Made by a program: the position numbers and the translations under genes. A DNA stretch of 64,000 bases from a virus (Duplodnaviria > Caudoviricetes), in the IMG/VR virus record IMGVR_UViG_3300042366_000756, positions 26,368 through 90,367 of that record; one strand, given 5' to 3'. Each line of letters opens with the position of its first letter. The first letter of the stretch is position 1. The notes beneath the pieces were generated by a model, which saw only the letters and a program-made list of their open reading frames with translations, was not told the origin of the DNA and made no database searches. Positions 1 to 64,000 of the stretch are shown here, one piece after another.

Positions 1-2
1 CT

Positions 3-608
3 ATTTCAATAACTACTAGTGCTGGAACAACTAGCCCATTAACAGCGACTGGATCATTTTTGGGTGGACAGTCTTATACTTTTACTATTGTTGCAACTAA
101 TGCTAATGGAAATAGTTTATCTAGTTCTGCAAGTCCTGGAGTAGTTGTTACAGAAACTTCCGTTCCAGCAAAACCAGCAGCACCAACCGTAACAACTGCA
201 GCAGATGCTGATACCGTTACCTGGGTTGCTCCAGCAAATGGTGGAAGTACAATTACTGGATACACTTGGGCATCATCTGATGGCAAAACTGCAACAGTTA
301 GTGGAACAACGCTATCAGTTGTAGTTGCTCAAGAAGGAAATACATCACAAACATATACTGTTTATGCTACAAATGCAATTGGAAACTCTTCAATATCAGA
401 TCCATCAAATAGTGTTACTACCCCGCCGTTTTTCCCATCATTTGGTCCATTCTTCCCACCGTTCTTCCCATTCTTTCCACCGTTCTTCCCGTTCTTCCCA
501 CCGTTCTTCCCATTCTTTCCACCGTTCTTCCCGTTCTTCCCACCGTTCTTCCCGTTCTTCCCATTCTTCCCAAGATTCGTTCCGCCAAGTTTTGGTCCTC
601 TGGGCTAA
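3..608 (+). CDS. FN3-domain virion/decoration-type protein with C-terminal Pro/Phe tail (5' end truncated by window edge)
   Basis: Frame is open from position 3 to TAA at 606-608. FN3-like motifs (SYTFTIVATNANG; TVTWVAP..GGSTITGY..YTVYATNAIG) are followed by a (PPFF/PFF)n tail ending PRFVPPSF. Confidence 0.8.
   Translation: MSITTSAGTTSPLTATGSFLGGQSYTFTIVATNANGNSLSSSASPGVVVTETSVPAKPAAPTVTTAADADTVTWVAPANGGSTITGYTWASSDGKTATVSGTTLSVVVAQEGNTSQTYTVYATNAIGNSSISDPSNSVTTPPFFPSFGPFFPPFFPFFPPFFPFFPPFFPFFPPFFPFFPPFFPFFPFFPRFVPPSFGPLG
423..593 (+). repeat. Pro/Phe coding repeat, copy 1
   Basis: 42 consecutive codons (447-572) encode only P or F; there is an exact 42-nt tandem duplication at 456-497 / 498-539. 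Confidence 0.95.
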
Positions 609-618
609 TAAATGATAT

Positions 619-650
619 AAAAAAACCCCCAAGGAAAAAATCCAAGGGGG
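619..650 (-). terminator. Intrinsic terminator for the minus-strand lysozyme-like gene (possibly bidirectional)
   Basis: CCCCC-AA-GGA..TCC-AA-GGGGG stem at 626-650 with an A7 run at 619-625 (U-tract on the minus strand), between convergent genes. Confidence 0.7.
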
Positions 651-665
651 TAATTTTATTAACTG

Positions 666-1211
666 CTACTTACATGGATACTTGTTATACCATTCCTGAT
701 ACCGTGATCCATTTAGAGTAGTCCATGAGGACCAGTCTGTACCGCCTTTAGTCATATGATGTGTTATTTGTGCGTTTTTAACTGGATTAAATAGTTCAGA
801 GTTTGACTCTAAATCAAACTTCTCTCTACGATCTGGACCTAAGTTCCCTATCATGTTTATTTGAAACATGCCATAAGAACTATCTCCAGTATTAGAATTA
901 CCGTTAAAGGCATGTGGTCTAGCATTAGTCTCAGCCATAGCAATTGCACAAGCAGATCTTAAAGCCTTTCCTTCAAACCCTACAGCCTTTAATAATTCAA
1001 TTAACTGCCCATCACTTAAATTATGAGCATTTTTATACTTTTCTAATATTTTTTCTTTAGAAACCAAAAAAGCCACCTTGGGGGTGGCAGAGGAATCTAT
1101 AGAACTTTTAATTAGTAAGTTGTTTTCATTTGTTGCATTTGCGGTAGCCGAAAAAACGGTACTGCAAATAACCAACGTTAATACCCCTAGCCAAACATTT
1201 GCTTCTCTCAT
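666..1211 (-). CDS. Lysozyme-like/SLT transglycosylase with N-terminal hydrophobic signal segment
   Basis: AIAMAET (catalytic Glu) and GDSSYGMFQINM motifs. ATG at 1211 is preceded by AGGAGG; N-terminus reads WLGVLTLVICSTVFSATANA. Confidence 0.8.
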   Translation of the reverse strand: MREANVWLGVLTLVICSTVFSATANATNENNLLIKSSIDSSATPKVAFLVSKEKILEKYKNAHNLSDGQLIELLKAVGFEGKALRSACAIAMAETNARPHAFNGNSNTGDSSYGMFQINMIGNLGPDRREKFDLESNSELFNPVKNAQITHHMTKGGTDWSSWTTLNGSRYQEWYNKYPCK

Positions 1212-1235
1212 TGTAGAATACCTCCTAGAGAACAA

Positions 1236-1255
1236 ATGCTACCTACTGGTAGCAT
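1236..1255 (-). promoter_or_regulatory. Perfect 8-bp stem-loop at the predicted 5' end of the lysozyme mRNA
   Basis: ATGCTACC-TACT-GGTAGCAT inverted repeat starting about 7 nt downstream of the -10 box. Confidence 0.55.
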
Positions 1256-1261
1256 GTATTA

Positions 1262-1291
1262 ATTATAACATCAATTTGCCCTTTTGGTCAA
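1262..1291 (-). promoter_or_regulatory. Sigma70-type promoter for the lysozyme-like gene
   Basis: Minus strand reads TTGACC-N18-TATAAT with TG extension. Confidence 0.7.
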
Positions 1292-1337
1292 GTTAAACAA
1301 TAAAATATAAAAATATTTAAAATATTACTTTAGTTAG

Positions 1338-1346
1338 TGGTATAAT
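1338..1346 (+). promoter_or_regulatory. Extended -10 promoter
   Basis: TGGTATAAT, 9 nt before ATG 1356, no SD. Confidence 0.6.
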
Positions 1347-1355
1347 AATAAGATT

Positions 1356-1769
1356 ATGGCTACTTTTAGAGATCAAGGTTTAGGCTCTTATTCAATTGGT
1401 TCTGCACCTCCTACGGTCAACTGGACGATTGTAAAGGGCGACACATCAGCATTTCGGGTATATGTAACAGATGATAATAAAGATCCCCTAGTGATTGAAG
1501 ACTGGACAATTGAAATGGAAATTAAAAGACCAGCAATTGCGGGTAATTTAAATGATGCTGATCCAGCAGGAGTTTTGATTCTTACTCCTATTGCCACAGC
1601 AGAAGATGGCGATGGAGAATTTACAGTTTCTCTAACATCTGCTCAATCAAAAAGTTTAAACACTGGAGATATTTTTGATATTGAATTAAGGGATGCCAGC
1701 AGGGTATGGACAGTTGCTCGTGGTATATTAACAGTTATTGAAGATGTTACAAACAGCGATGAGTCATAA
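1356..1769 (+). CDS. Hypothetical virion structural protein (BppU-N-like beta-sandwich possible)
   Basis: 137-aa ORF with IVKGDT..F.V / GEFTVSLT / FDIEL pattern; sits in the fibre cassette. Confidence 0.55.
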   Translation: MATFRDQGLGSYSIGSAPPTVNWTIVKGDTSAFRVYVTDDNKDPLVIEDWTIEMEIKRPAIAGNLNDADPAGVLILTPIATAEDGDGEFTVSLTSAQSKSLNTGDIFDIELRDASRVWTVARGILTVIEDVTNSDES

Positions 1770-1990
1770 TGGCTTCCGTAGCAATAATAGATTTATCTGA
1801 AAAAAGATCAGAAACAATTTCTAGGATAGGTTATCCTAAAAGTAATATAAGTGGTTTTGTAAGGCTTACAAAGATACAAGAAGTTTTGCCTTTTAGAGTT
1901 ATGTTTACAAATATTGGAATACCAGCAGCATACTCAGGTGTACCTGGAATTGGACTTCAAATAATTGGAATTAATAACTATATTCTTTAA
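1769..1990 (+). CDS. Small hypothetical protein
   Basis: 73-aa ORF coupled to the upstream gene by a TAATG overlap. Confidence 0.6.
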   Translation: MASVAIIDLSEKRSETISRIGYPKSNISGFVRLTKIQEVLPFRVMFTNIGIPAAYSGVPGIGLQIIGINNYIL

Positions 1991-1995
1991 CATAA

Positions 1996-2004
1996 TGATA
2001 TAAT
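1996..2004 (+). promoter_or_regulatory. Extended -10 promoter (leaderless start)
   Basis: TGATATAAT, 6 nt before ATG 2011. Confidence 0.6.
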
Positions 2005-2010
2005 AACCTT

Positions 2011-2457
2011 ATGGCAAAGATATCAACCACCAACGTAAAGGCCCTGTTTCAGACAGGCGATAGACCAACAGAAGAAAACTATATAGATTTAATTGATAGT
2101 ACTTCTGCTAGGTCTACCGATCTTGGATCAGACGGCAATAATGAGTTAACAATTAATGGAATTGAAAACTCAACAGTATTTGATAGTTTTGCATCAAGCG
2201 AGTTTAGATCAATGAAATATATGATCTCACTCAAGCATGTAGCAGGCGGTGCAAATAAGTACGCTGTTACAGAATTAACAATATTGAATGATGGATCAGA
2301 TGTATCTGTTAGTCAATATGGCACTATTGAAAATGATGGGAATATTGGCACCATCTCTGTTTCAAAGGCTGGGGACACAGTTTCACTAACTGTGGTTCCT
2401 GTGGGGGGAAATACACCTATAACTCTGCGCTACATGCGTATGGGATTAAAGGCCTAA
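2011..2457 (+). CDS. Putative fibre-associated structural protein
   Basis: N-terminal FQTGDRPTEENYIDLIDS motif typical of fibre N-termini. The C-terminal domain (FDSF..SEFRSMKYMI..SQYG) resembles the C-terminus of the 707-aa neighbour (IDTW..TYSSAKYIV..TEYA). Confidence 0.6.
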   Translation: MAKISTTNVKALFQTGDRPTEENYIDLIDSTSARSTDLGSDGNNELTINGIENSTVFDSFASSEFRSMKYMISLKHVAGGANKYAVTELTILNDGSDVSVSQYGTIENDGNIGTISVSKAGDTVSLTVVPVGGNTPITLRYMRMGLKA

Positions 2458-2472
2458 CTAAGGAGATAAAAG

Positions 2473-4596
2473 ATGGCAACAGTAACAAAAGACTTTAGAG
2501 TAAAATCGGGACTGATAGTTGAGGGATCAACTGCGACCGTTAATGGAAAGAACATAATCACAGCAGGCACAATTGATGCTAAAGGTGATTTATTAGTAGG
2601 TAGTGCAGACGATGCAGTAGCACGTCTTGGCATTGGAACAGATGGGCAAGTCCTTACAGCAGCGTCAGGAGCAACATATGGCGTTCAATGGTCAAACCCT
2701 GCAGCAGTTGGTGTATTTGATACATCAATTACCTTTGAAGGCGCAACAGCAGATGACTACGAGACAACTCTTACAGTTGCAGACCCAACAGCAGATCGTA
2801 CAATTACACTCCCTAACGTATCAGGTACCGTAGTTACATCTGGTGATACTGGTACAGTTACAGCAACAATGCTTGCTTCAGATTCAGTAACTACCGTAAA
2901 AATTACAGACGCAAACGTAACTGCAGCAAAACTTGCTACAGACTCTGTAGAGACAGCAAAGATTAAAGATGCAAATGTAACTGCTGCTAAACTTGCTGCA
3001 GATTCTGTAGAAACAGCAAAGATTGTTGACTCTAACGTAACAGCAGCAAAATTGGCTGCAGATTCAGTTACAACTGCAAAGATTCTTGATGCAAACGTAA
3101 CAGATGCAAAACTTGCTTCAAACTCAGTTACAAACGCTAAAATTGCAGATTCAGCAGTTGATACAGCAGAGATTGCTAATAGCGCAGTAACTGCAGCAAA
3201 ACTTGCTACAGATTCTGTAGAGACAGCAAAGATTAAAGATTCAAATGTAACTGCTGTTAAACTTGCTACAGACTCTGTAGAGACAGCAAAAATTAAAGAT
3301 CTTAACGTAACAGAAGCAAAAATTGCAGAAGGTGCAGTAACTTCAGCAAAGATTGCTAACGATACAATTGTAGATGCAGACATTAATTCTGCTGCTGCAA
3401 TCGCTCAGTCTAAGATTGCAAATCTTACAACAGATCTTGCTGCTAAGTTAGCACTTGCTGGTGGCACAATGACTGGTGCAATTGCAATGGGTACAAACAA
3501 GATCACAGGTCTTGGTACACCAACTGATGGAACAGATGCAGCAACAAAGAATTATGTAGACTCAGCAGCACAGGGTATTGATTGGAAAGCATCAGTACGT
3601 GCAGCAACAACTGCAGCAGTAACACTCGCATCTGATCTAGAAAATGGAGATACTCTTGACGGAGTAACCCTTGCTACAGGTGACCGTGTTCTTGTTAAGA
3701 ATCAGTCAACTGGTTCAGAAAATGGTATCTATGTAGTTAAGGCATCTGGTGCTCCAGATCGTTCAACTGATGCAGATGCAGGCTCTGAACTTACTTCAAA
3801 TTTTGCGGTATTCGTAGAAGAAGGAACTGTAAACGCTGATCAAGGTTATACATTAACTAACAATGGCTCAATTACAATTGGTACCACAGCACTTACTTTT
3901 ACTCAGTTTACTGGTTTGGGACAAATTATTGCGGGTACAGGATTAGACAAGACTGGAAACACTCTTGACATTGATTCAACTGTAACAACAAACGATGGAA
4001 CTCAGACACTTACAAACAAGTCAATTAGTGGTTCAGCAAACACTATTACAAATGTTTCCCTAACTTCTAGCGTTACAGGAACACTTCCTGTTGCTAACGG
4101 TGGTACTGGAATCACATCACTTGGAGCAGGAATTGCAACATTCCTTGAAACTCCATCTTCTGCAAACCTTGCATCAGCATTAACCGATGAAGCAGGCTCT
4201 GGAACAGTAGCATTTACTAATAGTCCAACCTTTACTACACCAACCCTTGGTGCAGCAGCAGCGACAAGTATTGCTCTTCCAGATGCTCTTATGGGTTCTG
4301 CTCTTGCTACCGCTTCAGACTCAGCAACAACAATTGATACATGGTCAGCAACAACATACTCAAGTGCTAAATATATCGTACAAATGAAAAAAGGTAATGA
4401 TATTGAAGTGATTGAAGTTTTGGTTACTGTAGATGGATTAAACAACGTTTACCTAACAGAGTATGCAGATGTAATCAGTAATGCAGTATTAGGAACAACT
4501 GACGCTGTGTACAGCGGTGGAAACGTTCTTCTTCAGGTAACTGGTGCATCAGCAGATACCGCTGTTAAAGTACACAAAATTTATATTGAAGCATAA
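2473..4596 (+). CDS. Fibre-like virion protein with 10-aa repeats
   Basis: SD AAGGAG; decapeptide repeats, LAGGTMTGAI..AATKNYVD fibre motif, WKASVRAATT domain. Confidence 0.75.
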   Translation: MATVTKDFRVKSGLIVEGSTATVNGKNIITAGTIDAKGDLLVGSADDAVARLGIGTDGQVLTAASGATYGVQWSNPAAVGVFDTSITFEGATADDYETTLTVADPTADRTITLPNVSGTVVTSGDTGTVTATMLASDSVTTVKITDANVTAAKLATDSVETAKIKDANVTAAKLAADSVETAKIVDSNVTAAKLAADSVTTAKILDANVTDAKLASNSVTNAKIADSAVDTAEIANSAVTAAKLATDSVETAKIKDSNVTAVKLATDSVETAKIKDLNVTEAKIAEGAVTSAKIANDTIVDADINSAAAIAQSKIANLTTDLAAKLALAGGTMTGAIAMGTNKITGLGTPTDGTDAATKNYVDSAAQGIDWKASVRAATTAAVTLASDLENGDTLDGVTLATGDRVLVKNQSTGSENGIYVVKASGAPDRSTDADAGSELTSNFAVFVEEGTVNADQGYTLTNNGSITIGTTALTFTQFTGLGQIIAGTGLDKTGNTLDIDSTVTTNDGTQTLTNKSISGSANTITNVSLTSSVTGTLPVANGGTGITSLGAGIATFLETPSSANLASALTDEAGSGTVAFTNSPTFTTPTLGAAAATSIALPDALMGSALATASDSATTIDTWSATTYSSAKYIVQMKKGNDIEVIEVLVTVDGLNNVYLTEYADVISNAVLGTTDAVYSGGNVLLQVTGASADTAVKVHKIYIEA
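2857..3396 (+). repeat. 17-18 copies of a 30-nt / 10-aa repeat (V-T-x-A-K-I/L-x-x-x-x)
   Basis: VTAAKLATDS / VETAKIKDAN alternation; 54-nt blocks at 2917-2970 and 3187-3240 differ by one base. Confidence 0.9.
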
Positions 4597-4614
4597 CTAG
4601 AATAGAGGTTAGAA

Positions 4615-5064
4615 GTGGCAACAATAAACAAAGACTTTAGAGTAAAGCATGGCATTAACGTTGCCGAAGGCGGTACTTTTGGAGGAACTGTTACAGTTGC
4701 CACTCCTACTGAAAACACACATGCAACAACAAAGTCCTATGTAGATTCAATAGCAGGAATGGTTGTTGGTGCTACAGCACCTACTTCTCCAACTAATGGA
4801 AGACTATGGTTTGATACATTAACAGAACGTGTGCATGTTTATTATGATTCTGAGTGGCTTGCAATTGCAACACTTGAAGATGCAGAAATATTACAAGACC
4901 ATATTCACGATACCGCTATTGATGGCACTGGTTTAATCGTCAGTACTTTTGTTAGTGGTGGGGCATATAATGAACCAGGAGTTCTTGTAAGTGCAGGATT
5001 GTACAACACGTCAGAGTTTGAAGAAACTTTTGATGGTGGGACAGCAATAGATAATTTTAACTAA
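4615..5064 (+). CDS. Small fibre-like structural protein
   Basis: GTG start after GAGG; N-terminus MATINKDFRVK parallels MATVTKDFRVK of 2473; ATTKSYVD and P..G.LWFDT motifs. Confidence 0.7.
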   Translation: MATINKDFRVKHGINVAEGGTFGGTVTVATPTENTHATTKSYVDSIAGMVVGATAPTSPTNGRLWFDTLTERVHVYYDSEWLAIATLEDAEILQDHIHDTAIDGTGLIVSTFVSGGAYNEPGVLVSAGLYNTSEFEETFDGGTAIDNFN

Positions 5065-5069
5065 TTATC

Positions 5070-5078
5070 TGTTATAAT
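5070..5078 (+). promoter_or_regulatory. Extended -10 promoter
   Basis: TGTTATAAT upstream of the AAGGAG SD. Confidence 0.6.
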
Positions 5079-5102
5079 ATAACTAAGTATAAGGAGTCGT
5101 AA

Positions 5103-7538
5103 ATGGCAACTAGAATGCAACAGCGCAGAGGAACTGCTTCACAGTGGACTTCTGCAAATCCAGTATTAAATGCGGGTGAAATGGGATGGGAATCAGATAC
5201 AAATAAATTTAAGATGGGTGATGGAACAAATCACTGGGCAGATCTTGATTATTTTATTGATGCCAACTCAACAGTAAACCCTTCTTTTGGTACTAGCATT
5301 GTTTTTGAGGGTGCAACAGCAGACTCCTATGAAACTACACTACAAGTAACAGACCCAACCGCAGACCGAACAATTACTCTTCCAAACGTTACAGGTACAG
5401 TTATTACAACTGGCAACCTTTCAGACATTACTAACATTGGAGTATTTACTTCAACAATTACAATGGAAGGCGCTACTGCAAATGATCACGAACTTACAAT
5501 TTCTGCAGGTGATCCAACCGCAGATCGTACAGCAACTTTTCCAGATGCCACAGGCACTATTGTTCTTCATGATGCAAGTCAAACATTAACTAATAAAACT
5601 ATTTCTTTTTCAAATAACGCAGTTTCAGGAACGCTTGCTGAGTTTAATACTGCTGTAGCAGATGCAGATCTTGTTTCTATTTCTGGTGCAGAAACACTTA
5701 CAAACAAAACTCTTACAAGTCCAGTAGTTTCACAACTTATACTTTCAGATTCTTCAATTGTTTTTGAAGGTTCTACTGCTAATGACTATGAAACTACACT
5801 TACAGTAGTAGATCCAACTGAAGACAGGACAATTACTCTCCCAAATGAAACAGGAACTGTAATTACAACTGGTAACTTTGCAGCAATTACATCCTTAACT
5901 AACCCATCAATTTCAAATCCAACGATTTCAGGTCTTATTATTTCCGACTCTTCAATAGTTCTTGAAGGCGCAACGGCAAATGATTTTGAAACAACTTTGA
6001 ATATAACAGATCCAACTGCCGACAGGACAATTACTTTTCCTGACATAAGTGGTAATGTTATTACAAGTGGAAACTTATCAGATATTACTAGCCTTGGAGT
6101 TTTAAGTTCAATTGTTTTTGAAGGTTCTACTGCTGATGATTTTGAACTTACTCTTGCAGGTGGCGAACCAACTGCTGACCGCACAGTTTCCTTCCCTGAT
6201 GCAGGAGGAGTAGTTGTTGTTGACACTGCTACACAAACCCTTACAAATAAAACTTTAACAAGTCCACAAGTAAGTGGTTTAACTATTACAGATGGAAGCA
6301 TTGTTCTTGAAGGTTCTACACCAAATGATTTTGAAACCACATTAACTGTTACAGATCCAACTGCTGACAGAACGATTTCATTCCCTGACGTAACTGGTAC
6401 AGTTGTAACAACTGGTGATACTGGTAGCGTAACTAGCACAATGATTTTAGACGGAACTATTGTTGATGGAGATATTAATGCATCAGCAGCGATTGCACAA
6501 TCTAAAATTTCTGGCCTAACAACTGATCTTGGAAATAAACAAGATAAGATTTCTGGTGTATCAGATACAGAAATTGGATACTTAAGTGCTGTAACTTCAG
6601 ACATTCAGGCACAACTAGATGCTAAGTTAGCCCTTGCTGGTGGAACCATGACTGGCGCTATTGCAATGGGCACAAGCAAAATTACTGGCCTTGGAACACC
6701 AACTGATGCAGCAGATGCAGCAACAAAGGCTTATGTAGATGCTCTTGGAGAAGGACTTCATATCCATGCTTCAGTAGTGGCTGCAACAACTGCAAACATT
6801 ACTCTTGCTACAGATGTTGAAAACGGAGACACTCTTGACGGAGTAACTCTTGCAACTGGTAACAGAATTCTTGTTAAGAATCAATCAACTGCATCTCAAA
6901 ACGGTATTTACGTAGTAGCAGCATCAGGAGCACCATCTAGAGCAGCAGACTTTGACTCCCCTGCTGAAATTGATGGAGGAGACTTTGTATTCGTAACTGG
7001 AGGAACAGTAAATGATAACAAAGGCTATGTACAGATAAACACTGTTGGAACAATAGGCACAGATGCAATTGAATTTAGCCAATTCTCAGGTGCAGGAACT
7101 TTTACTGCTGGTAACGGATTAACATTAACTGGCCCAGAGTTTACTATTAATACTAGCATTACAGCAGATCTTTCAACAGCCCAAACCCTCACAAATAAAA
7201 CATTAACATCACCTAAAATTAATTTAGGAATTAATGCTCAAACTGGCACAAATTATACATTTGTTTTAGCCGATGATGGTAAGTTTGTAACCGCATCTAA
7301 TTCTTCAGCAATTACAGTTACTATCCCGCCAATAAGTTCAGTTGCATATCCAATTGGAGCGCAACTTAATATTATTCAAAAGGGTGCAGGACAAGTTACA
7401 TTTGCTCAAGGTGCTGGAGTAACAATTAACTCTACTGGAGCAACTGCCACTGCGCCAAAACTTCGTGTAAGGTACTCATCAGCAACAGCCGTACATGAAG
7501 GCTCGGATATTTGGTACGTAGTAGGAGATATTGCGTAA
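5103..7538 (+). CDS. Tail-fibre-like protein with Mtd-N-like N-terminus and six internal repeats
   Basis: QQRRGTASQWTSANPVLNAGEMGWESDTNKFKMGDG (Mtd_N-like); six SIVFEGATA.D.ETTL..DPTADRTITLP modules; C-terminal QTGTNYTFVL.D domain. Confidence 0.75.
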   Translation: MATRMQQRRGTASQWTSANPVLNAGEMGWESDTNKFKMGDGTNHWADLDYFIDANSTVNPSFGTSIVFEGATADSYETTLQVTDPTADRTITLPNVTGTVITTGNLSDITNIGVFTSTITMEGATANDHELTISAGDPTADRTATFPDATGTIVLHDASQTLTNKTISFSNNAVSGTLAEFNTAVADADLVSISGAETLTNKTLTSPVVSQLILSDSSIVFEGSTANDYETTLTVVDPTEDRTITLPNETGTVITTGNFAAITSLTNPSISNPTISGLIISDSSIVLEGATANDFETTLNITDPTADRTITFPDISGNVITSGNLSDITSLGVLSSIVFEGSTADDFELTLAGGEPTADRTVSFPDAGGVVVVDTATQTLTNKTLTSPQVSGLTITDGSIVLEGSTPNDFETTLTVTDPTADRTISFPDVTGTVVTTGDTGSVTSTMILDGTIVDGDINASAAIAQSKISGLTTDLGNKQDKISGVSDTEIGYLSAVTSDIQAQLDAKLALAGGTMTGAIAMGTSKITGLGTPTDAADAATKAYVDALGEGLHIHASVVAATTANITLATDVENGDTLDGVTLATGNRILVKNQSTASQNGIYVVAASGAPSRAADFDSPAEIDGGDFVFVTGGTVNDNKGYVQINTVGTIGTDAIEFSQFSGAGTFTAGNGLTLTGPEFTINTSITADLSTAQTLTNKTLTSPKINLGINAQTGTNYTFVLADDGKFVTASNSSAITVTIPPISSVAYPIGAQLNIIQKGAGQVTFAQGAGVTINSTGATATAPKLRVRYSSATAVHEGSDIWYVVGDIA
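5292..6420 (+). repeat. Six dispersed ~40-aa modules (SIVxEGxTxxDxETTL..DPTxDRT)
   Basis: Read directly from the translation; a seventh copy lies in the 707-aa protein. Confidence 0.85.
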
Positions 7539-8350
7539 TGGAAATCCTGGGGACAATTGCTTCTTCTGCTAAAGGGGCTCCAAGTAAGCCAACAAGCGTT
7601 TCTGCAACTGATGCAGGATCAGGTCGTGCATTTAATAATGGATCTGCTACTGTAACCTTTACTGCAGGAGCAGGAGCAACAGCAACATCATTTACTGCTA
7701 CATCTTCCCCAGGATCATATACAGCAACTGGTTCTTCATCTCCACTAACTGTTACAGGTTTACAATCTAACACCGCATATACATTTACCGTTACAGCAAC
7801 AAATGCATCTGGAACTTCCGATGCTTCAGATGCTTCTGCTTCTATTACGGCAACAACAGTACCAGCAACTATGAGTGCACCAACCGTAACAACTTCAGCA
7901 CTTTCAGATGCTGTTTCTTGGACAGCCCCCGCAGATGGAGGTTCTGCAATTACTGGCTATACCTGGGCATCTTCTGACGGAAAAGGCGCTACAGTAGGAT
8001 CAGGAACAACAAGTGTTGCCGTTACTCAAGAAGCAAATACTTCACAAACTTATACAGTTTATGCAACTAACGCAAATGGTAACTCAGTAACTTCAAGTGC
8101 ATCAGGCAGTGTGACTACACCACCGTTCTTCCCTCCATTTTTTCCATTTTTCCCATTCTTCCCTCCATTCTTTCCACCGTTCTTCCCGTTCTTTCCTCCG
8201 TTCTTTCCTCCATTTTTTCCATTCTTCCCATTCTTCCCGTTCTTCCCACCGTTCTTCCCACCGTTCTTCCCACCGTTCTTCCCATTCTTCCCGTTCTTCC
8301 CAAGATTCGTTCCACCTTCTTTTAGATTTACTCCTGATAATTTATTTTAA
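7538..8350 (+). CDS. Double-FN3 protein with C-terminal Pro/Phe tail
   Basis: ATG at 7538 overlaps the upstream stop (TAATG). Two FN3-like units are followed by 61 residues of only P/F and then RFVPPSF. Confidence 0.85.
   Translation: MEILGTIASSAKGAPSKPTSVSATDAGSGRAFNNGSATVTFTAGAGATATSFTATSSPGSYTATGSSSPLTVTGLQSNTAYTFTVTATNASGTSDASDASASITATTVPATMSAPTVTTSALSDAVSWTAPADGGSAITGYTWASSDGKGATVGSGTTSVAVTQEANTSQTYTVYATNANGNSVTSSASGSVTTPPFFPPFFPFFPFFPPFFPPFFPFFPPFFPPFFPFFPFFPFFPPFFPPFFPPFFPFFPFFPRFVPPSFRFTPDNLF
8120..8323 (+). repeat. Pro/Phe coding repeat, copy 2
   Basis: 61 consecutive P/F codons (8120-8302); three exact copies of TTCTTCCCACCG at 8240-8275. Confidence 0.95.
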
Positions 8351-8376
8351 ACAAAAAATAAACCAAGATAGGTCTA

Positions 8377-8385
8377 TGATATAAT
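8377..8385 (+). promoter_or_regulatory. Extended -10 promoter for the oxygenase array
   Basis: TGATATAAT in the intergenic region. Confidence 0.55.
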
Positions 8386-8438
8386 TAATTAGGGTTTAAG
8401 GGAATATTAGATATTTTAATATAATAAGGGGGAAATAA

Positions 8439-9167
8439 ATGGATTATAACAATCAGGCACATCATGACGAAAATGCAAACGTTTGGTTTACAAAGGATAG
8501 ATCAGAGACATCAAGCAACAGGGTTGGCACAAAATCATTAAAAAATGGCATAGTTGTTGAAAACCTGGCTTTAGGGGTTAATGTTTACAAAAATACATTT
8601 TCATTAGAAGATTCTAAAAGATATATAAATACACTTGAGTCAAATTTAAATAACAATGCAAAGCATAGTTGGTCACAAGCACAAGTAACAAACTCTACCA
8701 CTCCAATTAAAAAAGCAAGAGACTGTGTAGATTTTAAATACAAGCAAGAAAATCTTGGACCAAGAGATCAAGATAACGCAGAACTACTAGATCTTCATCA
8801 AGAAATATATGAAAAACTAAAATACTGTGTAGATGATTATGCTTCATATTGGGGAATAAATATTGTATATTATGAGGCATTCAATTTTGTTAAATATGAA
8901 GGAGAAGGATCTCACTTTAATATTCATGCAGATCACGGTCCTTTCTATAACTGCACTGTTTCTGCTGTAGTATATATAAACGATGACTATGAGGGTGGAG
9001 ACTTAAAATTCCCAAGAATGGATAATCTTGTCTATAAGCCTAAAGTTGGCGATATAGTTCTTTGTCCGTCAAACTATATCTATGAGCATGCATCACTACC
9101 AATACAATCAGGAACAAAATACTGTGTTGTTGTTATGACAGACATTAATGAGTTAGGACACAAGTAA
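8439..9167 (+). CDS. 2OG-Fe(II) oxygenase, prolyl-4-hydroxylase-like
   Basis: HAD..YINDDYEGGDLKF..YEHASLP..GTKY: HxD..H iron triad and basic 2OG ligand. Confidence 0.85.
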   Translation: MDYNNQAHHDENANVWFTKDRSETSSNRVGTKSLKNGIVVENLALGVNVYKNTFSLEDSKRYINTLESNLNNNAKHSWSQAQVTNSTTPIKKARDCVDFKYKQENLGPRDQDNAELLDLHQEIYEKLKYCVDDYASYWGINIVYYEAFNFVKYEGEGSHFNIHADHGPFYNCTVSAVVYINDDYEGGDLKFPRMDNLVYKPKVGDIVLCPSNYIYEHASLPIQSGTKYCVVVMTDINELGHK

Positions 9168-9168
9168 C

Positions 9169-9957
9169 GTGTCCAAAGAATCTAATTCTTTTAAAAATGT
9201 AATTAAATTTAAACCATACAGGCCATGGCTAAATGATCAAAGTTTTTCTGCACCGTCTCCAACACAAAAAACAATTCCCGAATGGTATAAAAGTGCAGAT
9301 AGATTTGCCAAAATGTCAAATGGAGAATATTATCAAGCACCAAAAGAGGTCTGTCCTTTTCCAAAAGAAGGAACTGTAGATGACTATGGAAAGATTCCAA
9401 CATGGAAGGCATGCCCAGCAATTTTAGATGCTTTTTCTACAGGCTATGTTTTAAAAACTCCATGCGACCTTACATTTTTTAAAAATGAAAAAGGAATAAT
9501 TGATGTTAGAGTGTCTGATCCAAAATACAAAGATTTTTGTGGACAAAGACCTGCAATGCCACAATTTGAACATCCTAAAGGATTTTACAAAGATCATTTT
9601 GCTTGGTATTCAGATTGGGGATTAGAACTTCCAGAAGGATATAGTGCATTGTTTATGACGCCAATGAATAGATTTGATTTACCATTTTTAAATACAACTG
9701 GAATAGTTGATTCTGATAAAGTTCATATTCTTGGAACTTTTCCGTTTTTTATTGCAGAGGGTTGGGAAGGAACTTTACCAGCAGGAACTCCTTACTTACA
9801 AGTACTTCCTTTTAAAAGAGAAAATTGGGAACAAAAAATAGAAAATTTAGATCAAAATCAGATGTATGATAAACTAATGGATAATGCAAAAATTTATCGC
9901 CAACCAGATGGCGGTGTTTATAAAAATAAAGTATGGTCTAAAAGAGAATACATATAA
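9169..9957 (+). CDS. Hypothetical protein, DUF6065-like
   Basis: KACPAILDAFSTGY..PCDL and AGTPYLQVLPF motifs, parallel to those of the 10652 protein. Confidence 0.55.
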   Translation: MSKESNSFKNVIKFKPYRPWLNDQSFSAPSPTQKTIPEWYKSADRFAKMSNGEYYQAPKEVCPFPKEGTVDDYGKIPTWKACPAILDAFSTGYVLKTPCDLTFFKNEKGIIDVRVSDPKYKDFCGQRPAMPQFEHPKGFYKDHFAWYSDWGLELPEGYSALFMTPMNRFDLPFLNTTGIVDSDKVHILGTFPFFIAEGWEGTLPAGTPYLQVLPFKRENWEQKIENLDQNQMYDKLMDNAKIYRQPDGGVYKNKVWSKREYI

Positions 9958-9968
9958 GGAGCAATAAA

Positions 9969-10652
9969 ATGCAAACATGGACAGAAAAAGTTGACCTTGG
10001 AAATGGCATCATATGTTATAAAGGGGTTATTAAAAAAGAATTTGATGTAATAAATAGACTTGAAAGTATTTTGGGCTCTGTTGCGGGGTATGGAGAGTTA
10101 TCTCCAGAAGGAAATCCATACCACTGGGTACCAGCATATGTAGGGTATCAACAGTTGATGCCAGACTACAGAGATTGTGTAGATTTTAAATTTAAAAAAA
10201 CAGATATAGAACATGATACAAGTGAAGATTCATTAAAATTACAGGCACTTTGGCAAGATGTTTATGATGCTCAAGCAGTAGCCGTTGAAGATTATTGTAG
10301 ACAGTTTAGGATTCATAACTTAAAGTATTGGGAAGCATTTAATTTTATTAAGTATGGGCCAGGACAACATTTCCAAGAGCACCACGATCATGGATTTTCA
10401 TATAATTGCACTGTCTCATTAGTGGCTTATATAAATGATGATTATGAGGGTGGAGAGTTAGCATTTAGATTACAAGGTTTGAACGTTAAGCCAGACGCTG
10501 GAGATTTATTTGTATTCCCTTCAAACTTTATGTATCCTCATAGAGCAATGCCAGTTCATTCGGGAACAAAGTATTCTATTGTTACTATGCTAGATTATAG
10601 TAAAAAGTTTCATACTCCAGAAATGTACGATCCAAAATGGAATAATGAATAA
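9969..10652 (+). CDS. 2OG-Fe(II) oxygenase, prolyl-4-hydroxylase-like
   Basis: HHD..YINDDYEGGELAF..YPHRAMP..GTKY. Confidence 0.85.
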   Translation: MQTWTEKVDLGNGIICYKGVIKKEFDVINRLESILGSVAGYGELSPEGNPYHWVPAYVGYQQLMPDYRDCVDFKFKKTDIEHDTSEDSLKLQALWQDVYDAQAVAVEDYCRQFRIHNLKYWEAFNFIKYGPGQHFQEHHDHGFSYNCTVSLVAYINDDYEGGELAFRLQGLNVKPDAGDLFVFPSNFMYPHRAMPVHSGTKYSIVTMLDYSKKFHTPEMYDPKWNNE

Positions 10653-11374
10653 TGTTTAATATTTTAGTTGAACAAACTCCTTATTCCAATATGAAGGTTT
10701 CTCCAATGTCTATAAAAAGAGATTGGATGGACGCAACTTCAGAAAAACATGCATATCGTTGTTTTCCAGTAACTCAAGCAAATGTAATTGGATGGAGCAT
10801 ATCTTGTTTAAATGACATATCTTTTATTTGGAATGGAATCAATGATCAAACTGGAGACAATGTTAAAATTTTGCAAGGAGAAGAAACTTGTTACACTGGA
10901 AGAGGACAGTCAAGTTTAAGTTTTAATACAGGATTACATTTTAAAACAACCGAAAATATTAGTTTATTTACAATTAATCCAGTTAATTATTTTAGTGATG
11001 ATTTTGAAACAATGTCTTCTTTAATAAGTATATCTTTTTTTGATAATCCACTTCCTTTAGCAATTAAAGCACGATCTGCAAACAAAGAAATTTTAATAAA
11101 AGCGGGAACTCCACTAGCAACAATTATTCCAATATCTTTGGGTGCCTTAAATAATTCAAGTATTGAAATTAATGAATATCAAGATCTAGACAATAAAAAA
11201 CAAGAAGCAAATAAATCTTATGGGGATGCAGCACAAAAAATAAATCAATCTGGAAAATTTACAGATTGGTATAGAAATGCTGTAAATGAAAAAGGAGAAT
11301 CCATAGGAAATCATGAGGTTAAAACATTAAAATTGAAAGTAATTAATAATATAAGGGAACAAATAGATGACTAA
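10652..11374 (+). CDS. DUF6065-family protein
   Basis: KRDWMDAT..HAYRCFPVTQANVIGW signature. Confidence 0.65.
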   Translation: MFNILVEQTPYSNMKVSPMSIKRDWMDATSEKHAYRCFPVTQANVIGWSISCLNDISFIWNGINDQTGDNVKILQGEETCYTGRGQSSLSFNTGLHFKTTENISLFTINPVNYFSDDFETMSSLISISFFDNPLPLAIKARSANKEILIKAGTPLATIIPISLGALNNSSIEINEYQDLDNKKQEANKSYGDAAQKINQSGKFTDWYRNAVNEKGESIGNHEVKTLKLKVINNIREQIDD

Positions 11375-11412
11375 TCCTTTTACAGCCGTTAACCCTTTAT
11401 TTATAGAATTTC

Positions 11413-11421
11413 TGGTATAAT
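11413..11421 (+). promoter_or_regulatory. Extended -10 promoter (leaderless start of JmjC gene)
   Basis: TGGTATAAT, 6 nt before ATG 11428. Confidence 0.6.
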
Positions 11422-11427
11422 CTTATT

Positions 11428-12015
11428 ATGCTTAATCAAATAGAAGATGCTAAAAAAAATAATCAAGCGTTAGTATTTGAAAAATATCAGATGCCAGAAA
11501 TTACTTGGGAAGATGTTTTGTTATTTTTGTATAAAGAGTCTTTAGTACCTAATCATGATTTAATTAAAAAAGTAAAAGAAATAAACAATTATGAGGATTT
11601 TAATTCAATAGGAAATATTCAGATACAAAGCAAATTTTGGCTTTCTCCACAGTCACATAATATATTTAAAGATTTTAATGGGGTATCTGAGTTACTATAT
11701 AAATTAAATAAATCAAAAGATAACAGTCATTGTAGATATTATTCAGGAAGGGACCAGTGCTCCTGTGATTCCTGTTGGCATTTTCAAGGGATAAGAATAT
11801 CTTTATCAAATAGAGTTGTGTCAGACCATCATGATCCACACGATATTTTTTATTGGCAAATACTTGGAACTTCTTTTTGGAAAGTAAATAATGACATTAC
11901 CTATATCTTAAATCCAGGAGATATGTTATATTTACCAAAAGAAAGTTCGCATGAAGTTTGGTGTGATGGACCTAGAGCAGGACTACTTATAGATAACCTA
12001 AAGGAGATAAAATAA
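11428..12015 (+). CDS. JmjC/cupin-type 2OG oxygenase (ROXA/YcfD-like)
   Basis: HHDPHDIFYWQILGTSFWKV..LNPGDMLYLPKESSHEV. Confidence 0.75.
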   Translation: MLNQIEDAKKNNQALVFEKYQMPEITWEDVLLFLYKESLVPNHDLIKKVKEINNYEDFNSIGNIQIQSKFWLSPQSHNIFKDFNGVSELLYKLNKSKDNSHCRYYSGRDQCSCDSCWHFQGIRISLSNRVVSDHHDPHDIFYWQILGTSFWKVNNDITYILNPGDMLYLPKESSHEVWCDGPRAGLLIDNLKEIK

Positions 12016-12019
12016 TACC

Positions 12020-12706
12020 ATGACAGAAGAATATGCAAATTCTAATATTGACAGTAATCTAAAATCTATAACTCCGCCAGGATTTTTTGGAGAATCAGCA
12101 AACAATATTCAATCAAGAGAAAATTTTATAACTGAAGAAGAAAGATTATTTTTGTTAAATGCTGCAAAATCAATTACGGAATGGGATAGAACTGAAACAC
12201 ACTATAATGATGACGGAGTGGTGATATATGATGCATCTTATTGGGACAATAGAGTTGCTTCAAGGCCAATCTTAGAAAAAATAGATCCAGAAATTTCTAT
12301 TGTAATAGAAAGACTTGTGGCAAGATTAAAAATAGAAGTAGATAATTTTTTTAATGTAGATGCAAAACCTACGAGTCCAGCAATAGTTAGGTGGATGCCA
12401 GGATATAGGCAAGAACCCCATGCAGACAAACAATTACAAAATGGAGAGCCAAATGATTTCCCATGGTATGATTTAGCAGGATTATTTTACTTAAACGATG
12501 ATTATGACGGTGGAGAACTATATTTTTTAAATCATAATGTTGAGTTTAAGCCAAAACCAGGTGCTGCATATTTTTTTCCAGGAGATATTAATTATAGCCA
12601 TGGCGTAAGAGAAATAACAAAAGGAATTAGATATGTTATTCCATTTTTTTGGACAATCTTAGAGCATAAAGGTAAAAAAACTATGACAGATAAGGAAATA
12701 GAATGA
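12020..12706 (+). CDS. 2OG-Fe(II) oxygenase, prolyl-4-hydroxylase-like
   Basis: HAD..FYLNDDYDGGELYF..YSHGVREI..GIRY. Confidence 0.85.
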   Translation: MTEEYANSNIDSNLKSITPPGFFGESANNIQSRENFITEEERLFLLNAAKSITEWDRTETHYNDDGVVIYDASYWDNRVASRPILEKIDPEISIVIERLVARLKIEVDNFFNVDAKPTSPAIVRWMPGYRQEPHADKQLQNGEPNDFPWYDLAGLFYLNDDYDGGELYFLNHNVEFKPKPGAAYFFPGDINYSHGVREITKGIRYVIPFFWTILEHKGKKTMTDKEIE

Positions 12707-13461
12707 ACCTAGAAAATAAAAAAAGACTTACAAAAGACATAGTTATATATGAAAACTTTATTGATAAAGAAACTTGTCAAAAAATGATACAGGCGCTTGA
12801 CGCACAAGCAGATTCTGGTAAACTATCTTGGATGCCTATATCGTTCTATGAATCATATTCATCTGTTCTTCCGCAAGATAATGACCAAGAAGTTTTGGAT
12901 GCTGGATTAGAGCCAAATATTTTTTCAGATATTGAAAAGAAAATGCCAGAAGCAATTGCATCTGTTCATGATTTAGATCCAAAGAAAATTTCTAAAATTG
13001 GATACCATACACAAAAATGGGAGCCTGGAGCATATGCAAGAATCCACTCTGATAACACAGATGAAAAGGGTAATTCTGGAGCATTTACAAGAAGTAGGTA
13101 TGCTGGCTTTTTATACTTGAACGATAATTTTAAAGGTGGACTTTTAAGATTTCCAGATCAAAGCATAGAGATACAGCCAAAGGTTGGAATGCTTGCTGTA
13201 TTTGACGGGGGATTTAACAATATGCATGAGGTATCCCTTATTACAAGTGGAGTAAGATACACAATTGGTTCTTTCTGGGATGACAGAGAAGAATCAGATT
13301 ATCCACAAGAACTTAGAGACGCCTGGGCAGCAGAAATGAAAGAAACTAGAGCAAAACAGGAAATTGAAAGAGCCGAATGGCAAGATCTTATTAAAAAGGG
13401 ATATAAAATTGACATAGATGGTAATAAATATAAAGTAGAGGAGTTAAATAAAGATGCCTAG
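12703..13461 (+). CDS. 2OG-Fe(II) oxygenase, prolyl-4-hydroxylase-like
   Basis: HSD..LYLNDNFKGGLLRF..NMHEV..SGVRY. Confidence 0.85.
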   Translation: MNLENKKRLTKDIVIYENFIDKETCQKMIQALDAQADSGKLSWMPISFYESYSSVLPQDNDQEVLDAGLEPNIFSDIEKKMPEAIASVHDLDPKKISKIGYHTQKWEPGAYARIHSDNTDEKGNSGAFTRSRYAGFLYLNDNFKGGLLRFPDQSIEIQPKVGMLAVFDGGFNNMHEVSLITSGVRYTIGSFWDDREESDYPQELRDAWAAEMKETRAKQEIERAEWQDLIKKGYKIDIDGNKYKVEELNKDA

Positions 13462-14113
13462 TTTTTTAAAAAAAGAATTTATAGACAATAACTTTAGCGT
13501 TGTTGATATAACAGATGATATTTTATTAGTAGAAAACTTTATTTCTCAAGAAGAGTTAAAAGAAATTTTAAATATTATTAACACAACAGATGAGGAAGAG
13601 TGGCTTGTTGCATATAAAGAAAGTTTGGCTGAATTTTGTTTATTAAAGTTTGGCTCATCAGATGTTGAAAAAATGGTTGCTGAAGGAAAATATGAAGTAA
13701 CTAAGGGCTGGGATGATAAAATTCTTAATATAAATCAATATCCTATAACTAAACTATTGCAACAAAGAATACAACAACTTGTAGACAAGGCAGATAGCAC
13801 ATTGCAGTTAGGTGGAATGAGTACTCTTCAAAGAATGCAAGAAGGGGTTGAATTAAAATCTCACGTAGATCAAGACACAGACCCATCTGTTAGATATGCC
13901 ACAATATTATATATAAATGATGACTATACCAATGGAGAACTTTTTTTTGATAACTTTGATATTAAATTAAAACCAAAGCCAGGGTCTTTGCTTGTTTTTC
14001 CAGGAGATCCAAAACATAAACATGGAGTAAAGCATGTTGGCCCAGGACCAATAAGACAGGTTATTGTTGGTTTTGTGACAGTAAAAGATTTTTATGAAAA
14101 CAACAAGTACTAA
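13454..14113 (+). CDS. 2OG-Fe(II) oxygenase, prolyl-4-hydroxylase-like
   Basis: HVD..LYINDDYTNGELFF..HKHGV..PIRQ. Confidence 0.85.
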   Translation: MPSFLKKEFIDNNFSVVDITDDILLVENFISQEELKEILNIINTTDEEEWLVAYKESLAEFCLLKFGSSDVEKMVAEGKYEVTKGWDDKILNINQYPITKLLQQRIQQLVDKADSTLQLGGMSTLQRMQEGVELKSHVDQDTDPSVRYATILYINDDYTNGELFFDNFDIKLKPKPGSLLVFPGDPKHKHGVKHVGPGPIRQVIVGFVTVKDFYENNKY

Positions 14114-14124
14114 GGAGATATAAA

Positions 14125-14754
14125 GTGAACAAAGAAATACTTGAAGAAAAAGTCTATTATTACACAGATGTAATTGAAGACCCAAAAAAACTTGTTGAGG
14201 CAATTGAAAGCGACAATAAAGATCCTTGGGGCGAATGGATGGCATGCAGCGGACAGGCTTATGTTTATGGCACAGACAAGACTATTGCCTTATCAGCAGA
14301 TGCAGATGAAAAAAATAAATATATCTACAACACTTTACAAAAAGCGTTTGATGATGTTGCAAGAGATTATGCAAAGGCACAAGGAATTACAGAAGAGCCA
14401 AAACTATTTCCACAATACCCAATAAAAAAATACCAATCAGGAACATACATGGGGGCACACTTTGATCAACAAGAAGGAGATGGCCGTCTTAAAGTTTCTT
14501 TTGTTATGTATTTAAACGATGACTACGAAGGTGGAGAACTATCTTTTACTATAGCGTCACCAGATGGAGTATTACAAAACGCTAGTCCAGAGCCAGATTT
14601 TGCAGAAGCAGAAAAAAACGGAAACTACACTTTTGCTATTAAACCAAAAGCAGGAAGCATTATTGTGTTTCCTCCTTCTCCACCATATCATCACACTGCA
14701 CACTTAGTTAAAAGCGGTGAAAAGATTATGGTTCCTCAACACTGGATTCATTAA
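14125..14754 (+). CDS. 2OG-Fe(II) oxygenase, prolyl-4-hydroxylase-like
   Basis: GTG start after AAGGAG; HFD..MYLNDDYEGGELSF..YHHTAH..GEKI. Confidence 0.85.
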   Translation: MNKEILEEKVYYYTDVIEDPKKLVEAIESDNKDPWGEWMACSGQAYVYGTDKTIALSADADEKNKYIYNTLQKAFDDVARDYAKAQGITEEPKLFPQYPIKKYQSGTYMGAHFDQQEGDGRLKVSFVMYLNDDYEGGELSFTIASPDGVLQNASPEPDFAEAEKNGNYTFAIKPKAGSIIVFPPSPPYHHTAHLVKSGEKIMVPQHWIH

Positions 14755-15421
14755 CATTAAAACAGCAATAGTAACAGGAGCCAGCAAAGGAGTTGGCTAT
14801 GCAACAGTAAAAATTTTATCTGAGAATGGATATAAGGTAATTGCTGTTTCAAGAGATTTATCCAAAGTGTCTAATTTAGTTTCTGACAATGTTGAAGTTT
14901 ATTCTTTAGATATAACAAACTCTAATGAAATTAAAAATTTTTATGAAAAATATAAAGACATAACTCTTGACCTACTTGTTAATAATGCAGGTGGAGGATC
15001 TGGACCTACACATATTATTAATGAAACAATGGATAATTTTAGACGGGCTTATGATATAAATGTATCTGGGCCAATGTATCTCTCACAACTCTTTGTTCCA
15101 TCTATGAAAAAATCCCAATCCCCAACTATTGTGTTTATTACATCTTTTGGAGGAAAAATCCCTTACCGTGGCGGAGGTAATTATACTAATGCTAAGCGTG
15201 GGGAAAGAGGTCTTATAGATACTATGAGACTAGAATTTCCAGAGTATGGAATTAAGATAACTGAAATTTGTCCTGCTACAATTGATACTCAAAAACAAAA
15301 AAGAGAACATGCTCTATCTGCAGAAGATTTGGCTAATGCGATTTATTGGGTTGGATCTTTGCCCAAACATTTGAATATAAATCAAATAGAGATGTGCCAT
15401 ATCAATAGTAGTAAGTTCTAA
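14717..15421 (+). CDS. Short-chain dehydrogenase/reductase (YdfG-like); start uncertain
   Basis: TGASKGVG, NNAG and YTNAK motifs and LPKHLNINQIEM C-terminus. No ATG precedes the Rossmann motif (GTG 14717 or ATT 14756). Confidence 0.8.
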   Translation: MKRLWFLNTGFINIKTAIVTGASKGVGYATVKILSENGYKVIAVSRDLSKVSNLVSDNVEVYSLDITNSNEIKNFYEKYKDITLDLLVNNAGGGSGPTHIINETMDNFRRAYDINVSGPMYLSQLFVPSMKKSQSPTIVFITSFGGKIPYRGGGNYTNAKRGERGLIDTMRLEFPEYGIKITEICPATIDTQKQKREHALSAEDLANAIYWVGSLPKHLNINQIEMCHINSSKF

Positions 15422-15460
15422 TTCAGCATATAACTTTTGTTTTATATAAGTGCCTAACTC

Positions 15461-15480
15461 TAAAGTAAACATTTACTTTA
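15461..15480. promoter_or_regulatory. 20-bp palindrome upstream of the nrdJ promoter (operator-like)
   Basis: TAAAGTAAA-CA-TTTACTTTA, perfect 9-bp arms. Confidence 0.4.
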
Positions 15481-15512
15481 TTGTTTGAGTGTAAATCTTT
15501 GTTTTAATGTTG

Positions 15513-15521
15513 TGATATACT
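15513..15521 (+). promoter_or_regulatory. Extended -10 promoter for nrdJ
   Basis: TGATATACT. Confidence 0.55.
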
Positions 15522-15583
15522 AAGACTACTTTACAATTAGTAAAGCACTAATAATATTTTTTAATAGAAAGTTGGAAAAATTA

Positions 15584-17614
15584 ATGTCGGATACCTTTTC
15601 TTTTCGTTTGTCAGATGAGTTTGTAAACAAATACTCCACAATCCCAGCACCATTTGGCTTTACAGACGCAGGCTCTAACTCATTGGGAGAAATTACGTTT
15701 ATAAGAACATATTCCCGAATGAAAGAAGATGGAACAAAAGAAAGATGGCATGAAGTTTGTAAGCGGGTAATTGAAGGAATGTATTCAGTACAAAAAAACC
15801 ATGCTAAAGATAATCGTTTACCTTGGAATGACAATAAAGCACAAAAATCTGCTCAAGAAGCCTTTCAAAGAATGTTTGAGTTAAAATGGACACCACCAGG
15901 ACGTGGTCTTTGGGCATTTGGTACACCCATGACTATGGACAAGCGTAACTCAGCATCTCTTCAAAACTGTGCAATGGTATCTACTCGTGATATTGATCGT
16001 AATGATCCAGGGGCACTGTTTTCATGGGTAATGGATGCATTAATGCTTGGTATTGGTGTTGGCTTTGATACAGTAGGTCAAGACAAAGAAATTATTATTC
16101 ATGCCCCAACAGAGCCAGAAAATGTATGGGAAATTCCAGATACCCGTGAAGGCTGGGTAGACTCTGTAAGAATGCTATTAAACTCATATTTGCGATCTAA
16201 TCAGGCTATACAAAAGTTTAACTATGACCTTATCCGTCCTCTAGGTGCCCCGATAAAGGGCTTTGGAGGGGTTGCTAGCGGTCCAGCACCACTCATTGCA
16301 CTACACGACAAGATCAACACAGTAATTGGCGGTAGGGCAGGAGAAAAACTTGACTCTCGTGCAATTGTGGATATTGTTAATCTTATTGGTACATGTGTTG
16401 TTTCTGGAAATGTTCGTCGTTCTGCTACCTTGGCTTTAGGACTACCAGAAGATAAAGATTTTATTAATTTAAAAAATGCAGAAGTTTTTCCAGATAGAAA
16501 TTCATTTAATTCAGAAAATCCAGGATGGGCTTGGATGTCTAATAATTCTATTTCTGCAGAAGTTGGAACAAAGTATGAAGACTATGTTGATTTAATTGCA
16601 GACAATGGTGAGCCAGGATTTATTTGGCTAAGTGTTGCTAGAGATTATGGAAGACTAGCCGATGCACCAGATTATAAAGATTCTCGTGTTATGGGTTTTA
16701 ATCCTTGTGCTGAACAGCCATTAGAAAGTTATGAATTATGTACACTTGTAGAGGTTCATTTAAATCGTCATGAAGATAAAGAAGACTTTCTTCGTACATT
16801 AAAGTTTGCATATTTGTATGGAAAAACTGTAACATTAATGCCAACACATTGGCAAACCACAAATGGAATTATGCAACGTAATCGTCGTATTGGAACATCA
16901 CTAACTGGCATTGCGTCATTTGCAGATACAAAAGGCATGCCAATAATTCGTGAGTGGATGGACGAAGGGTATAAAAAAATTCGTTCATATGATCACTCAT
17001 ACTCAGAATGGTTATGTGTACGTGAATCAATTCGTGTAACTACCGTCAAACCTTCTGGCTCTGTATCATTGCTTTCTGGTGCAACTCCTGGAGTTCACTG
17101 GGGTCCTGGAGGAGCATTCTATCTTCGTGCTATTAGGTTTGGCAATACAGATCCAATGCTTCATTTATTTAAAGCAGCGGGGTATAAAATTGAAGCAGAT
17201 CTAGTATCTGCAAACACTTCAGTAGTATATTTCCCAGTAGCATCTGGACATCCAAGATCTGAAAAAGATGTAAGTCTTTTTGAAAAAATTGGTTTGGCAG
17301 CAACTGCCCAAAAGTATTGGTCTGACAACGGAGTATCTGTAACTTTGTCATTTGATAAGGAATCTGAAACTAAACACATTGCTCCAGCATTACATATGTA
17401 TGAGGGTCAATTAAAAGCAGTTTCATTTTTACCTATGGGCAATAAAACATATCCTCAACAGCCATACACTCAAATAACAAAAGAAGAGTATAACGCTTAC
17501 GTTGGAACAATTGGTAAGATTGATTGGTCTGCTATCTATGATGGAGTAGAAAATCTAGAAGCACAAGGTGAAGCCTATTGCAGTACAGACGCTTGTGAGA
17601 TAAAATTATACTAA
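15584..17614 (+). CDS. nrdJ: Class II (adenosylcobalamin-dependent) ribonucleotide reductase, monomeric RTPR type
   Basis: PPGRGLW, LQNCAM, FNPCAEQPLE (thiyl Cys/Glu), TVKPSGSVS and C-terminal CSTDAC. Confidence 0.93.
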   Translation: MSDTFSFRLSDEFVNKYSTIPAPFGFTDAGSNSLGEITFIRTYSRMKEDGTKERWHEVCKRVIEGMYSVQKNHAKDNRLPWNDNKAQKSAQEAFQRMFELKWTPPGRGLWAFGTPMTMDKRNSASLQNCAMVSTRDIDRNDPGALFSWVMDALMLGIGVGFDTVGQDKEIIIHAPTEPENVWEIPDTREGWVDSVRMLLNSYLRSNQAIQKFNYDLIRPLGAPIKGFGGVASGPAPLIALHDKINTVIGGRAGEKLDSRAIVDIVNLIGTCVVSGNVRRSATLALGLPEDKDFINLKNAEVFPDRNSFNSENPGWAWMSNNSISAEVGTKYEDYVDLIADNGEPGFIWLSVARDYGRLADAPDYKDSRVMGFNPCAEQPLESYELCTLVEVHLNRHEDKEDFLRTLKFAYLYGKTVTLMPTHWQTTNGIMQRNRRIGTSLTGIASFADTKGMPIIREWMDEGYKKIRSYDHSYSEWLCVRESIRVTTVKPSGSVSLLSGATPGVHWGPGGAFYLRAIRFGNTDPMLHLFKAAGYKIEADLVSANTSVVYFPVASGHPRSEKDVSLFEKIGLAATAQKYWSDNGVSVTLSFDKESETKHIAPALHMYEGQLKAVSFLPMGNKTYPQQPYTQITKEEYNAYVGTIGKIDWSAIYDGVENLEAQGEAYCSTDACEIKLY

Positions 17615-17623
17615 GGAGATAAA

Positions 17624-18076
17624 ATGAAAAAAATACTAGCATCATTAGCAATTTTTATAGCAGTTGGAGCAGTGCTGTTTTCTATAGATAAACCAAAAGA
17701 TAACTGCATAAACCTTTATGTTGATTATGGAGTTTTAGATAATCAAACAAAGTTAGAAAAATGTGTACAATCATCTAGCAGCATTCTTGCTTTAGATGTT
17801 TTAAAACAAGCCAATCTTAAAATAGAAGGTACCAAGAAATATGGACTAGGAGTAGTTTGTAGAGTTAATGGGTTGCCAGATGAAAAGGTAGAGTCTTGTG
17901 AAGTTATGCCACCAGAGGATGCATACTGGGCAATTATTATTAAAGAAAAGAAATTAATTCCTTTCCCTAAAAGCGAGTGGGGTTGGGGACAACTTGCAAT
18001 AGATCAACAACTTTTGAGTCCAGGGGATTCAATAGGTTTGGTTTGGGCTAATAATAGAAAAGTGGTATTCCCATAA
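17624..18076 (+). CDS. Membrane-anchored/exported DUF4430 (transcobalamin beta-domain)-like protein
   Basis: Hydrophobic N-terminus; ALDVLK..IEG..YG..V..VNG..YW..W..D..L.PGDSI pattern; lies between nrdJ and pduO. Confidence 0.5.
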   Translation: MKKILASLAIFIAVGAVLFSIDKPKDNCINLYVDYGVLDNQTKLEKCVQSSSSILALDVLKQANLKIEGTKKYGLGVVCRVNGLPDEKVESCEVMPPEDAYWAIIIKEKKLIPFPKSEWGWGQLAIDQQLLSPGDSIGLVWANNRKVVFP

Positions 18077-18207
18077 AACTATTAGATAAACATGTAGATC
18101 AAAAATCTTATTATAAAGTAATTGTTCAGTTTGCACTGACCTTGCTTTGTTTACACATAGCCAATATTAAAACAATAGACATTTGGCGTTCTTTAACAGG
18201 GCACTAA
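18067..18207 (+). CDS. Candidate 46-aa membrane peptide without canonical start codon
   Basis: Open frame IPIKLLDK..VIVQFALTLLCLHIANI..LTGH whose TAA overlaps the pduO ATG (TAATG). Confidence 0.35.
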   Translation: MPIKLLDKHVDQKSYYKVIVQFALTLLCLHIANIKTIDIWRSLTGH

Positions 18208-18701
18208 TGGTACATCTAACTCGCATTTATACGAAGACTGGTGATGATGGTCAGACATCAACTGCTACTAATGAAAGAATACATAAAGGCAGTGATCTGA
18301 TTGAGGCAATTGGGGCGGTAGATGAAGCAAACTCTGCTATAGGTATGGCAACTGATTTTCATAATGACATTATAAATAGAATACAGAGCGATCTATTTGA
18401 CCTAGGTGCAGAATTATCTGGTGCCCCAACAATTGTAATATCAAAAGAAAGAATCACATACTTGGAAAATGTAATTGATGACTATAATGAATACCTAGAG
18501 CCATTGCATTCTTTTGTTCTGCCTACTGGCGCTATGCACAATGCTAGAACTATTGTGAGAAGGGCAGAACGTCAGGTTTGGAAAATAGATGGTCTAAATC
18601 CAAATATTGCAAAATACCTAAACAGGCTTTCAGATCTGCTCTTTGTAATGGCACGATATCATAATAAAGGTAACGAAAAGTTGTGGGTTCCCAAAAATTA
18701 A
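18207..18701 (+). CDS. pduO: ATP:cob(I)alamin adenosyltransferase, PduO type
   Basis: RIYTKTGDDG, GAVDEANSAIG, QSDLFDLGAEL, RTIVRRAER and YLNRLSDLLF motifs. Confidence 0.92.
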   Translation: MVHLTRIYTKTGDDGQTSTATNERIHKGSDLIEAIGAVDEANSAIGMATDFHNDIINRIQSDLFDLGAELSGAPTIVISKERITYLENVIDDYNEYLEPLHSFVLPTGAMHNARTIVRRAERQVWKIDGLNPNIAKYLNRLSDLLFVMARYHNKGNEKLWVPKN

Positions 18702-18709
18702 TTTGATAC

Positions 18710-18718
18710 TGCTATAAT
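18710..18718 (+). promoter_or_regulatory. Extended -10 promoter
   Basis: TGCTATAAT upstream of the AGGAG SD. Confidence 0.6.
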
Positions 18719-18735
18719 AAGAGGATAGGAGAAAT

Positions 18736-21700
18736 ATGGCCAACCCGTCTAATTTATATGCAGAAAAGATTTATTCTGAGCATCCGCTAGTTTTGTGGGC
18801 ATTAGATGACAAACTTGATTATATAAGTTTGATTTCTGAAGCACAACGCAATATTGCAACATTGTGGTCAAACTTTGCAGATGCAACACTTGCAGAATCC
18901 TTTGAAGATTTAAATCAGCCATTTCCCGATAGTCATTTAAGCAGAGTTAGGGTTAACGTTCCAGTATCAGAAGCACTTGAAGCATCAATTGTTAGTCCTA
19001 ACATACTTAATTTTAATACTCTTGCAGATCTTGGAACATTTACTATTGGATCATATTTTTATTCAAATAGTATATTTTCACAAAATATATCAATAGGTTA
19101 TGAATACACAGATCCAGCCACATCAACTATAGTTCAAAATTTAAAAACTTTTGCTAACGTGCCTTATCAAAAATGGGGTTTTATTTCTGAAACTTTTGAA
19201 ATTCCAAATGTTTCTGCACAACTAAGACTTGTACTTAAAGTTAAAATTTTTGAAGGATCAACAACATCAACAGAAAACGAATTTTATTTTAATGGTATTA
19301 CTTTAGGACAGTGGAACGAAGAATTTAATACATATTCTTTAGATGGAACAACCCAAACAACCGTTCCATCAACAGTTAGCATTTATGGTGGATATGATGC
19401 AGTAGAGGCACAGGCATATGGAGTTGCAGAGGATTCTGGATATTATATTACAGAGGGTGGACTAAAATGTAAAAATTCTGGCATTCCTTTGGTTTTTGGA
19501 GCAAGTGGGGTAACAAGGTTAGAGCCAAGTATAGATGCTTCTTTAATTATTCCAGGTAAAGGATTTTTAAATAAAAAAGGGCAATACAACGATTACACTG
19601 TTGAGTTTTGGGCAAGACTAGCAGTAAACACATCCACACCATTTAAAATTTTTGGACCTATTTCATCTGATGATGGGTTATATGTTGAAGATGGATTTTT
19701 AACATTAGTAATCGGAGATCAATTTGCATCTCATTTTGTTGGTGAATGGTTTAGGCCAATGCTGATTCACATTCGTTTAATTAAAGATTCTGCCTCATTA
19801 TTAATAAATGGAGAAGAAGTTCTTTCCCTGTCTTTAAATACAGAAAATCTTGTTTTACCAGATGAATTTGATAATTCAGGAGACAGTCAAGACTGGTTAG
19901 GGTTTTTTGCAAATCAGAACGTTTATCCATTTGAAATTGATTGTGTTGCTGTATATTCTTATCAGGTTCCAGTTACAGTTGCAAAGCGTAGATGGGTATA
20001 TGGTCAGGGAGTTGCTTCTTCAGAAGGAATTAGTGCTTCTTATGGTGGAACTACCGCATTTATAGATTATCCATTTGCAAATTATACTGCAAACTATCAT
20101 TATCCAGATTTTGCAAATTGGAATCAAGGAAGTTTTGATAATTTACTAACTACTCAGACAACATTAAGAACACCAGAATATTCTTTACCAGAAATATTTT
20201 TAGGCACAAAAACATTACAAGAACTATATGATGATAACAAAGATGTTCAAGATAACGAATCTGGACCAGTCGTTGCCGATAAATTTTTGTCTTTTAGGCC
20301 TAACAATACTTGGAACTCTGTTGAGTCATATATTAATTTTTCAAGATTTAATTTATTACCAAGTGAGGTTGAAAGTTGCTATGGAGTATTTAGTACTCAC
20401 AATTTAGCGTCAGACGAGATATTGTTTAAAATATATAACCCTTTAAACAATAACTATTTTACAATTCTTAAAGACGGAAATTTAATTAAATACTCTTTAA
20501 CCTATAATGGAACTACAGAATTATTATTTACTTCTAGTGCAGTAACTGCTAATAGTCTTTTTGCAGTTGGATTTAATATAAAACTATTATCAGAAAAATT
20601 TGGAAATAGCGTAAGTTCATTTTTTGGAAATCAAAGTTCATTAAAAATGTATGTGGCTGGAGATAACTCTGGAGATTATACTTTTACAGGAAGACTTTAT
20701 TCTATTGGGTTAAACACAACATTAAATTCTGGAAAAATAGCAGATTATATTGATACAAATGGTTTTATTGAATTAGACAAAGGCCAACAATTAGTAGATC
20801 ACACAGCCAGTTATACATTGCTTCCATCGCAAGCATATGAAAAATATTTCCTAGATATCGGTGTTTCAGGTTATTGGGAAGACTATTTACCGCTTTCTTA
20901 TTTTGCTAAATTTGTAAAGAATAGCAATAATGAAGATTTTTACGAAATAGATTTTTTACAGTTTAACTTAGGATATCCAACAACGACTACTTTACAACAA
21001 GAGTCTGGGGCGCTTTCTTATTACTACAATACAGAAGGAGCACAAATAAAAAGTTATGTTACATTTCAATATCTTGCAGAAGGTGCAAACATTCCCACAT
21101 CTTTTGCTAACGAAGAACCACCAGGAGAGTATAATGTCCTTGACTTAAACAATTACGAAAACTGGAAAACAACAAGATTTGAAATTTTAAATAACACGTT
21201 AATTTACCCAGTTAAAAATATAGATTTTAATGAAGTTGCAATTGTTTATAGTCTTGAGTTTAATAGTCGTGGCATTTTAACTAAACCAGTATTATTAAAT
21301 AAATTACAGTTGGCATCTCAGGCATTTAATGACAACTCTTTTAATCCAGTAGGCACAAGGTCTGGAGTAGATCTATTTCCATATAAAAAGAATGGTATTT
21401 ATTTTGATTACAAATCTAAAAATCCTTTTAGCATATATAAAGAAAGCACTCCCTATTTATACTTAACAAAAAACTCTGGAATAGAGATTCGTGGCGAACT
21501 AAATATATTAGAAAATCGTGGACTTTCTTTACCAATCAATAAAGAATTAGCAACATTTTATAAAGTTAATGCAATCCAACTATGGCTTAGATATGATAAA
21601 GAAAATTTTCCAGCAACAGCAACAGAACTTTTTGAGGTTAATCATAAAGATGGAAGTCTTAAGTTTTACATACAAGGAAATAGTCAAGATTTAAATAGGG

Positions 21701-22203
21701 GTAAGATTTTTGTTTTAAATGAAAGCGGTATCCCATACGATGGTGTTGCATTTTATTTAAATGGTATCTTAGTAAGAGAGCCAGTCTTATCACTAAAAGA
21801 ATGGTCTTCCGTAGGCGTTTCATTTTTAACAGCCTTGAACTTTAATTCATATCTAGGAAACATTAATATTACTGGCCCAGCAATATTTAATAATATTTCA
21901 TATTATCAGGCAACTGGCTTACAAGAAATAGAAAGCAGAACGGAGAGGCCATGGTTTAAGGTTTTGAGCGATGGAACGAGCACTCTAGACTGGCAGTTTT
22001 GGTTTAATAACTCTACCTGGGGTGGTATGTTAATCTTAAACTCTTCATATTTTTATGGAACTAATCCAGCAAATATATATAAAACATACACAGGAACTAA
22101 TAAAATAATAGTTGATGACCAAGAAGGTTTAATCTATCAAGCAGAAAAAATAAAGTTATATACCAATGCAGAGTGGTCAACTACGGTCTCTATACCTTTA
22201 TAG
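18736..22203 (+). CDS. Large putative virion protein with concanavalin/LamG-like segments
   Basis: 1155-aa ORF; EHPLVLWALDD N-terminus and YTVEFWARL LamG-like strand; rich in aromatic residues and Asn. Confidence 0.6.
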   Translation: MANPSNLYAEKIYSEHPLVLWALDDKLDYISLISEAQRNIATLWSNFADATLAESFEDLNQPFPDSHLSRVRVNVPVSEALEASIVSPNILNFNTLADLGTFTIGSYFYSNSIFSQNISIGYEYTDPATSTIVQNLKTFANVPYQKWGFISETFEIPNVSAQLRLVLKVKIFEGSTTSTENEFYFNGITLGQWNEEFNTYSLDGTTQTTVPSTVSIYGGYDAVEAQAYGVAEDSGYYITEGGLKCKNSGIPLVFGASGVTRLEPSIDASLIIPGKGFLNKKGQYNDYTVEFWARLAVNTSTPFKIFGPISSDDGLYVEDGFLTLVIGDQFASHFVGEWFRPMLIHIRLIKDSASLLINGEEVLSLSLNTENLVLPDEFDNSGDSQDWLGFFANQNVYPFEIDCVAVYSYQVPVTVAKRRWVYGQGVASSEGISASYGGTTAFIDYPFANYTANYHYPDFANWNQGSFDNLLTTQTTLRTPEYSLPEIFLGTKTLQELYDDNKDVQDNESGPVVADKFLSFRPNNTWNSVESYINFSRFNLLPSEVESCYGVFSTHNLASDEILFKIYNPLNNNYFTILKDGNLIKYSLTYNGTTELLFTSSAVTANSLFAVGFNIKLLSEKFGNSVSSFFGNQSSLKMYVAGDNSGDYTFTGRLYSIGLNTTLNSGKIADYIDTNGFIELDKGQQLVDHTASYTLLPSQAYEKYFLDIGVSGYWEDYLPLSYFAKFVKNSNNEDFYEIDFLQFNLGYPTTTTLQQESGALSYYYNTEGAQIKSYVTFQYLAEGANIPTSFANEEPPGEYNVLDLNNYENWKTTRFEILNNTLIYPVKNIDFNEVAIVYSLEFNSRGILTKPVLLNKLQLASQAFNDNSFNPVGTRSGVDLFPYKKNGIYFDYKSKNPFSIYKESTPYLYLTKNSGIEIRGELNILENRGLSLPINKELATFYKVNAIQLWLRYDKENFPATATELFEVNHKDGSLKFYIQGNSQDLNRGKIFVLNESGIPYDGVAFYLNGILVREPVLSLKEWSSVGVSFLTALNFNSYLGNINITGPAIFNNISYYQATGLQEIESRTERPWFKVLSDGTSTLDWQFWFNNSTWGGMLILNSSYFYGTNPANIYKTYTGTNKIIVDDQEGLIYQAEKIKLYTNAEWSTTVSIPL

Positions 22204-22205
22204 TC

Positions 22206-22214
22206 TGATATACT
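22206..22214 (+). promoter_or_regulatory. Extended -10 promoter (leaderless start)
   Basis: TGATATACT, 7 nt before ATG 22222. Confidence 0.55.
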
Positions 22215-22221
22215 TATGGTT

Positions 22222-22617
22222 ATGGAATCATTAATTAACCCAAAAACTGGTAAACCTTATGTTAAAAATGTACGTCGTCAGGTAATAGACAAGCACTATG
22301 ACTGGGGTCTTTACGTATATAAGACATCTGCTGGTAAATGGTTTACAGACGATGAAGGCTCAGTTTTAAATATACCGTCTGATCGTGGAGATCTTACAAA
22401 AATTGCAGAGTTAAAAAAGGCTGCAATTCACTACGGAGATGATGGACTTGGCAAGGCTGTGTTTGTTCCAGGGTTAACTCAAGTTAGTGAAGAAGAGTAT
22501 TCAGAACAAAAAGCAAGATTAAAAGAAGGTTTAATTCCTTCAATGAATGATTTAGGTGCTTGGCATGCAGCACAACAAACATTAGAAAAGCATGGAAGAG
22601 GGGCTATGGATGAGTGA
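22222..22617 (+). CDS. Hypothetical protein upstream of portal
   Basis: ORF overlapping the portal start; ATG 22222 preferred over 22216 by distance from the promoter. Confidence 0.7.
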   Translation: MESLINPKTGKPYVKNVRRQVIDKHYDWGLYVYKTSAGKWFTDDEGSVLNIPSDRGDLTKIAELKKAAIHYGDDGLGKAVFVPGLTQVSEEEYSEQKARLKEGLIPSMNDLGAWHAAQQTLEKHGRGAMDE

Positions 22618-24214
22618 CGAAGAATATATCCGTGCAAGTATTAATACACAGGAAAGAGAAGATAATGCTTTTAAATCACACGATCCATTTAATAAAAGTT
22701 GGGACGTTTTAAAAGATTACGTTGGACTTGATCAAAACTTTCGTCGCAGAACAACTCGCAACTTAACAAAATATGCTGCTCCTGAATTTAATGAAAGATA
22801 TTTAGATGCAGCAAACGCAACCCCATCTGGAACAAATGCGGGATCAAAACAAATCAATCCTGGCACGGTATATAGAAATGGCTATGGACTATTTGACGTA
22901 ATTACCCCTCCATATAACATGTATGAATTAGCCAACTTTTATGACACATCATTTGCCAATCATGCTGCTATTGATGCTAAAGTAGAAAACATTGTCGGTC
23001 TTGGATATCGTTTTGATGTTTCAGATAGAACATTGTTAAAGTTTCAAATGAACGAAGATGCAGATGCAGTAGACCGTGCTCGTAATCGTATTGAAAGAGC
23101 AAAAATTCAATTACGTGATTGGTTAGAAAACTTAAATGATGACGATAGTTTTACAAAAACAATGGAAAAAGTTTACACAGACCTTCAAGCAACAGGTAAT
23201 GGATTTATTGAAGTAGGAAGAACAACTGCTGGAGAAATTGGATATGTTGGACATATTCCAGCAACTACTGTTCGTATACGAAGACTACGTGATGGATTTG
23301 TTCAAATTATTGGTCAAAAAGTGGTTTATTTTAGAAACTTTGGAGCAAAAAATGCAAACCCTTTGGGCACAGACCCAAGACCTAATGAAATTATTCATTT
23401 AAAAGAATATTCACCCCTAAACACATTCTATGGTATTCCAGATATTATTGCAGCAATGCCATCTCTTATTGGAGATCAACTTGCGTCTCAATACAACATT
23501 GACTACTTTGAAAATAAGGCTGTTCCAAGATATGTTGTAACATTAAAGGGCGCAAAACTATCAGGTGACGCTGAAGATAAAATGTTTAGATTTTTACAAA
23601 CTGGACTTAAGGCTCAGTCACACAGAACTCTTTATATCCCACTTCCTGGAGACACAGAAGGCAATAAGGTTGAGTTTAAAATGGAGCCAATTGAAAACGG
23701 CATTCAAGACGGTTCATTTAAAGAATATCGTAAACAAAATCGTGATGACATTCTAATTGCTCATCAAGTGCCTATCTCAAAACTAGGTGGCGCAGATTCT
23801 GCAGGCATTGCAGCAGCACTTTCTCAAGATCGTACATTTAAAGAGCAGGTATCTCGTCCAGCACAAAGACATTTAGAAAAAGTTGTAAACAAGATTATTA
23901 GAGAAAAGACAGATATTCTTGAACTTAGGTTTAATGAACTAACCTTAACTGATGAAATCGCACAGTCTCAAATTCTTGAAAGATATGTAAAGACTCAGGT
24001 TATGACTCCAAATGAGGCTCGTGAAAAGTTAGACTTGCCACAAAGAGCAGATGGGGACGAACCTTTTGTTATGTCTCCAAGACAAGCAACTGATGCTAGA
24101 GCAAATTTATCGGGGGATCGTCAGAGAGATTCAGAAAGAACAAATAATAATTCTGATTCATCAACCACAATATCTGGACGTAATGCACAAGGTGAAGGTA
24201 GATCATCTCAATAG
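22610..24214 (+). CDS. Portal protein (PBSX/HK97-like)
   Basis: HAAIDAKVENIVGLG, TGNGFIEV, EIIHLKEYSPLNTFYGIPD, FENKAVP and MTPNEAREKLDLP motifs. Confidence 0.9.
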   Translation: MSDEEYIRASINTQEREDNAFKSHDPFNKSWDVLKDYVGLDQNFRRRTTRNLTKYAAPEFNERYLDAANATPSGTNAGSKQINPGTVYRNGYGLFDVITPPYNMYELANFYDTSFANHAAIDAKVENIVGLGYRFDVSDRTLLKFQMNEDADAVDRARNRIERAKIQLRDWLENLNDDDSFTKTMEKVYTDLQATGNGFIEVGRTTAGEIGYVGHIPATTVRIRRLRDGFVQIIGQKVVYFRNFGAKNANPLGTDPRPNEIIHLKEYSPLNTFYGIPDIIAAMPSLIGDQLASQYNIDYFENKAVPRYVVTLKGAKLSGDAEDKMFRFLQTGLKAQSHRTLYIPLPGDTEGNKVEFKMEPIENGIQDGSFKEYRKQNRDDILIAHQVPISKLGGADSAGIAAALSQDRTFKEQVSRPAQRHLEKVVNKIIREKTDILELRFNELTLTDEIAQSQILERYVKTQVMTPNEAREKLDLPQRADGDEPFVMSPRQATDARANLSGDRQRDSERTNNNSDSSTTISGRNAQGEGRSSQ

Positions 24215-24236
24215 TTGAGAAATTCCTTTAAAGCGG

Positions 24237-24245
24237 TGCTATAAT
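24237..24245 (+). promoter_or_regulatory. Extended -10 promoter for the head operon
   Basis: TGCTATAAT, 9 nt before ATG 24255. Confidence 0.6.
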
Positions 24246-24254
24246 TATAACGTT

Positions 24255-25586
24255 ATGTTAATAAATAAGGCTCATTGGGAAACTACAGGTGACAGTGTTC
24301 GCCTTTCAATGCCCATTGGAAAAGTAGATGTTGAGCGCCGTATGGTCTCTGGTTTTGCAACCCTGGACAACGTTGATCGTCAAAACGACATTGTAACAAC
24401 AGAATCTAGTATAAATGCTTTTAAGAATTTTCGTGGTAACCTTCGTGAAATGCATCAACCAAGTGCTGTTGGCAAAATTGTTTCTTTTAAAGAAGATAAG
24501 TATTTTGATCCAAGTACTAAAAAATTTTACAGCGGAGTTTATGTATCTGCATATGTTTCAAAAGGTGCACAAAATGCATGGGAAAAAGTTTTAGATGGAA
24601 CCTATACTGGTTTTTCAATAGGTGGAAACATTAAAGAATGGGATGACGCTTACGACGAGAAAATAGATAAAACAATTCGTGTAATTAAAACTTACGAGTT
24701 GTCAGAACTTTCTCTTGTAGATAATCCAGCAAATCAATTTGCAAACATAGTTTCTATTGAAAAAATTAATGGTCAAAACGTAGTTGATGGCTATCTATCA
24801 AAAACAGAAATTGAAAATGTATTTTGGGATTCAGAAAATGGTATTGTAATGGTATCTGATTCCGACTCTGCAACAAGTCCATTAAATGGTAATGCAATGC
24901 AGAACATTGGCTTTATAGAAAAAAATGATAAAGATACTGAAAAACTAATAAAATTCTTAGTTGATAGTGCTAAAGGCATTAATACAATTAAGATTACTAA
25001 GGAGGTAGAACTAATGACAGAATCAACAAACGCAGTTTCAGAAACTGTAGTTGAAAATGCAGAGGTTGCTCCAGAGGCACAAGCAGCAGAGGTAGTAGCA
25101 GAAGCAACAGCAATTGTTGCAGAAGCAGTAGAAGCCCCTGCAATCGTTGAAGAAGCAGTAGCAGTTGAAGAACTTGCTCTTGCTAAATCAGATGATGTTA
25201 GTGCAGAATCTTCTGTTGCAAAAGCAGCAGTTGAAGTAGAGACTGCGTTGGAAAAATCCGTTGCAGATGTTAAAGAAGAAGTTGCTCAAGCAATTTCAGA
25301 AATTAATAAATCTCTTACTAATGCCTTTGGCGATCTTGCTGCAACTATCAAATCTCTTAATGAGAAGGTAACAGCAGTAACAAAATCTCTTGAATCAGTA
25401 ACATCTGATGTTAATGGAATCAAGAACAACTTTAACGAGTTTGGCAAGCGAGTAGATCTTGTAGAACAAGATACCGCTTTCCGTAAGTCTGGCGATCTAG
25501 GCGAGATCGTACAGGAATCACCACAAGTGATTCATAAAACCCTATGGGGCGGTCGTTTCCTCACAAATGCCGACCTATTTAACTAA
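24255..25586 (+). CDS. Prohead protease fused to scaffold domain
   Basis: VSGFATLDNVDRQND, LREMHQP, FSIGG and ELSLVDNPAN protease motifs; Ala/Glu-rich coiled-coil C-terminal half. Confidence 0.85.
   Translation: MLINKAHWETTGDSVRLSMPIGKVDVERRMVSGFATLDNVDRQNDIVTTESSINAFKNFRGNLREMHQPSAVGKIVSFKEDKYFDPSTKKFYSGVYVSAYVSKGAQNAWEKVLDGTYTGFSIGGNIKEWDDAYDEKIDKTIRVIKTYELSELSLVDNPANQFANIVSIEKINGQNVVDGYLSKTEIENVFWDSENGIVMVSDSDSATSPLNGNAMQNIGFIEKNDKDTEKLIKFLVDSAKGINTIKITKEVELMTESTNAVSETVVENAEVAPEAQAAEVVAEATAIVAEAVEAPAIVEEAVAVEELALAKSDDVSAESSVAKAAVEVETALEKSVADVKEEVAQAISEINKSLTNAFGDLAATIKSLNEKVTAVTKSLESVTSDVNGIKNNFNEFGKRVDLVEQDTAFRKSGDLGEIVQESPQVIHKTLWGGRFLTNADLFN
25014..25586 (+). CDS. Nested in-frame scaffold protein (internal start)
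   Basis: AAGGAGG at 24999-25005, 8 nt before an in-frame ATG at the boundary of the coiled-coil region. Confidence 0.65.
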   Translation: MTESTNAVSETVVENAEVAPEAQAAEVVAEATAIVAEAVEAPAIVEEAVAVEELALAKSDDVSAESSVAKAAVEVETALEKSVADVKEEVAQAISEINKSLTNAFGDLAATIKSLNEKVTAVTKSLESVTSDVNGIKNNFNEFGKRVDLVEQDTAFRKSGDLGEIVQESPQVIHKTLWGGRFLTNADLFN

Positions 25587-25615
25587 GGTAAAAAATCACT
25601 AGGAGGTGAAAAATA

Positions 25616-26761
25616 ATGTCGGAACAAAACACAAACATAGAAAAAAACTATCCAGGTTCAGGAGATGGCGCAGAGATTAACTCAGCGGGATCTTTAGTAT
25701 CGGGTGGTGTTGGTAGTGCTACTGGTCTGAATGCTGCAGGAGGATCTGTAGGTTCACAACTTGGTAACACTGCTACTGCAGGATTCGGATCAACATCTGG
25801 AGCAAATGCAGTAAACCCAACAGGTACTGCAGGAGGTATTCTTGCACCTGAACAAGCACAACGCTTTATTGATTACGTATGGGATGCAACTGTCCTTGCT
25901 AAAGATGGCCGTCGTGTCACCATGAGAGCAAACACCATGGAAATTGAAAAAGTCAACGTCGGAGAGCGTGTAATTCGTGCAGCAGCACAAGGCTCACCAA
26001 ACTACACAAACACTGGCGCTAGATTTACAAAGGTTGAACTAACAACAAAAAAGATTCGTCTTGATTGGGAAGTAGCAACTGAAGCACTTGAAGACAATAT
26101 TGAAGGCGCTGCATTGGAAGATCGTCTAGTACGATTAATGACCAACGCATTCGGTAACGATATTGAAGATCTTGCTATCAACGGTGATGGAGCAACAGGA
26201 GATTTCTTGTCCATCATGCCTGGTTTCGTAAAGCAAACTCGTGGAACAGTAGGAAATGCTGCTCACGAATATGCTGCAACAGTATCAGACAACAACTTTA
26301 CCACATCAGTAATGCAAGGCTTGCTATTAGCAATGCCTCGTAAGTACCGTGCACTTAAGAGCAATCTTAAGTTCTACGCAGGTACTGATGCTTTTGCTGG
26401 TATCGTTCGTAACAACGGTACACTAGCAGATGCTATCTCAGCAGCGTTCTCTGATCGCACTGGTAGCACACAAGGAAATCGTCAAGATTACTTGGATGGT
26501 GCTGCACAGACATTTGGTAATGCACGTGTAACTCGTGTACTAGGTGTAGATGTACTAGAAGTTCCTTACTACCCAGCAGGTTATGTTGATTTAACATTCC
26601 CTTCTAACCGTGTATGGGGCTTCCAGAGAGACATCACTGTAAACCGTGAATACAAACCAAAGAAAGACACAATTGAATACACAGTATTCGTACGATTTGG
26701 TCTTGCTTGGGAAGAACTAGATGCAGTCGCTTATGTTGACTCAGATAGTGCTGATTCCTAA
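25616..26761 (+). CDS. Major capsid protein (HK97 fold)
   Basis: SD AGGAGGTG; GGILAPEQAQRF, EALEDNIEG and AFGNDIEDLAINGDG motifs; follows the scaffold. Confidence 0.9.
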   Translation: MSEQNTNIEKNYPGSGDGAEINSAGSLVSGGVGSATGLNAAGGSVGSQLGNTATAGFGSTSGANAVNPTGTAGGILAPEQAQRFIDYVWDATVLAKDGRRVTMRANTMEIEKVNVGERVIRAAAQGSPNYTNTGARFTKVELTTKKIRLDWEVATEALEDNIEGAALEDRLVRLMTNAFGNDIEDLAINGDGATGDFLSIMPGFVKQTRGTVGNAAHEYAATVSDNNFTTSVMQGLLLAMPRKYRALKSNLKFYAGTDAFAGIVRNNGTLADAISAAFSDRTGSTQGNRQDYLDGAAQTFGNARVTRVLGVDVLEVPYYPAGYVDLTFPSNRVWGFQRDITVNREYKPKKDTIEYTVFVRFGLAWEELDAVAYVDSDSADS

Positions 26762-26780
26762 AATATAGTCATAACGTATT

Positions 26781-26812
26781 AGGGAGGGCGGCATAAAAAC
26801 CGTCCTCCTTAT
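26781..26812 (+). terminator. Intrinsic terminator after capsid gene
   Basis: AGGGAGGGCGG-loop-CCGTCCTCCTT followed by a T-rich run. Confidence 0.7.
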
Positions 26813-26823
26813 TGTTATTCTAG

Positions 26824-26832
26824 TGGTATAAT
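26824..26832 (+). promoter_or_regulatory. Extended -10 promoter
   Basis: TGGTATAAT directly after the terminator. Confidence 0.6.
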
Positions 26833-26855
26833 TACAAATGAACATGGGAGAAAAA

Positions 26856-27212
26856 ATGAATTTAACAATGGATCAATTGAAAGATAAAACAGTTATGGCA
26901 TTAAAAGCATATGCAAAGAAAAATAACATAGAATTATTTGAATCAAATACAAAACTTGAAATTTTAGAAATTTTGGCTAGTTGGATTCCGCCAGAAATAA
27001 CAGAAGAAACTGCAGAAAAAGCAGGTAAAGATAAAAATTTAACAAACAAAGTAGCCCTATATTCAGAGAGAAATATTCATATGGATGCTTTGGGAGCATT
27101 GAGCGTGGGGTATAACATAGTCTCAAAGGAGGCATCGGAAAAGTGGCTTACTCACAGGTTAGTACGAATAGCACAACCTGAAGAAGTAGCATCTTATTAC
27201 GCTAAAGTATAA
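26856..27212 (+). CDS. Hypothetical protein with Rho-N/HeH-like helical domain
   Basis: LKDKTVMALKAYAKKNNI..TKLEILE pattern; GGAG SD before ATG 26856 (alternative ATG 26838). Confidence 0.6.
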   Translation: MNLTMDQLKDKTVMALKAYAKKNNIELFESNTKLEILEILASWIPPEITEETAEKAGKDKNLTNKVALYSERNIHMDALGALSVGYNIVSKEASEKWLTHRLVRIAQPEEVASYYAKV

Positions 27213-28213
27213 TGTCAACAATTCTTCGTCTACCACCATATCCTTTAACTGTTAAGTATACAGTTCCAGATGCCAATGCCAAGTATGTCATAGTCATTGA
27301 AGATGTCGCAGAGCAGTCAGAAATTGCTTCTTATAGAACATCCAATGCCAGCAAGCAAGTTAGTTATACCTTAGATGATGATTTTATTAAATATGATAAA
27401 TCGTATGCCCTGACAATTTATGAAGATTTGGAAGAAAGTGGCATGGTTGTAGCAGATCGTGGAGATATAGTTGTTGAAGACAATCTAGAAGTAAAGCGTC
27501 CATACGTAGACCCTACACTTTTAGCAGCAGCAAACAATCAAACATCTGCAACAGAGATTGCTAAATATGTAGAGTATGAAAACTTAGCAAGAACAATTAT
27601 TGACTCAATAACTGGCGGGTTTTACTATGAACGTGAATTCTTAGAAATTGTTGGGCAAGAAGTAGATTATATTCCACTTTGGAAAAAAGTTCATAAAATA
27701 TTAAGAGTATACGAAAATACAGAACTAGTTTATGACATATACAATCCAGACGGCCCAACAGTGGGAGATTACACATACGTAATTACTAAAGATAAAACCG
27801 CACTTACAAAAGACCCAACAGCATCAGAGGGTGCAATAAATAGAGCAGAACGACGACCATCAAGAATTCCAATCGGAACATCAGATTCTTTTTCACTTTT
27901 TGATACAGAAGACAGCGGAAATACTATGACCGTAACTCCTGGAGTAGCATTCCCAACTGGAATAGATCTTATACTATTGCTAGAAACTGGATATAAGGTA
28001 GTTCCCATTGATATTCAAGATGCTACAAAATTGTTAGTTGAAGATATTAGATGTGGAAAATTAGATTATTATAAGAGATATATTAAGAACTACAGCACTG
28101 ATCAATTTAAAATTGAATACGATAAAAGAATGATTGAGGGTACTGGAAATATTATTGTAGACAAAATTTTGTCTAAATATATTAATAATATTGTTCGTCC
28201 TGGAGTATTGTAA
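27212..28213 (+). CDS. Head-to-tail adaptor (putative)
   Basis: Position after capsid; ETGYKVVPIDIQDATKLL adaptor-like C-terminus; TAATG coupling. Confidence 0.6.
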   Translation: MSTILRLPPYPLTVKYTVPDANAKYVIVIEDVAEQSEIASYRTSNASKQVSYTLDDDFIKYDKSYALTIYEDLEESGMVVADRGDIVVEDNLEVKRPYVDPTLLAAANNQTSATEIAKYVEYENLARTIIDSITGGFYYEREFLEIVGQEVDYIPLWKKVHKILRVYENTELVYDIYNPDGPTVGDYTYVITKDKTALTKDPTASEGAINRAERRPSRIPIGTSDSFSLFDTEDSGNTMTVTPGVAFPTGIDLILLLETGYKVVPIDIQDATKLLVEDIRCGKLDYYKRYIKNYSTDQFKIEYDKRMIEGTGNIIVDKILSKYINNIVRPGVL

Positions 28214-28662
28214 TGGATGCATGCGAAGTTACAGACTTTATGTTTCCAATGAAGGCTGACATATATTTTCCAATTCTTGCACAAGGTGGATATGGCCAAC
28301 CCACAAAAAATTGGGTATACGATAGAACAATTACCTGTAATGCTACATCTGTAGGTGGGCTAGGATCAGAAGATGTTAAGCCAGACAGTTTTTTAAAATA
28401 TGAAAATAAACTTATTGCAAGAACAAAAGACGACCCAAGACTTTCTTCAAACAATGCAAATAACGCAACAACAAACATACTTATAACAAATATTAGAGAT
28501 GCATCAGATACCACTATTTACAAAGAAACAGCGGGGGCAAGATCAGGCAAAGGAACAATTTATGAAGTAGCAACAGTTGAACCTTTTACTGGACCATTTG
28601 GATACACAGAATATTATAAGATGCTATGGCGTAGGGCTGAGAATCAGACTGTCGGTGATTAG
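28213..28662 (+). CDS. Head closure/stopper (putative)
   Basis: Size and synteny between adaptor and tail genes. Confidence 0.5.
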   Translation: MDACEVTDFMFPMKADIYFPILAQGGYGQPTKNWVYDRTITCNATSVGGLGSEDVKPDSFLKYENKLIARTKDDPRLSSNNANNATTNILITNIRDASDTTIYKETAGARSGKGTIYEVATVEPFTGPFGYTEYYKMLWRRAENQTVGD

Positions 28663-29339
28663 TGATAGCGAGAACAAGCACGGCGTCTTTTACTAAACAA
28701 ATGAATAATATTGTTAACTATTCCCTTGGATTTTTAGAAGGCGTTGACCGTGGTAAAAAAATATTTTTTGATAAGTTGGGAGCAGGCGCCATTCAAGCGT
28801 TAGCACAATACATTGATGTACAGGCTAGGGCTAATCCAAAAACACTACATCATGTCTATGAGTGGAATCAAGTTAGTAGTCCAAGTGCAAGACTATTTAA
28901 CTTAGGTTACACAGTTAGTAACTTAGGGCTTTCTGTTAATTCTACATTTAAACAATCAAGAAGTGTTTCTGAAAATATGACCACTCCATTTTATAGTAAA
29001 GCAAGAATTATGGAAGAAGGAATTCCAGTAATTATTACGCCAACAAAATCTAAGGTTTTAAAATTTAATGGACCCAACGGAGAAGTATTTACAAGTAAAC
29101 CAATTAAGATTGAAAACCCAGGAGGAGACTTTGTTGTTGGTGGTTTTGAATCTGCCTTTGATGAGTTTATGACTAGATACTTTAAACAATCTTTTTTAAA
29201 AGCATCTGGAGTTTATGACTATATTAAAAAGCCAACACTATACAAGAAAAACTTTAAGGCTGGCTCAGTGGCGGGTAGAAGTAAGGGAATTAACACAGGG
29301 TTTAAATGGATAACTAATGCAACAATTGGAGTAGAATAA
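28662..29339 (+). CDS. Neck/tail completion protein (putative)
   Basis: Synteny; GTG start overlapping the upstream stop. Confidence 0.45.
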   Translation: MIARTSTASFTKQMNNIVNYSLGFLEGVDRGKKIFFDKLGAGAIQALAQYIDVQARANPKTLHHVYEWNQVSSPSARLFNLGYTVSNLGLSVNSTFKQSRSVSENMTTPFYSKARIMEEGIPVIITPTKSKVLKFNGPNGEVFTSKPIKIENPGGDFVVGGFESAFDEFMTRYFKQSFLKASGVYDYIKKPTLYKKNFKAGSVAGRSKGINTGFKWITNATIGVE

Positions 29340-29343
29340 GACT

Positions 29344-29910
29344 ATGGCTATATTAACTGATACTGGATTTCCACCAACTTTCTTAAACAGATATATTTTA
29401 TCTGAGTTGCAACACTATGAACTTATAGCAGAGTCAGAAGGCCTAAGTCCAATGATTCCAGCACAGTTTCCAACAAACATTGAAGACTTGTATAACGATA
29501 GTATTCAAATTAGACAAACAGAAAGTCCTATCTTAATTGTTTACGATAGATTGATGAGATTTAGGCCTACTCCATTTTATTTACAAAAAAGAGAGCAATT
29601 GATATATTTTATTTATTCTACAGATGTTGGTAAGTTAATAGACACTGTTCGTGTTATATCCAGTGCCCTTGATCGTGAAGACTCATCTGCAGAGGATGTA
29701 AATAAATATAATATTAATAACCCTATACTAGATGATAATGCAGATATTTCTACCCCTTTTAATATTATGTTTCATAGCACAAGGGTATACCAGGCAGACG
29801 AAAGCAGGGACGTAGCAGAACTAGCCTCAGCAAGAACCCTCTTTGTAAACAAGTTAATTGTTGAATATGACTATCATGTTGCGGTTGACTCAGATTCTAG
29901 GTATACATAA
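29344..29910 (+). CDS. Tail terminator (putative)
   Basis: Immediately upstream of the tail tube gene. Confidence 0.45.
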   Translation: MAILTDTGFPPTFLNRYILSELQHYELIAESEGLSPMIPAQFPTNIEDLYNDSIQIRQTESPILIVYDRLMRFRPTPFYLQKREQLIYFIYSTDVGKLIDTVRVISSALDREDSSAEDVNKYNINNPILDDNADISTPFNIMFHSTRVYQADESRDVAELASARTLFVNKLIVEYDYHVAVDSDSRYT

Positions 29911-29914
29911 AAAG

Positions 29915-29923
29915 CGGTATAAT
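29915..29923 (+). promoter_or_regulatory. -10 promoter for tail tube gene
   Basis: CGGTATAAT at the start of the intergenic region. Confidence 0.5.
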
Positions 29924-29984
29924 TGGTTTTAGAGGAAACACGCCAAACAACTTAATAAATACTTTATGAAAGAGGTGAAATAAT

Positions 29985-30626
29985 ATGCCATATAGCCGTG
30001 GTACGTCAAATAACATTATCGTAGGTGCAGCAGCATTCTTCATTAATGATAATACTTTGACTCCAACAACTTTAGGATCACTAGCAGTAATTGATTCAAG
30101 TGAGTCTTATAAAGACACACTTACATCCGCTGCTTCCTATACAAACGTTGGTTACACAATGAACGGTCTTGAATTACAGTTCCAACCAGACTTCGGTGAA
30201 GTTCAGGTAGATCAAATTCTTGACGTTGCAAGACTATACAAGCAAGGTATGCAGGTAAATCTTGCTACCGCTTTTGCTGAAGCAACCCTAGAAAACTTGC
30301 TCGTAGCATTAGCATACTCTGATGACAAAGTTACAGGAAACAAAAATGCATCTACAGGTCAAACACTTAACCTGAGTGCAGGAGACATTGGAGATGTTCC
30401 AGTAGAACGAGGAATCGTTGCTGTTGGTCCAGGATCTGGTGACCCAGCAACATTTGCGGATAAAGAACGTATCTACGCAGCATACCGTGCTCTTTCAATT
30501 GAGAACGTAACTGTGTCAGCAAAGCGTGACGAACCGTCAATGTTTGAAGTTTCATTCCGTCTTCTTCCTGAAGATACATCAGGTTCCTATGGTAAGATCA
30601 TTGATCGTACCTATGGACAATCATAA
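29985..30626 (+). CDS. Major tail (tube) protein
   Basis: SD GAGGTG; VGYTMNGLELQFQPDFGEVQVDQ..AFAEATLENL..FEVSFRLLP; followed by a terminator. Confidence 0.8.
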   Translation: MPYSRGTSNNIIVGAAAFFINDNTLTPTTLGSLAVIDSSESYKDTLTSAASYTNVGYTMNGLELQFQPDFGEVQVDQILDVARLYKQGMQVNLATAFAEATLENLLVALAYSDDKVTGNKNASTGQTLNLSAGDIGDVPVERGIVAVGPGSGDPATFADKERIYAAYRALSIENVTVSAKRDEPSMFEVSFRLLPEDTSGSYGKIIDRTYGQS

Positions 30627-30648
30627 TCTAAACTTAGATTAACTCAAG

Positions 30649-30675
30649 ACCCACCTTTAATTAGGTGGGTTTTTT
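30649..30675 (+). terminator. Intrinsic terminator
   Basis: ACCCACCT-TTAATT-AGGTGGGT followed by TTTTT. Confidence 0.85.
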
Positions 30676-30685
30676 GTTTTGCCTG

Positions 30686-30694
30686 TGATAGAAT
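30686..30694 (+). promoter_or_regulatory. Extended -10 promoter (near-leaderless start)
   Basis: TGATAGAAT, 9 nt before ATG 30704. Confidence 0.55.
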
Positions 30695-30703
30695 AGAAAG
30701 ATT

Positions 30704-31399
30704 ATGGCAACAACCGTTTATAAAAATAAAATAATTAAACTCATTGATGGTACAGAACTGGAGATTGTTCCATTAAAAATAAAATATTTACGTGAGTTTA
30801 TGGATGCATTTGAGGATGTTAAAACTGCCAAAAATGATGATGAAGCAATAGATTTTTTAGTTGAGTGTGTAAGAATTACAATGAAACAATATTATCCAGG
30901 AATAAATTTAACAAAATCTGATGTAGAGGATAGTCTTGATTTGCCAACTATATACACAGTATTAGATGTTTCTGCGGGTATAAAAATTAATCAAAAATCT
31001 GAAGAAACAGTAAAAGATCAAGCAACAGAAAGTGGTTCAACCTGGTCAGAATTGGATCTAGCCAAGATTGAGTCTGAAGTATTTTTATTGGGTATATGGA
31101 AAGATTACAGAGAATTAGAAGAGTCTTTATCTATGCCAGAATTAATTGCAACCCTTTCAAGTCGTAGAGAACTTGACTATCAAGAAAAGAAATTTTTGGC
31201 TGCAATTCAGGGGGTAGATTTAGATGCTCAGTCTGGAGAATCAAAGGGGCAAAAAGAATGGGAAGATATGAAGGCTAGAGTTTTTAGTAAGGGCAAGACT
31301 GGTGATGGGAAAGACATATTAGCACTTCAAGGACAAAATGCTGTAAAAGCAGGGTTTGGCATTGGTTACGGCCTTGATTACGAAGATTTAACAAAATAA
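30704..31399 (+). CDS. Tail assembly chaperone, long (GT-like) form
   Basis: The first ~95 aa are paralogous to the 109-aa gene downstream, followed by a T-like extension (EVFLLGIWKDYRELEESLSMPEL). Confidence 0.7.
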   Translation: MATTVYKNKIIKLIDGTELEIVPLKIKYLREFMDAFEDVKTAKNDDEAIDFLVECVRITMKQYYPGINLTKSDVEDSLDLPTIYTVLDVSAGIKINQKSEETVKDQATESGSTWSELDLAKIESEVFLLGIWKDYRELEESLSMPELIATLSSRRELDYQEKKFLAAIQGVDLDAQSGESKGQKEWEDMKARVFSKGKTGDGKDILALQGQNAVKAGFGIGYGLDYEDLTK

Positions 31400-31423
31400 A
31401 ATAATAAAAAATAAGTTTCAACA

Positions 31424-31432
31424 TGCTATAAT
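31424..31432 (+). promoter_or_regulatory. Extended -10 promoter
   Basis: TGCTATAAT upstream of the AGGAGG SD. Confidence 0.6.
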
Positions 31433-31456
31433 TAACATAACCTATAGGAGGAAATA

Positions 31457-31786
31457 ATGGCAACAACTACGTATGAGGAAACTACTCTTACATTAATTGA
31501 TGGCACAAAGGTTACAGTACGTCCTCTAAAAATTTCTCTACTTCGTCCGTTTATGAAGAAGTTTGAGGGTGTGGGAGCAGTGGCGGAAGATAATGGCAAG
31601 TCTATGGACATTCTTATGGAGTGTGTGCAGATTGCAATGAAACAATACAAGCCAGAACTCTCTGAAGACGTAAAAAAACTAGAGGAGAATATTGATCTCC
31701 CAACAGTTTACAAGATCGTAGAAGCAGCATCAGGTATTAAACTTGCTGAAGTTTCAGACGTTCTTGGCGTAACTATGGCTGAATAA
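31457..31786 (+). CDS. Tail assembly chaperone, short (G-like) form
   Basis: Directly upstream of the tape measure gene; strong SD AGGAGG. Confidence 0.75.
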   Translation: MATTTYEETTLTLIDGTKVTVRPLKISLLRPFMKKFEGVGAVAEDNGKSMDILMECVQIAMKQYKPELSEDVKKLEENIDLPTVYKIVEAASGIKLAEVSDVLGVTMAE

Positions 31787-31808
31787 TTTAAAAGAGGTGT
31801 GAGACTAA

Positions 31809-34800
31809 ATGGCTGATGTTAATGCTAATATTGGTATTAATATTGATTCCTCTAATGCATTAACACAGTTAAAAGCATTACAGCGTCAAATATCTCAGTT
31901 TCACACCTCAATATCTAGATCAAGTGAAGCAGCAGCCCTTGCACAACGGGGATTACAAAAGAATCTTTTAAATAGCATAAATTCTATTGGCGCATTCTCT
32001 GCTGAAATGCGTACAGTCAAAACATCTGCAGAATCATTTACCAATTCATTAGAAAAAAATAAATTTTCAATGCGGGAATACTTCCGCTATGCGGGAGCAT
32101 CTACAAAAACATTTGGCAGACTATTTAAATCAGAGTTTGACACAATTGGTAAGGTATCAGAAGAACGTGTAAAAACATTACAAACCCAATACATTAAAAT
32201 GGGTCGCAATGTTAACGGGGTAATGGAAGCAATTGCTATTAGACCTACTAGCCTTAACATGCAAGACTATGGCACAAAAACAGCAATAGCAGCACAAAAA
32301 CAAGCATTATTTAATCAGTTAATGAAACAAGGATCTACCAATCTATTAAACTTTGGTAAGAATACACAATGGGCTGGACGTCAATTAATGGTTGGTTTTA
32401 CGCTTCCACTTATGGCTGTAGGAACAGCAGCAGCAAAAGCATTTATGGATATGGAAGCGCAAGCAATTAGATTTAAAAAAGTTTATGGAGATTTATTTAC
32501 TCCACAAGAAGAAACACAGGCAGCGCTAGATAACATTACAGAACTTGGAAAACAGTTTACAAAGTATGGAGTAGCAGTATCTACTACCGTTGGTTTAGCA
32601 GCAGAAGCAGCAGCAGCAGGTTTTCAAGGTTTAGATTTACAACGTCAAACAACAGAAGCAACACGTCTTTCTATTCTTGGTCAAGTTGATAGTCAAAAGG
32701 CTCTTGAAACAACCATTTCATTGCAAAATGCTTTTGGTATGTCATCCGAAAAACTTGCAGAATCAATTGATTTTCTTAACGCAGTAGAAAACCAAACAGT
32801 TGTATCTCTTGATGATATTACTACTGCAATTCCAAAGGTAGCGCCAGTTATTCAGCAACTAGGCGGAGATGTAAAAGATTTAACATTCTTTATGGCTGCT
32901 ATGAAAGAGGGTGGCATCAATGCATCCGAAGGTGCAAACGCACTTAAGTCTGGCCTTGCAGCATTAATTAATCCAACAACAAAAGCAAGTGCAATGCTTG
33001 CTAGTTTTGGAATTAATGCAGATGCTATTGTTGAAAAAAATAAGGGAAATCTTAAAGCAACAGTATTAGAGTTTGCAACAGCACTCAACCAACTAGATCC
33101 ACTTAATCGTGCTAGAGCAATTGAACAAATGTTTGGTAAGTTTCAGTTTGCTCGTTTGTCAACATTATTTGCTAACGTAGCCAAAGATGGAAATCAGGCT
33201 GCTCGTGTTCTTGATTTAGCAAATTCTTCTGTTGAAGATCTTGCATCTTTGTCTGAAAAAGAATTAGGTATGACTGCAGAATCTTCAATGAATAAATTTA
33301 AAAAGTCAGTTGAAGATCTTAAGGTTGCCCTTGTTCCAGTCGGTCAAGCATTTTTAGAAGCAGCAACACCAATTGTAGAATTTGTTGGAAATATATTAGA
33401 AAAATTTGCTAACCTTTCATCTGGAACCAAAAGACTTATTACTTTACTAACAATCGGCATTGGAGCCATTGGTCCAGTATTGCTTATGACGTTTGGTTTG
33501 CTTGCAAATGGTGTAGCAAACATTATTAAATTGTTCTTAACACTTCGTGGCGGGTATCAAAGATTAACTGGTCAATCACAAATGCTAGCAGAGCAAACAC
33601 AGTATATGACCATGGAGCAACTAGATGCTGCAGCAGCAGCCCACTCTCTTAATCAAACACATGCAAATTTAACACAAACATTTACTGCTGAAGTAACTCA
33701 AATAAATAAACTTATAGCAGCATATAACTCAGCAGCAGGAGCAGCAAGAAACTTCTCAATGAATAATCCTGGAATGATGATGCCAGGAAGAATTGCTAAA
33801 AAGTTTGCACAAGGAGGAATGATCTCAGGTCCTGGAGGACCAACCTCTGACTCAATTCCAGTAATGGCATCTAATGGAGAAGCAATCATTTCTGCAAAAA
33901 CAGTCAAAAAGTATCCTGGAATAATTGATGGATTAATTTCTGGAAATATACCTGGATTTAAACGAACTGGAATTGTTGGAAGAACAATAGGAACAGCAGT
34001 GGATGTACCTGGAGGTTTTGCTGCTGCACACTTTGGTGGAAGCAATGAAGCAACAGGAGCACAACTTATTGAAATAAGTAAAGAAGCAACTCAATCTGTT
34101 CAGAATGCAATTTTACAGATGGTTAATTCTTTTGACGATGGAATGCAAAAAAGATTTACGGCATTTACTAATGAAGTTATTGGAACATCAACTGAATTAA
34201 ACAGAGCAGTTGGAAAACAAGGAAGTGGTAAGAAAGCGTTAACCAGTTTAGCAAAAAGAGATCTTGTTGAAAGAGGTGAGTTTAGAGATATTGAACTTCA
34301 AAGACAATTAACAAATGCAGGAACCTCTGTTGAAGAGTTTAAGGTAATTAATAAAAAAATAACAGAAGAAATTAAAATTGGTTTTGACAAACTTGGAGAC
34401 ATTACAGAAGTTACTGCTGAAGATTTAGATAAATTAGTTAGTGATGCTTATAATAAAGTTGCTGAAACTGATAAAAGAGTAAAAGATGCTCAAACCAAAA
34501 TGCGTAAAGTTTCTGTGGTAACAGATCCAAGAAATGACTCACGAATTGCTGTTGGAAAAGATCCATACATAAAATCTAGAAAAAGTGGAAAATATTTTGG
34601 TGGTATGCAACAAATGGCTGGCAGTTCTAGCCTTCCTTATGAAAAAAATGCAAGATTTACAATTACAAAAGATATGGCACAAGGTCTTGGAAAAACAACA
34701 CAAGAAGCAGCAATTATTTATAATAAGTTTTCTGATGAAACAAAAAGAAGGTTAGCGGGATTAAGAACAGATTTAAATGCATTTACAAAAGAATTTACTA

Positions 34801-37800
34801 TAGAGGCAGCAAAGGTTGGGTCTAAGGTAGGAGCAGCAGCGGTTAATGCAACTGCAACAGCAGCAGGAACAGCATCCCCATCTAGAAAAACTAGAAAGAC
34901 TGGTGAAGATATTGGTCGTGGTCTTGAAGAGGGAATGAAGAGTAGACAGGACGATGTTGCTTTAATAGGATCTCAGTTAGGCAAGGCTGCAACAGGTGGA
35001 GTTAAAGGTGGAGTTGGACCTATTCCGTTTAGAGGGCCAGGGCAACCAGGATTAGTTGCTGCAAATGCGCCAAGCCCAGGTGTTTCTTTAGCAGATGTTA
35101 CTGCAAAAGCAAGAATGAACAGAGAAACACTCCTATCAATACAACAACAAAAACGTATGTCAGTAATGAATCAGAGAATGGATAGACTAAATAAAGGCTT
35201 TATGTCTGGTACTTTTGCACTATCTGCCCTATCAGGTGTGGCTTCAATGGCTGGCGGAAATCTAGGAAAATTCTCTGAAATACTGTTTCAAATAACTGGA
35301 CCACTTTTTGCTTTATCTTCTATCATTCAACTATTAACTGGAAACAAAATAGTTTCAATTATTTCTAAATTTAAAGGTGCTTTTGGACTTGCGTCTATCG
35401 CTTTAACTGCTGGAATAATAGCAATAAAACTTTCTAATAGCGCAAGAGAAAAAGAACGAATGGCTATTGAAGGTTTAGCCAATGCAATAACAACTACAAA
35501 AACAAAACTTGAAACACTTGGAGAATTTTTTGGAGTTACTCCTACAGCAAGGGCTGGAACTGATGCCGTTCTTTCTAGTATACAAGCAAAACCAAATGAA
35601 CGATCACAAATTCAAGCATTAAAGAAAACAGAAAGTTTTCAAAAAGACTTTGAAAAAGATATTAGTGCTTTATCTAAGGCAACAAATGAAGAAGCCTTAT
35701 TAGCACTGCAAACATTAGCATTAGATTTGCGTGGACAGGGTTTTGCAAAAGCACAAGTAGATATAATTATAAAAGCGTTATTAGAAGAGGCTGACAAATC
35801 TAAACTTATTCTAAAATTTGGACAGTTGGATTTATCAAAAGAAGAAGGAAGAGTAGGAGCAATAGCCTTAGCACAAGATATTACAAAAAACTTTAATGCA
35901 GAATTTGAAAAAGGAATTGAAAAAACAAGAGAAATACTTTCTGTTAGAGGCGGAGTAACAAGTTATGGTCCAGAAATAATTAAGTTGACCAATGAACAAC
36001 AAAAACAATTAAAGTTAGGATCTCAAGAGTTAAGCAATGTCCTTGCTGGAGTTAGTGGACAATTTAAAGCAGGAGCGATGAGCGGTTCTGAATACACAGA
36101 CACAATTTTAAAAATTCTTAAGCCAACAGAAGATACTGCATACGCAAATTTATTATTAAAAGAAACTTTAATTTCTATAAATCCAGAATATGCCAAAGCA
36201 ACTGCTGGAGTAAAAGATTATGAAACAAGGTTGCTGCTAGTTCGGGCTGCACTTCTTGGAGTTGCAGTTGCAGAAGAACTAGTGTTAACTACAATAAATG
36301 GTAGCGTCTATGAGCAAGAATCAGCAAGAGCCAAAATAAGAAAAATGCTTGAACAAACAGAAAAAGATATAAATAATCAAAATAAAATCACTGCCGCTGC
36401 AACTCAAACTGGCAAAGCAGAACTAAAAGGATTAGCAGCAAAAATTAAAGCACTTAAAGATCAAACCAAAGCCTTCACAACTTTGATTGGAAAACAGATT
36501 GATTTTAAAACTGCTATAGAGTTAACAAACGATGCTGAAATAGTTAAAGAAATTCTTGATATTAATGCAATAAAAAATACAACAAAAAGAAATAAAGCAT
36601 TAAAAGAATTTATCAATCTTACACAAAAATATATAAAAGTAAATCAAGAAAATCAAGATACTGTTGCTGACCCAAGAGATAAAGAAATTGCACGTTTAGA
36701 CAATTTACAAAAAATTATAGCACTTAATGAATACCTTATTGATTTACGCACTGCTCCTGAAATTAAAGCATTTAATGATGAAATAGAAAATCAAGAAGGA
36801 CTTTTACAAAATGTTAACGATGAAATTGATAAAATTAATAATAATAGAATTAAACCAATTCAAAAAATAATTGATGCAAATAACTTTGTCCTTGAACAAA
36901 TATCTTTACAAGAAGATGCAATTAATGAAAAATATGAAAAACAAATATCAGCATTAGAAAAAATTGAAACAATTAATCAAGATATTGCTAACACTCAAAA
37001 ACAAAGACTTTCTATTGCAGATGCTTTAACTCGTGGAGATATTTCTGCTGCTGCACAACTTGTACAAGAAGCAAAAGCACAGCAAGCACAAAACGCATTT
37101 TCTAGACAAAAGGATGCTTTAACTTCTAATCGTGATAATCAAATAGCAGCATTAGGAAGAAATGCTATTGAAAAACAAAACAAACAACTTCAACTAGACA
37201 TTAGCACAATTGAAAGAGAAAAACTATTAACTCTCCAAGAACAAAAACAAACAATTGAAAACAAAATTGAAGCAACAAATCGTGAACTTAAAGTTCTTAA
37301 CACTAAAGTTGAAAAAGAAAAAGATTCTGCAACTTATGCTGGTACAACTAGATCAGAGATTGATAAAACAAAAACACTTCTTGAACTAAGCAAAGGACCA
37401 TTAGATGCTAACGCTGCAGCAATTGCAGCATCGGCTACAAGTGCTAAAAACTTAGCAAACGAACTTGAAAGAGCCCTTAAGGCTACGCTTGCTATGCAAA
37501 ATAAAACAAATATTCCTGGGTCAACAGGTAATAATGAAGCAAATACAAAGCCTACGGGGTTTTTTACAACTACAGGCGCTGGCGGAGTAAAGATAACTAC
37601 TCCTTGGGATACAGGAGCAGGTAAATCAATTAACAGAAGTCTGGGTGGTATTGTTCCTAAATACATGGCTCGTGGTGGAAGGATTGGTTCTGATACCGTC
37701 CCAGCAATGCTAACTCCTGGAGAATTTGTAATGAATAAAAAAGCAACCCAAAGGTTTGGGCCAATGCTTTCAATGCTAAATGAATCTAAGTATCCTTCAA

Positions 37801-38000
37801 TGATTGGAAATGGCAGTAGTGCACAAGTTCCAGTTAATAATATTTCTACATCAATGAATGATAACTCTACAGCAGTGTATAATTATAGTTTGGGATTTAA
37901 TATTAATGGAAATAATTTAAATGCAAATGATGTTGCTAGGGCAGTAATGAAAGAAATTAAAAATGTTGACTCACAAAGAGTTAGGGGGCAAAGAATCTAA
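31809..38000 (+). CDS. Tape measure protein
   Basis: 2063 aa, Ala-rich helical; TP901-type core (GINASEGANALKSGL); C-terminal GG..SDTVPAMLTPGEFV motif. Confidence 0.92.
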   Translation: MADVNANIGINIDSSNALTQLKALQRQISQFHTSISRSSEAAALAQRGLQKNLLNSINSIGAFSAEMRTVKTSAESFTNSLEKNKFSMREYFRYAGASTKTFGRLFKSEFDTIGKVSEERVKTLQTQYIKMGRNVNGVMEAIAIRPTSLNMQDYGTKTAIAAQKQALFNQLMKQGSTNLLNFGKNTQWAGRQLMVGFTLPLMAVGTAAAKAFMDMEAQAIRFKKVYGDLFTPQEETQAALDNITELGKQFTKYGVAVSTTVGLAAEAAAAGFQGLDLQRQTTEATRLSILGQVDSQKALETTISLQNAFGMSSEKLAESIDFLNAVENQTVVSLDDITTAIPKVAPVIQQLGGDVKDLTFFMAAMKEGGINASEGANALKSGLAALINPTTKASAMLASFGINADAIVEKNKGNLKATVLEFATALNQLDPLNRARAIEQMFGKFQFARLSTLFANVAKDGNQAARVLDLANSSVEDLASLSEKELGMTAESSMNKFKKSVEDLKVALVPVGQAFLEAATPIVEFVGNILEKFANLSSGTKRLITLLTIGIGAIGPVLLMTFGLLANGVANIIKLFLTLRGGYQRLTGQSQMLAEQTQYMTMEQLDAAAAAHSLNQTHANLTQTFTAEVTQINKLIAAYNSAAGAARNFSMNNPGMMMPGRIAKKFAQGGMISGPGGPTSDSIPVMASNGEAIISAKTVKKYPGIIDGLISGNIPGFKRTGIVGRTIGTAVDVPGGFAAAHFGGSNEATGAQLIEISKEATQSVQNAILQMVNSFDDGMQKRFTAFTNEVIGTSTELNRAVGKQGSGKKALTSLAKRDLVERGEFRDIELQRQLTNAGTSVEEFKVINKKITEEIKIGFDKLGDITEVTAEDLDKLVSDAYNKVAETDKRVKDAQTKMRKVSVVTDPRNDSRIAVGKDPYIKSRKSGKYFGGMQQMAGSSSLPYEKNARFTITKDMAQGLGKTTQEAAIIYNKFSDETKRRLAGLRTDLNAFTKEFTIEAAKVGSKVGAAAVNATATAAGTASPSRKTRKTGEDIGRGLEEGMKSRQDDVALIGSQLGKAATGGVKGGVGPIPFRGPGQPGLVAANAPSPGVSLADVTAKARMNRETLLSIQQQKRMSVMNQRMDRLNKGFMSGTFALSALSGVASMAGGNLGKFSEILFQITGPLFALSSIIQLLTGNKIVSIISKFKGAFGLASIALTAGIIAIKLSNSAREKERMAIEGLANAITTTKTKLETLGEFFGVTPTARAGTDAVLSSIQAKPNERSQIQALKKTESFQKDFEKDISALSKATNEEALLALQTLALDLRGQGFAKAQVDIIIKALLEEADKSKLILKFGQLDLSKEEGRVGAIALAQDITKNFNAEFEKGIEKTREILSVRGGVTSYGPEIIKLTNEQQKQLKLGSQELSNVLAGVSGQFKAGAMSGSEYTDTILKILKPTEDTAYANLLLKETLISINPEYAKATAGVKDYETRLLLVRAALLGVAVAEELVLTTINGSVYEQESARAKIRKMLEQTEKDINNQNKITAAATQTGKAELKGLAAKIKALKDQTKAFTTLIGKQIDFKTAIELTNDAEIVKEILDINAIKNTTKRNKALKEFINLTQKYIKVNQENQDTVADPRDKEIARLDNLQKIIALNEYLIDLRTAPEIKAFNDEIENQEGLLQNVNDEIDKINNNRIKPIQKIIDANNFVLEQISLQEDAINEKYEKQISALEKIETINQDIANTQKQRLSIADALTRGDISAAAQLVQEAKAQQAQNAFSRQKDALTSNRDNQIAALGRNAIEKQNKQLQLDISTIEREKLLTLQEQKQTIENKIEATNRELKVLNTKVEKEKDSATYAGTTRSEIDKTKTLLELSKGPLDANAAAIAASATSAKNLANELERALKATLAMQNKTNIPGSTGNNEANTKPTGFFTTTGAGGVKITTPWDTGAGKSINRSLGGIVPKYMARGGRIGSDTVPAMLTPGEFVMNKKATQRFGPMLSMLNESKYPSMIGNGSSAQVPVNNISTSMNDNSTAVYNYSLGFNINGNNLNANDVARAVMKEIKNVDSQRVRGQRI

Positions 38001-38632
38001 TGGCTACTAGTGCCTATTTAGCGGGTAGAAAAAGGTATACAAGACCACAGGGTATATTATGGTCAAACAATGCTGGAACCCTCTCTAATGGCCTATACGT
38101 GCCTACTGGAGTAGAGGTGGGGGCTGCTACAGCAGAAACAGATCCAAACCTACTAGATCAGTTTATTATTTTATCTGATCACAACAGAGGTGAAATGCAG
38201 TTTAATAACCAAAGAATTGAACAACGCCAAAGAACAATTAATGGCAGGATGCGTTCTTTTCATATTGCAGATAAATTAAGTATGTCTGTTTCTTGGAACA
38301 TGCTGCCTTCACGGGGGTATTCAGGATTACCTAATTTTAACTCAACAACAGGAGTATCACCAAGTGAAGGATCTACAGCAGAATACACAGCAGATGGTGG
38401 TGCAGGTGGGGTTGAAATTCTTGATTGGTATGAAACACATCAAGGTCCATTTTTTATGTACCTTGCTTATGACAAATATAGCAATTTTTCTGGTGGAACA
38501 CAGTTTAATAATTTAAATAAATATAATCAAGTTATTGAAGTTTATTTTGCAGACTTTAACTATTCCGTAGTAAAGCGTGGGGCAACAAATCATGACCTTT
38601 GGAACATATCGGTAACCTTGGAAGAAGTTTAA
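38000..38632 (+). CDS. Distal tail protein (putative)
   Basis: Follows the tape measure gene via TAATG; NGRMRSFHIADK..SVSW..WNISVTLEEV. Confidence 0.6.
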   Translation: MATSAYLAGRKRYTRPQGILWSNNAGTLSNGLYVPTGVEVGAATAETDPNLLDQFIILSDHNRGEMQFNNQRIEQRQRTINGRMRSFHIADKLSMSVSWNMLPSRGYSGLPNFNSTTGVSPSEGSTAEYTADGGAGGVEILDWYETHQGPFFMYLAYDKYSNFSGGTQFNNLNKYNQVIEVYFADFNYSVVKRGATNHDLWNISVTLEEV

Positions 38633-41600
38633 ATGTTTGAAAGTACTGAATTAAAAAATCACTTTGAAACATCTGCAACAATACAAACAGAGTCATTAGT
38701 CTTGGCTGAGTGGAACATGAACATGCCAGACAATATATTTAAACTTGGCAATTATAGATACAGATCTCAAGAACAAAACTCTCAATTCTTAACACTACCA
38801 AATACATTTGATAGCGCAGATGCTGGATTATTTTACACTGGAGCAACAGATGCAGATGTTGTTATTGATGGAGGGTTTGAAAATAATGGAACGCCTCAAA
38901 TATTTACTTCTATAAAAGAAAAAAATAAACTTTTATATTCATTAGAAGATTGCGTAAAACCTTTTAGACCAAGATCTGGGATAAATAAAGCAACAGCATT
39001 TAAAGGAAAATATTTATCAAATTCTGGAAATGATTTTGCAAGACGTCCAAGATATTATATGGCATCACGATATGATCAGTTTAAATATTGGACATCTTTT
39101 AGAACTGAAGATGGTATTGAAAGAGGTATTGCTAAAAACATAGTTAATGGCAATTACTACATAGATGACGTTGCACCTTTTGTGGTTTATAAAGAAAATG
39201 TACCAGCAAACCGAATTGTTATAAAAATGCAAACTAATGTTGGAGATATAGATTTAGGAGATTTTACTGATATATCTAAAACTTTTGCAGATCCATTTTT
39301 TGGAAATGATAACAAGACAACTCCATCAAGATGGAAAATTCAATATCTTAATGAGAATAACTGGATTGATGCTTATGTATTTAACGAAAATGATTTACGT
39401 GAGGACGGCTCTCAAATTATTTCTCACGATGGATATGTTGAATTACAATATGCATTAAAAAATATTCCAGATAATTTTAAAGATAGTTTTGTATTTGCAG
39501 AAACACTTTCTTCTTCTACTTTATTGCCAAATGAATCAGTAAATGGATACGCATATTTAGTCATTCCAAATGAAGGTAATGTTGGAACGTATCACGTATG
39601 GAATGGCACTACTAATACTTATAATACATTTTCTCCAGTTTATGGTTGGGTATTGGGAAGCGAACAAATTGATAATAAAACAACATTTGTTACAGATCTA
39701 ACAAGTCCATCATCATTTCAAGAAACAACAAATGGACAAACTGTTTACAGAGAATTTGAAAATATTCGTGGATTAAGAATTGTTGTAGAAAAAATGAATA
39801 AATTTGATTCTACATTTGATTTAATTGAGATGTCTCCAAGGCTAGTTGTTAATATATCAGACAAAGTAATAGATTATAGTGTTAAAAAAATTCTTTCAGA
39901 TTTGGGAAACTCCTCTTTGCCAGTAGGACAATTATTAGCCTCAACTGGCAGCGTATCCTTATTTGATGATGATCAAGCGTTTAATGATAATAATTTAAAC
40001 AGTATAGTAAGTAAGTATATTCGTAAAAATATTAAATTTAATTTTTATGAAAAAATATTAAATGTAGAAGGATTTGACTATTGGGTCCCAATTAAAACTT
40101 TATATTCAGATGGAATTCCACAGGCAGATGTAACCGCTGGTACTTTAGAAATAACATTAAGAGATTTTTATTTCTTTTTAGAATCTATGCCAGCACCTAG
40201 AATGTTAGTTACAGAAGCATCTCTTAGTTTTGCAATTAGTTTACTTCTTGATTATATAGGATTTAGTAATTATTCTTTTTATAGAACAGCCAACGAAACA
40301 GACCCCATAATCCCATATTTTTTTATTGCTCCAGATCAAACGGTAGCAGAAGTTTTAAATCAATTAGCAGTGTCCACTCAGAGCGCTATGTTTTTTGATG
40401 AATATAATAATTTTATTGTAATGAGCAAAAATTACATGCTTCCATCAGAAAATGACAGGGCTTTTAATACCATTTTGTCTGGATCAAACAATCAGGTTGT
40501 TGACGGAATTATTGAAAATAAAACATCTGGAACATTGCCAAATATTATTTCAATTGCATCACAAGATAAAAAAGTATATAATAATGGAAAGATTAACTAT
40601 ACAACTAGATATATTAGGAGATCTTACGGCTCTCTTAGTCAGGCAAATGTGCTTGATAAAGATAAAACTTGGATATATACTCCATCACTTTTATGGGAGG
40701 TTTCAGGTACTGACCAAACTAAAACAATAAATGAAGTTGTATCAAAACAAAGCAAATATGGTTTAAGCGCAATGCCAATTAACTCAGACTTGCCAGCACT
40801 TGCTCCAACAGTTGTAAATCATACAGTAATAAACAATGTTATAGATTTAGGAGAAAATGTTTATTGGTTAACAAGAAATCAGGGATATTTTTATTCTAAC
40901 GGTGAAATTATTAAATATGATGCTGTGCAATATAGCGTCACTCTTGCAGTTTGGTATCCAATACAGTCTGATGGATCGTTGTCAGAGTCTTTACCAGAAA
41001 TTGTTTTACCTGGAAGGCTAGCGCCAATCACCTTTATAAGTGATTTAGATAAAAGAGTTGCAAATGGGGAAATTACTGAGGCTCAAAAAGGAGAAGAAAT
41101 TCAACTATGGAGGTCTTCTCATAGGCAAGGCAGTAGCAATGTTTGGATTAAAAATAATCAAGAGTATCAAAAATATTTTTCATCAATACCATTTAACGCA
41201 AAAATTTATCCAACTGGCCTTGTAAGAATACACACTGTACCATTTTATGAAACAATTGATGGAATTACAAGGTTGCAAAATGGTGTAGTTTATGAACATG
41301 GTCGTGCACAATTTGGAACTGCAATTACATCGCATATCGCAGGAATAGACCCTTATTGGTCCAATAATGATTATGTAAGAGGTTGCGAAATGCAAACAAA
41401 AACTTTATTTACAACAAGTCTGTTGGAAGACATTGTTTTTCCATCAACTACAACTGGAGCAGCAGGAGTTAACAACACAAAAGCCAGACAAACTTCAAGA
41501 AACGGAACAGTTAAAGATTTTATGTCTTCAAGTTACGGAACTGAAACATCTGTAAATAAAACTTTGTCAACTAATTCTGGAACAACACAGTCATCAGCAT

Positions 41601-43138
41601 TAATTATGAATGGGCCATCCTTTACAGTATTGGAAAACCCACTAAACTTAGTTTCTTATGTATACAAACAACTTAATAATAGTTATAAACATTTTGGAAC
41701 AAGGGTTCGCATTGTTGGAAAAATTGAAAATAATGAAAATCGTAGTCAAACTCCTAGTGGAAGCATACCTTATTATCAAGTTTCTGGTATTGCTCCAAAT
41801 CAGAATTCAACTATTGGTGGTGCTTCTGGCGGATTAGCAGTTCTTCTTAATCCAGAAACAAACAACGGATATTATTTTGAAATAGTTGCACTAACAGAAA
41901 ATAATATAGAGTCATACTTAAAATTAGATAAAGATAATAAATCAAGCATATCTGTTGACAATATTGTTTTTTATAAAATTAAAAAAGATGCATCAAACAC
42001 AAATGCAGTTCCAATTAAACTTTGGGGAGGTCTTTCAAAAATTCTTGTTGATAGTGGAGCATTTATTGAACAATCTAGGATTACTGGAGAGCAAGATGTA
42101 ACGGTCTATGATTTAGCAGTAGAGTATGAAGATATAGGTAAAATAAGAAGATTCTATTTATATATTAATAATCAACTAATTAAAACTGTAGATGATCCAG
42201 ACCCACTGCCAATATATAATAATATTGCTCTTTTCATTCGTGGATCTTCAAAACTAATGTTTGAAAATATTTATGCATTATCACAAAATTATTCTCAAAA
42301 TAGTGTGTTTACTGTTGGAGAAACTTTGTCTTCAGTTTTTGGAGATAAAGAAATAAATGTTAGTGAATCCCTTAGAAAATATGCCATGAGTGGAGTTATA
42401 CAATCAACTTATTTGTCAGGCATCAGCGCTCAACAACCACCAAAATATAACATGTATTTTGATGAATTTGGATCAATAATGAGAGAATGTGCATATTTTG
42501 ACATTAAGTATGATCGTGCATATCCAGCGCTTTATTCTCAAATATCTCCAACTGTTAATAAAAATAAAGGATATACCCTTTCTGGATTCTATGCGGATTC
42601 TTATGGGGCTGAATTTTTAATATTTAATTCTACAGATGCATTTCTTAATCTTGATGAAACAAGTGGAAATTATTTAAAAATTCAGGGAATTACTTTTACA
42701 CAAGACACCACTCATGAATTAACAGTAGACGAATATTTTAAAAAACGAAGCAACTTATCCGACATTCAAATAAGCAATTCTTCTCAAATTACCTCTACTC
42801 TTGTAAAAAAAGAAAAATTTGACAACATAAAAACAAGCAGAATGATTTATGGAAACAACGATTTTACAATAGAAACCCCATACATTCAAACCCAGGATGA
42901 CGCTGAAGAATTGATGGGATGGTTTATTGATAAAGTTATGATACCTAAAAAATCAATTGGATTAAAGATATTTGCCAATCCGACTATTCAATTAGGAGAC
43001 ATTGTAAAAATTAATTATAAAGATTCAAATAACTTAGATTTAGTAACTTCAGAAAATTCTAGATTTATAGTATATAATATTGAGTACACAAGAAAAATAA
43101 ACGGTCCTGATATGACTGTGTATTTGGTGGAGGTATAA
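38633..43138 (+). CDS. Tail tip / baseplate hub protein
   Basis: 1501 aa after the Dit-like gene; C-terminal NPTIQLGDIVKI..VYNIEY hub motif. Confidence 0.65.
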   Translation: MFESTELKNHFETSATIQTESLVLAEWNMNMPDNIFKLGNYRYRSQEQNSQFLTLPNTFDSADAGLFYTGATDADVVIDGGFENNGTPQIFTSIKEKNKLLYSLEDCVKPFRPRSGINKATAFKGKYLSNSGNDFARRPRYYMASRYDQFKYWTSFRTEDGIERGIAKNIVNGNYYIDDVAPFVVYKENVPANRIVIKMQTNVGDIDLGDFTDISKTFADPFFGNDNKTTPSRWKIQYLNENNWIDAYVFNENDLREDGSQIISHDGYVELQYALKNIPDNFKDSFVFAETLSSSTLLPNESVNGYAYLVIPNEGNVGTYHVWNGTTNTYNTFSPVYGWVLGSEQIDNKTTFVTDLTSPSSFQETTNGQTVYREFENIRGLRIVVEKMNKFDSTFDLIEMSPRLVVNISDKVIDYSVKKILSDLGNSSLPVGQLLASTGSVSLFDDDQAFNDNNLNSIVSKYIRKNIKFNFYEKILNVEGFDYWVPIKTLYSDGIPQADVTAGTLEITLRDFYFFLESMPAPRMLVTEASLSFAISLLLDYIGFSNYSFYRTANETDPIIPYFFIAPDQTVAEVLNQLAVSTQSAMFFDEYNNFIVMSKNYMLPSENDRAFNTILSGSNNQVVDGIIENKTSGTLPNIISIASQDKKVYNNGKINYTTRYIRRSYGSLSQANVLDKDKTWIYTPSLLWEVSGTDQTKTINEVVSKQSKYGLSAMPINSDLPALAPTVVNHTVINNVIDLGENVYWLTRNQGYFYSNGEIIKYDAVQYSVTLAVWYPIQSDGSLSESLPEIVLPGRLAPITFISDLDKRVANGEITEAQKGEEIQLWRSSHRQGSSNVWIKNNQEYQKYFSSIPFNAKIYPTGLVRIHTVPFYETIDGITRLQNGVVYEHGRAQFGTAITSHIAGIDPYWSNNDYVRGCEMQTKTLFTTSLLEDIVFPSTTTGAAGVNNTKARQTSRNGTVKDFMSSSYGTETSVNKTLSTNSGTTQSSALIMNGPSFTVLENPLNLVSYVYKQLNNSYKHFGTRVRIVGKIENNENRSQTPSGSIPYYQVSGIAPNQNSTIGGASGGLAVLLNPETNNGYYFEIVALTENNIESYLKLDKDNKSSISVDNIVFYKIKKDASNTNAVPIKLWGGLSKILVDSGAFIEQSRITGEQDVTVYDLAVEYEDIGKIRRFYLYINNQLIKTVDDPDPLPIYNNIALFIRGSSKLMFENIYALSQNYSQNSVFTVGETLSSVFGDKEINVSESLRKYAMSGVIQSTYLSGISAQQPPKYNMYFDEFGSIMRECAYFDIKYDRAYPALYSQISPTVNKNKGYTLSGFYADSYGAEFLIFNSTDAFLNLDETSGNYLKIQGITFTQDTTHELTVDEYFKKRSNLSDIQISNSSQITSTLVKKEKFDNIKTSRMIYGNNDFTIETPYIQTQDDAEELMGWFIDKVMIPKKSIGLKIFANPTIQLGDIVKINYKDSNNLDLVTSENSRFIVYNIEYTRKINGPDMTVYLVEV

Positions 43139-43139
43139 A

Positions 43140-43922
43140 ATGGGAGCATATTTAGAAAACATTTTTAAGAAACCAGCATCTAAACCTACAGCACCTAAAA
43201 TTACAACACCAGATAACACAGCGTTTGGGTTAACAAGTCCAACGCCAACACCAACTCCAACACCAACAGCAAGTCCAACACCTAAAATTACAACACCAGA
43301 CAACATAGCCTTTGGTTTAACAAATACAACAAAGGCAAAGGCACCAGAGGTTGTTAGTTCGCCTCAAGGAGATGTTGTCAATTTAGTAAAAACAGTAAAT
43401 ACAGTTCCAGCCCCATCAGTTAATGTAACTGCAACACCGCCTTCTCCATCAGTAAATAACTTAAATTTACCACCTACAACATTAGCAATAAAAACTGCAA
43501 CTCCAGATATAGTTTTATTTGATGAAGAAGCCATAGATATAGATGAAGTGTTTGATTTAATATTTGAAAATGTTGGTGCACTAGAACTAATAAGCATTTC
43601 AAGGTCTGATATTATTAATGGACAAAAAATATCTTATCAACCAGTTAAAAATTTATCTAGCATACAACAAAGGTATAATCCAAATAATATTATTAGTCTT
43701 CAACAAACTGCAGATAAATATTTTGCTGGATTTTCTATAAAACTAGAAGACAAAATTCCTAATGAAGGAAATGGGGAAAATGGAAAAAATATCTATATTG
43801 ATGAGGCAAGTGGAGATCTAATTATTGAGTTAGTTAATTTAAACAATGATGAACAGGTTGAGACTCAAATTACGTTAAGTGGTACAATATATGAGATAAA
43901 CCTTGGAGACTATACATCATGA
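43140..43922 (+). CDS. Tail-associated protein with Pro/Thr-rich N-terminus
   Basis: PTPTPTPTPT linker and duplicated PKITTPDN.AFGLT. Confidence 0.65.
   Translation: MGAYLENIFKKPASKPTAPKITTPDNTAFGLTSPTPTPTPTPTASPTPKITTPDNIAFGLTNTTKAKAPEVVSSPQGDVVNLVKTVNTVPAPSVNVTATPPSPSVNNLNLPPTTLAIKTATPDIVLFDEEAIDIDEVFDLIFENVGALELISISRSDIINGQKISYQPVKNLSSIQQRYNPNNIISLQQTADKYFAGFSIKLEDKIPNEGNGENGKNIYIDEASGDLIIELVNLNNDEQVETQITLSGTIYEINLGDYTS
43193..43323 (+). repeat. 87-nt-period direct repeat
   Basis: ACCTAAAATTACAACACCAGA exact at 43193-43213 and 43280-43300, with similarity extending further. Confidence 0.8.
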
Positions 43923-45079
43923 TAACAAACACTGGTAAAACAATTATTGGCAAATATTTACTTGGCCAAGCACCAGCATATGCATCTTATATTGCTGTTG
44001 GCTGTGGAGCAACTCCGCTAGATATCGGTGATTCAATGGGAGATTATTCAACAAAAACAAATCTAGACTTTGAAATGTTTCGTGTTCCAATTTCCTCTAG
44101 AGGTTTTGTTAATGAAAATGGTGTTGATAAAATTGTATTTACCGCAGAGTTACCCACAGAAGAAAGATATGAAATATCTGAAATTGGAATTTATTCAGCA
44201 GGATCTAATCCATCTGCTGGAGCCTATGACAGTAAAACAATATTTGCATTTTCACAAACAGAGAATTGGCAATATCATACTGCTAGTGCAGTAGGAGGTA
44301 TTAGCACATTTTTAGGAGCACTTGACGCTCCTTTAAATGATAATGTTATTTCAGTAGCAAATTCTGTTTTTCAAACCAATGCAGATAATTCAACATTTTT
44401 TAAATCACCAAGAGTTGAAAGATATGAAAGAGCAAGATTTTTAAATAACGTTATTTTAATAAAAGGCAATGAGGCTGATCTTGACATTGAATCCGACAGT
44501 GGTCCAACACAAGATACTTTTACAATAGGAGCAGGATCAAACTACATTAAATTAAGCGGGACAACCGTTGATTTTACAAAAAATTCTCCGACAGACGAAT
44601 TAAGACTAGCATTTTCAATAGTAAACAAAGATGGAACATATGCTGTAGGCACTCAACCAGAAAGAGCCAGAGTTTTAGTTTCATTTGAAAATACAAGCGG
44701 AACAGAGTTTGCAAGACTTGAAGCAGAGGTTGCTGACGATAGTAGTGGAGGACAATACGATTTTGCTACACAAAGATATTTTGTTGTAACAAAACAACTT
44801 CAACAATTATATAGAACATCTGGGTTTGATTGGAATGCTGCTTCTGTAGTTAAGGTGTATGCATGTGTTCTTGATGGAGTTAATCCGTCTGAAAACTATT
44901 ACGTAGCCCTAGATGCTTTAAGATTAGAAAATATTGCTACAGTAAATCCACTTTATGGATTAACTGGGTATTCAGTAATACAAACGTCAGATGCATCAAC
45001 AGTAATTAAAAATCCAAATACTAGCAATTACATTGAATTTAGATTTTCGGTAGATGTTTCTGGGGGAATAATCTCATAA
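43919..45079 (+). CDS. Tail collar/fibre-attachment-like protein
   Basis: ITNTGK..IAVGCG..LDFEMFRVPI..FTAELP..EISEIGIYS pattern. Confidence 0.55.
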   Translation: MITNTGKTIIGKYLLGQAPAYASYIAVGCGATPLDIGDSMGDYSTKTNLDFEMFRVPISSRGFVNENGVDKIVFTAELPTEERYEISEIGIYSAGSNPSAGAYDSKTIFAFSQTENWQYHTASAVGGISTFLGALDAPLNDNVISVANSVFQTNADNSTFFKSPRVERYERARFLNNVILIKGNEADLDIESDSGPTQDTFTIGAGSNYIKLSGTTVDFTKNSPTDELRLAFSIVNKDGTYAVGTQPERARVLVSFENTSGTEFARLEAEVADDSSGGQYDFATQRYFVVTKQLQQLYRTSGFDWNAASVVKVYACVLDGVNPSENYYVALDALRLENIATVNPLYGLTGYSVIQTSDASTVIKNPNTSNYIEFRFSVDVSGGIIS

Positions 45080-45504
45080 TGCCAGATCAAGGAATTAAAA
45101 AGGTTATAATAAAAAAGGCATCTTTGCCACCATTAGACCATAATAAAATTGGATATGTTTTTAGATATAGGATTATTTCCGAAGATAAGAATAGAACGTC
45201 TCAATGGTCTCCAATAAATCTTGTATTGGATGACTCAATTACCACCGTTACTGGAGCAGTACAGGTCTCATCATCAATTATTAGTGCCGTTTGGGGAGAT
45301 GAAATAAATAGACCAAAATATGATATTTTTGTTGGATTTGATGGTGTTACAGCAACCTATCACGGAACAACGCCAATCCACTCGTATCAATTTATTAAAA
45401 CTGGTACTACAAATGTACGTGTAATTGTTCAAGTTGAATCATCTGAAAAAACACTAAATGCCAATTTGCAAATATACAACTCTGGCTTAGTTTCTTTGGT
45501 ATAA
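45079..45504 (+). CDS. Minor tail protein (hypothetical)
   Basis: TAATG coupling; FRYRIISED..SQWSP motif. Confidence 0.55.
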   Translation: MPDQGIKKVIIKKASLPPLDHNKIGYVFRYRIISEDKNRTSQWSPINLVLDDSITTVTGAVQVSSSIISAVWGDEINRPKYDIFVGFDGVTATYHGTTPIHSYQFIKTGTTNVRVIVQVESSEKTLNANLQIYNSGLVSLV

Positions 45505-45505
45505 T
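45497..45505 (+). promoter_or_regulatory. Extended -10 promoter overlapping a stop codon
   Basis: TGGTATAAT upstream of the AGGAGG SD. Confidence 0.55.
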
Positions 45506-45521
45506 AAAATAGGAGGAATAA

Positions 45522-45962
45522 ATGGCTAAAGTACCACTACCAGAAAGAGGGCAACCTCTTGATGTTACATATTTATATCAGTTAGTTGAAGCGGTAAATG
45601 ATCTATCTACACAGGTCGCTTCTAAACTAACAAATAATACTGTTATTGATACAGCAAGCGCAGGCAAGAAAGATGTAAAAACATCTAATGCAAGAATTGT
45701 TGGTGGTTTAGTTGAAGTGGCAAATAACTCAACAGTTTCAGCAGGAAATGAAAAAACTTTTACTTATGACTTTAAAGATTTTAAGTATCCACCAATTGTT
45801 TCAGCAACACCAGTTAACACTGGTCAAACTCCAGCAGGACAGAATGTAAATATTATTTTAAAAAATGTTACGGAGACAAGGGTTGAAGGTGTTGTAAGGT
45901 TTGGCACTTCAGGAGATTTATCTTTATCTGTACATTTAATTATTATTGGTATCCCAAATTGA
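45522..45962 (+). CDS. Minor tail protein with gp53/H-lectin-like C-terminus
   Basis: F..F..PPIVSATP motif; strong SD. Confidence 0.5.
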   Translation: MAKVPLPERGQPLDVTYLYQLVEAVNDLSTQVASKLTNNTVIDTASAGKKDVKTSNARIVGGLVEVANNSTVSAGNEKTFTYDFKDFKYPPIVSATPVNTGQTPAGQNVNIILKNVTETRVEGVVRFGTSGDLSLSVHLIIIGIPN

Positions 45963-45974
45963 GGATAAAATTTA

Positions 45975-46166
45975 GTGATTGTTTGTAAAAAATGTAATGG
46001 AAAAGTCTTTGTTGATAGACAATACACTAGCATTCAACACATAGAGACATATTGCATAGGATGCGGATTGAGAAAATTTTTTCATCCTCCAAAAGAAAGC
46101 GAAGAAGGTAGATGGCTACTAGCAAAGGAAACATTGAGAGCCAAAAATACAATAACGAGACTGTAA
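45975..46166 (+). CDS. Zinc-ribbon protein
   Basis: CKKC..CIGC; GTG start after GAGG. Confidence 0.6.
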   Translation: MIVCKKCNGKVFVDRQYTSIQHIETYCIGCGLRKFFHPPKESEEGRWLLAKETLRAKNTITRL

Positions 46167-46654
46167 TAGAAGGTAATAAAAAAATATGGTTTGTTAATGG
46201 GGACTTGGTAAGATTACATCATAGTTCAAGGTCTACTGGAATGGTTTCTGTTTATAATATTACTAAAGATAGAATTGAAACTTGTTTACGATCTGATTTT
46301 AGAAAAAACAGAGAACGTGCATACACAGTTGTAGAGACTGCTAAATTAATTAATCGTCATAGAAAGTATATGCCCAAATTAATTAAAACTGGAGTTATTC
46401 CACCACCAGTTGGAGCAAAATTAAATGGAGAGCGTGGGTTTAGAATAAGATCTTATTATTCAGAAAGCACGGTAAGGGACATACGTGCTATACTGGCTAC
46501 TATACATATAGGACAACCAAGAAAAGATGGACTTATAACAAATAATATGACTCCTACAAGCCAAGAGTTGACACGGCGAATGGGGGACGGTATACTTACA
46601 TATACGAAGACAGAAGATGGAAGATTTATTCCTGTTTGGGCAGAGAACATTTAA
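46112..46654 (+). CDS. HTH DNA-binding protein (MerR/excisionase-like HTH)
   Basis: AYTVVETAKLINRHRKYMPKLIKTGVIPPP..RSYYSESTV. Confidence 0.55.
   Translation: MATSKGNIESQKYNNETVIEGNKKIWFVNGDLVRLHHSSRSTGMVSVYNITKDRIETCLRSDFRKNRERAYTVVETAKLINRHRKYMPKLIKTGVIPPPVGAKLNGERGFRIRSYYSESTVRDIRAILATIHIGQPRKDGLITNNMTPTSQELTRRMGDGILTYTKTEDGRFIPVWAENI
46568..46596 (+). promoter_or_regulatory. Near-consensus promoter inside the HTH gene, facing the helicase/primase operon
   Basis: TTGACA-N17-TATACT. Confidence 0.65.
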
Positions 46655-46673
46655 TAATAGAAACGGTGGGGTA

Positions 46674-46886
46674 ATGGAAAACGAAAGCACAAAAGTATCA
46701 GTAGCACTTGGGTATACACTTAATCTGGGCAATTTTCAGTCATTAAGGTTTGATTTTGGAGTAGTTGACTCTAAGCGTAATGATGAAAACACAGAGCAGG
46801 CTTTTGAAAGAATTTATAAATTTGTTGAAGACAAATTAACAGAAAAAGTCAAAGAAGCCGAAACAGAGGCTGACAGTAGTAACTAA
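46674..46886 (+). CDS. Small hypothetical protein
   Basis: TLNLGNFQSLRFD motif; GGTGGGG SD. Confidence 0.65.
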   Translation: MENESTKVSVALGYTLNLGNFQSLRFDFGVVDSKRNDENTEQAFERIYKFVEDKLTEKVKEAETEADSSN

Positions 46887-47194
46887 TGGCTGAACGCAAA
46901 GACCGTATGGCTTTGCTAAGTAGATACAATAAGTTACATCTACAAAGATATGAAGCCAAAAGTAATATGAATCTTAATGTTGAGCAATGGGCATCTGATG
47001 CTCTTGTTGAGTCCTACGGTATTTCTCAATGCTATGATTTATTAGATTATTATTTTAAAATAGCAGAAAATCCTACTTGGAATTATTTTGCATATAATGC
47101 AGAGAAAATTCTTAATGGTAAAATAGAAGTAGAGCAAGATATTAAAGAACGAGAAGAACGAAGAAAATTAGCAAGGAGGTGGATTAGTGAATAA
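46886..47194 (+). CDS. Hypothetical protein upstream of helicase
   Basis: TAATG coupling; overlaps the dnaB start. Confidence 0.65.
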   Translation: MAERKDRMALLSRYNKLHLQRYEAKSNMNLNVEQWASDALVESYGISQCYDLLDYYFKIAENPTWNYFAYNAEKILNGKIEVEQDIKEREERRKLARRWISE

Positions 47195-48413
47195 TACAGA
47201 AGCAAAATTAATAACTGCAGTATTGAATGATAAACAAGTCCACGTATTGTTGCAAGCAAATGTTGATAATCTTTTAAGAACTCACAATGACGTGTGGGAT
47301 TTTATTAGACTATACTCAGAAAATAATCAATCAGTTCCACCAGTATCTTTAGTTGTAGAAAAATTTAGAGACTTTGTACCAGTAGAAGGTGTTGGTGCAA
47401 CAAAGCATCACCTTGAAGAATTACAAACTGAATATTTAAATGATAGCCTTAAGGATATCTTGCGTAACGCAGCATCTGAAGTTCAAGGCGGTAACGGATC
47501 AAAGGCTCTTGAACATATCATTACAAAAACATCAGAACTAAAAAAGAATACTGCTGCAATAAGAGATATTGAAGTAACAGATCTTGAGTCAGCAATTGCA
47601 TACTTTGAAAATGTAAAGCAAATGCAAAGCCTAGGTCATATTGGAATTAAAACAGGTTTGCCAGGGTTTGATAATTACTTGCCTTCTGGAATCATGCCAG
47701 GACAACTAGGAGTGTTTCTTGCATATCCAGGTATTGGAAAGTCTTGGTTAGCCCTGTACTTCGCTGTACAGGCTTGGAAACAGGGTCGTAGCCCACTCAT
47801 CATAAGTCTTGAAATGTCTGAGACAGAAGTTCGTAACCGTGTATTTGCAATTATGGGTGAAGGCCTATGGTCTCATCGTAAACTTAGCAATGGCGAAGTA
47901 GAAATTGATATGCTTAAAAAGTGGCATGCAGATAAACTAGAAGGCAAACCAGAGTTTCACATTATTTCTAATGACAACGGTGGAGATCTAACTCCTTCAG
48001 TTATACGTGGAAAAATTGATCAATACAAACCAGACTTTGTTGTTGTTGATTATTTACAATTAATGTCACCAAATCAAAAGGCTGACAGCGAGACGGTACG
48101 TATGAAAAACCTTTCACGAGAACTTAAACTAATGTGTATTAGTGAAGAGGTTCCAATCATTGCTATTTCATCTGCTACTCCAGATGACGTTAAGGATCTT
48201 TCTACCCCGCCAACTTTAGGACAAACTGCTTGGTCAAGACAAATTGCTTATGATGCTGACTGGGTAATGGCTTTAGGTCGTGCTGCTAATAGTGATATTA
48301 TTGAGTGCGTATTTAGAAAAAATAGAAATGGTTTCATGGGAGACTTTTTAGTTCAGGTAGATTTTGATAGAGGATACTATCGTTACAAAGATTATGAGGA
48401 TAAGAATGGTTAA
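47187..48413 (+). CDS. dnaB: Replicative DnaB-like helicase
   Basis: AYPGIGKS Walker A, ISLEM, VVDYLQLM, RQIAYDAD and KNRNG motifs. Confidence 0.9.
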   Translation: MNNTEAKLITAVLNDKQVHVLLQANVDNLLRTHNDVWDFIRLYSENNQSVPPVSLVVEKFRDFVPVEGVGATKHHLEELQTEYLNDSLKDILRNAASEVQGGNGSKALEHIITKTSELKKNTAAIRDIEVTDLESAIAYFENVKQMQSLGHIGIKTGLPGFDNYLPSGIMPGQLGVFLAYPGIGKSWLALYFAVQAWKQGRSPLIISLEMSETEVRNRVFAIMGEGLWSHRKLSNGEVEIDMLKKWHADKLEGKPEFHIISNDNGGDLTPSVIRGKIDQYKPDFVVVDYLQLMSPNQKADSETVRMKNLSRELKLMCISEEVPIIAISSATPDDVKDLSTPPTLGQTAWSRQIAYDADWVMALGRAANSDIIECVFRKNRNGFMGDFLVQVDFDRGYYRYKDYEDKNG

Positions 48414-49329
48414 AGATTCTTATACAGCAGAGCAGGTTCTTCGTGTCTTAACTGGTGCGGGTATTGACATTGAGGCTGAATATGGAACAGACTATATTAT
48501 ATTTTGTCCATACCACAATAACAATAGAACTCCTGCTGGCGAAGTATCAAAAGAACACGGATTGTTTTTTTGCTTTGGATGTCAAACCACAAAGACTCTT
48601 ATTGAGTTTGTAATGCATATATCTAATAGAACATACTTTGAGGCAATAAGATATATTAAAAGTAAAGAGCAAGAAACAAGCATTGAAACATCAGTAAACA
48701 AAGCATTATTGAGTAAGCCAGAGTTTGTTCAATATGATGAACTATTAATTAAAAGATTAAATAATCAGGCACTTGAATCTCCAAGAGCAATTAGATATTA
48801 TGAAGGTAGAAAAATAACAAAAGACTCAGTAATAAAATTTAATCTTGGATATTCAGAAAAACAAGATTCAGTTACAATTCCAGTACATTCTCCAGACGGC
48901 ATGTGTATTGGATTTGTTGCTAGAACAGTTGAGGGTAAGGAATTTAAAAATACACCTGGTTTGCCAAAAGGTAAAACATTATTTAATTTACATAGAATAA
49001 AAAGTTCAGGTATTGTATATGTAGTAGAGTCTTCTTTTGATGCAATTAGGTTAGATCAGGTAGGATTCCCTGCGGTTGCCACGCTGGGTGCTAATGTTTC
49101 TGCAGCACAGATAAAACTATTAGAGAAGTACTTTAATAGTATTGTTTTAATTGCAGACAACGATGATGCAGGAATAATAATGAGAGATAAGTTAATTCAA
49201 AGACTTGGACCTGTTGTTACTTCTGTGTATATAGATAAAAAATATAAAGATATAGGCGACATGGATGATGATGCAATTAAAAAACTGGAGTTTCAGTTTG
49301 ACAATTCTATCACCAGTATGTTAAGATAG
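48406..49329 (+). CDS. dnaG: DNA primase (Zn finger + TOPRIM)
   Basis: CPYH..CFGC, VVESSFDA and DNDDAG motifs. Confidence 0.85.
   Translation: MVKDSYTAEQVLRVLTGAGIDIEAEYGTDYIIFCPYHNNNRTPAGEVSKEHGLFFCFGCQTTKTLIEFVMHISNRTYFEAIRYIKSKEQETSIETSVNKALLSKPEFVQYDELLIKRLNNQALESPRAIRYYEGRKITKDSVIKFNLGYSEKQDSVTIPVHSPDGMCIGFVARTVEGKEFKNTPGLPKGKTLFNLHRIKSSGIVYVVESSFDAIRLDQVGFPAVATLGANVSAAQIKLLEKYFNSIVLIADNDDAGIIMRDKLIQRLGPVVTSVYIDKKYKDIGDMDDDAIKKLEFQFDNSITSMLR
49298..49327 (+). promoter_or_regulatory. Promoter in the primase 3' end for SSB/dnaE
   Basis: TTGACA-N18-TAAGAT with TG extension. Confidence 0.6.
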
Positions 49330-49355
49330 ATAAAACACAAAGGAGAAAAAATAAT

Positions 49356-50012
49356 ATGACTATTGTAAAGGGACTAAAAAACATTAATGCCCTAGTTGAC
49401 AAGCCAAAGTATGATGAAAACTCTCCAAAGGTAAGATGGTTAAAACTTGCCGATGGACAATCCGCAAAAATTAGATTCGTTGAAGAACTTGACGAAGACT
49501 CTGCAAATTATAACGCAGAACGTGGTTTAGCACTTGTTGTTAAAGAACACACAAATCCAAAAGACTACAAGCGCAAGGCTGTAGATACCATGGAATCAGA
49601 AGGCCGTGACTGGGCTGAAGAAATGCATCGCAAGGATCCAAAGGCTGGCTGGAGAGCACGTCTTCGTTTTTATTGCAACGTACTTGTAGATGATGGAATT
49701 GAAGAGCCATATGTGGCTATTTGGTCAATGGGCGTAAGCAAGCAATCTGCATTTAATACTATTCGTGAATACGCACTGGAAACGGGCAGTATTTCAAATC
49801 TTACATGGAAAGTGAAGCGTAATGGTCAGGGAACTGAAACAAGTTACACACTTATTCCATCTGCACCAGACAAAGAGCCTTTTGACTGGACAACACAAAA
49901 GCCATATGCTCTTGAGTTAGCATTAAAGAAAATTCCTTATGCTGAACAAGAAGCATTCTATTTGGGGTTTGACACTCCATCCGTAACTTCATCAACCAAC
50001 ACAGATTGGTAA
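49356..50012 (+). CDS. Single-stranded DNA-binding protein (phage gp32-like)
   Basis: WLKLADGQSAKIRF..KVKRNGQGTETSYTL; acidic/aromatic C-terminus; lies between primase and polymerase. Confidence 0.65.
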   Translation: MTIVKGLKNINALVDKPKYDENSPKVRWLKLADGQSAKIRFVEELDEDSANYNAERGLALVVKEHTNPKDYKRKAVDTMESEGRDWAEEMHRKDPKAGWRARLRFYCNVLVDDGIEEPYVAIWSMGVSKQSAFNTIREYALETGSISNLTWKVKRNGQGTETSYTLIPSAPDKEPFDWTTQKPYALELALKKIPYAEQEAFYLGFDTPSVTSSTNTDW

Positions 50013-50013
50013 T

Positions 50014-53000
50014 ATGAACTACGCAGGCTTACATGTTCATACTCACTACTCCCTATTTGACGGCATAGCAACTCCACAAGAGTATGTAGACCGTGCTAGC
50101 AAGTTGGGTATGAACGCTCTTGCAATTACAGATCACGGTTCACTTTCTGGTCACAGAGAGTTTTACCGTTCTGCAAAAGAAAAGGGTATTAAGCCAATAC
50201 TTGGTCTAGAAGGATATATGTGTGCAGACATATCAGATAAAAGAGATAAGTCTGAAAGAACAGGTCAACAAGATCTTGTTTATAATCATATTATCCTTCT
50301 AGCCAAGAACCAAAAAGGTTTAGAAAATCTTAACAAGATTAGTGAAATAGCATGGACAGATGGATTTTTTAAAAAGCCAAGGTTTGATTTTGAAATTCTT
50401 CAAAAATATAAAGAAGGAATAATCGTAACATCTGCTTGTCCTAGCAGCGTTATCGTTAAGGCATTAGAAGAGCAGGAATTTGCACTTGCTAAAAAACACA
50501 TTGGGTGGTTTAAAGATAACTTTGGTAGCGACTACTACATTGAGGTTATGCCACACAATACACCAGAAATAAATAAATACCTTATTGATCTTGCCGATGA
50601 ATTTAATATTAAGGTTGTAGTTACGCCAGATTGTCATCACGCTGATGAATCACAAAAGTATATTCAAGAGTTTAAACTTTTAATGAATACTCACGCTAAA
50701 GTACAAAAAGATACCACATATGCAAAATCTAAAAAAATTGATTCTATGATGGAACGCCTTGACTATCTTTATGGAGAAGATCGTCAGATAACATTTAACA
50801 AATTTGACATTCACTTACTTTCTTATGAAGAAATTAAAGCAGCAATGGAAAAACAGGGTATTGACAGAGAAGATATATACTCAAACACACTATTGCTAGC
50901 AAAGACAGTAGAAGACTATGATATTAAAGATGGTCTTGATTTGCTTCCAGTTCAATATAAAAATCCAGACCAAGAGTTGGCAAACTTAGCATTTGCTTCT
51001 TTAGAACAAAAAAGATTAAATCCTAACTGGCTTGGTAATGACATTTATGAAGTTCGTTTAATGGAAGAACTTGAAATTATTCGTGATAAAAACTTTGCAC
51101 CATATTTCTTAGTAGTTCAAAATATGATTGCTTGGGCAAAGAAAGAAGGCATTATGGTAGGTCCAGGTCGTGGATCTTCTGCTGGTTCTTTGGTTTGTTA
51201 TCTTCTTGGTATTACGGATGTTGATCCAATAAAGCATGGACTTTTATTCTTTCGTTTTATTAATCCAGAACGTAATGACTTTCCTGACATTGATACAGAC
51301 ATTCAAGATACTCGTCGTGATGAAGTAAAAGATTATTTAGTTAGACAGTATAGGCACGTAGCATCTATTGCAACGTTTCTTCAATTTAAAGATAAAGGTG
51401 TTGTACGAGATGTTGCACGAGTTTTAGATATTCCACTTACAGATGTAAATAAGGTATTAAAACTTGTTGACACATGGGATGAATTTTGTAGTTCTAAAAA
51501 TACACTTTGGTTTAGAGAAAAATATCCAGAAGTAGAAATCTATGGAGATCAATTACGTGGACGAATTAGAGGAACTGGAATTCACGCTGCTGGAGTTGTC
51601 ACTAGTAAAAATCCTATTTTTAGGTATGCACCTTTAGAAACTCGCTCTTCACCTGGATCTGATGAGCGTATCCCAGTTGTTGGTATTGATATGGGAGAGG
51701 CCGAAAAGATTGGTCTTATTAAAATTGATGCACTTGGACTTAAAACTTTAAGTGTAGTAAAAGACTGTATTGATATGATTAAAGAAAATCATTATAAAGA
51801 TATTGATCTTTTATCTATTGATATGGCGGACTCAAAAGTTTACGAAATGCTTTCAGATGGTTATACAAAAGGTGTTTTTCAGTGTGAGGCAACACCATAT
51901 ACAAACCTTTTAGTTAAAATGGGAGTAAAGAATTTTAATGAGTTAGCAGCATCTAACGCACTAGTTCGTCCAGGCGCTATGAATACTATTGGTAAAGATT
52001 ATATTGCTCGTAAACACGGTAAACAAAATGTTTCCTATATTCATCAAACTATGAAAGAATTTACAAGTGATACATATGGGTGTATTCTATATCAGGAACA
52101 GGTTATGCAGGCTTGTGTTTATCTTGGTGGAATGACAATGGCAGAGGCAGACAAGGTTCGTAAGATTATTGGAAAGAAAAAAGATGCAAAAGAATTCAAT
52201 ATATTTCAAGATAGGTTTGTTGCTGGGGCGAGTAAGTACATATCTCCTAATAAAGCCTTGGACCTTTGGCATGACTTTGAAGAGCATGCGGGTTACTCGT
52301 TTAACAAGAGTCACGCAGTTGCTTACTCTACTCTCTCGTATTGGACGGCGTGGTTAAAATATTACTACCCTCTTGAGTTTATGTTTGCCCTTCTTAAAAA
52401 TGAAAAAGATAAAGATGGAAGAACAGAATATTTAATTGAAGCAAAACGTATGGGTATATCAATTAAACTACCTCATATTAATGATTCAGACCTAGACTTT
52501 AAAATTGAAGGTAAGGGTATTCGTTTTGGATTAACTGGAATTAAGTTTATTTCAAATAATATTGCACAAAAATATATTGATGCAAGACCTTTTAATAGTT
52601 ATAAACAACTTGAAGAGTTTACCTTTACAAAGGGTAATGGCGTAAACAGTAGAGCATTAAATGCACTTAGGTTAACTGGTGCTGCAACGTTTTCTGATAA
52701 TCCACGTAACGATGAAGATATTAAAGAAAATCTCTATGAGTATTTAAATCTTCCAGAGTTTAATATTTCTATTCCTTCGCACTATTATGCATTTATTCAA
52801 TCAATTGAAGATTTTGAAGAAAAAGGATCATACATTTTAATGGGTATGGTTAAAGCAATTAAACGAGGAAAGGGTTGGTCACGAGTTGAAATTCTGGACA
52901 AAACTGGGAGTGTTGGCATATTTGATGAAGAGTCAACAACTATTGAGACGGGTCGTACTTACTTGGTTCTTGCTAATGACAATAGGATTGTTTCTGCAGT

Positions 53001-53301
53001 TCCTATTGATGAAGTAAAAGGATCATCAAATGCACTTGTTAAATTTTTAGGATACAAACAATTACCTTATAAAGAAGACGAAATGTTTGTTGTTTCATTT
53101 AAATCAAGAATAACAAAGGCTGGAAAAAAAATGGCTTCTTTAACATTAGCCGATACTTCAAGAGATTTGCATTCAGTAACAGTGTTTCCTACTGCATTTC
53201 CAAAAGCATATATGCATATTGAAGAAGGAAAATCGTATAAATTTAGTTTTGGTAAAACCAAAGATGGAACCGTTATAATGGAGGATGTGAATGTCAGTTA
53301 G
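50014..53301 (+). CDS. dnaE: DNA polymerase III alpha subunit (family C)
   Basis: PHP HVHTHYS, ITDHG, GPGRGSSAG, PDIDTD, KIDALGL and YSFNKSH motifs. Confidence 0.95.
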   Translation: MNYAGLHVHTHYSLFDGIATPQEYVDRASKLGMNALAITDHGSLSGHREFYRSAKEKGIKPILGLEGYMCADISDKRDKSERTGQQDLVYNHIILLAKNQKGLENLNKISEIAWTDGFFKKPRFDFEILQKYKEGIIVTSACPSSVIVKALEEQEFALAKKHIGWFKDNFGSDYYIEVMPHNTPEINKYLIDLADEFNIKVVVTPDCHHADESQKYIQEFKLLMNTHAKVQKDTTYAKSKKIDSMMERLDYLYGEDRQITFNKFDIHLLSYEEIKAAMEKQGIDREDIYSNTLLLAKTVEDYDIKDGLDLLPVQYKNPDQELANLAFASLEQKRLNPNWLGNDIYEVRLMEELEIIRDKNFAPYFLVVQNMIAWAKKEGIMVGPGRGSSAGSLVCYLLGITDVDPIKHGLLFFRFINPERNDFPDIDTDIQDTRRDEVKDYLVRQYRHVASIATFLQFKDKGVVRDVARVLDIPLTDVNKVLKLVDTWDEFCSSKNTLWFREKYPEVEIYGDQLRGRIRGTGIHAAGVVTSKNPIFRYAPLETRSSPGSDERIPVVGIDMGEAEKIGLIKIDALGLKTLSVVKDCIDMIKENHYKDIDLLSIDMADSKVYEMLSDGYTKGVFQCEATPYTNLLVKMGVKNFNELAASNALVRPGAMNTIGKDYIARKHGKQNVSYIHQTMKEFTSDTYGCILYQEQVMQACVYLGGMTMAEADKVRKIIGKKKDAKEFNIFQDRFVAGASKYISPNKALDLWHDFEEHAGYSFNKSHAVAYSTLSYWTAWLKYYYPLEFMFALLKNEKDKDGRTEYLIEAKRMGISIKLPHINDSDLDFKIEGKGIRFGLTGIKFISNNIAQKYIDARPFNSYKQLEEFTFTKGNGVNSRALNALRLTGAATFSDNPRNDEDIKENLYEYLNLPEFNISIPSHYYAFIQSIEDFEEKGSYILMGMVKAIKRGKGWSRVEILDKTGSVGIFDEESTTIETGRTYLVLANDNRIVSAVPIDEVKGSSNALVKFLGYKQLPYKEDEMFVVSFKSRITKAGKKMASLTLADTSRDLHSVTVFPTAFPKAYMHIEEGKSYKFSFGKTKDGTVIMEDVNVS

Positions 53302-54304
53302 TGTAGAAGATGTGTTATCTCAATTAGATCCAAGACTTAGAAAACGACTTGGAACTGGCGAAGGTATTAGTTTTGAGTATCAGCCAACACCAAGTTTTGG
53401 ATTAAACCGTGCCCTAGGCGGTGGACTACCATACGGTAGACAAGTCCTAGTATGGGGAAGTAAGTCATCGGCTAAGTCATCTATGTGTTTACAAATGATT
53501 GCTCTAGCCCAAGCAGAAGGCAAGGTTTGTGCGTGGATTGATTCTGAAATGTCATACTCAGAAGATTGGGCTAAAAAACTTGGGGTAGACCCAACAAAGT
53601 TAATTTATTCACAAGCAAGAACTATTAGTGACATGGTAGATGTTGGCGTTGGTCTTATTAATGCTGGTGTTGACTTAATTGTAATTGATTCAATTACTTC
53701 AATGCTTCCTGCCATATACTTTGAAAAAGATTCAGATGAAATGAAGGCTTTGGAAAATACAAAGCAAATTGGAGCAGAGTCTCGTGACTTTAGTAATGCT
53801 TGGAAAATGCTTAATTATGCAAATAATAAAGTTAAGCCAACTCTTTTGGTTCTTATTAGTCAGAGTCGTAACAATATTAATGCTATGTATACTAGCCAGC
53901 AGCCTTCTGGTGGGCAGGCTACCAAGTTCTATTCATCTTGCATTATTAAATTATTTTCCTCTGAGTCTGACAATCAGGCTATCAAAGGTAAGATTAAGGT
54001 TGGCGATAAACTCATTGAAGAAAAGGTTGGTAGAAAGATTCGTTGGGAGTTACAATTTTCTAAAACGTCTCCTGGATTCCAATCTGGGGAATACGATTTC
54101 TATTTCCGTGGAGATGATGTTGGTCTTGACACTATCGGTGATCTTGTTGATACGGCTGAGTCAATTGGCTTAGTAGAAAGAACAGGGGCTTGGTATCTTC
54201 TTCCAGATGGCACAAAGGTTCAGGGTAGAGAAGGTTTTATAAATCGTGTCAGAGAAGATTTAGATTTACAAGAACAAATTAAGGCAAAAATAATTAATGT
54301 CTAA
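53291..54304 (+). CDS. recA: RecA/UvsX-like recombinase
   Basis: LNRALGGGLPYGR, WIDSE, LIVIDS, ISQSR and GGQATKFYSS motifs; Walker A reads GSKSSAKS. Confidence 0.88.
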   Translation: MSVSVEDVLSQLDPRLRKRLGTGEGISFEYQPTPSFGLNRALGGGLPYGRQVLVWGSKSSAKSSMCLQMIALAQAEGKVCAWIDSEMSYSEDWAKKLGVDPTKLIYSQARTISDMVDVGVGLINAGVDLIVIDSITSMLPAIYFEKDSDEMKALENTKQIGAESRDFSNAWKMLNYANNKVKPTLLVLISQSRNNINAMYTSQQPSGGQATKFYSSCIIKLFSSESDNQAIKGKIKVGDKLIEEKVGRKIRWELQFSKTSPGFQSGEYDFYFRGDDVGLDTIGDLVDTAESIGLVERTGAWYLLPDGTKVQGREGFINRVREDLDLQEQIKAKIINV

Positions 54305-54485
54305 TTTAGATTTTACCGTATATCCTGGAAAGTGGCCATGTAAAACTTGTCAAGAAGTTGTAACATCTTTAAGGTATTGGCGAGAAACTGGATACGCAAC
54401 ATGGATGTGTACAAAAAAACACATTTCAAAAGTTAGTTTATTGCCTCCAACAAAGAAGGACTATGAGCGAAAAGAACGAAAGTAA
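54297..54485 (+). CDS. Small Zn-binding protein
   Basis: CKTC..C..H; overlaps both neighbours. Confidence 0.55.
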   Translation: MSNLDFTVYPGKWPCKTCQEVVTSLRYWRETGYATWMCTKKHISKVSLLPPTKKDYERKERK

Positions 54486-54759
54486 AAGAATAGGTGCTAA
54501 GCAGCATAAAAATTCTGGTAGAAATACACAGAAGGGTGATGCAACATGGCGTGAATTTGTTGTTGATTTTAAAGAGGCTAGCAAATCCTTTACATTAAAT
54601 AAAGATGTATGGGCTAAGGCTGTTACTGACTCTATTCAAGCGGGCACAGATAAGTCTCCAGCCATTATTGTAATTCTTGGTGAAGGAAATACAAAGGTAA
54701 GACTTGCTATAATTGAAATGAATATGTTAGAACAATTAACAGAGGAGAAAGATAAATGA
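54463..54759 (+). CDS. Small PD-(D/E)xK nuclease / resolvase-like
   Basis: SG..KGD..VDFKE pattern. Confidence 0.55.
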   Translation: MSEKNESKRIGAKQHKNSGRNTQKGDATWREFVVDFKEASKSFTLNKDVWAKAVTDSIQAGTDKSPAIIVILGEGNTKVRLAIIEMNMLEQLTEEKDK

Positions 54760-55070
54760 GTGAAGCAGGATCACAAAAGACAACGTTAGACATGGTAAAT
54801 GGTTTGACAGAGATTGCAGACTATATGCAAGACGAAGAGTTAACTGTTGCTCTAACCATGATTGCAAAAATTATTATAAAGCCAGATATTCCACTTCAGG
54901 CTGCTAGTCTTGAAATTGTAAGGCTACAGGCTATTGCAGCAAAAATGTCCTTTAAGGCTACCTGGATGGCTAATGTTGACAAATCTGACAGGGCAAAGAA
55001 AAATATATACTTTACAGCAGCACAAGCAATAAACGATTTGGTATCAGCGCTTAAATACATAATGCGCTAA
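54756..55070 (+). CDS. Hypothetical helical protein
   Basis: ATGA overlap; GAGGAG SD. Confidence 0.65.
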   Translation: MSEAGSQKTTLDMVNGLTEIADYMQDEELTVALTMIAKIIIKPDIPLQAASLEIVRLQAIAAKMSFKATWMANVDKSDRAKKNIYFTAAQAINDLVSALKYIMR

Positions 55071-55072
55071 CC

Positions 55073-55081
55073 TGCTATAAT
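55073..55081 (+). promoter_or_regulatory. Extended -10 promoter
   Basis: TGCTATAAT upstream of AAGGA. Confidence 0.6.
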
Positions 55082-55102
55082 TAATATAAACAAAGGATAA
55101 AA

Positions 55103-55960
55103 ATGGCTAAAAACTTACTAGAACAAATTATGATTAAACCTAAAAAGAAACAAAGAAATAGTGAAGAAGATGAAAGTCTTGTTGAAGGTTTGGGAACTGC
55201 TATAAATGCTGGCTACCTAACTAAAACAAAACCAAAGTTTACTAAGAAAACTAACTTCTCTGCATCTAATTTAACCTATGGCTCAGGGGAATGCCCAAGG
55301 TATTGGTTTCTAGCCTTTGATGGTCAAATATTTTATGATAACTCAGATGCAACTGGTGTAGCAAATAGAACACAAGGAAGTCTTGGACATGGAAGAATTC
55401 AAGAAGCAATAGAATTATCTGGATTACTTGCAGAAGATTTAGAGTTTGATCCAATACCAAGAAAGTATAATAAACAAACTCATCCAGCAATGGAGTTTAG
55501 AGTTAAGATTGATGATCCACCTTTTGACGGTTATGGCGATGTTATGATTGACTATAAAGGTGAAAGACTTGTTGGTGAAATTAAAACAATAAGAAACGAT
55601 GATTTTGAATATAAAAAAATAAGTAGAAAACCTAAAATGGGTCACTTAATGCAATTGCTAATGTATATGAAGGTTTGGAAAATTCGTAAGGGTGTAATGA
55701 TTTATGAAAATAAAAACAATCACGAATTACTTACTTTACCAGTAGTTGTAAACGATCATTATCGCAATTGGGTAGAACAAGCCTTTGACTGGATGAAAAT
55801 AGTTTATAAAAATTGGGAGAGTAGGGAATTACCACAAGTTCCTTATCGTTCAAACTCAAAAATTTGTAAGGTATGTCCAATTCAAAAAGCATGTGCTGAA
55901 GCAGGAGAAGGCACAATCAAGATTAAACCTTTGGTATTATTAAAGGATGAACAGGACTAA
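55103..55960 (+). CDS. Cas4-like PD-(D/E)xK exonuclease with Fe-S Cys motif (solo, not CRISPR-linked)
   Basis: CPRY, GYGD..GEIKT, QLLMY and CKVCPIQKAC motifs. Confidence 0.8.
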   Translation: MAKNLLEQIMIKPKKKQRNSEEDESLVEGLGTAINAGYLTKTKPKFTKKTNFSASNLTYGSGECPRYWFLAFDGQIFYDNSDATGVANRTQGSLGHGRIQEAIELSGLLAEDLEFDPIPRKYNKQTHPAMEFRVKIDDPPFDGYGDVMIDYKGERLVGEIKTIRNDDFEYKKISRKPKMGHLMQLLMYMKVWKIRKGVMIYENKNNHELLTLPVVVNDHYRNWVEQAFDWMKIVYKNWESRELPQVPYRSNSKICKVCPIQKACAEAGEGTIKIKPLVLLKDEQD

Positions 55961-55965
55961 TCAAT

Positions 55966-56256
55966 GTGAAGTTATGTGAAAGGTGCGAGACCCCATTTAA
56001 GCCAAAGGTAAGTTATCAGATTTATTGTGGAGATATCTGTAGAGAACAGGCAACCAAAATAAAAATAGGAGAAAGATATCAGATAACTCGTAGGCAAAAA
56101 AGAATAGGTAAAAAAAGACTTTGCATTGGTGGTTGTGGAGAGCAACTATCAATATATAATGATTCTGGATTTTGTTCTAATTGCAATATAAGTAAAAAAG
56201 AAGTTGACAAAATGTTAAAACAAATTAAAGGATTTTTTGGCTATGAACAACAATAA
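55966..56256 (+). CDS. Cys-rich Zn-finger protein
   Basis: CERC, CGDIC, CIGGC, CSNC. Confidence 0.65.
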   Translation: MKLCERCETPFKPKVSYQIYCGDICREQATKIKIGERYQITRRQKRIGKKRLCIGGCGEQLSIYNDSGFCSNCNISKKEVDKMLKQIKGFFGYEQQ

Positions 56257-56815
56257 TCCAAAAACAATTTGTGCAATTGATGCAAGCACAAACAGTCTTG
56301 CTTTTGCTATTTTTAATGATAATGTCTTAGGCAATATTGGTAAAATTAATTTTAGTGGTAAAACAAATTATGAAAAAGTTATGGATGCTTGCGCTAAAAC
56401 AAAAGCATTCTTTGAACATTTTGGTGGATTTGAAGCAATTGTAATTGAACATACAGTATTTATGAATAGCCCTAAGACTGCTGCAGATCTTGCATTAGTT
56501 CAAGGTGCACTGCTTGGTGCAGCAGGGTTAACTGGAACAAAAATTATAGGAACGGTAGCACCAATTACTTGGCAAAACTATTTAGGGAACAAAAGATTAA
56601 CAAAAGAAGAACAAATAAATATTAGAGCAAAAACACCAGGGAAGTCAGAATCTTGGTATAAAACATATGAAAGGCAAATTAGAAAAGAAAGGACGATAAA
56701 ACTAATTGAAATCAACTATGATAAAGTTATTAACGATAATGACGTTGCTGATGCTTGTGGTATCGGCCACTGGGCTATTAATAACTGGAATAAAGCAATG
56801 AGAGTTGAGGAATAA
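56243..56815 (+). CDS. RuvC-like Holliday junction resolvase
   Basis: AIDASTNSLAFAI, IVIEH and DVADACGIG motifs. Confidence 0.8.
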   Translation: MNNNNPKTICAIDASTNSLAFAIFNDNVLGNIGKINFSGKTNYEKVMDACAKTKAFFEHFGGFEAIVIEHTVFMNSPKTAADLALVQGALLGAAGLTGTKIIGTVAPITWQNYLGNKRLTKEEQINIRAKTPGKSESWYKTYERQIRKERTIKLIEINYDKVINDNDVADACGIGHWAINNWNKAMRVEE

Positions 56816-57459
56816 TGCCAGAACTAAATGCAAATATACCACCAATAAGTTGTTATGTAAGAGGAAATTATTTAAGAAATCATAAAGATAGTCACGACAA
56901 ATATTTTGAGTGTGTAGTTTTTGGTGTTTCAAGTTTAAAGTCTAGGAGTCCGCTATTTCATATTATGATGCCAGATGGTGGGCTTTGGTGGAGGCTTCCT
57001 ATTTCTGCTTTTTGTACAGAGCCAGGAGTTCCTGAAGTTGATCTACATAATTTAGTTTTGTGGAATTCTTTTAGTCATCATATTGCTGTAACTCAATTTG
57101 AAAATCTAACCAATTTAAGAATGTCTTATATAGACAGAACAAAGACAATGCATAAGGGCACATACTTATTTACATTAGACTGGCATAACCCAGATAGCAA
57201 TGTGTTAAATGATGGATATTCTGAAAGCCCTGCAGATCACAAGTGTGGTCATGTAATTCAAAGAGATGATGGAAACTTTGCAATTCAACCCAATAACAGG
57301 GTCAGAGTATACGAGCCTTCGTTTACCCTAGAAAAAGAATATTTGATTGATAGAATAATTAATGAAAGAAAATATGATGTGGAAAATCAAGATAAGTGGA
57401 TAATGGAAAACTCTGATAGATTTAACTATGATATAAATGAGGCTGGAGTTGACAAATAA
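56815..57459 (+). CDS. Hypothetical protein
   Basis: 214-aa ORF, TAATG coupling. Confidence 0.75.
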   Translation: MPELNANIPPISCYVRGNYLRNHKDSHDKYFECVVFGVSSLKSRSPLFHIMMPDGGLWWRLPISAFCTEPGVPEVDLHNLVLWNSFSHHIAVTQFENLTNLRMSYIDRTKTMHKGTYLFTLDWHNPDSNVLNDGYSESPADHKCGHVIQRDDGNFAIQPNNRVRVYEPSFTLEKEYLIDRIINERKYDVENQDKWIMENSDRFNYDINEAGVDK

Positions 57460-57477
57460 TCCTATGGCTGGTAAACT
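57449..57477 (+). promoter_or_regulatory. Promoter straddling the start of the small HTH gene
   Basis: TTGACA-N17-TAAACT with TG extension. Confidence 0.55.
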
Positions 57478-57619
57478 GTATACAAGCGAGATTTGGCTTC
57501 GTAAGAGATATCTTATAGATAAAAAATCTCCACAAGATATTGCTAAAGAGTGTGGGGCAAGCATAGAAACAATCTATGTATACCTTGCAAAATTTGGATT
57601 AAGGAAATCTAAAAGATGA
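57464..57619 (+). CDS. Small HTH DNA-binding protein
   Basis: SPQDIAKECGASIETIYVYLAKFG. Confidence 0.7.
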   Translation: MAGKLYTSEIWLRKRYLIDKKSPQDIAKECGASIETIYVYLAKFGLRKSKR

Positions 57620-57951
57620 AACTAAAACCAGTTTACTTAGATGTTACAGATTTTAACTGTAACGATCTTTACCTTAAATCGCTTGGGGCGCCATCTGGCA
57701 ATTCAATTTGGAAAACATGTCACTCTATAGCACAAATGCTTATAGAAAAAAATATAGCGTATGGCGATTCGGCTCTTGATCCTGTAAGAATTTTTAGTAA
57801 ATCAGATGCAGCAGAACAACTTAAAGTTAGAATTGATGACAAGTTAAGTCGTTTAATGAAGGGCACAGATTACCCTGGAGATAATGACATTGATGATTTA
57901 ATAGGATATTTAGTTTTATTAAAAATAGCAAAGGAAAAAAATGTCAACTGA
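57616..57951 (+). CDS. Nucleotide-modification-associated domain 1 (DUF1599-like) protein
   Basis: KNIAYGDS..RIDDKLSRL..DDLIGYLVL. Confidence 0.7.
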   Translation: MKLKPVYLDVTDFNCNDLYLKSLGAPSGNSIWKTCHSIAQMLIEKNIAYGDSALDPVRIFSKSDAAEQLKVRIDDKLSRLMKGTDYPGDNDIDDLIGYLVLLKIAKEKNVN

Positions 57952-58474
57952 AACAGAACTAATTGAGCACCTTGATGAAGTTAACAAGGTAGTTACAGAA
58001 TATCTTAAAGGGCAAGATCCAACAAAAATTTCTAAAGAATTAGACATTCCACGCACTCGTGTTGTTTCATTAATTAATGAGTGGAAAGTTATGGCATCTG
58101 CAAATGATGCAATTCGTGCTCGTGCTAAAGAAGCCCTTGCTGGTGCTGATACTCACTACACTAAACTTATTACAAAGGCTTATGAGGTAATTGATGAATC
58201 AAGTATGACTAATAATCTTAGTGCAAAAACTCAAGCAATTAAGTTAGTAATGGACATTGAAAAGTCTAGAATTGAAATGTTACAAAAAGCAGGTTTGCTT
58301 GAAAATAAAGAACTTGCAGAAGAAATGGTTGAGATTGAACGCAAGCAAGAAGTTTTAATTGGCATACTTCGTGATGTTGCATCAGAGCATCCAGAAATAC
58401 GTGACTTAATTATGAAACGCCTTTCTCAGATTGCTAGAGAGGGAGAGGTAATTACAATTGTCCAAGATGTTTAA
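57941..58474 (+). CDS. Terminase small subunit (putative)
   Basis: N-terminal HTH (PTKISKELDIPRTRV), helical body, overlaps terL. Confidence 0.6.
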   Translation: MSTETELIEHLDEVNKVVTEYLKGQDPTKISKELDIPRTRVVSLINEWKVMASANDAIRARAKEALAGADTHYTKLITKAYEVIDESSMTNNLSAKTQAIKLVMDIEKSRIEMLQKAGLLENKELAEEMVEIERKQEVLIGILRDVASEHPEIRDLIMKRLSQIAREGEVITIVQDV

Positions 58475-60242
58475 TGATTTTTTAGAAGTTTTAAAAGAAA
58501 ATCAATTTGATGAGATTCCAGTAGACGCAAAGACATTTGTTGAATCTCCTGATTATCTTGGGCAACCACCGTTATCCTTAATTCAGTATGAAATTGTAGA
58601 AGCAATGAGTCAGGTTTATCGTAAAGAAGAACTACAAGAAATCTTTGGATCAGTTGCTGGCTCTCAATACTTTGATAAATATACTAAAAATGAAATTATA
58701 TTACAACTTGGAAAAGGATCTGGAAAAGATTTTGTATCAACTGTAGCCTGTGCATATATAGTTTATAAACTATTATGCCTTAAAGATCCTGCTAAATATT
58801 ATGGAAAACCAAGCGGGGATGCAATTGATATCATAAACGTAGCCATTAACGCACAACAAGCAAAGAACGTATTCTTTAAAGGATTTAGAACTAAGATAGA
58901 AAAATCACCATGGTTTGCAGGAAAGTATAATGCAAAGGCTGATAGTGTTGAGTTTGATAAATCAATTACCGTCTACTCTGGACATTCAGAGAGAGAATCA
59001 CATGAAGGTTTGAACTTGTTGCTTGCAGTCCTTGATGAAATTTCTGGTTTTGCATCTGAGGTTGGAACTGGTAATGAGCAAGGTAAAACTGCAGAAAATA
59101 TATATAAAGCATTTCGTGGCTCTGTAGATTCTCGTTTTCCAGACTTGGGCAAAGTAGTGTTGCTTTCATTCCCACGTTATCAAGGTGACTTTATTTCTCA
59201 AAGGTATGAAGCAGTTATTGCTGAAAAAGAAACTATTGAAAAGAAACATCTTTTTATTATGAACGAAAATTTGCCACATGATAATCCAGACAATCAATTT
59301 GAAATTTCATGGGACGAAGATACAATTCTTTCCTATAAGGTTCCAAAAGTTTTAGCATTGAAAAAAACAACATGGGATGTAAACCCTACTAGAAAAATAG
59401 ATGATTTTAAGTTAGCATTTTACACAGATCTTGGTGATGCAATGATGCGTTTTGCATGCACACCAACCTTTGCATCAGATGCATTTTTTAAACAAAAGGA
59501 TAAGTTAGAAAAATGTATGACATTTAGAAATCCAGTTGATAGTTTTAGAAGGTTTGATGAATCATTTAAACCTGATCCAGAAAAAATATATTACATACAT
59601 GCCGATTTAGCACAAAAACATGATAAGTGTGCTGTAGCAATTGCTCACGTAGATAAATGGGTAAACATTCAGGTTATTAAAGATTATGAACAGGTAGCGC
59701 CAATGGTTATTGTTGATGCAGTTGCTTGGTGGGAACCAAAATCAGAAGGCCCAGTTAATTTATCAGAAGTAAAACAATGGATTATTAACTTACGCAGACA
59801 AGGTTTTAATATTGGGGTTGTTTCATTTGACCGTTGGCAGTCATTTGATATACAGCAAGAACTAAAAGCAGTAGGTATAAAAACTGACACTGTTTCTGTT
59901 GCTAAAAAACATTACGAAGACTTAGCAATGATGGTATATGAAGAAAGAGTTGCAATGCCAAGGATTCCCCTACTACTGGAAGAAATGTCAGAACTCAAAA
60001 TTATGAAAAATACTAGAGTTGATCATCCACGTAAAAAATCTAAGGACCTAGCAGATGCTGTATGTGGCGCTGTGTTTGGAGCAATATCACATACACCTAA
60101 AGATTCTAACCATGAGATTGAGATTCATACTTGGTCTACCTCTGCACGACTTGCAGAGAAGCAAAGGTCTATGGTAGAATTAGATAACAAGGAAATGCCT
60201 AAAGATATTAGGGATTTTCTTGATAGATTAAATATCATATAA
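58458..60242 (+). CDS. terL: Terminase large subunit
   Basis: GKGSGKD Walker A, AVLDE Walker B, IHADLA, SFDRWQS and KDLADA nuclease motifs. Confidence 0.9.
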   Translation: MSKMFNDFLEVLKENQFDEIPVDAKTFVESPDYLGQPPLSLIQYEIVEAMSQVYRKEELQEIFGSVAGSQYFDKYTKNEIILQLGKGSGKDFVSTVACAYIVYKLLCLKDPAKYYGKPSGDAIDIINVAINAQQAKNVFFKGFRTKIEKSPWFAGKYNAKADSVEFDKSITVYSGHSERESHEGLNLLLAVLDEISGFASEVGTGNEQGKTAENIYKAFRGSVDSRFPDLGKVVLLSFPRYQGDFISQRYEAVIAEKETIEKKHLFIMNENLPHDNPDNQFEISWDEDTILSYKVPKVLALKKTTWDVNPTRKIDDFKLAFYTDLGDAMMRFACTPTFASDAFFKQKDKLEKCMTFRNPVDSFRRFDESFKPDPEKIYYIHADLAQKHDKCAVAIAHVDKWVNIQVIKDYEQVAPMVIVDAVAWWEPKSEGPVNLSEVKQWIINLRRQGFNIGVVSFDRWQSFDIQQELKAVGIKTDTVSVAKKHYEDLAMMVYEERVAMPRIPLLLEEMSELKIMKNTRVDHPRKKSKDLADAVCGAVFGAISHTPKDSNHEIEIHTWSTSARLAEKQRSMVELDNKEMPKDIRDFLDRLNII

Positions 60243-60263
60243 TACAAACAAACAAGGAGAAAA

Positions 60264-61274
60264 ATGAATTCATTTAAAAAAGTATCGCTAATCATCGCTG
60301 CAGCCCTGACTAGCACAATGCTTGTATCCCCATCGGCAAATGCCAATGCGGGTACCGTTACATTAACAGTGGCGGGATCTGCAGCAACGGGTGGAACAGT
60401 AGTAACAACTCCTGTATCACTACCAGTACCAGCAGATAACAGCGTAGATGCAGCAGATGCATTAAAGATTGCTGTGACATCAGTAGATACTGGAACAGTA
60501 GTAACAGCAGTTGCAGTAAATGCAACAATTGTTCCTGCTCTAGCAACATCAACAGCACCAGTAACCGCATCAAACGGTTCTTCAACACTTTCAATTGCAA
60601 CAGGAACTGGAACATCAGCAGACTTTTATGTATATACTAAAAGTACAGCAGTAGGATCAGTCTCTATTACTCGTGCTGGAACTACAACAGTTTATTATGT
60701 TCAAGGTACCGCAGGTGCACTGAACTCAATTACACTAACCGCTCCTGCCTCAGCAGCAGCAGGTACATCACAGGTACTTAAGGTATCTGGTTTTGACGTG
60801 TTTGGTAATGCAAAGGGTGGAGCCACAATTAATACTTTGGTTTCAAGTTCTGGAGCAGCACTAGCAACAGCGCTAACAACTGACACAGCAGTAGCAACTC
60901 TTGGAACAAAAGAGCAGACAGTAACAATGCCTGCTACTGGTTCAGTAACAGTAGTTGCATATGCAACAGTAGCAACAGCCGTAACAGGCTTAGCAGCACC
61001 AGTCGGTTCTGTAAGCGCTACAATTGTAGTACGTGATATTGCAGCAGAACTTGCAGCAAAGAATGCAGAATTAGCAGTTGCTAACTCAGCACTTGCAGCA
61101 GAACGTGCTGGACGTGCAGCCGATAAGGTAGCATCAGATTCAGCAACAGCAACTTTAAAGGCAGAGAACGAAACTTTAAAGAAGGCTATTGTAGATCTAA
61201 AAACAAAGTTCAATGCTTTGGCTAAAAAGTGGAACGCAAAGTTCCCTAAGTTAAAGGTAAATTGGATTAAGTAA
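60264..61274 (+). CDS. Secreted Ala/Thr-rich surface (S-layer-like) protein with C-terminal coiled coil
   Basis: Signal peptide MNSFKKVSLIIAAALTSTMLVSPSANA; AAGGAG SD; basic amphipathic C-terminus. Confidence 0.65.
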   Translation: MNSFKKVSLIIAAALTSTMLVSPSANANAGTVTLTVAGSAATGGTVVTTPVSLPVPADNSVDAADALKIAVTSVDTGTVVTAVAVNATIVPALATSTAPVTASNGSSTLSIATGTGTSADFYVYTKSTAVGSVSITRAGTTTVYYVQGTAGALNSITLTAPASAAAGTSQVLKVSGFDVFGNAKGGATINTLVSSSGAALATALTTDTAVATLGTKEQTVTMPATGSVTVVAYATVATAVTGLAAPVGSVSATIVVRDIAAELAAKNAELAVANSALAAERAGRAADKVASDSATATLKAENETLKKAIVDLKTKFNALAKKWNAKFPKLKVNWIK

Positions 61275-61288
61275 TTACTTAAATTAAA

Positions 61289-61318
61289 AGGGTTAGCCAA
61301 GTGCTAGCCCTTTTTTTT
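61289..61318 (+). terminator. Intrinsic terminator
   Basis: AGGGTTAGC-CAAGT-GCTAGCCCT followed by a T run. Confidence 0.85.
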
Positions 61319-61329
61319 ATTTTAAAAAA

Positions 61330-61338
61330 TGGTATAAT
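61330..61338 (+). promoter_or_regulatory. Extended -10 promoter
   Basis: TGGTATAAT. Confidence 0.6.
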
Positions 61339-61374
61339 TGCTAATATAGTTAAACATAGGAGACTACCACTTAA

Positions 61375-63999
61375 TTGAAAAACCTTAAACGAAGACTAGT
61401 ATTAGCCTTTGGGGTAGGTTTATGTATAGCAATTTTTGGGATTATGTCTCCAGATAGTGCTCATGCTACAGATAATCAAGAGCAGGTTGTTGTTAGCCCT
61501 GCTCAACAAGCAGTCAACACTGCGATTGCAACAGCCACTACAGAGGTCCAACAGTCTATTGCAGCCACGGATACCGCTACCGCTACTATTGCAGTGGCAG
61601 TTGCTGAAAGGTTAGAGGCTCAGGCAGTAGTAGATACAGTAACAGCAACAGTAGCAATAGCACAATCAAACGTAGCCTTAGTAGATACAGCAACCGCCAC
61701 AATTAGTTCTGTAGATTTATCTGTTACACCAGTAGATCAAGGTTCACAAGTAGTTCAAGATGCTAAAAATACAATTACAACAGCACAAACCTCCATAAAT
61801 AATATTGACACATCAATTGCACAGGTACAAATATCTGAAGCCGTTGCAGCAAAAACAACAGCAACAACAGCACAAGCCACCGCACAAACCGAACTAACTC
61901 AAGCCAACATTGCAATTGATAATGCACAAACAGCAGTAAATAATTTGCAAGCCACTATTGGAACAAGTACCAATGTCCTTGCTGGTGTAGATGATGCTGG
62001 TGTTCAAATGAATCTTCCGTTTGGAATGCAAATGGGTGGAACTGTTTATAACAACGTTTATGTTGGGTCTAATGCAACTATAACATTTGGTGTCAACGAA
62101 GGTCCTAATTATTATTCTACTCCAAGTGCACCATCCGTATCTATTGCTGGCTGGGATTGGACAACCTGGAGCACAGGAACTGGAATTACATATGCAACTA
62201 CTGGAACAAGTTTAGATATTGCATGGGACCTTCGCCCTTATCCACAACAGGATGCTTCAACACAAATGGTTCAAGTAAGATTTAATGCTGATGTGAATCC
62301 CAATGATGGTGCTTGGATGGCAACTGTTAGTGCTAATGGACCAATACCTAATGGAGCAAGATTTAATTATAGAGAAACTACAAATGGGAATGTAACTAAT
62401 ATTGAGGATATAAATTCTGGGTCAGGATTCAACGGACAAATAAGTCAAGGTGCAGCATTTACTCCATATGTAGACCCAAATACTTCAACAATTCAAGCAG
62501 CAGTAGATTCTGCAAACGCTACAATTGCACAGTTAAACTCAAGTCTTACTCCAGTAGTTGCTCAAAATACTACAAACACATCAGCAATAAATGCTATTAA
62601 TACAACATCTTTAACTAATGCCGTAAACTCAGCGGTATCTAGTAAGACAAACTTACAAACACAATTAAATACAAATGCTCAAGAGTTAATTACGGCAATT
62701 AGTACTAATATTCCTACTCCTGCTCCAATACTTGCAGAACCAGTCATTGAGGGCACGACTGTAACAATTATGCCTGAGTTACCAGAAGGATACACAGCAA
62801 ACACTTGGTTCTATCAAGTAATAACAAATGACCCAGATGCAGAAAATCCATATGAAGGTGGAACATATAACACAACTGGCGCTCCAGAATCTATTGAATT
62901 AATTGGTTTAACAGAAGGTGCTACTTATACTATTAGAGTTGCTAACTGGTCAGGTCCCGTAAGTCAATATACTGAGACTGTTATTTCTATACCCGCAGAA
63001 GAAATTATCCAAGCACCATCTCAACCATCTTTTATTACTGCACCTGATCTGCCCGAACAAATTCAACCAGACGAGACCATTCCAACTGAAGAGGATAATA
63101 CAGATACAGAAGAGACTCCTGTAGAGGAAATCCCTGTAGAGGAAATCCCTGTGGAAGAAGTTCCTGTTGACGAAGTCCCTTCTGAAGAAACTGAATCTCC
63201 CGAAACGGATACACCTGAATCTGATGACTCTTCATCCAGCGATGAACTAGAAAATATTCTTGAAGAAAATCAGGATTCTTTTGAAGAAATAGCACAAGAT
63301 AATGATACCTTATCTGTAGAACAAGTGCAGGATATAGTTAGTGATCTAGTTTCAGATAGTGGTCTAGATGCATCAGAAGTTGCAGAAGTATTAGAAGCAA
63401 TTGCTCAAGGTGAAGAAGTATCGGAAGAAATTGCTGCAGAAGTTTCATCTACATTATCAGAAGGTGGACTAACAGAAGCAGAAGCAGAGTTTATTACAGA
63501 AATGCTTTCTGCAGATGGAGAAATAACTACTGCTGAAGTTGTTAATTTATCAGAGGCTTTAACTGAAGATGGTAAATTTACTTTAGTAGAAAAAGATTTA
63601 GTTGCAGATGTATTGATAGAATCAGCAGAAGGAGCACCTGTAACTGCTGCCAACATAGAAGCAGCGGGACTTGAATATCGTGATCTTCCTCCTACAATTC
63701 CAGTAGAGGTAAGAGAAGATGCAAACGGAAACCCCGTAGTAATTCAAGCAGAGGTAGCATCTGCACTGCTTGTATTAGAAAGTCCAGCAGCATTATTAGA
63801 TGCAGTTGCCACTTGTTTTAATCCAGATGAAGCAATTGAAGGTTTGACAGAAGAGCAAAAATGTGAGTTAGGTAAAGCCTTACTTAGCATGGGTGCTGAT
63901 ATGTCTATTCCAGAACGTGAAAAAGCAGAAGATATTGTAGTTGTAACAATTATTGCTGGTCAATTAATTGTTGCTACTGCACCTAGAAGAAGGAGATAA
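61375..63999 (+). CDS. Large exported acidic surface protein with FN3-like domain and possible C-terminal anchor
   Basis: TTG start after AGGAG; signal peptide; YTIRVANWSG FN3-like strand; Glu-rich stalk; ends IVVVTIIAGQLIVATAPRRRR. Confidence 0.7.
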   Translation: MKNLKRRLVLAFGVGLCIAIFGIMSPDSAHATDNQEQVVVSPAQQAVNTAIATATTEVQQSIAATDTATATIAVAVAERLEAQAVVDTVTATVAIAQSNVALVDTATATISSVDLSVTPVDQGSQVVQDAKNTITTAQTSINNIDTSIAQVQISEAVAAKTTATTAQATAQTELTQANIAIDNAQTAVNNLQATIGTSTNVLAGVDDAGVQMNLPFGMQMGGTVYNNVYVGSNATITFGVNEGPNYYSTPSAPSVSIAGWDWTTWSTGTGITYATTGTSLDIAWDLRPYPQQDASTQMVQVRFNADVNPNDGAWMATVSANGPIPNGARFNYRETTNGNVTNIEDINSGSGFNGQISQGAAFTPYVDPNTSTIQAAVDSANATIAQLNSSLTPVVAQNTTNTSAINAINTTSLTNAVNSAVSSKTNLQTQLNTNAQELITAISTNIPTPAPILAEPVIEGTTVTIMPELPEGYTANTWFYQVITNDPDAENPYEGGTYNTTGAPESIELIGLTEGATYTIRVANWSGPVSQYTETVISIPAEEIIQAPSQPSFITAPDLPEQIQPDETIPTEEDNTDTEETPVEEIPVEEIPVEEVPVDEVPSEETESPETDTPESDDSSSSDELENILEENQDSFEEIAQDNDTLSVEQVQDIVSDLVSDSGLDASEVAEVLEAIAQGEEVSEEIAAEVSSTLSEGGLTEAEAEFITEMLSADGEITTAEVVNLSEALTEDGKFTLVEKDLVADVLIESAEGAPVTAANIEAAGLEYRDLPPTIPVEVREDANGNPVVIQAEVASALLVLESPAALLDAVATCFNPDEAIEGLTEEQKCELGKALLSMGADMSIPEREKAEDIVVVTIIAGQLIVATAPRRRR
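63118..63180 (+). repeat. 15-nt tandem repeat (PVEEI)
   Basis: CCTGTAGAGGAAATC twice exactly, plus two degenerate copies. Confidence 0.85.
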
Positions 64000-64000
64000 A

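What the first reader, a model, noticed from the sequence alone, without database searches (positions are those of the whole stretch)
3..15421. Candidate system: Pro/Phe-tailed FN3 virion proteins next to a battery of prolyl-hydroxylase-like enzymes
Seen in sequence: two FN3 proteins end in tails made only of Pro and Phe. The second (7538-8350) is followed after 88 nt by six P4H-type 2OG-Fe(II) oxygenases, a JmjC oxygenase, two DUF6065-like proteins and an SDR. Established: P4H-fold enzymes hydroxylate prolines in Pro-rich repeats (the Chlorella virus PBCV-1 P4H acts on Pro-rich viral repeats), and a repetitive substrate gene next to tailoring enzymes is the layout of RiPP clusters. Inference: the phage post-translationally modifies its own (PPFF/PFF)n tails by Pro and possibly Phe hydroxylation, perhaps followed by SDR oxidation. 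This could tune adsorption, particle stability or a released peptide. Different oxygenase paralogs could serve different positions (first vs second Pro of PP, single Pro, Phe). No substrate is shown by the sequence itself.
Basis: partly seen in the sequence, partly recalled or inferred. Interest (0 to 1): 0.85.

Follow-up and report, generated by a model that had tools for sequence, protein, structure and literature searches.

The report
Phage Pro/Phe tails with matched hydroxylases
An uncultured phage ends two fibre-locus proteins in tails made almost only of proline and phenylalanine. Related phages carry these tails and a block of collagen-type proline-hydroxylase-like enzymes together or lack both, so the enzymes probably modify the tails, though no chemistry has been shown.

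Summary
Two FN3 proteins end in (PPFF/PFF)n tails. The second is followed by six intact P4H-type 2OG oxygenases, a JmjC/cupin, two DUF6065-family proteins and an SDR.

The link between tail and enzymes is much better supported than adjacency in one genome would allow.
- 63 of 74 unique P/F-repeat genes with enough flanking DNA have an oxygenase within 5 kb downstream on the same strand.
- 48 of 50 oxygenase arrays found without reference to the tails have a P/F gene upstream. The other two are cut by contig ends.
- Among close relatives (portal at least 80% identical), 4 of 4 genomes with an array have P/F proteins and 0 of 10 without an array do. Two of those ten are near-complete genomes.
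- The cassette also occurs in a myovirus that shares almost nothing else with this siphovirus-like phage.

An AlphaFold model of one oxygenase matches peptide prolyl hydroxylases best. The chemistry, the substrate and a place in the virion are all untested. The SDR and a sugar-gene island are accessory, not core.

The closest known systems are the PBCV-1 P4H with its Pro-rich repeats and the cyanophage Syn9 dioxygenase array. This scan found the same system earlier on other genomes.

The parts
3..608 (+). PF1: C-terminal 201 aa of a 361-aa FN3 protein (the gene starts 477 nt before the window, contig 25890-26975)
   Evidence: 73% identical to PF2 over residues 63-271
423..575 (+). Tail 1: PFF/PPFF units, 21-nt higher period
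666..1235 (-). SLT/lysozyme-like gene that separates 'slot A' (PF1) from the fibre operon; context marker conserved in relatives
   Evidence: Pfam SLT_3; conserved in relatives
1356..2457 (+). Three small conserved fibre-module genes (137, 73 and 148 aa)
   Evidence: phrog_967 baseplate/fibre connector, weak
2473..4596 (+). Tail-fibre protein, 707 aa; present in relatives with and without the array
   Evidence: PHROG tail fibre
4615..5064 (+). 149-aa gene between the two fibre genes
5103..7538 (+). Tail-fibre protein, 811 aa (Mtd_N domain); its stop overlaps the PF2 start by 1 nt; in relatives without an array it is followed directly by nrdJ
7538..8350 (+). PF2: 270-aa protein with two FN3 domains and a (PPFF/PFF)n tail
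   Evidence: absent from G032 and G039
8120..8302 (+). Tail 2: 61 residues of P and F only
8439..9167 (+). ox1: P4H-type 2OG-Fe(II) oxygenase (HxD..H..K)
9169..9957 (+). u2: DUF6065-like protein, homologue of Syn9 gp43
9969..10652 (+). ox3: P4H-type oxygenase, the best-conserved member; AF2 model pLDDT 90.7
10652..11374 (+). DUF6065 protein with an invariant Cys37
11428..12015 (+). Small JmjC_2/cupin protein; rare in related arrays
12020..12706 (+). ox6: P4H-type oxygenase (HxD..H..R)
12703..13461 (+). ox7: P4H-type oxygenase (Arg type)
13454..14113 (+). ox8: P4H-type oxygenase (Arg type)
14125..14754 (+). ox9: P4H-type oxygenase (Lys type)
14717..15421 (+). Classical SDR; accessory, present in a minority of arrays

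Best explanation
The block 7538-15421, together with the unlinked PF1 gene, is one copy of a mobile phage cassette. An array of catalytically intact prolyl-hydroxylase-type 2OG/Fe(II) oxygenases and two DUF6065-family proteins is functionally tied to proteins that carry (PPxF/PFF)n repeats. These proteins are encoded at the end of the tail-fibre operon.

Most likely mechanism: late in infection the enzymes hydroxylate prolines of the P/F tail in the cytoplasm. Different paralogues may act on different positions, or give different regio- or stereochemistry. This would turn a very greasy two-letter segment into a more polar, stiffer polyproline-II-type stalk or adhesive on a fibre-associated protein.

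Shown here: the anatomy, the catalytic motifs, the P4H/PHD-like fold, the conserved order, the joint presence and absence in close relatives, and transfer between phage morphotypes.

Inferred: that the tail is the substrate, that the reaction is Pro hydroxylation, that the product sits on the virion, and what it does there.
For: 1. Forward test. Of unique P/F-repeat proteins with at least 5 kb of downstream DNA, 63 of 74 have an oxygenase within 5 kb on the same strand, 54 of them within 1 kb, and almost never one upstream. The exceptions are internal-linker P/F proteins, 5'-cut ORFs, or the first of two P/F genes whose genome carries the array after the second one.

2. Reverse test. Arrays were fished with an oxygenase motif, without reference to the tails. 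48 of 50 have a P/F gene within 5 kb upstream, and the other two have that gene cut by the contig end. Apparent exceptions turned out to carry variant repeats: PPHF, PPxFF[AS] and PPPF.

3. Close relatives chosen by portal protein (at least 80% identity). G000, G036, G037 and G048 have both array and P/F protein. Ten relatives that cover the region have neither. These include G032 (96% complete; head genes 94-98% identical to this phage) and G039 (100% complete, terminal repeats). In them the fibre gene is followed directly by nrdJ. They still encode FN3 homologues, but with Gly-rich or globular C-termini instead of P/F tails. The fibre genes persist without the array, so the fibres are not an obligate substrate.

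4. The array follows a P/F gene in either of two genomic slots. The cassette also occurs in G019, a myovirus with 46% GC, a tail sheath, PolA and a different capsid protein. G019 shares almost only the fibre, the FN3-P/F protein, ox3, ox6 and DUF6065 with this siphovirus-like phage.

5. Enzymes. The HxD..H..K/R motif is invariant in the six window paralogues and kept in over 95% of 518 unique homologues. A PDB profile search puts P3H1, Bacillus anthracis P4H, PiuC, PBCV-1 P4H, EGLN1 and lysyl hydroxylases on top. The AF2 model of ox3 (pLDDT 90.7) matches Chlamydomonas P4H with its (Ser-Pro)5 peptide, PPHD with EF-Tu, PHD2 and PBCV-1 vCPH best.

6. Some cassettes add other protein-tailoring enzymes between the P/F gene and the array: an Asp/Asn beta-hydroxylase, Sulfotransfer_2 and a possible methyltransferase.
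Against: - There is no chemical or proteomic evidence of any kind.
- Most contigs belong to one abundant phage lineage with conserved gene order. The counts are therefore not phylogenetically independent, and I ran no tree-corrected test.
- Six to eleven distinct hydroxylases are many for a repeat with only two or three kinds of proline position.
- Syn9 carries a compositionally similar dioxygenase array, with a JmjC protein and a DUF6065 homologue. It lies just after that phage's fibre genes but has no P/F repeat nearby. Such arrays therefore do not need P/F tails in general.
- PF13640 also includes enzymes of unknown or non-protein substrate, such as PiuC.
- P/F region length correlates only weakly with oxygenase number (rho 0.31, p 0.035, uncorrected).
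- No residue-type to paralogue match was found.
Confidence: 0.6

Rival explanations
1. The cassette is one functional unit, but the tail is not the substrate. The oxygenases would build or alter a small molecule or peptide metabolite, as Iyer et al. proposed for the Syn9 array, or a host-envelope component. The P/F protein would serve as scaffold, carrier or user of the product.
For: The Syn9 array has the same kinds of parts (several 2OG dioxygenases, a JmjC protein and a DUF6065/dUTPase-fold protein) but no P/F repeat. Many divergent paralogues are typical of multi-step metabolite pathways. An SDR sits at the end of some arrays. The DUF6065 pair has no known function.
Against: The window's ten array genes matched no peptide synthetase, halogenase or transporter family. 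The nearest solved relatives are protein prolyl and lysyl hydroxylases. The one gene class that always travels with the array is a Pro-rich repeat protein.
Confidence: 0.2
2. Hitch-hiking only. The P/F gene and the array are neighbours in a hypervariable island at the end of the fibre operon and are inherited together without any biochemical link.
For: All close relatives share the same backbone order. The region between the fibre genes and nrdJ, and 'slot A', are clearly variable. Other G000-specific islands (sugar genes, small genes after nrdJ) are also missing from G032 without being core to the system.
Against: The array follows a P/F gene in two different slots and in a myovirus backbone. 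P/F tails were never found without arrays in 10 array-less relatives, although FN3 homologues are present there. PF1 lies 8 kb from the array and is also absent from G032 and G039.
Confidence: 0.1
3. The oxygenases modify other virion proteins, such as the large fibres with their DPTADRT-type repeats, or host proteins, and not the P/F tails.
For: The array always lies in a fibre module. Iyer et al. predicted hydroxylation of tail-collar and collagen-like proteins in bacteria.
Against: Fibre homologues at 40-82% identity persist in all array-less relatives, so they do not depend on the array.
Confidence: 0.07
4. The enzymes act on nucleic acids, as Tet/JBP or AlkB enzymes do.
For: Weak Tet_JBP Pfam hits below the cut-off (E 0.008 for 9969-10652; E 0.00036 for contig 1534-2124).
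Against: The best sequence and fold matches are P4H, PHD and lysyl hydroxylases. Tet-like chains rank far lower. No DNA-modification partners are present in the cassette.
Confidence: 0.03

Closest known systems
Chlorovirus PBCV-1 prolyl 4-hydroxylase (vCPH, PDB 5c5t) and the virus's own Pro-rich repeats
   Same: A virus-encoded P4H-fold 2OG oxygenase alongside virus-encoded Pro-rich repeat proteins. 5c5t is among the top sequence and fold matches. PMC9301287 cites Eriksson et al. [quoted passage not shown] That the PBCV-1 enzyme acts on (Pro-Ala-Pro-Lys)n peptides is from my own knowledge.
   Different: PBCV-1 has one enzyme and infects a eukaryote. Here a bacteriophage carries 6-11 divergent paralogues plus DUF6065 proteins. 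The repeat is a two-letter Pro/Phe motif, the genes are strictly adjacent, and they are inherited together.
Tandem dioxygenase array of cyanophage Syn9 (gp41-gp54), Iyer, Abhiman, de Souza and Aravind 2010, PMC2938197
   Same: Many non-identical 2OG dioxygenases in tandem, one MINA/No66-type JmjC protein and a dUTPase-fold Cys protein. Syn9 gp43 is a homologue of u2/DUF6065 (HMM E 1.9e-10). The array lies directly after the tail-fibre genes.
   Different: Syn9 has two tryptophan halogenases and no P/F repeat. The genes between its fibres and its array are Gly-rich. Its oxygenases were not matched by the window's P4H profile. The authors proposed a secondary-metabolite role with no protein substrate.
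[quoted passage not shown]
   Same: The same logic: a low-complexity repeat protein encoded beside hydroxylases and taken to be their substrate. Some cassettes here also carry Sulfotransfer_2 and an Asp/Asn beta-hydroxylase.
   Different: Those operons use other oxygenase families, Gly-rich collagen-like substrates and a cellular setting. They too are only predictions.
Plant and algal HRGP/extensin maturation (P4H followed by Hyp O-glycosylation)
   Same: P4H acts on Pro-rich repeats in a polyproline-II conformation. Chlamydomonas P4H bound to (Ser-Pro)5 (3gze) is the top fold match. This genome has a DXD glycosyltransferase, a UDP-sugar dehydrogenase and a carbamoyltransferase elsewhere on the contig.
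   Different: The sugar genes occur in only 2 of 20 array-bearing contigs, so glycosylation is not a core step. The repeat is aromatic, not Ser/Hyp.

Membership tests
P4H/PHD-type 2OG-Fe(II) oxygenases (Pfam PF13640) | Pfam model hit above the gathering score | tested here: met
   Six window proteins score 35.8-55.7 bits against a cut-off of 27. A seventh lies at contig 1534-2124.
P4H/PHD-type 2OG-Fe(II) oxygenases (Pfam PF13640) | HxD...H iron triad and a Lys/Arg that binds 2OG | tested here: met
   Invariant in alignment A1. Kept in over 95% of 518 homologues. ox1, ox3 and ox9 use Lys; ox6, ox7 and ox8 use Arg.
P4H/PHD-type 2OG-Fe(II) oxygenases (Pfam PF13640) | Double-stranded beta-helix fold closest to prolyl hydroxylases | tested here: met
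   AF2 model of ox3 has pLDDT 90.7. Foldseek top hits are 3gze, 4iw3, PHD2 and 5c5t, with TM 0.57-0.65.
P4H/PHD-type 2OG-Fe(II) oxygenases (Pfam PF13640) | Peptidyl-proline hydroxylation activity | not testable with these tools
Syn9-type tandem dioxygenase array (Iyer et al. 2010) | Several divergent 2OG dioxygenases in tandem | tested here: met
   The six paralogues are 22-41% identical to each other.
Syn9-type tandem dioxygenase array (Iyer et al. 2010) | A JmjC (MINA/No66-like) member | tested here: inconclusive
   11428-12015 hits JmjC_2 over only 23 residues (E 4.6e-8). Among the fetched loci the JmjC label appears on one other ORF.
Syn9-type tandem dioxygenase array (Iyer et al. 2010) | dUTPase-fold protein with a conserved Cys | tested here: met
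   u2 and DUF6065 profiles match Syn9 gp43 (E 1.9e-10 and 2.7e-5). Cys37 is invariant. There is weak dUTPase-like fold similarity (TM about 0.35).
Syn9-type tandem dioxygenase array (Iyer et al. 2010) | Tryptophan halogenases in the array | tested here: not met
   None of the ten array genes hit a halogenase family.
RiPP biosynthetic cluster | Short precursor with a leader and a core, a leader-recognition element, and a protease that releases the core | tested here: not met
   PF2 is a 270-aa two-domain FN3 protein and the window cassette has no protease. Some relatives end in a Hint/intein-like self-cleaving domain, and many share an N-terminal ...KSQASNDFLEP motif. Neither applies to this window's PF2.
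HRGP-like hydroxylation plus glycosylation pathway | A glycosyltransferase that co-occurs with the hydroxylases | tested here: not met
   PF04488 and PF16861 occur in only 2 of 20 array-bearing contigs. They are present in this genome.

The most novel reading that the evidence does not exclude
The P/F tail may be a new kind of enzymatically matured virion adhesive or stalk. Multi-site hydroxylation by 6-11 dedicated paralogues could give Hyp, dihydroxy-Pro or beta-hydroxy aromatic residues. This would convert a two-letter greasy polymer into a sticky or cross-linkable rod, loosely like mussel foot proteins. Variant C-terminal ends (Cys-rich knots, Hint domains that could ligate the tail's C-terminus, terminal Lys) would set what it attaches to. 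That would explain what the abundant viral P4H 'auxiliary' genes of lake and sea viromes are for.
Probability: 0.2. Interest if true: 0.9.

Novelty: new variant of a known kind. Interest (0 to 1): 0.78.

Why it matters
Prolyl 4-hydroxylase genes rank among the most abundant 'auxiliary metabolic genes' in aquatic viromes, yet their use is described as cryptic (PMC9301287). The tandem dioxygenase arrays of cyanophages have had no known substrate since 2010 (PMC2938197).

This work names a concrete candidate substrate that is inherited with the enzymes, in a very abundant uncultured phage lineage. The portal protein alone has at least 598 IMG/VR hits, and the identical ox3 protein turns up in several metagenomes.

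The question becomes directly testable with one co-expression and mass-spectrometry experiment. If the idea is right, phages tailor their own host-contact proteins with collagen-like chemistry.

Tried and rejected
- **Sugar island as core.** The genes at contig 981-8372 include a UDP-sugar dehydrogenase, a carbamoyltransferase, a DXD glycosyltransferase and a seventh oxygenase. They are absent from G032 and G039. The carbamoyltransferase and the glycosyltransferase each occur in only 2 of 20 array-bearing contigs, so I rejected the island as a general step.
- **SDR and JmjC as core steps.** Rejected on frequency: the SDR label appears on 28 ORFs and the JmjC label on 1, against 114-166 for most oxygenase labels.
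- **Repeat type or length against array content.** Only a weak trend appeared (rho 0.31, p 0.035), with no correction for phylogeny.
- **DUF6065 structure.** The model has pLDDT 75 and gives only weak dUTPase-like matches. No function follows from this.
- **Cellular genomes.** The P/F DNA pattern gave chance low-complexity hits, plus one 1.4-kb MAG fragment with a true tail and an oxygenase.
- **Isolated phages.** The region and PF2 gave no match. ox3 reaches at most 36% identity, to cyanophage oxygenases.
- **Promoter and terminator scan.** Counts were no higher than in shuffled sequence, so the operon structure is not resolved.
- **Complex prediction** (ox3 with the tail) was not available.
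- **Literature searches** found no description of P/F tails or of this cassette.

Full report
**What the window is.** The window is bases 26368-90367 of a 90,367-bp linear IMG/VR contig, 82% complete and 35% GC. It encodes a portal, protease, capsid protein, tape measure, DnaB, Pol III alpha and terminase. Its protease is about 48% identical to those of large Streptomyces siphoviruses. No isolated phage matches the region. The lineage is very abundant: the portal has at least 598 IMG/VR relatives, and the best 80 are at least 80% identical. The identical ox3 protein occurs on at least 14 contigs from several JGI and ENA samples.

**Observation.** Both FN3 proteins end in PFF/PPFF units.
- PF1 begins 477 nt before the window and is 361 aa long.
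- PF2 starts at 7538, overlapping the stop of the 811-aa fibre gene by one base.
- Both large upstream genes are tail fibres by PHROG.
- The tails use TTC (49 of 61 Phe codons) and CCG (19 of 48 Pro codons). The rest of the genome uses 91% TTT and 2% CCG. Third codon positions differ between units. The peptide is therefore under selection, and long T or C runs are avoided.
- Downstream, Pfam confirms six PF13640 oxygenases, a DUF6065 protein, a small JmjC_2/cupin and an SDR.
- The unassigned ORF 9169-9957 is a remote DUF6065 homologue (hhalign 93%), and both fall in phrog_7084.

**Is the adjacency meaningful? Forward test.** A degenerate DNA pattern for FFP(P)FFP(P)FFP found at least 120 IMG/VR loci. 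Their ORFs show the repeat is a widespread module. It is 45% F, 42% P and 2.7% Y. The commonest units are PPFF (936), PFF (625), PPYF (126) and PYF (54). It usually follows about 200 aa of FN3 and is followed by one of four ends: a Cys-rich tail, a Hint/intein-like domain, a short end in Lys, or further FN3 domains. Of 74 unique P/F proteins with at least 5 kb downstream, 63 have an oxygenase within 5 kb on the same strand and 54 within 1 kb. Oxygenases are almost never upstream.

**Reverse test.** I fished arrays with an oxygenase motif alone. Of these, 48 of 50 have a P/F gene within 5 kb upstream, and the other two have it cut by the contig end. Apparent exceptions carried variant repeats: PPHF, PPxFF[AS] and PPPF.

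**Presence and absence in close relatives.** I chose contigs by portal protein (at least 80% identical).
- PF13640 arrays of four or more hits occur in G036, G037 and G048. G045 has a single hit.
- The P/F pattern occurs only in G037 and G048, next to their arrays.
- G036 has a (PPPF)n protein with a Cys-rich end beside its small array.
- Ten relatives that cover the region have neither. They include G032 (96% complete; head genes 94-98% identical to this phage) and G039 (100% complete, terminal repeats). In all of them the big fibre gene is followed directly by nrdJ.
- These phages still encode FN3 homologues of the P/F proteins, but with Gly-rich or globular C-termini. The fibre genes also persist.

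With the window's own genome, that is 4 of 4 against 0 of 10. The genomes are related, so this is not a clean statistic, but gain and loss happen at very short distances. A gene-by-gene comparison of G000 with G032 shows what G000 has extra:
- PF1
- PF2 with the whole array and the SDR
- a sugar-gene island at contig 981-8372
- two small genes after nrdJ
- one 336-aa gene

**Mobility.** The array follows a P/F gene in either of two slots: before the SLT-lysozyme block, or after the big fibres. G019 (105 kb, 46% GC) is a myovirus with a tail sheath, PolA and a different capsid protein. It shares almost only the fibre, the FN3-P/F protein, ox3, ox6 and DUF6065 with this phage. Some large-phage contigs carry P/F peptides of 83-108 aa with no FN3 domain at all. 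The repeat, not the FN3 domain, is the constant partner.

**The enzymes.**
- The six paralogues are 22-41% identical to each other.
- HxD..H..K/R is invariant in them and kept in over 95% of 518 unique homologues. There is a Lys class (ox1, ox3, ox9) and an Arg class (ox6, ox7, ox8).
- A PDB profile search ranks P3H1, B. anthracis P4H, PiuC, PBCV-1 P4H, EGLN1 and lysyl hydroxylases first.
- The ox3 model (pLDDT 90.7) matches Chlamydomonas P4H with (Ser-Pro)5, PPHD with EF-Tu, PHD2 and vCPH best.
- DUF6065 gives only a weak dUTPase-like match. This agrees with the 'dUTPase-fold protein with a conserved cysteine' that Iyer et al. saw in the Syn9 array. Syn9 gp43 is indeed a homologue.

**What is not supported.**
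- The sugar island is not core.
- The SDR and the JmjC protein are minority members.
- Repeat length tracks oxygenase number only weakly.
- Syn9 has a similar array right after its fibre genes but no P/F repeat, so arrays of this general kind do not need P/F tails.
- Nothing shows that PF1 and PF2 are in the virion, and no chemistry is known.

**Conclusion.** The system is real and recurrent. The functional link between P/F tails and the hydroxylase array is well supported by comparative genomics. The most likely mechanism is proline hydroxylation of the tails, at about 0.6. I found no description of P/F tails or of this pairing in the literature searched. The nearest published analogues are the PBCV-1 P4H and the Syn9 array. 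This scan had already noted and followed up the same system on several other genomes, and my tests here agree with those readings.

Noticed in passing
window 423-575 and 8120-8302: Codon use in the tails is the reverse of the genome's. Phe is TTC in 49 of 61 codons, against 9% TTC elsewhere. Pro is CCG in 19 of 48 codons, against 2% elsewhere. This avoids long T or C runs, or may point to recent import from a higher-GC phage.
   Followed up: partly
related loci, e.g. L009:609-1613, L027:152-1090, L062:645-1583: Many P/F proteins in the slot after the big fibres share a conserved N-terminal peptide, ...GKKxGRKSQASNDFLEP. It could be a docking or recognition motif. The window's PF2 has a different start (MEILGTIASSAKGAP), which it shares with L052 and L114.
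   Followed up: no
related loci, e.g. L137:3032-4384, L052:6071-7393, L124:3698-5035: About a tenth of P/F proteins continue into a Hint/intein-like domain. It begins with Cys plus a DTLILT-type block and ends in HN, with a Pfam Intein_splicing hit. Self-cleavage would free or ligate the C-terminus of the P/F tail. Another 35 end in Cys-rich knots.
   Followed up: partly
L137:4385-6329, L156:5649-7417 (also L185, L172): Some cassettes insert one or two Sulfotransfer_2 genes, an Asp/Asn beta-hydroxylase, a possible methyltransferase and a DUF6171 zinc-ribbon protein between the P/F gene and the array.
   Followed up: partly
L413:6589-7653, L415:12267-13283, L418:1532-2650; Syn9 gp36 (L430:13856-14806): Relatives without an array carry FN3 homologues with long Gly-rich tails in the same slot. 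Syn9 has Gly-rich proteins (gp36 is 35% Gly, with a CYGCW motif) between its fibres and its dioxygenase array.
   Followed up: no
contig 981-8372 (L422), before the window: This island holds a seventh P4H-type oxygenase, a UDP-glucose/GDP-mannose dehydrogenase-family gene, a carbamoyltransferase and a DXD glycosyltransferase. It is absent from the near-identical genome G032 and from G039.
   Followed up: yes
window 17624-18701: The two small genes after nrdJ are absent from G032 and G039, although nrdJ itself is 88-94% identical there.
   Followed up: no
window 2860-3326: The 707-aa fibre gene holds 60-nt tandem repeats encoding 20-aa units of the AKI.DANVTAAKLA.DSVET type. The 811-aa fibre repeats an FEG.T.D..ETTL.V.DPTADRTITLP unit.
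   Followed up: no
window 12703-13461: ox7 has a weak NCBIfam match, below the cut-off, to YhhC, the 2OG oxygenase of cyclophane-containing peptides (E 6e-4).
   Followed up: no
L092:3566-3817, L061:6093-6419, L094:2805-3131: Contigs with the large-phage (myovirus-type) array layout encode very short P/F proteins of 83-108 aa. They have no FN3 domain and end in ...PPxFK.
   Followed up: no
L292 (1.4-kb contig of a cellular MAG): This is the only true P/F tail plus oxygenase found in the GTDB genome collection. It is probably a phage fragment binned with a MAG. I did not read its organism label, which might hint at the host.
   Followed up: no
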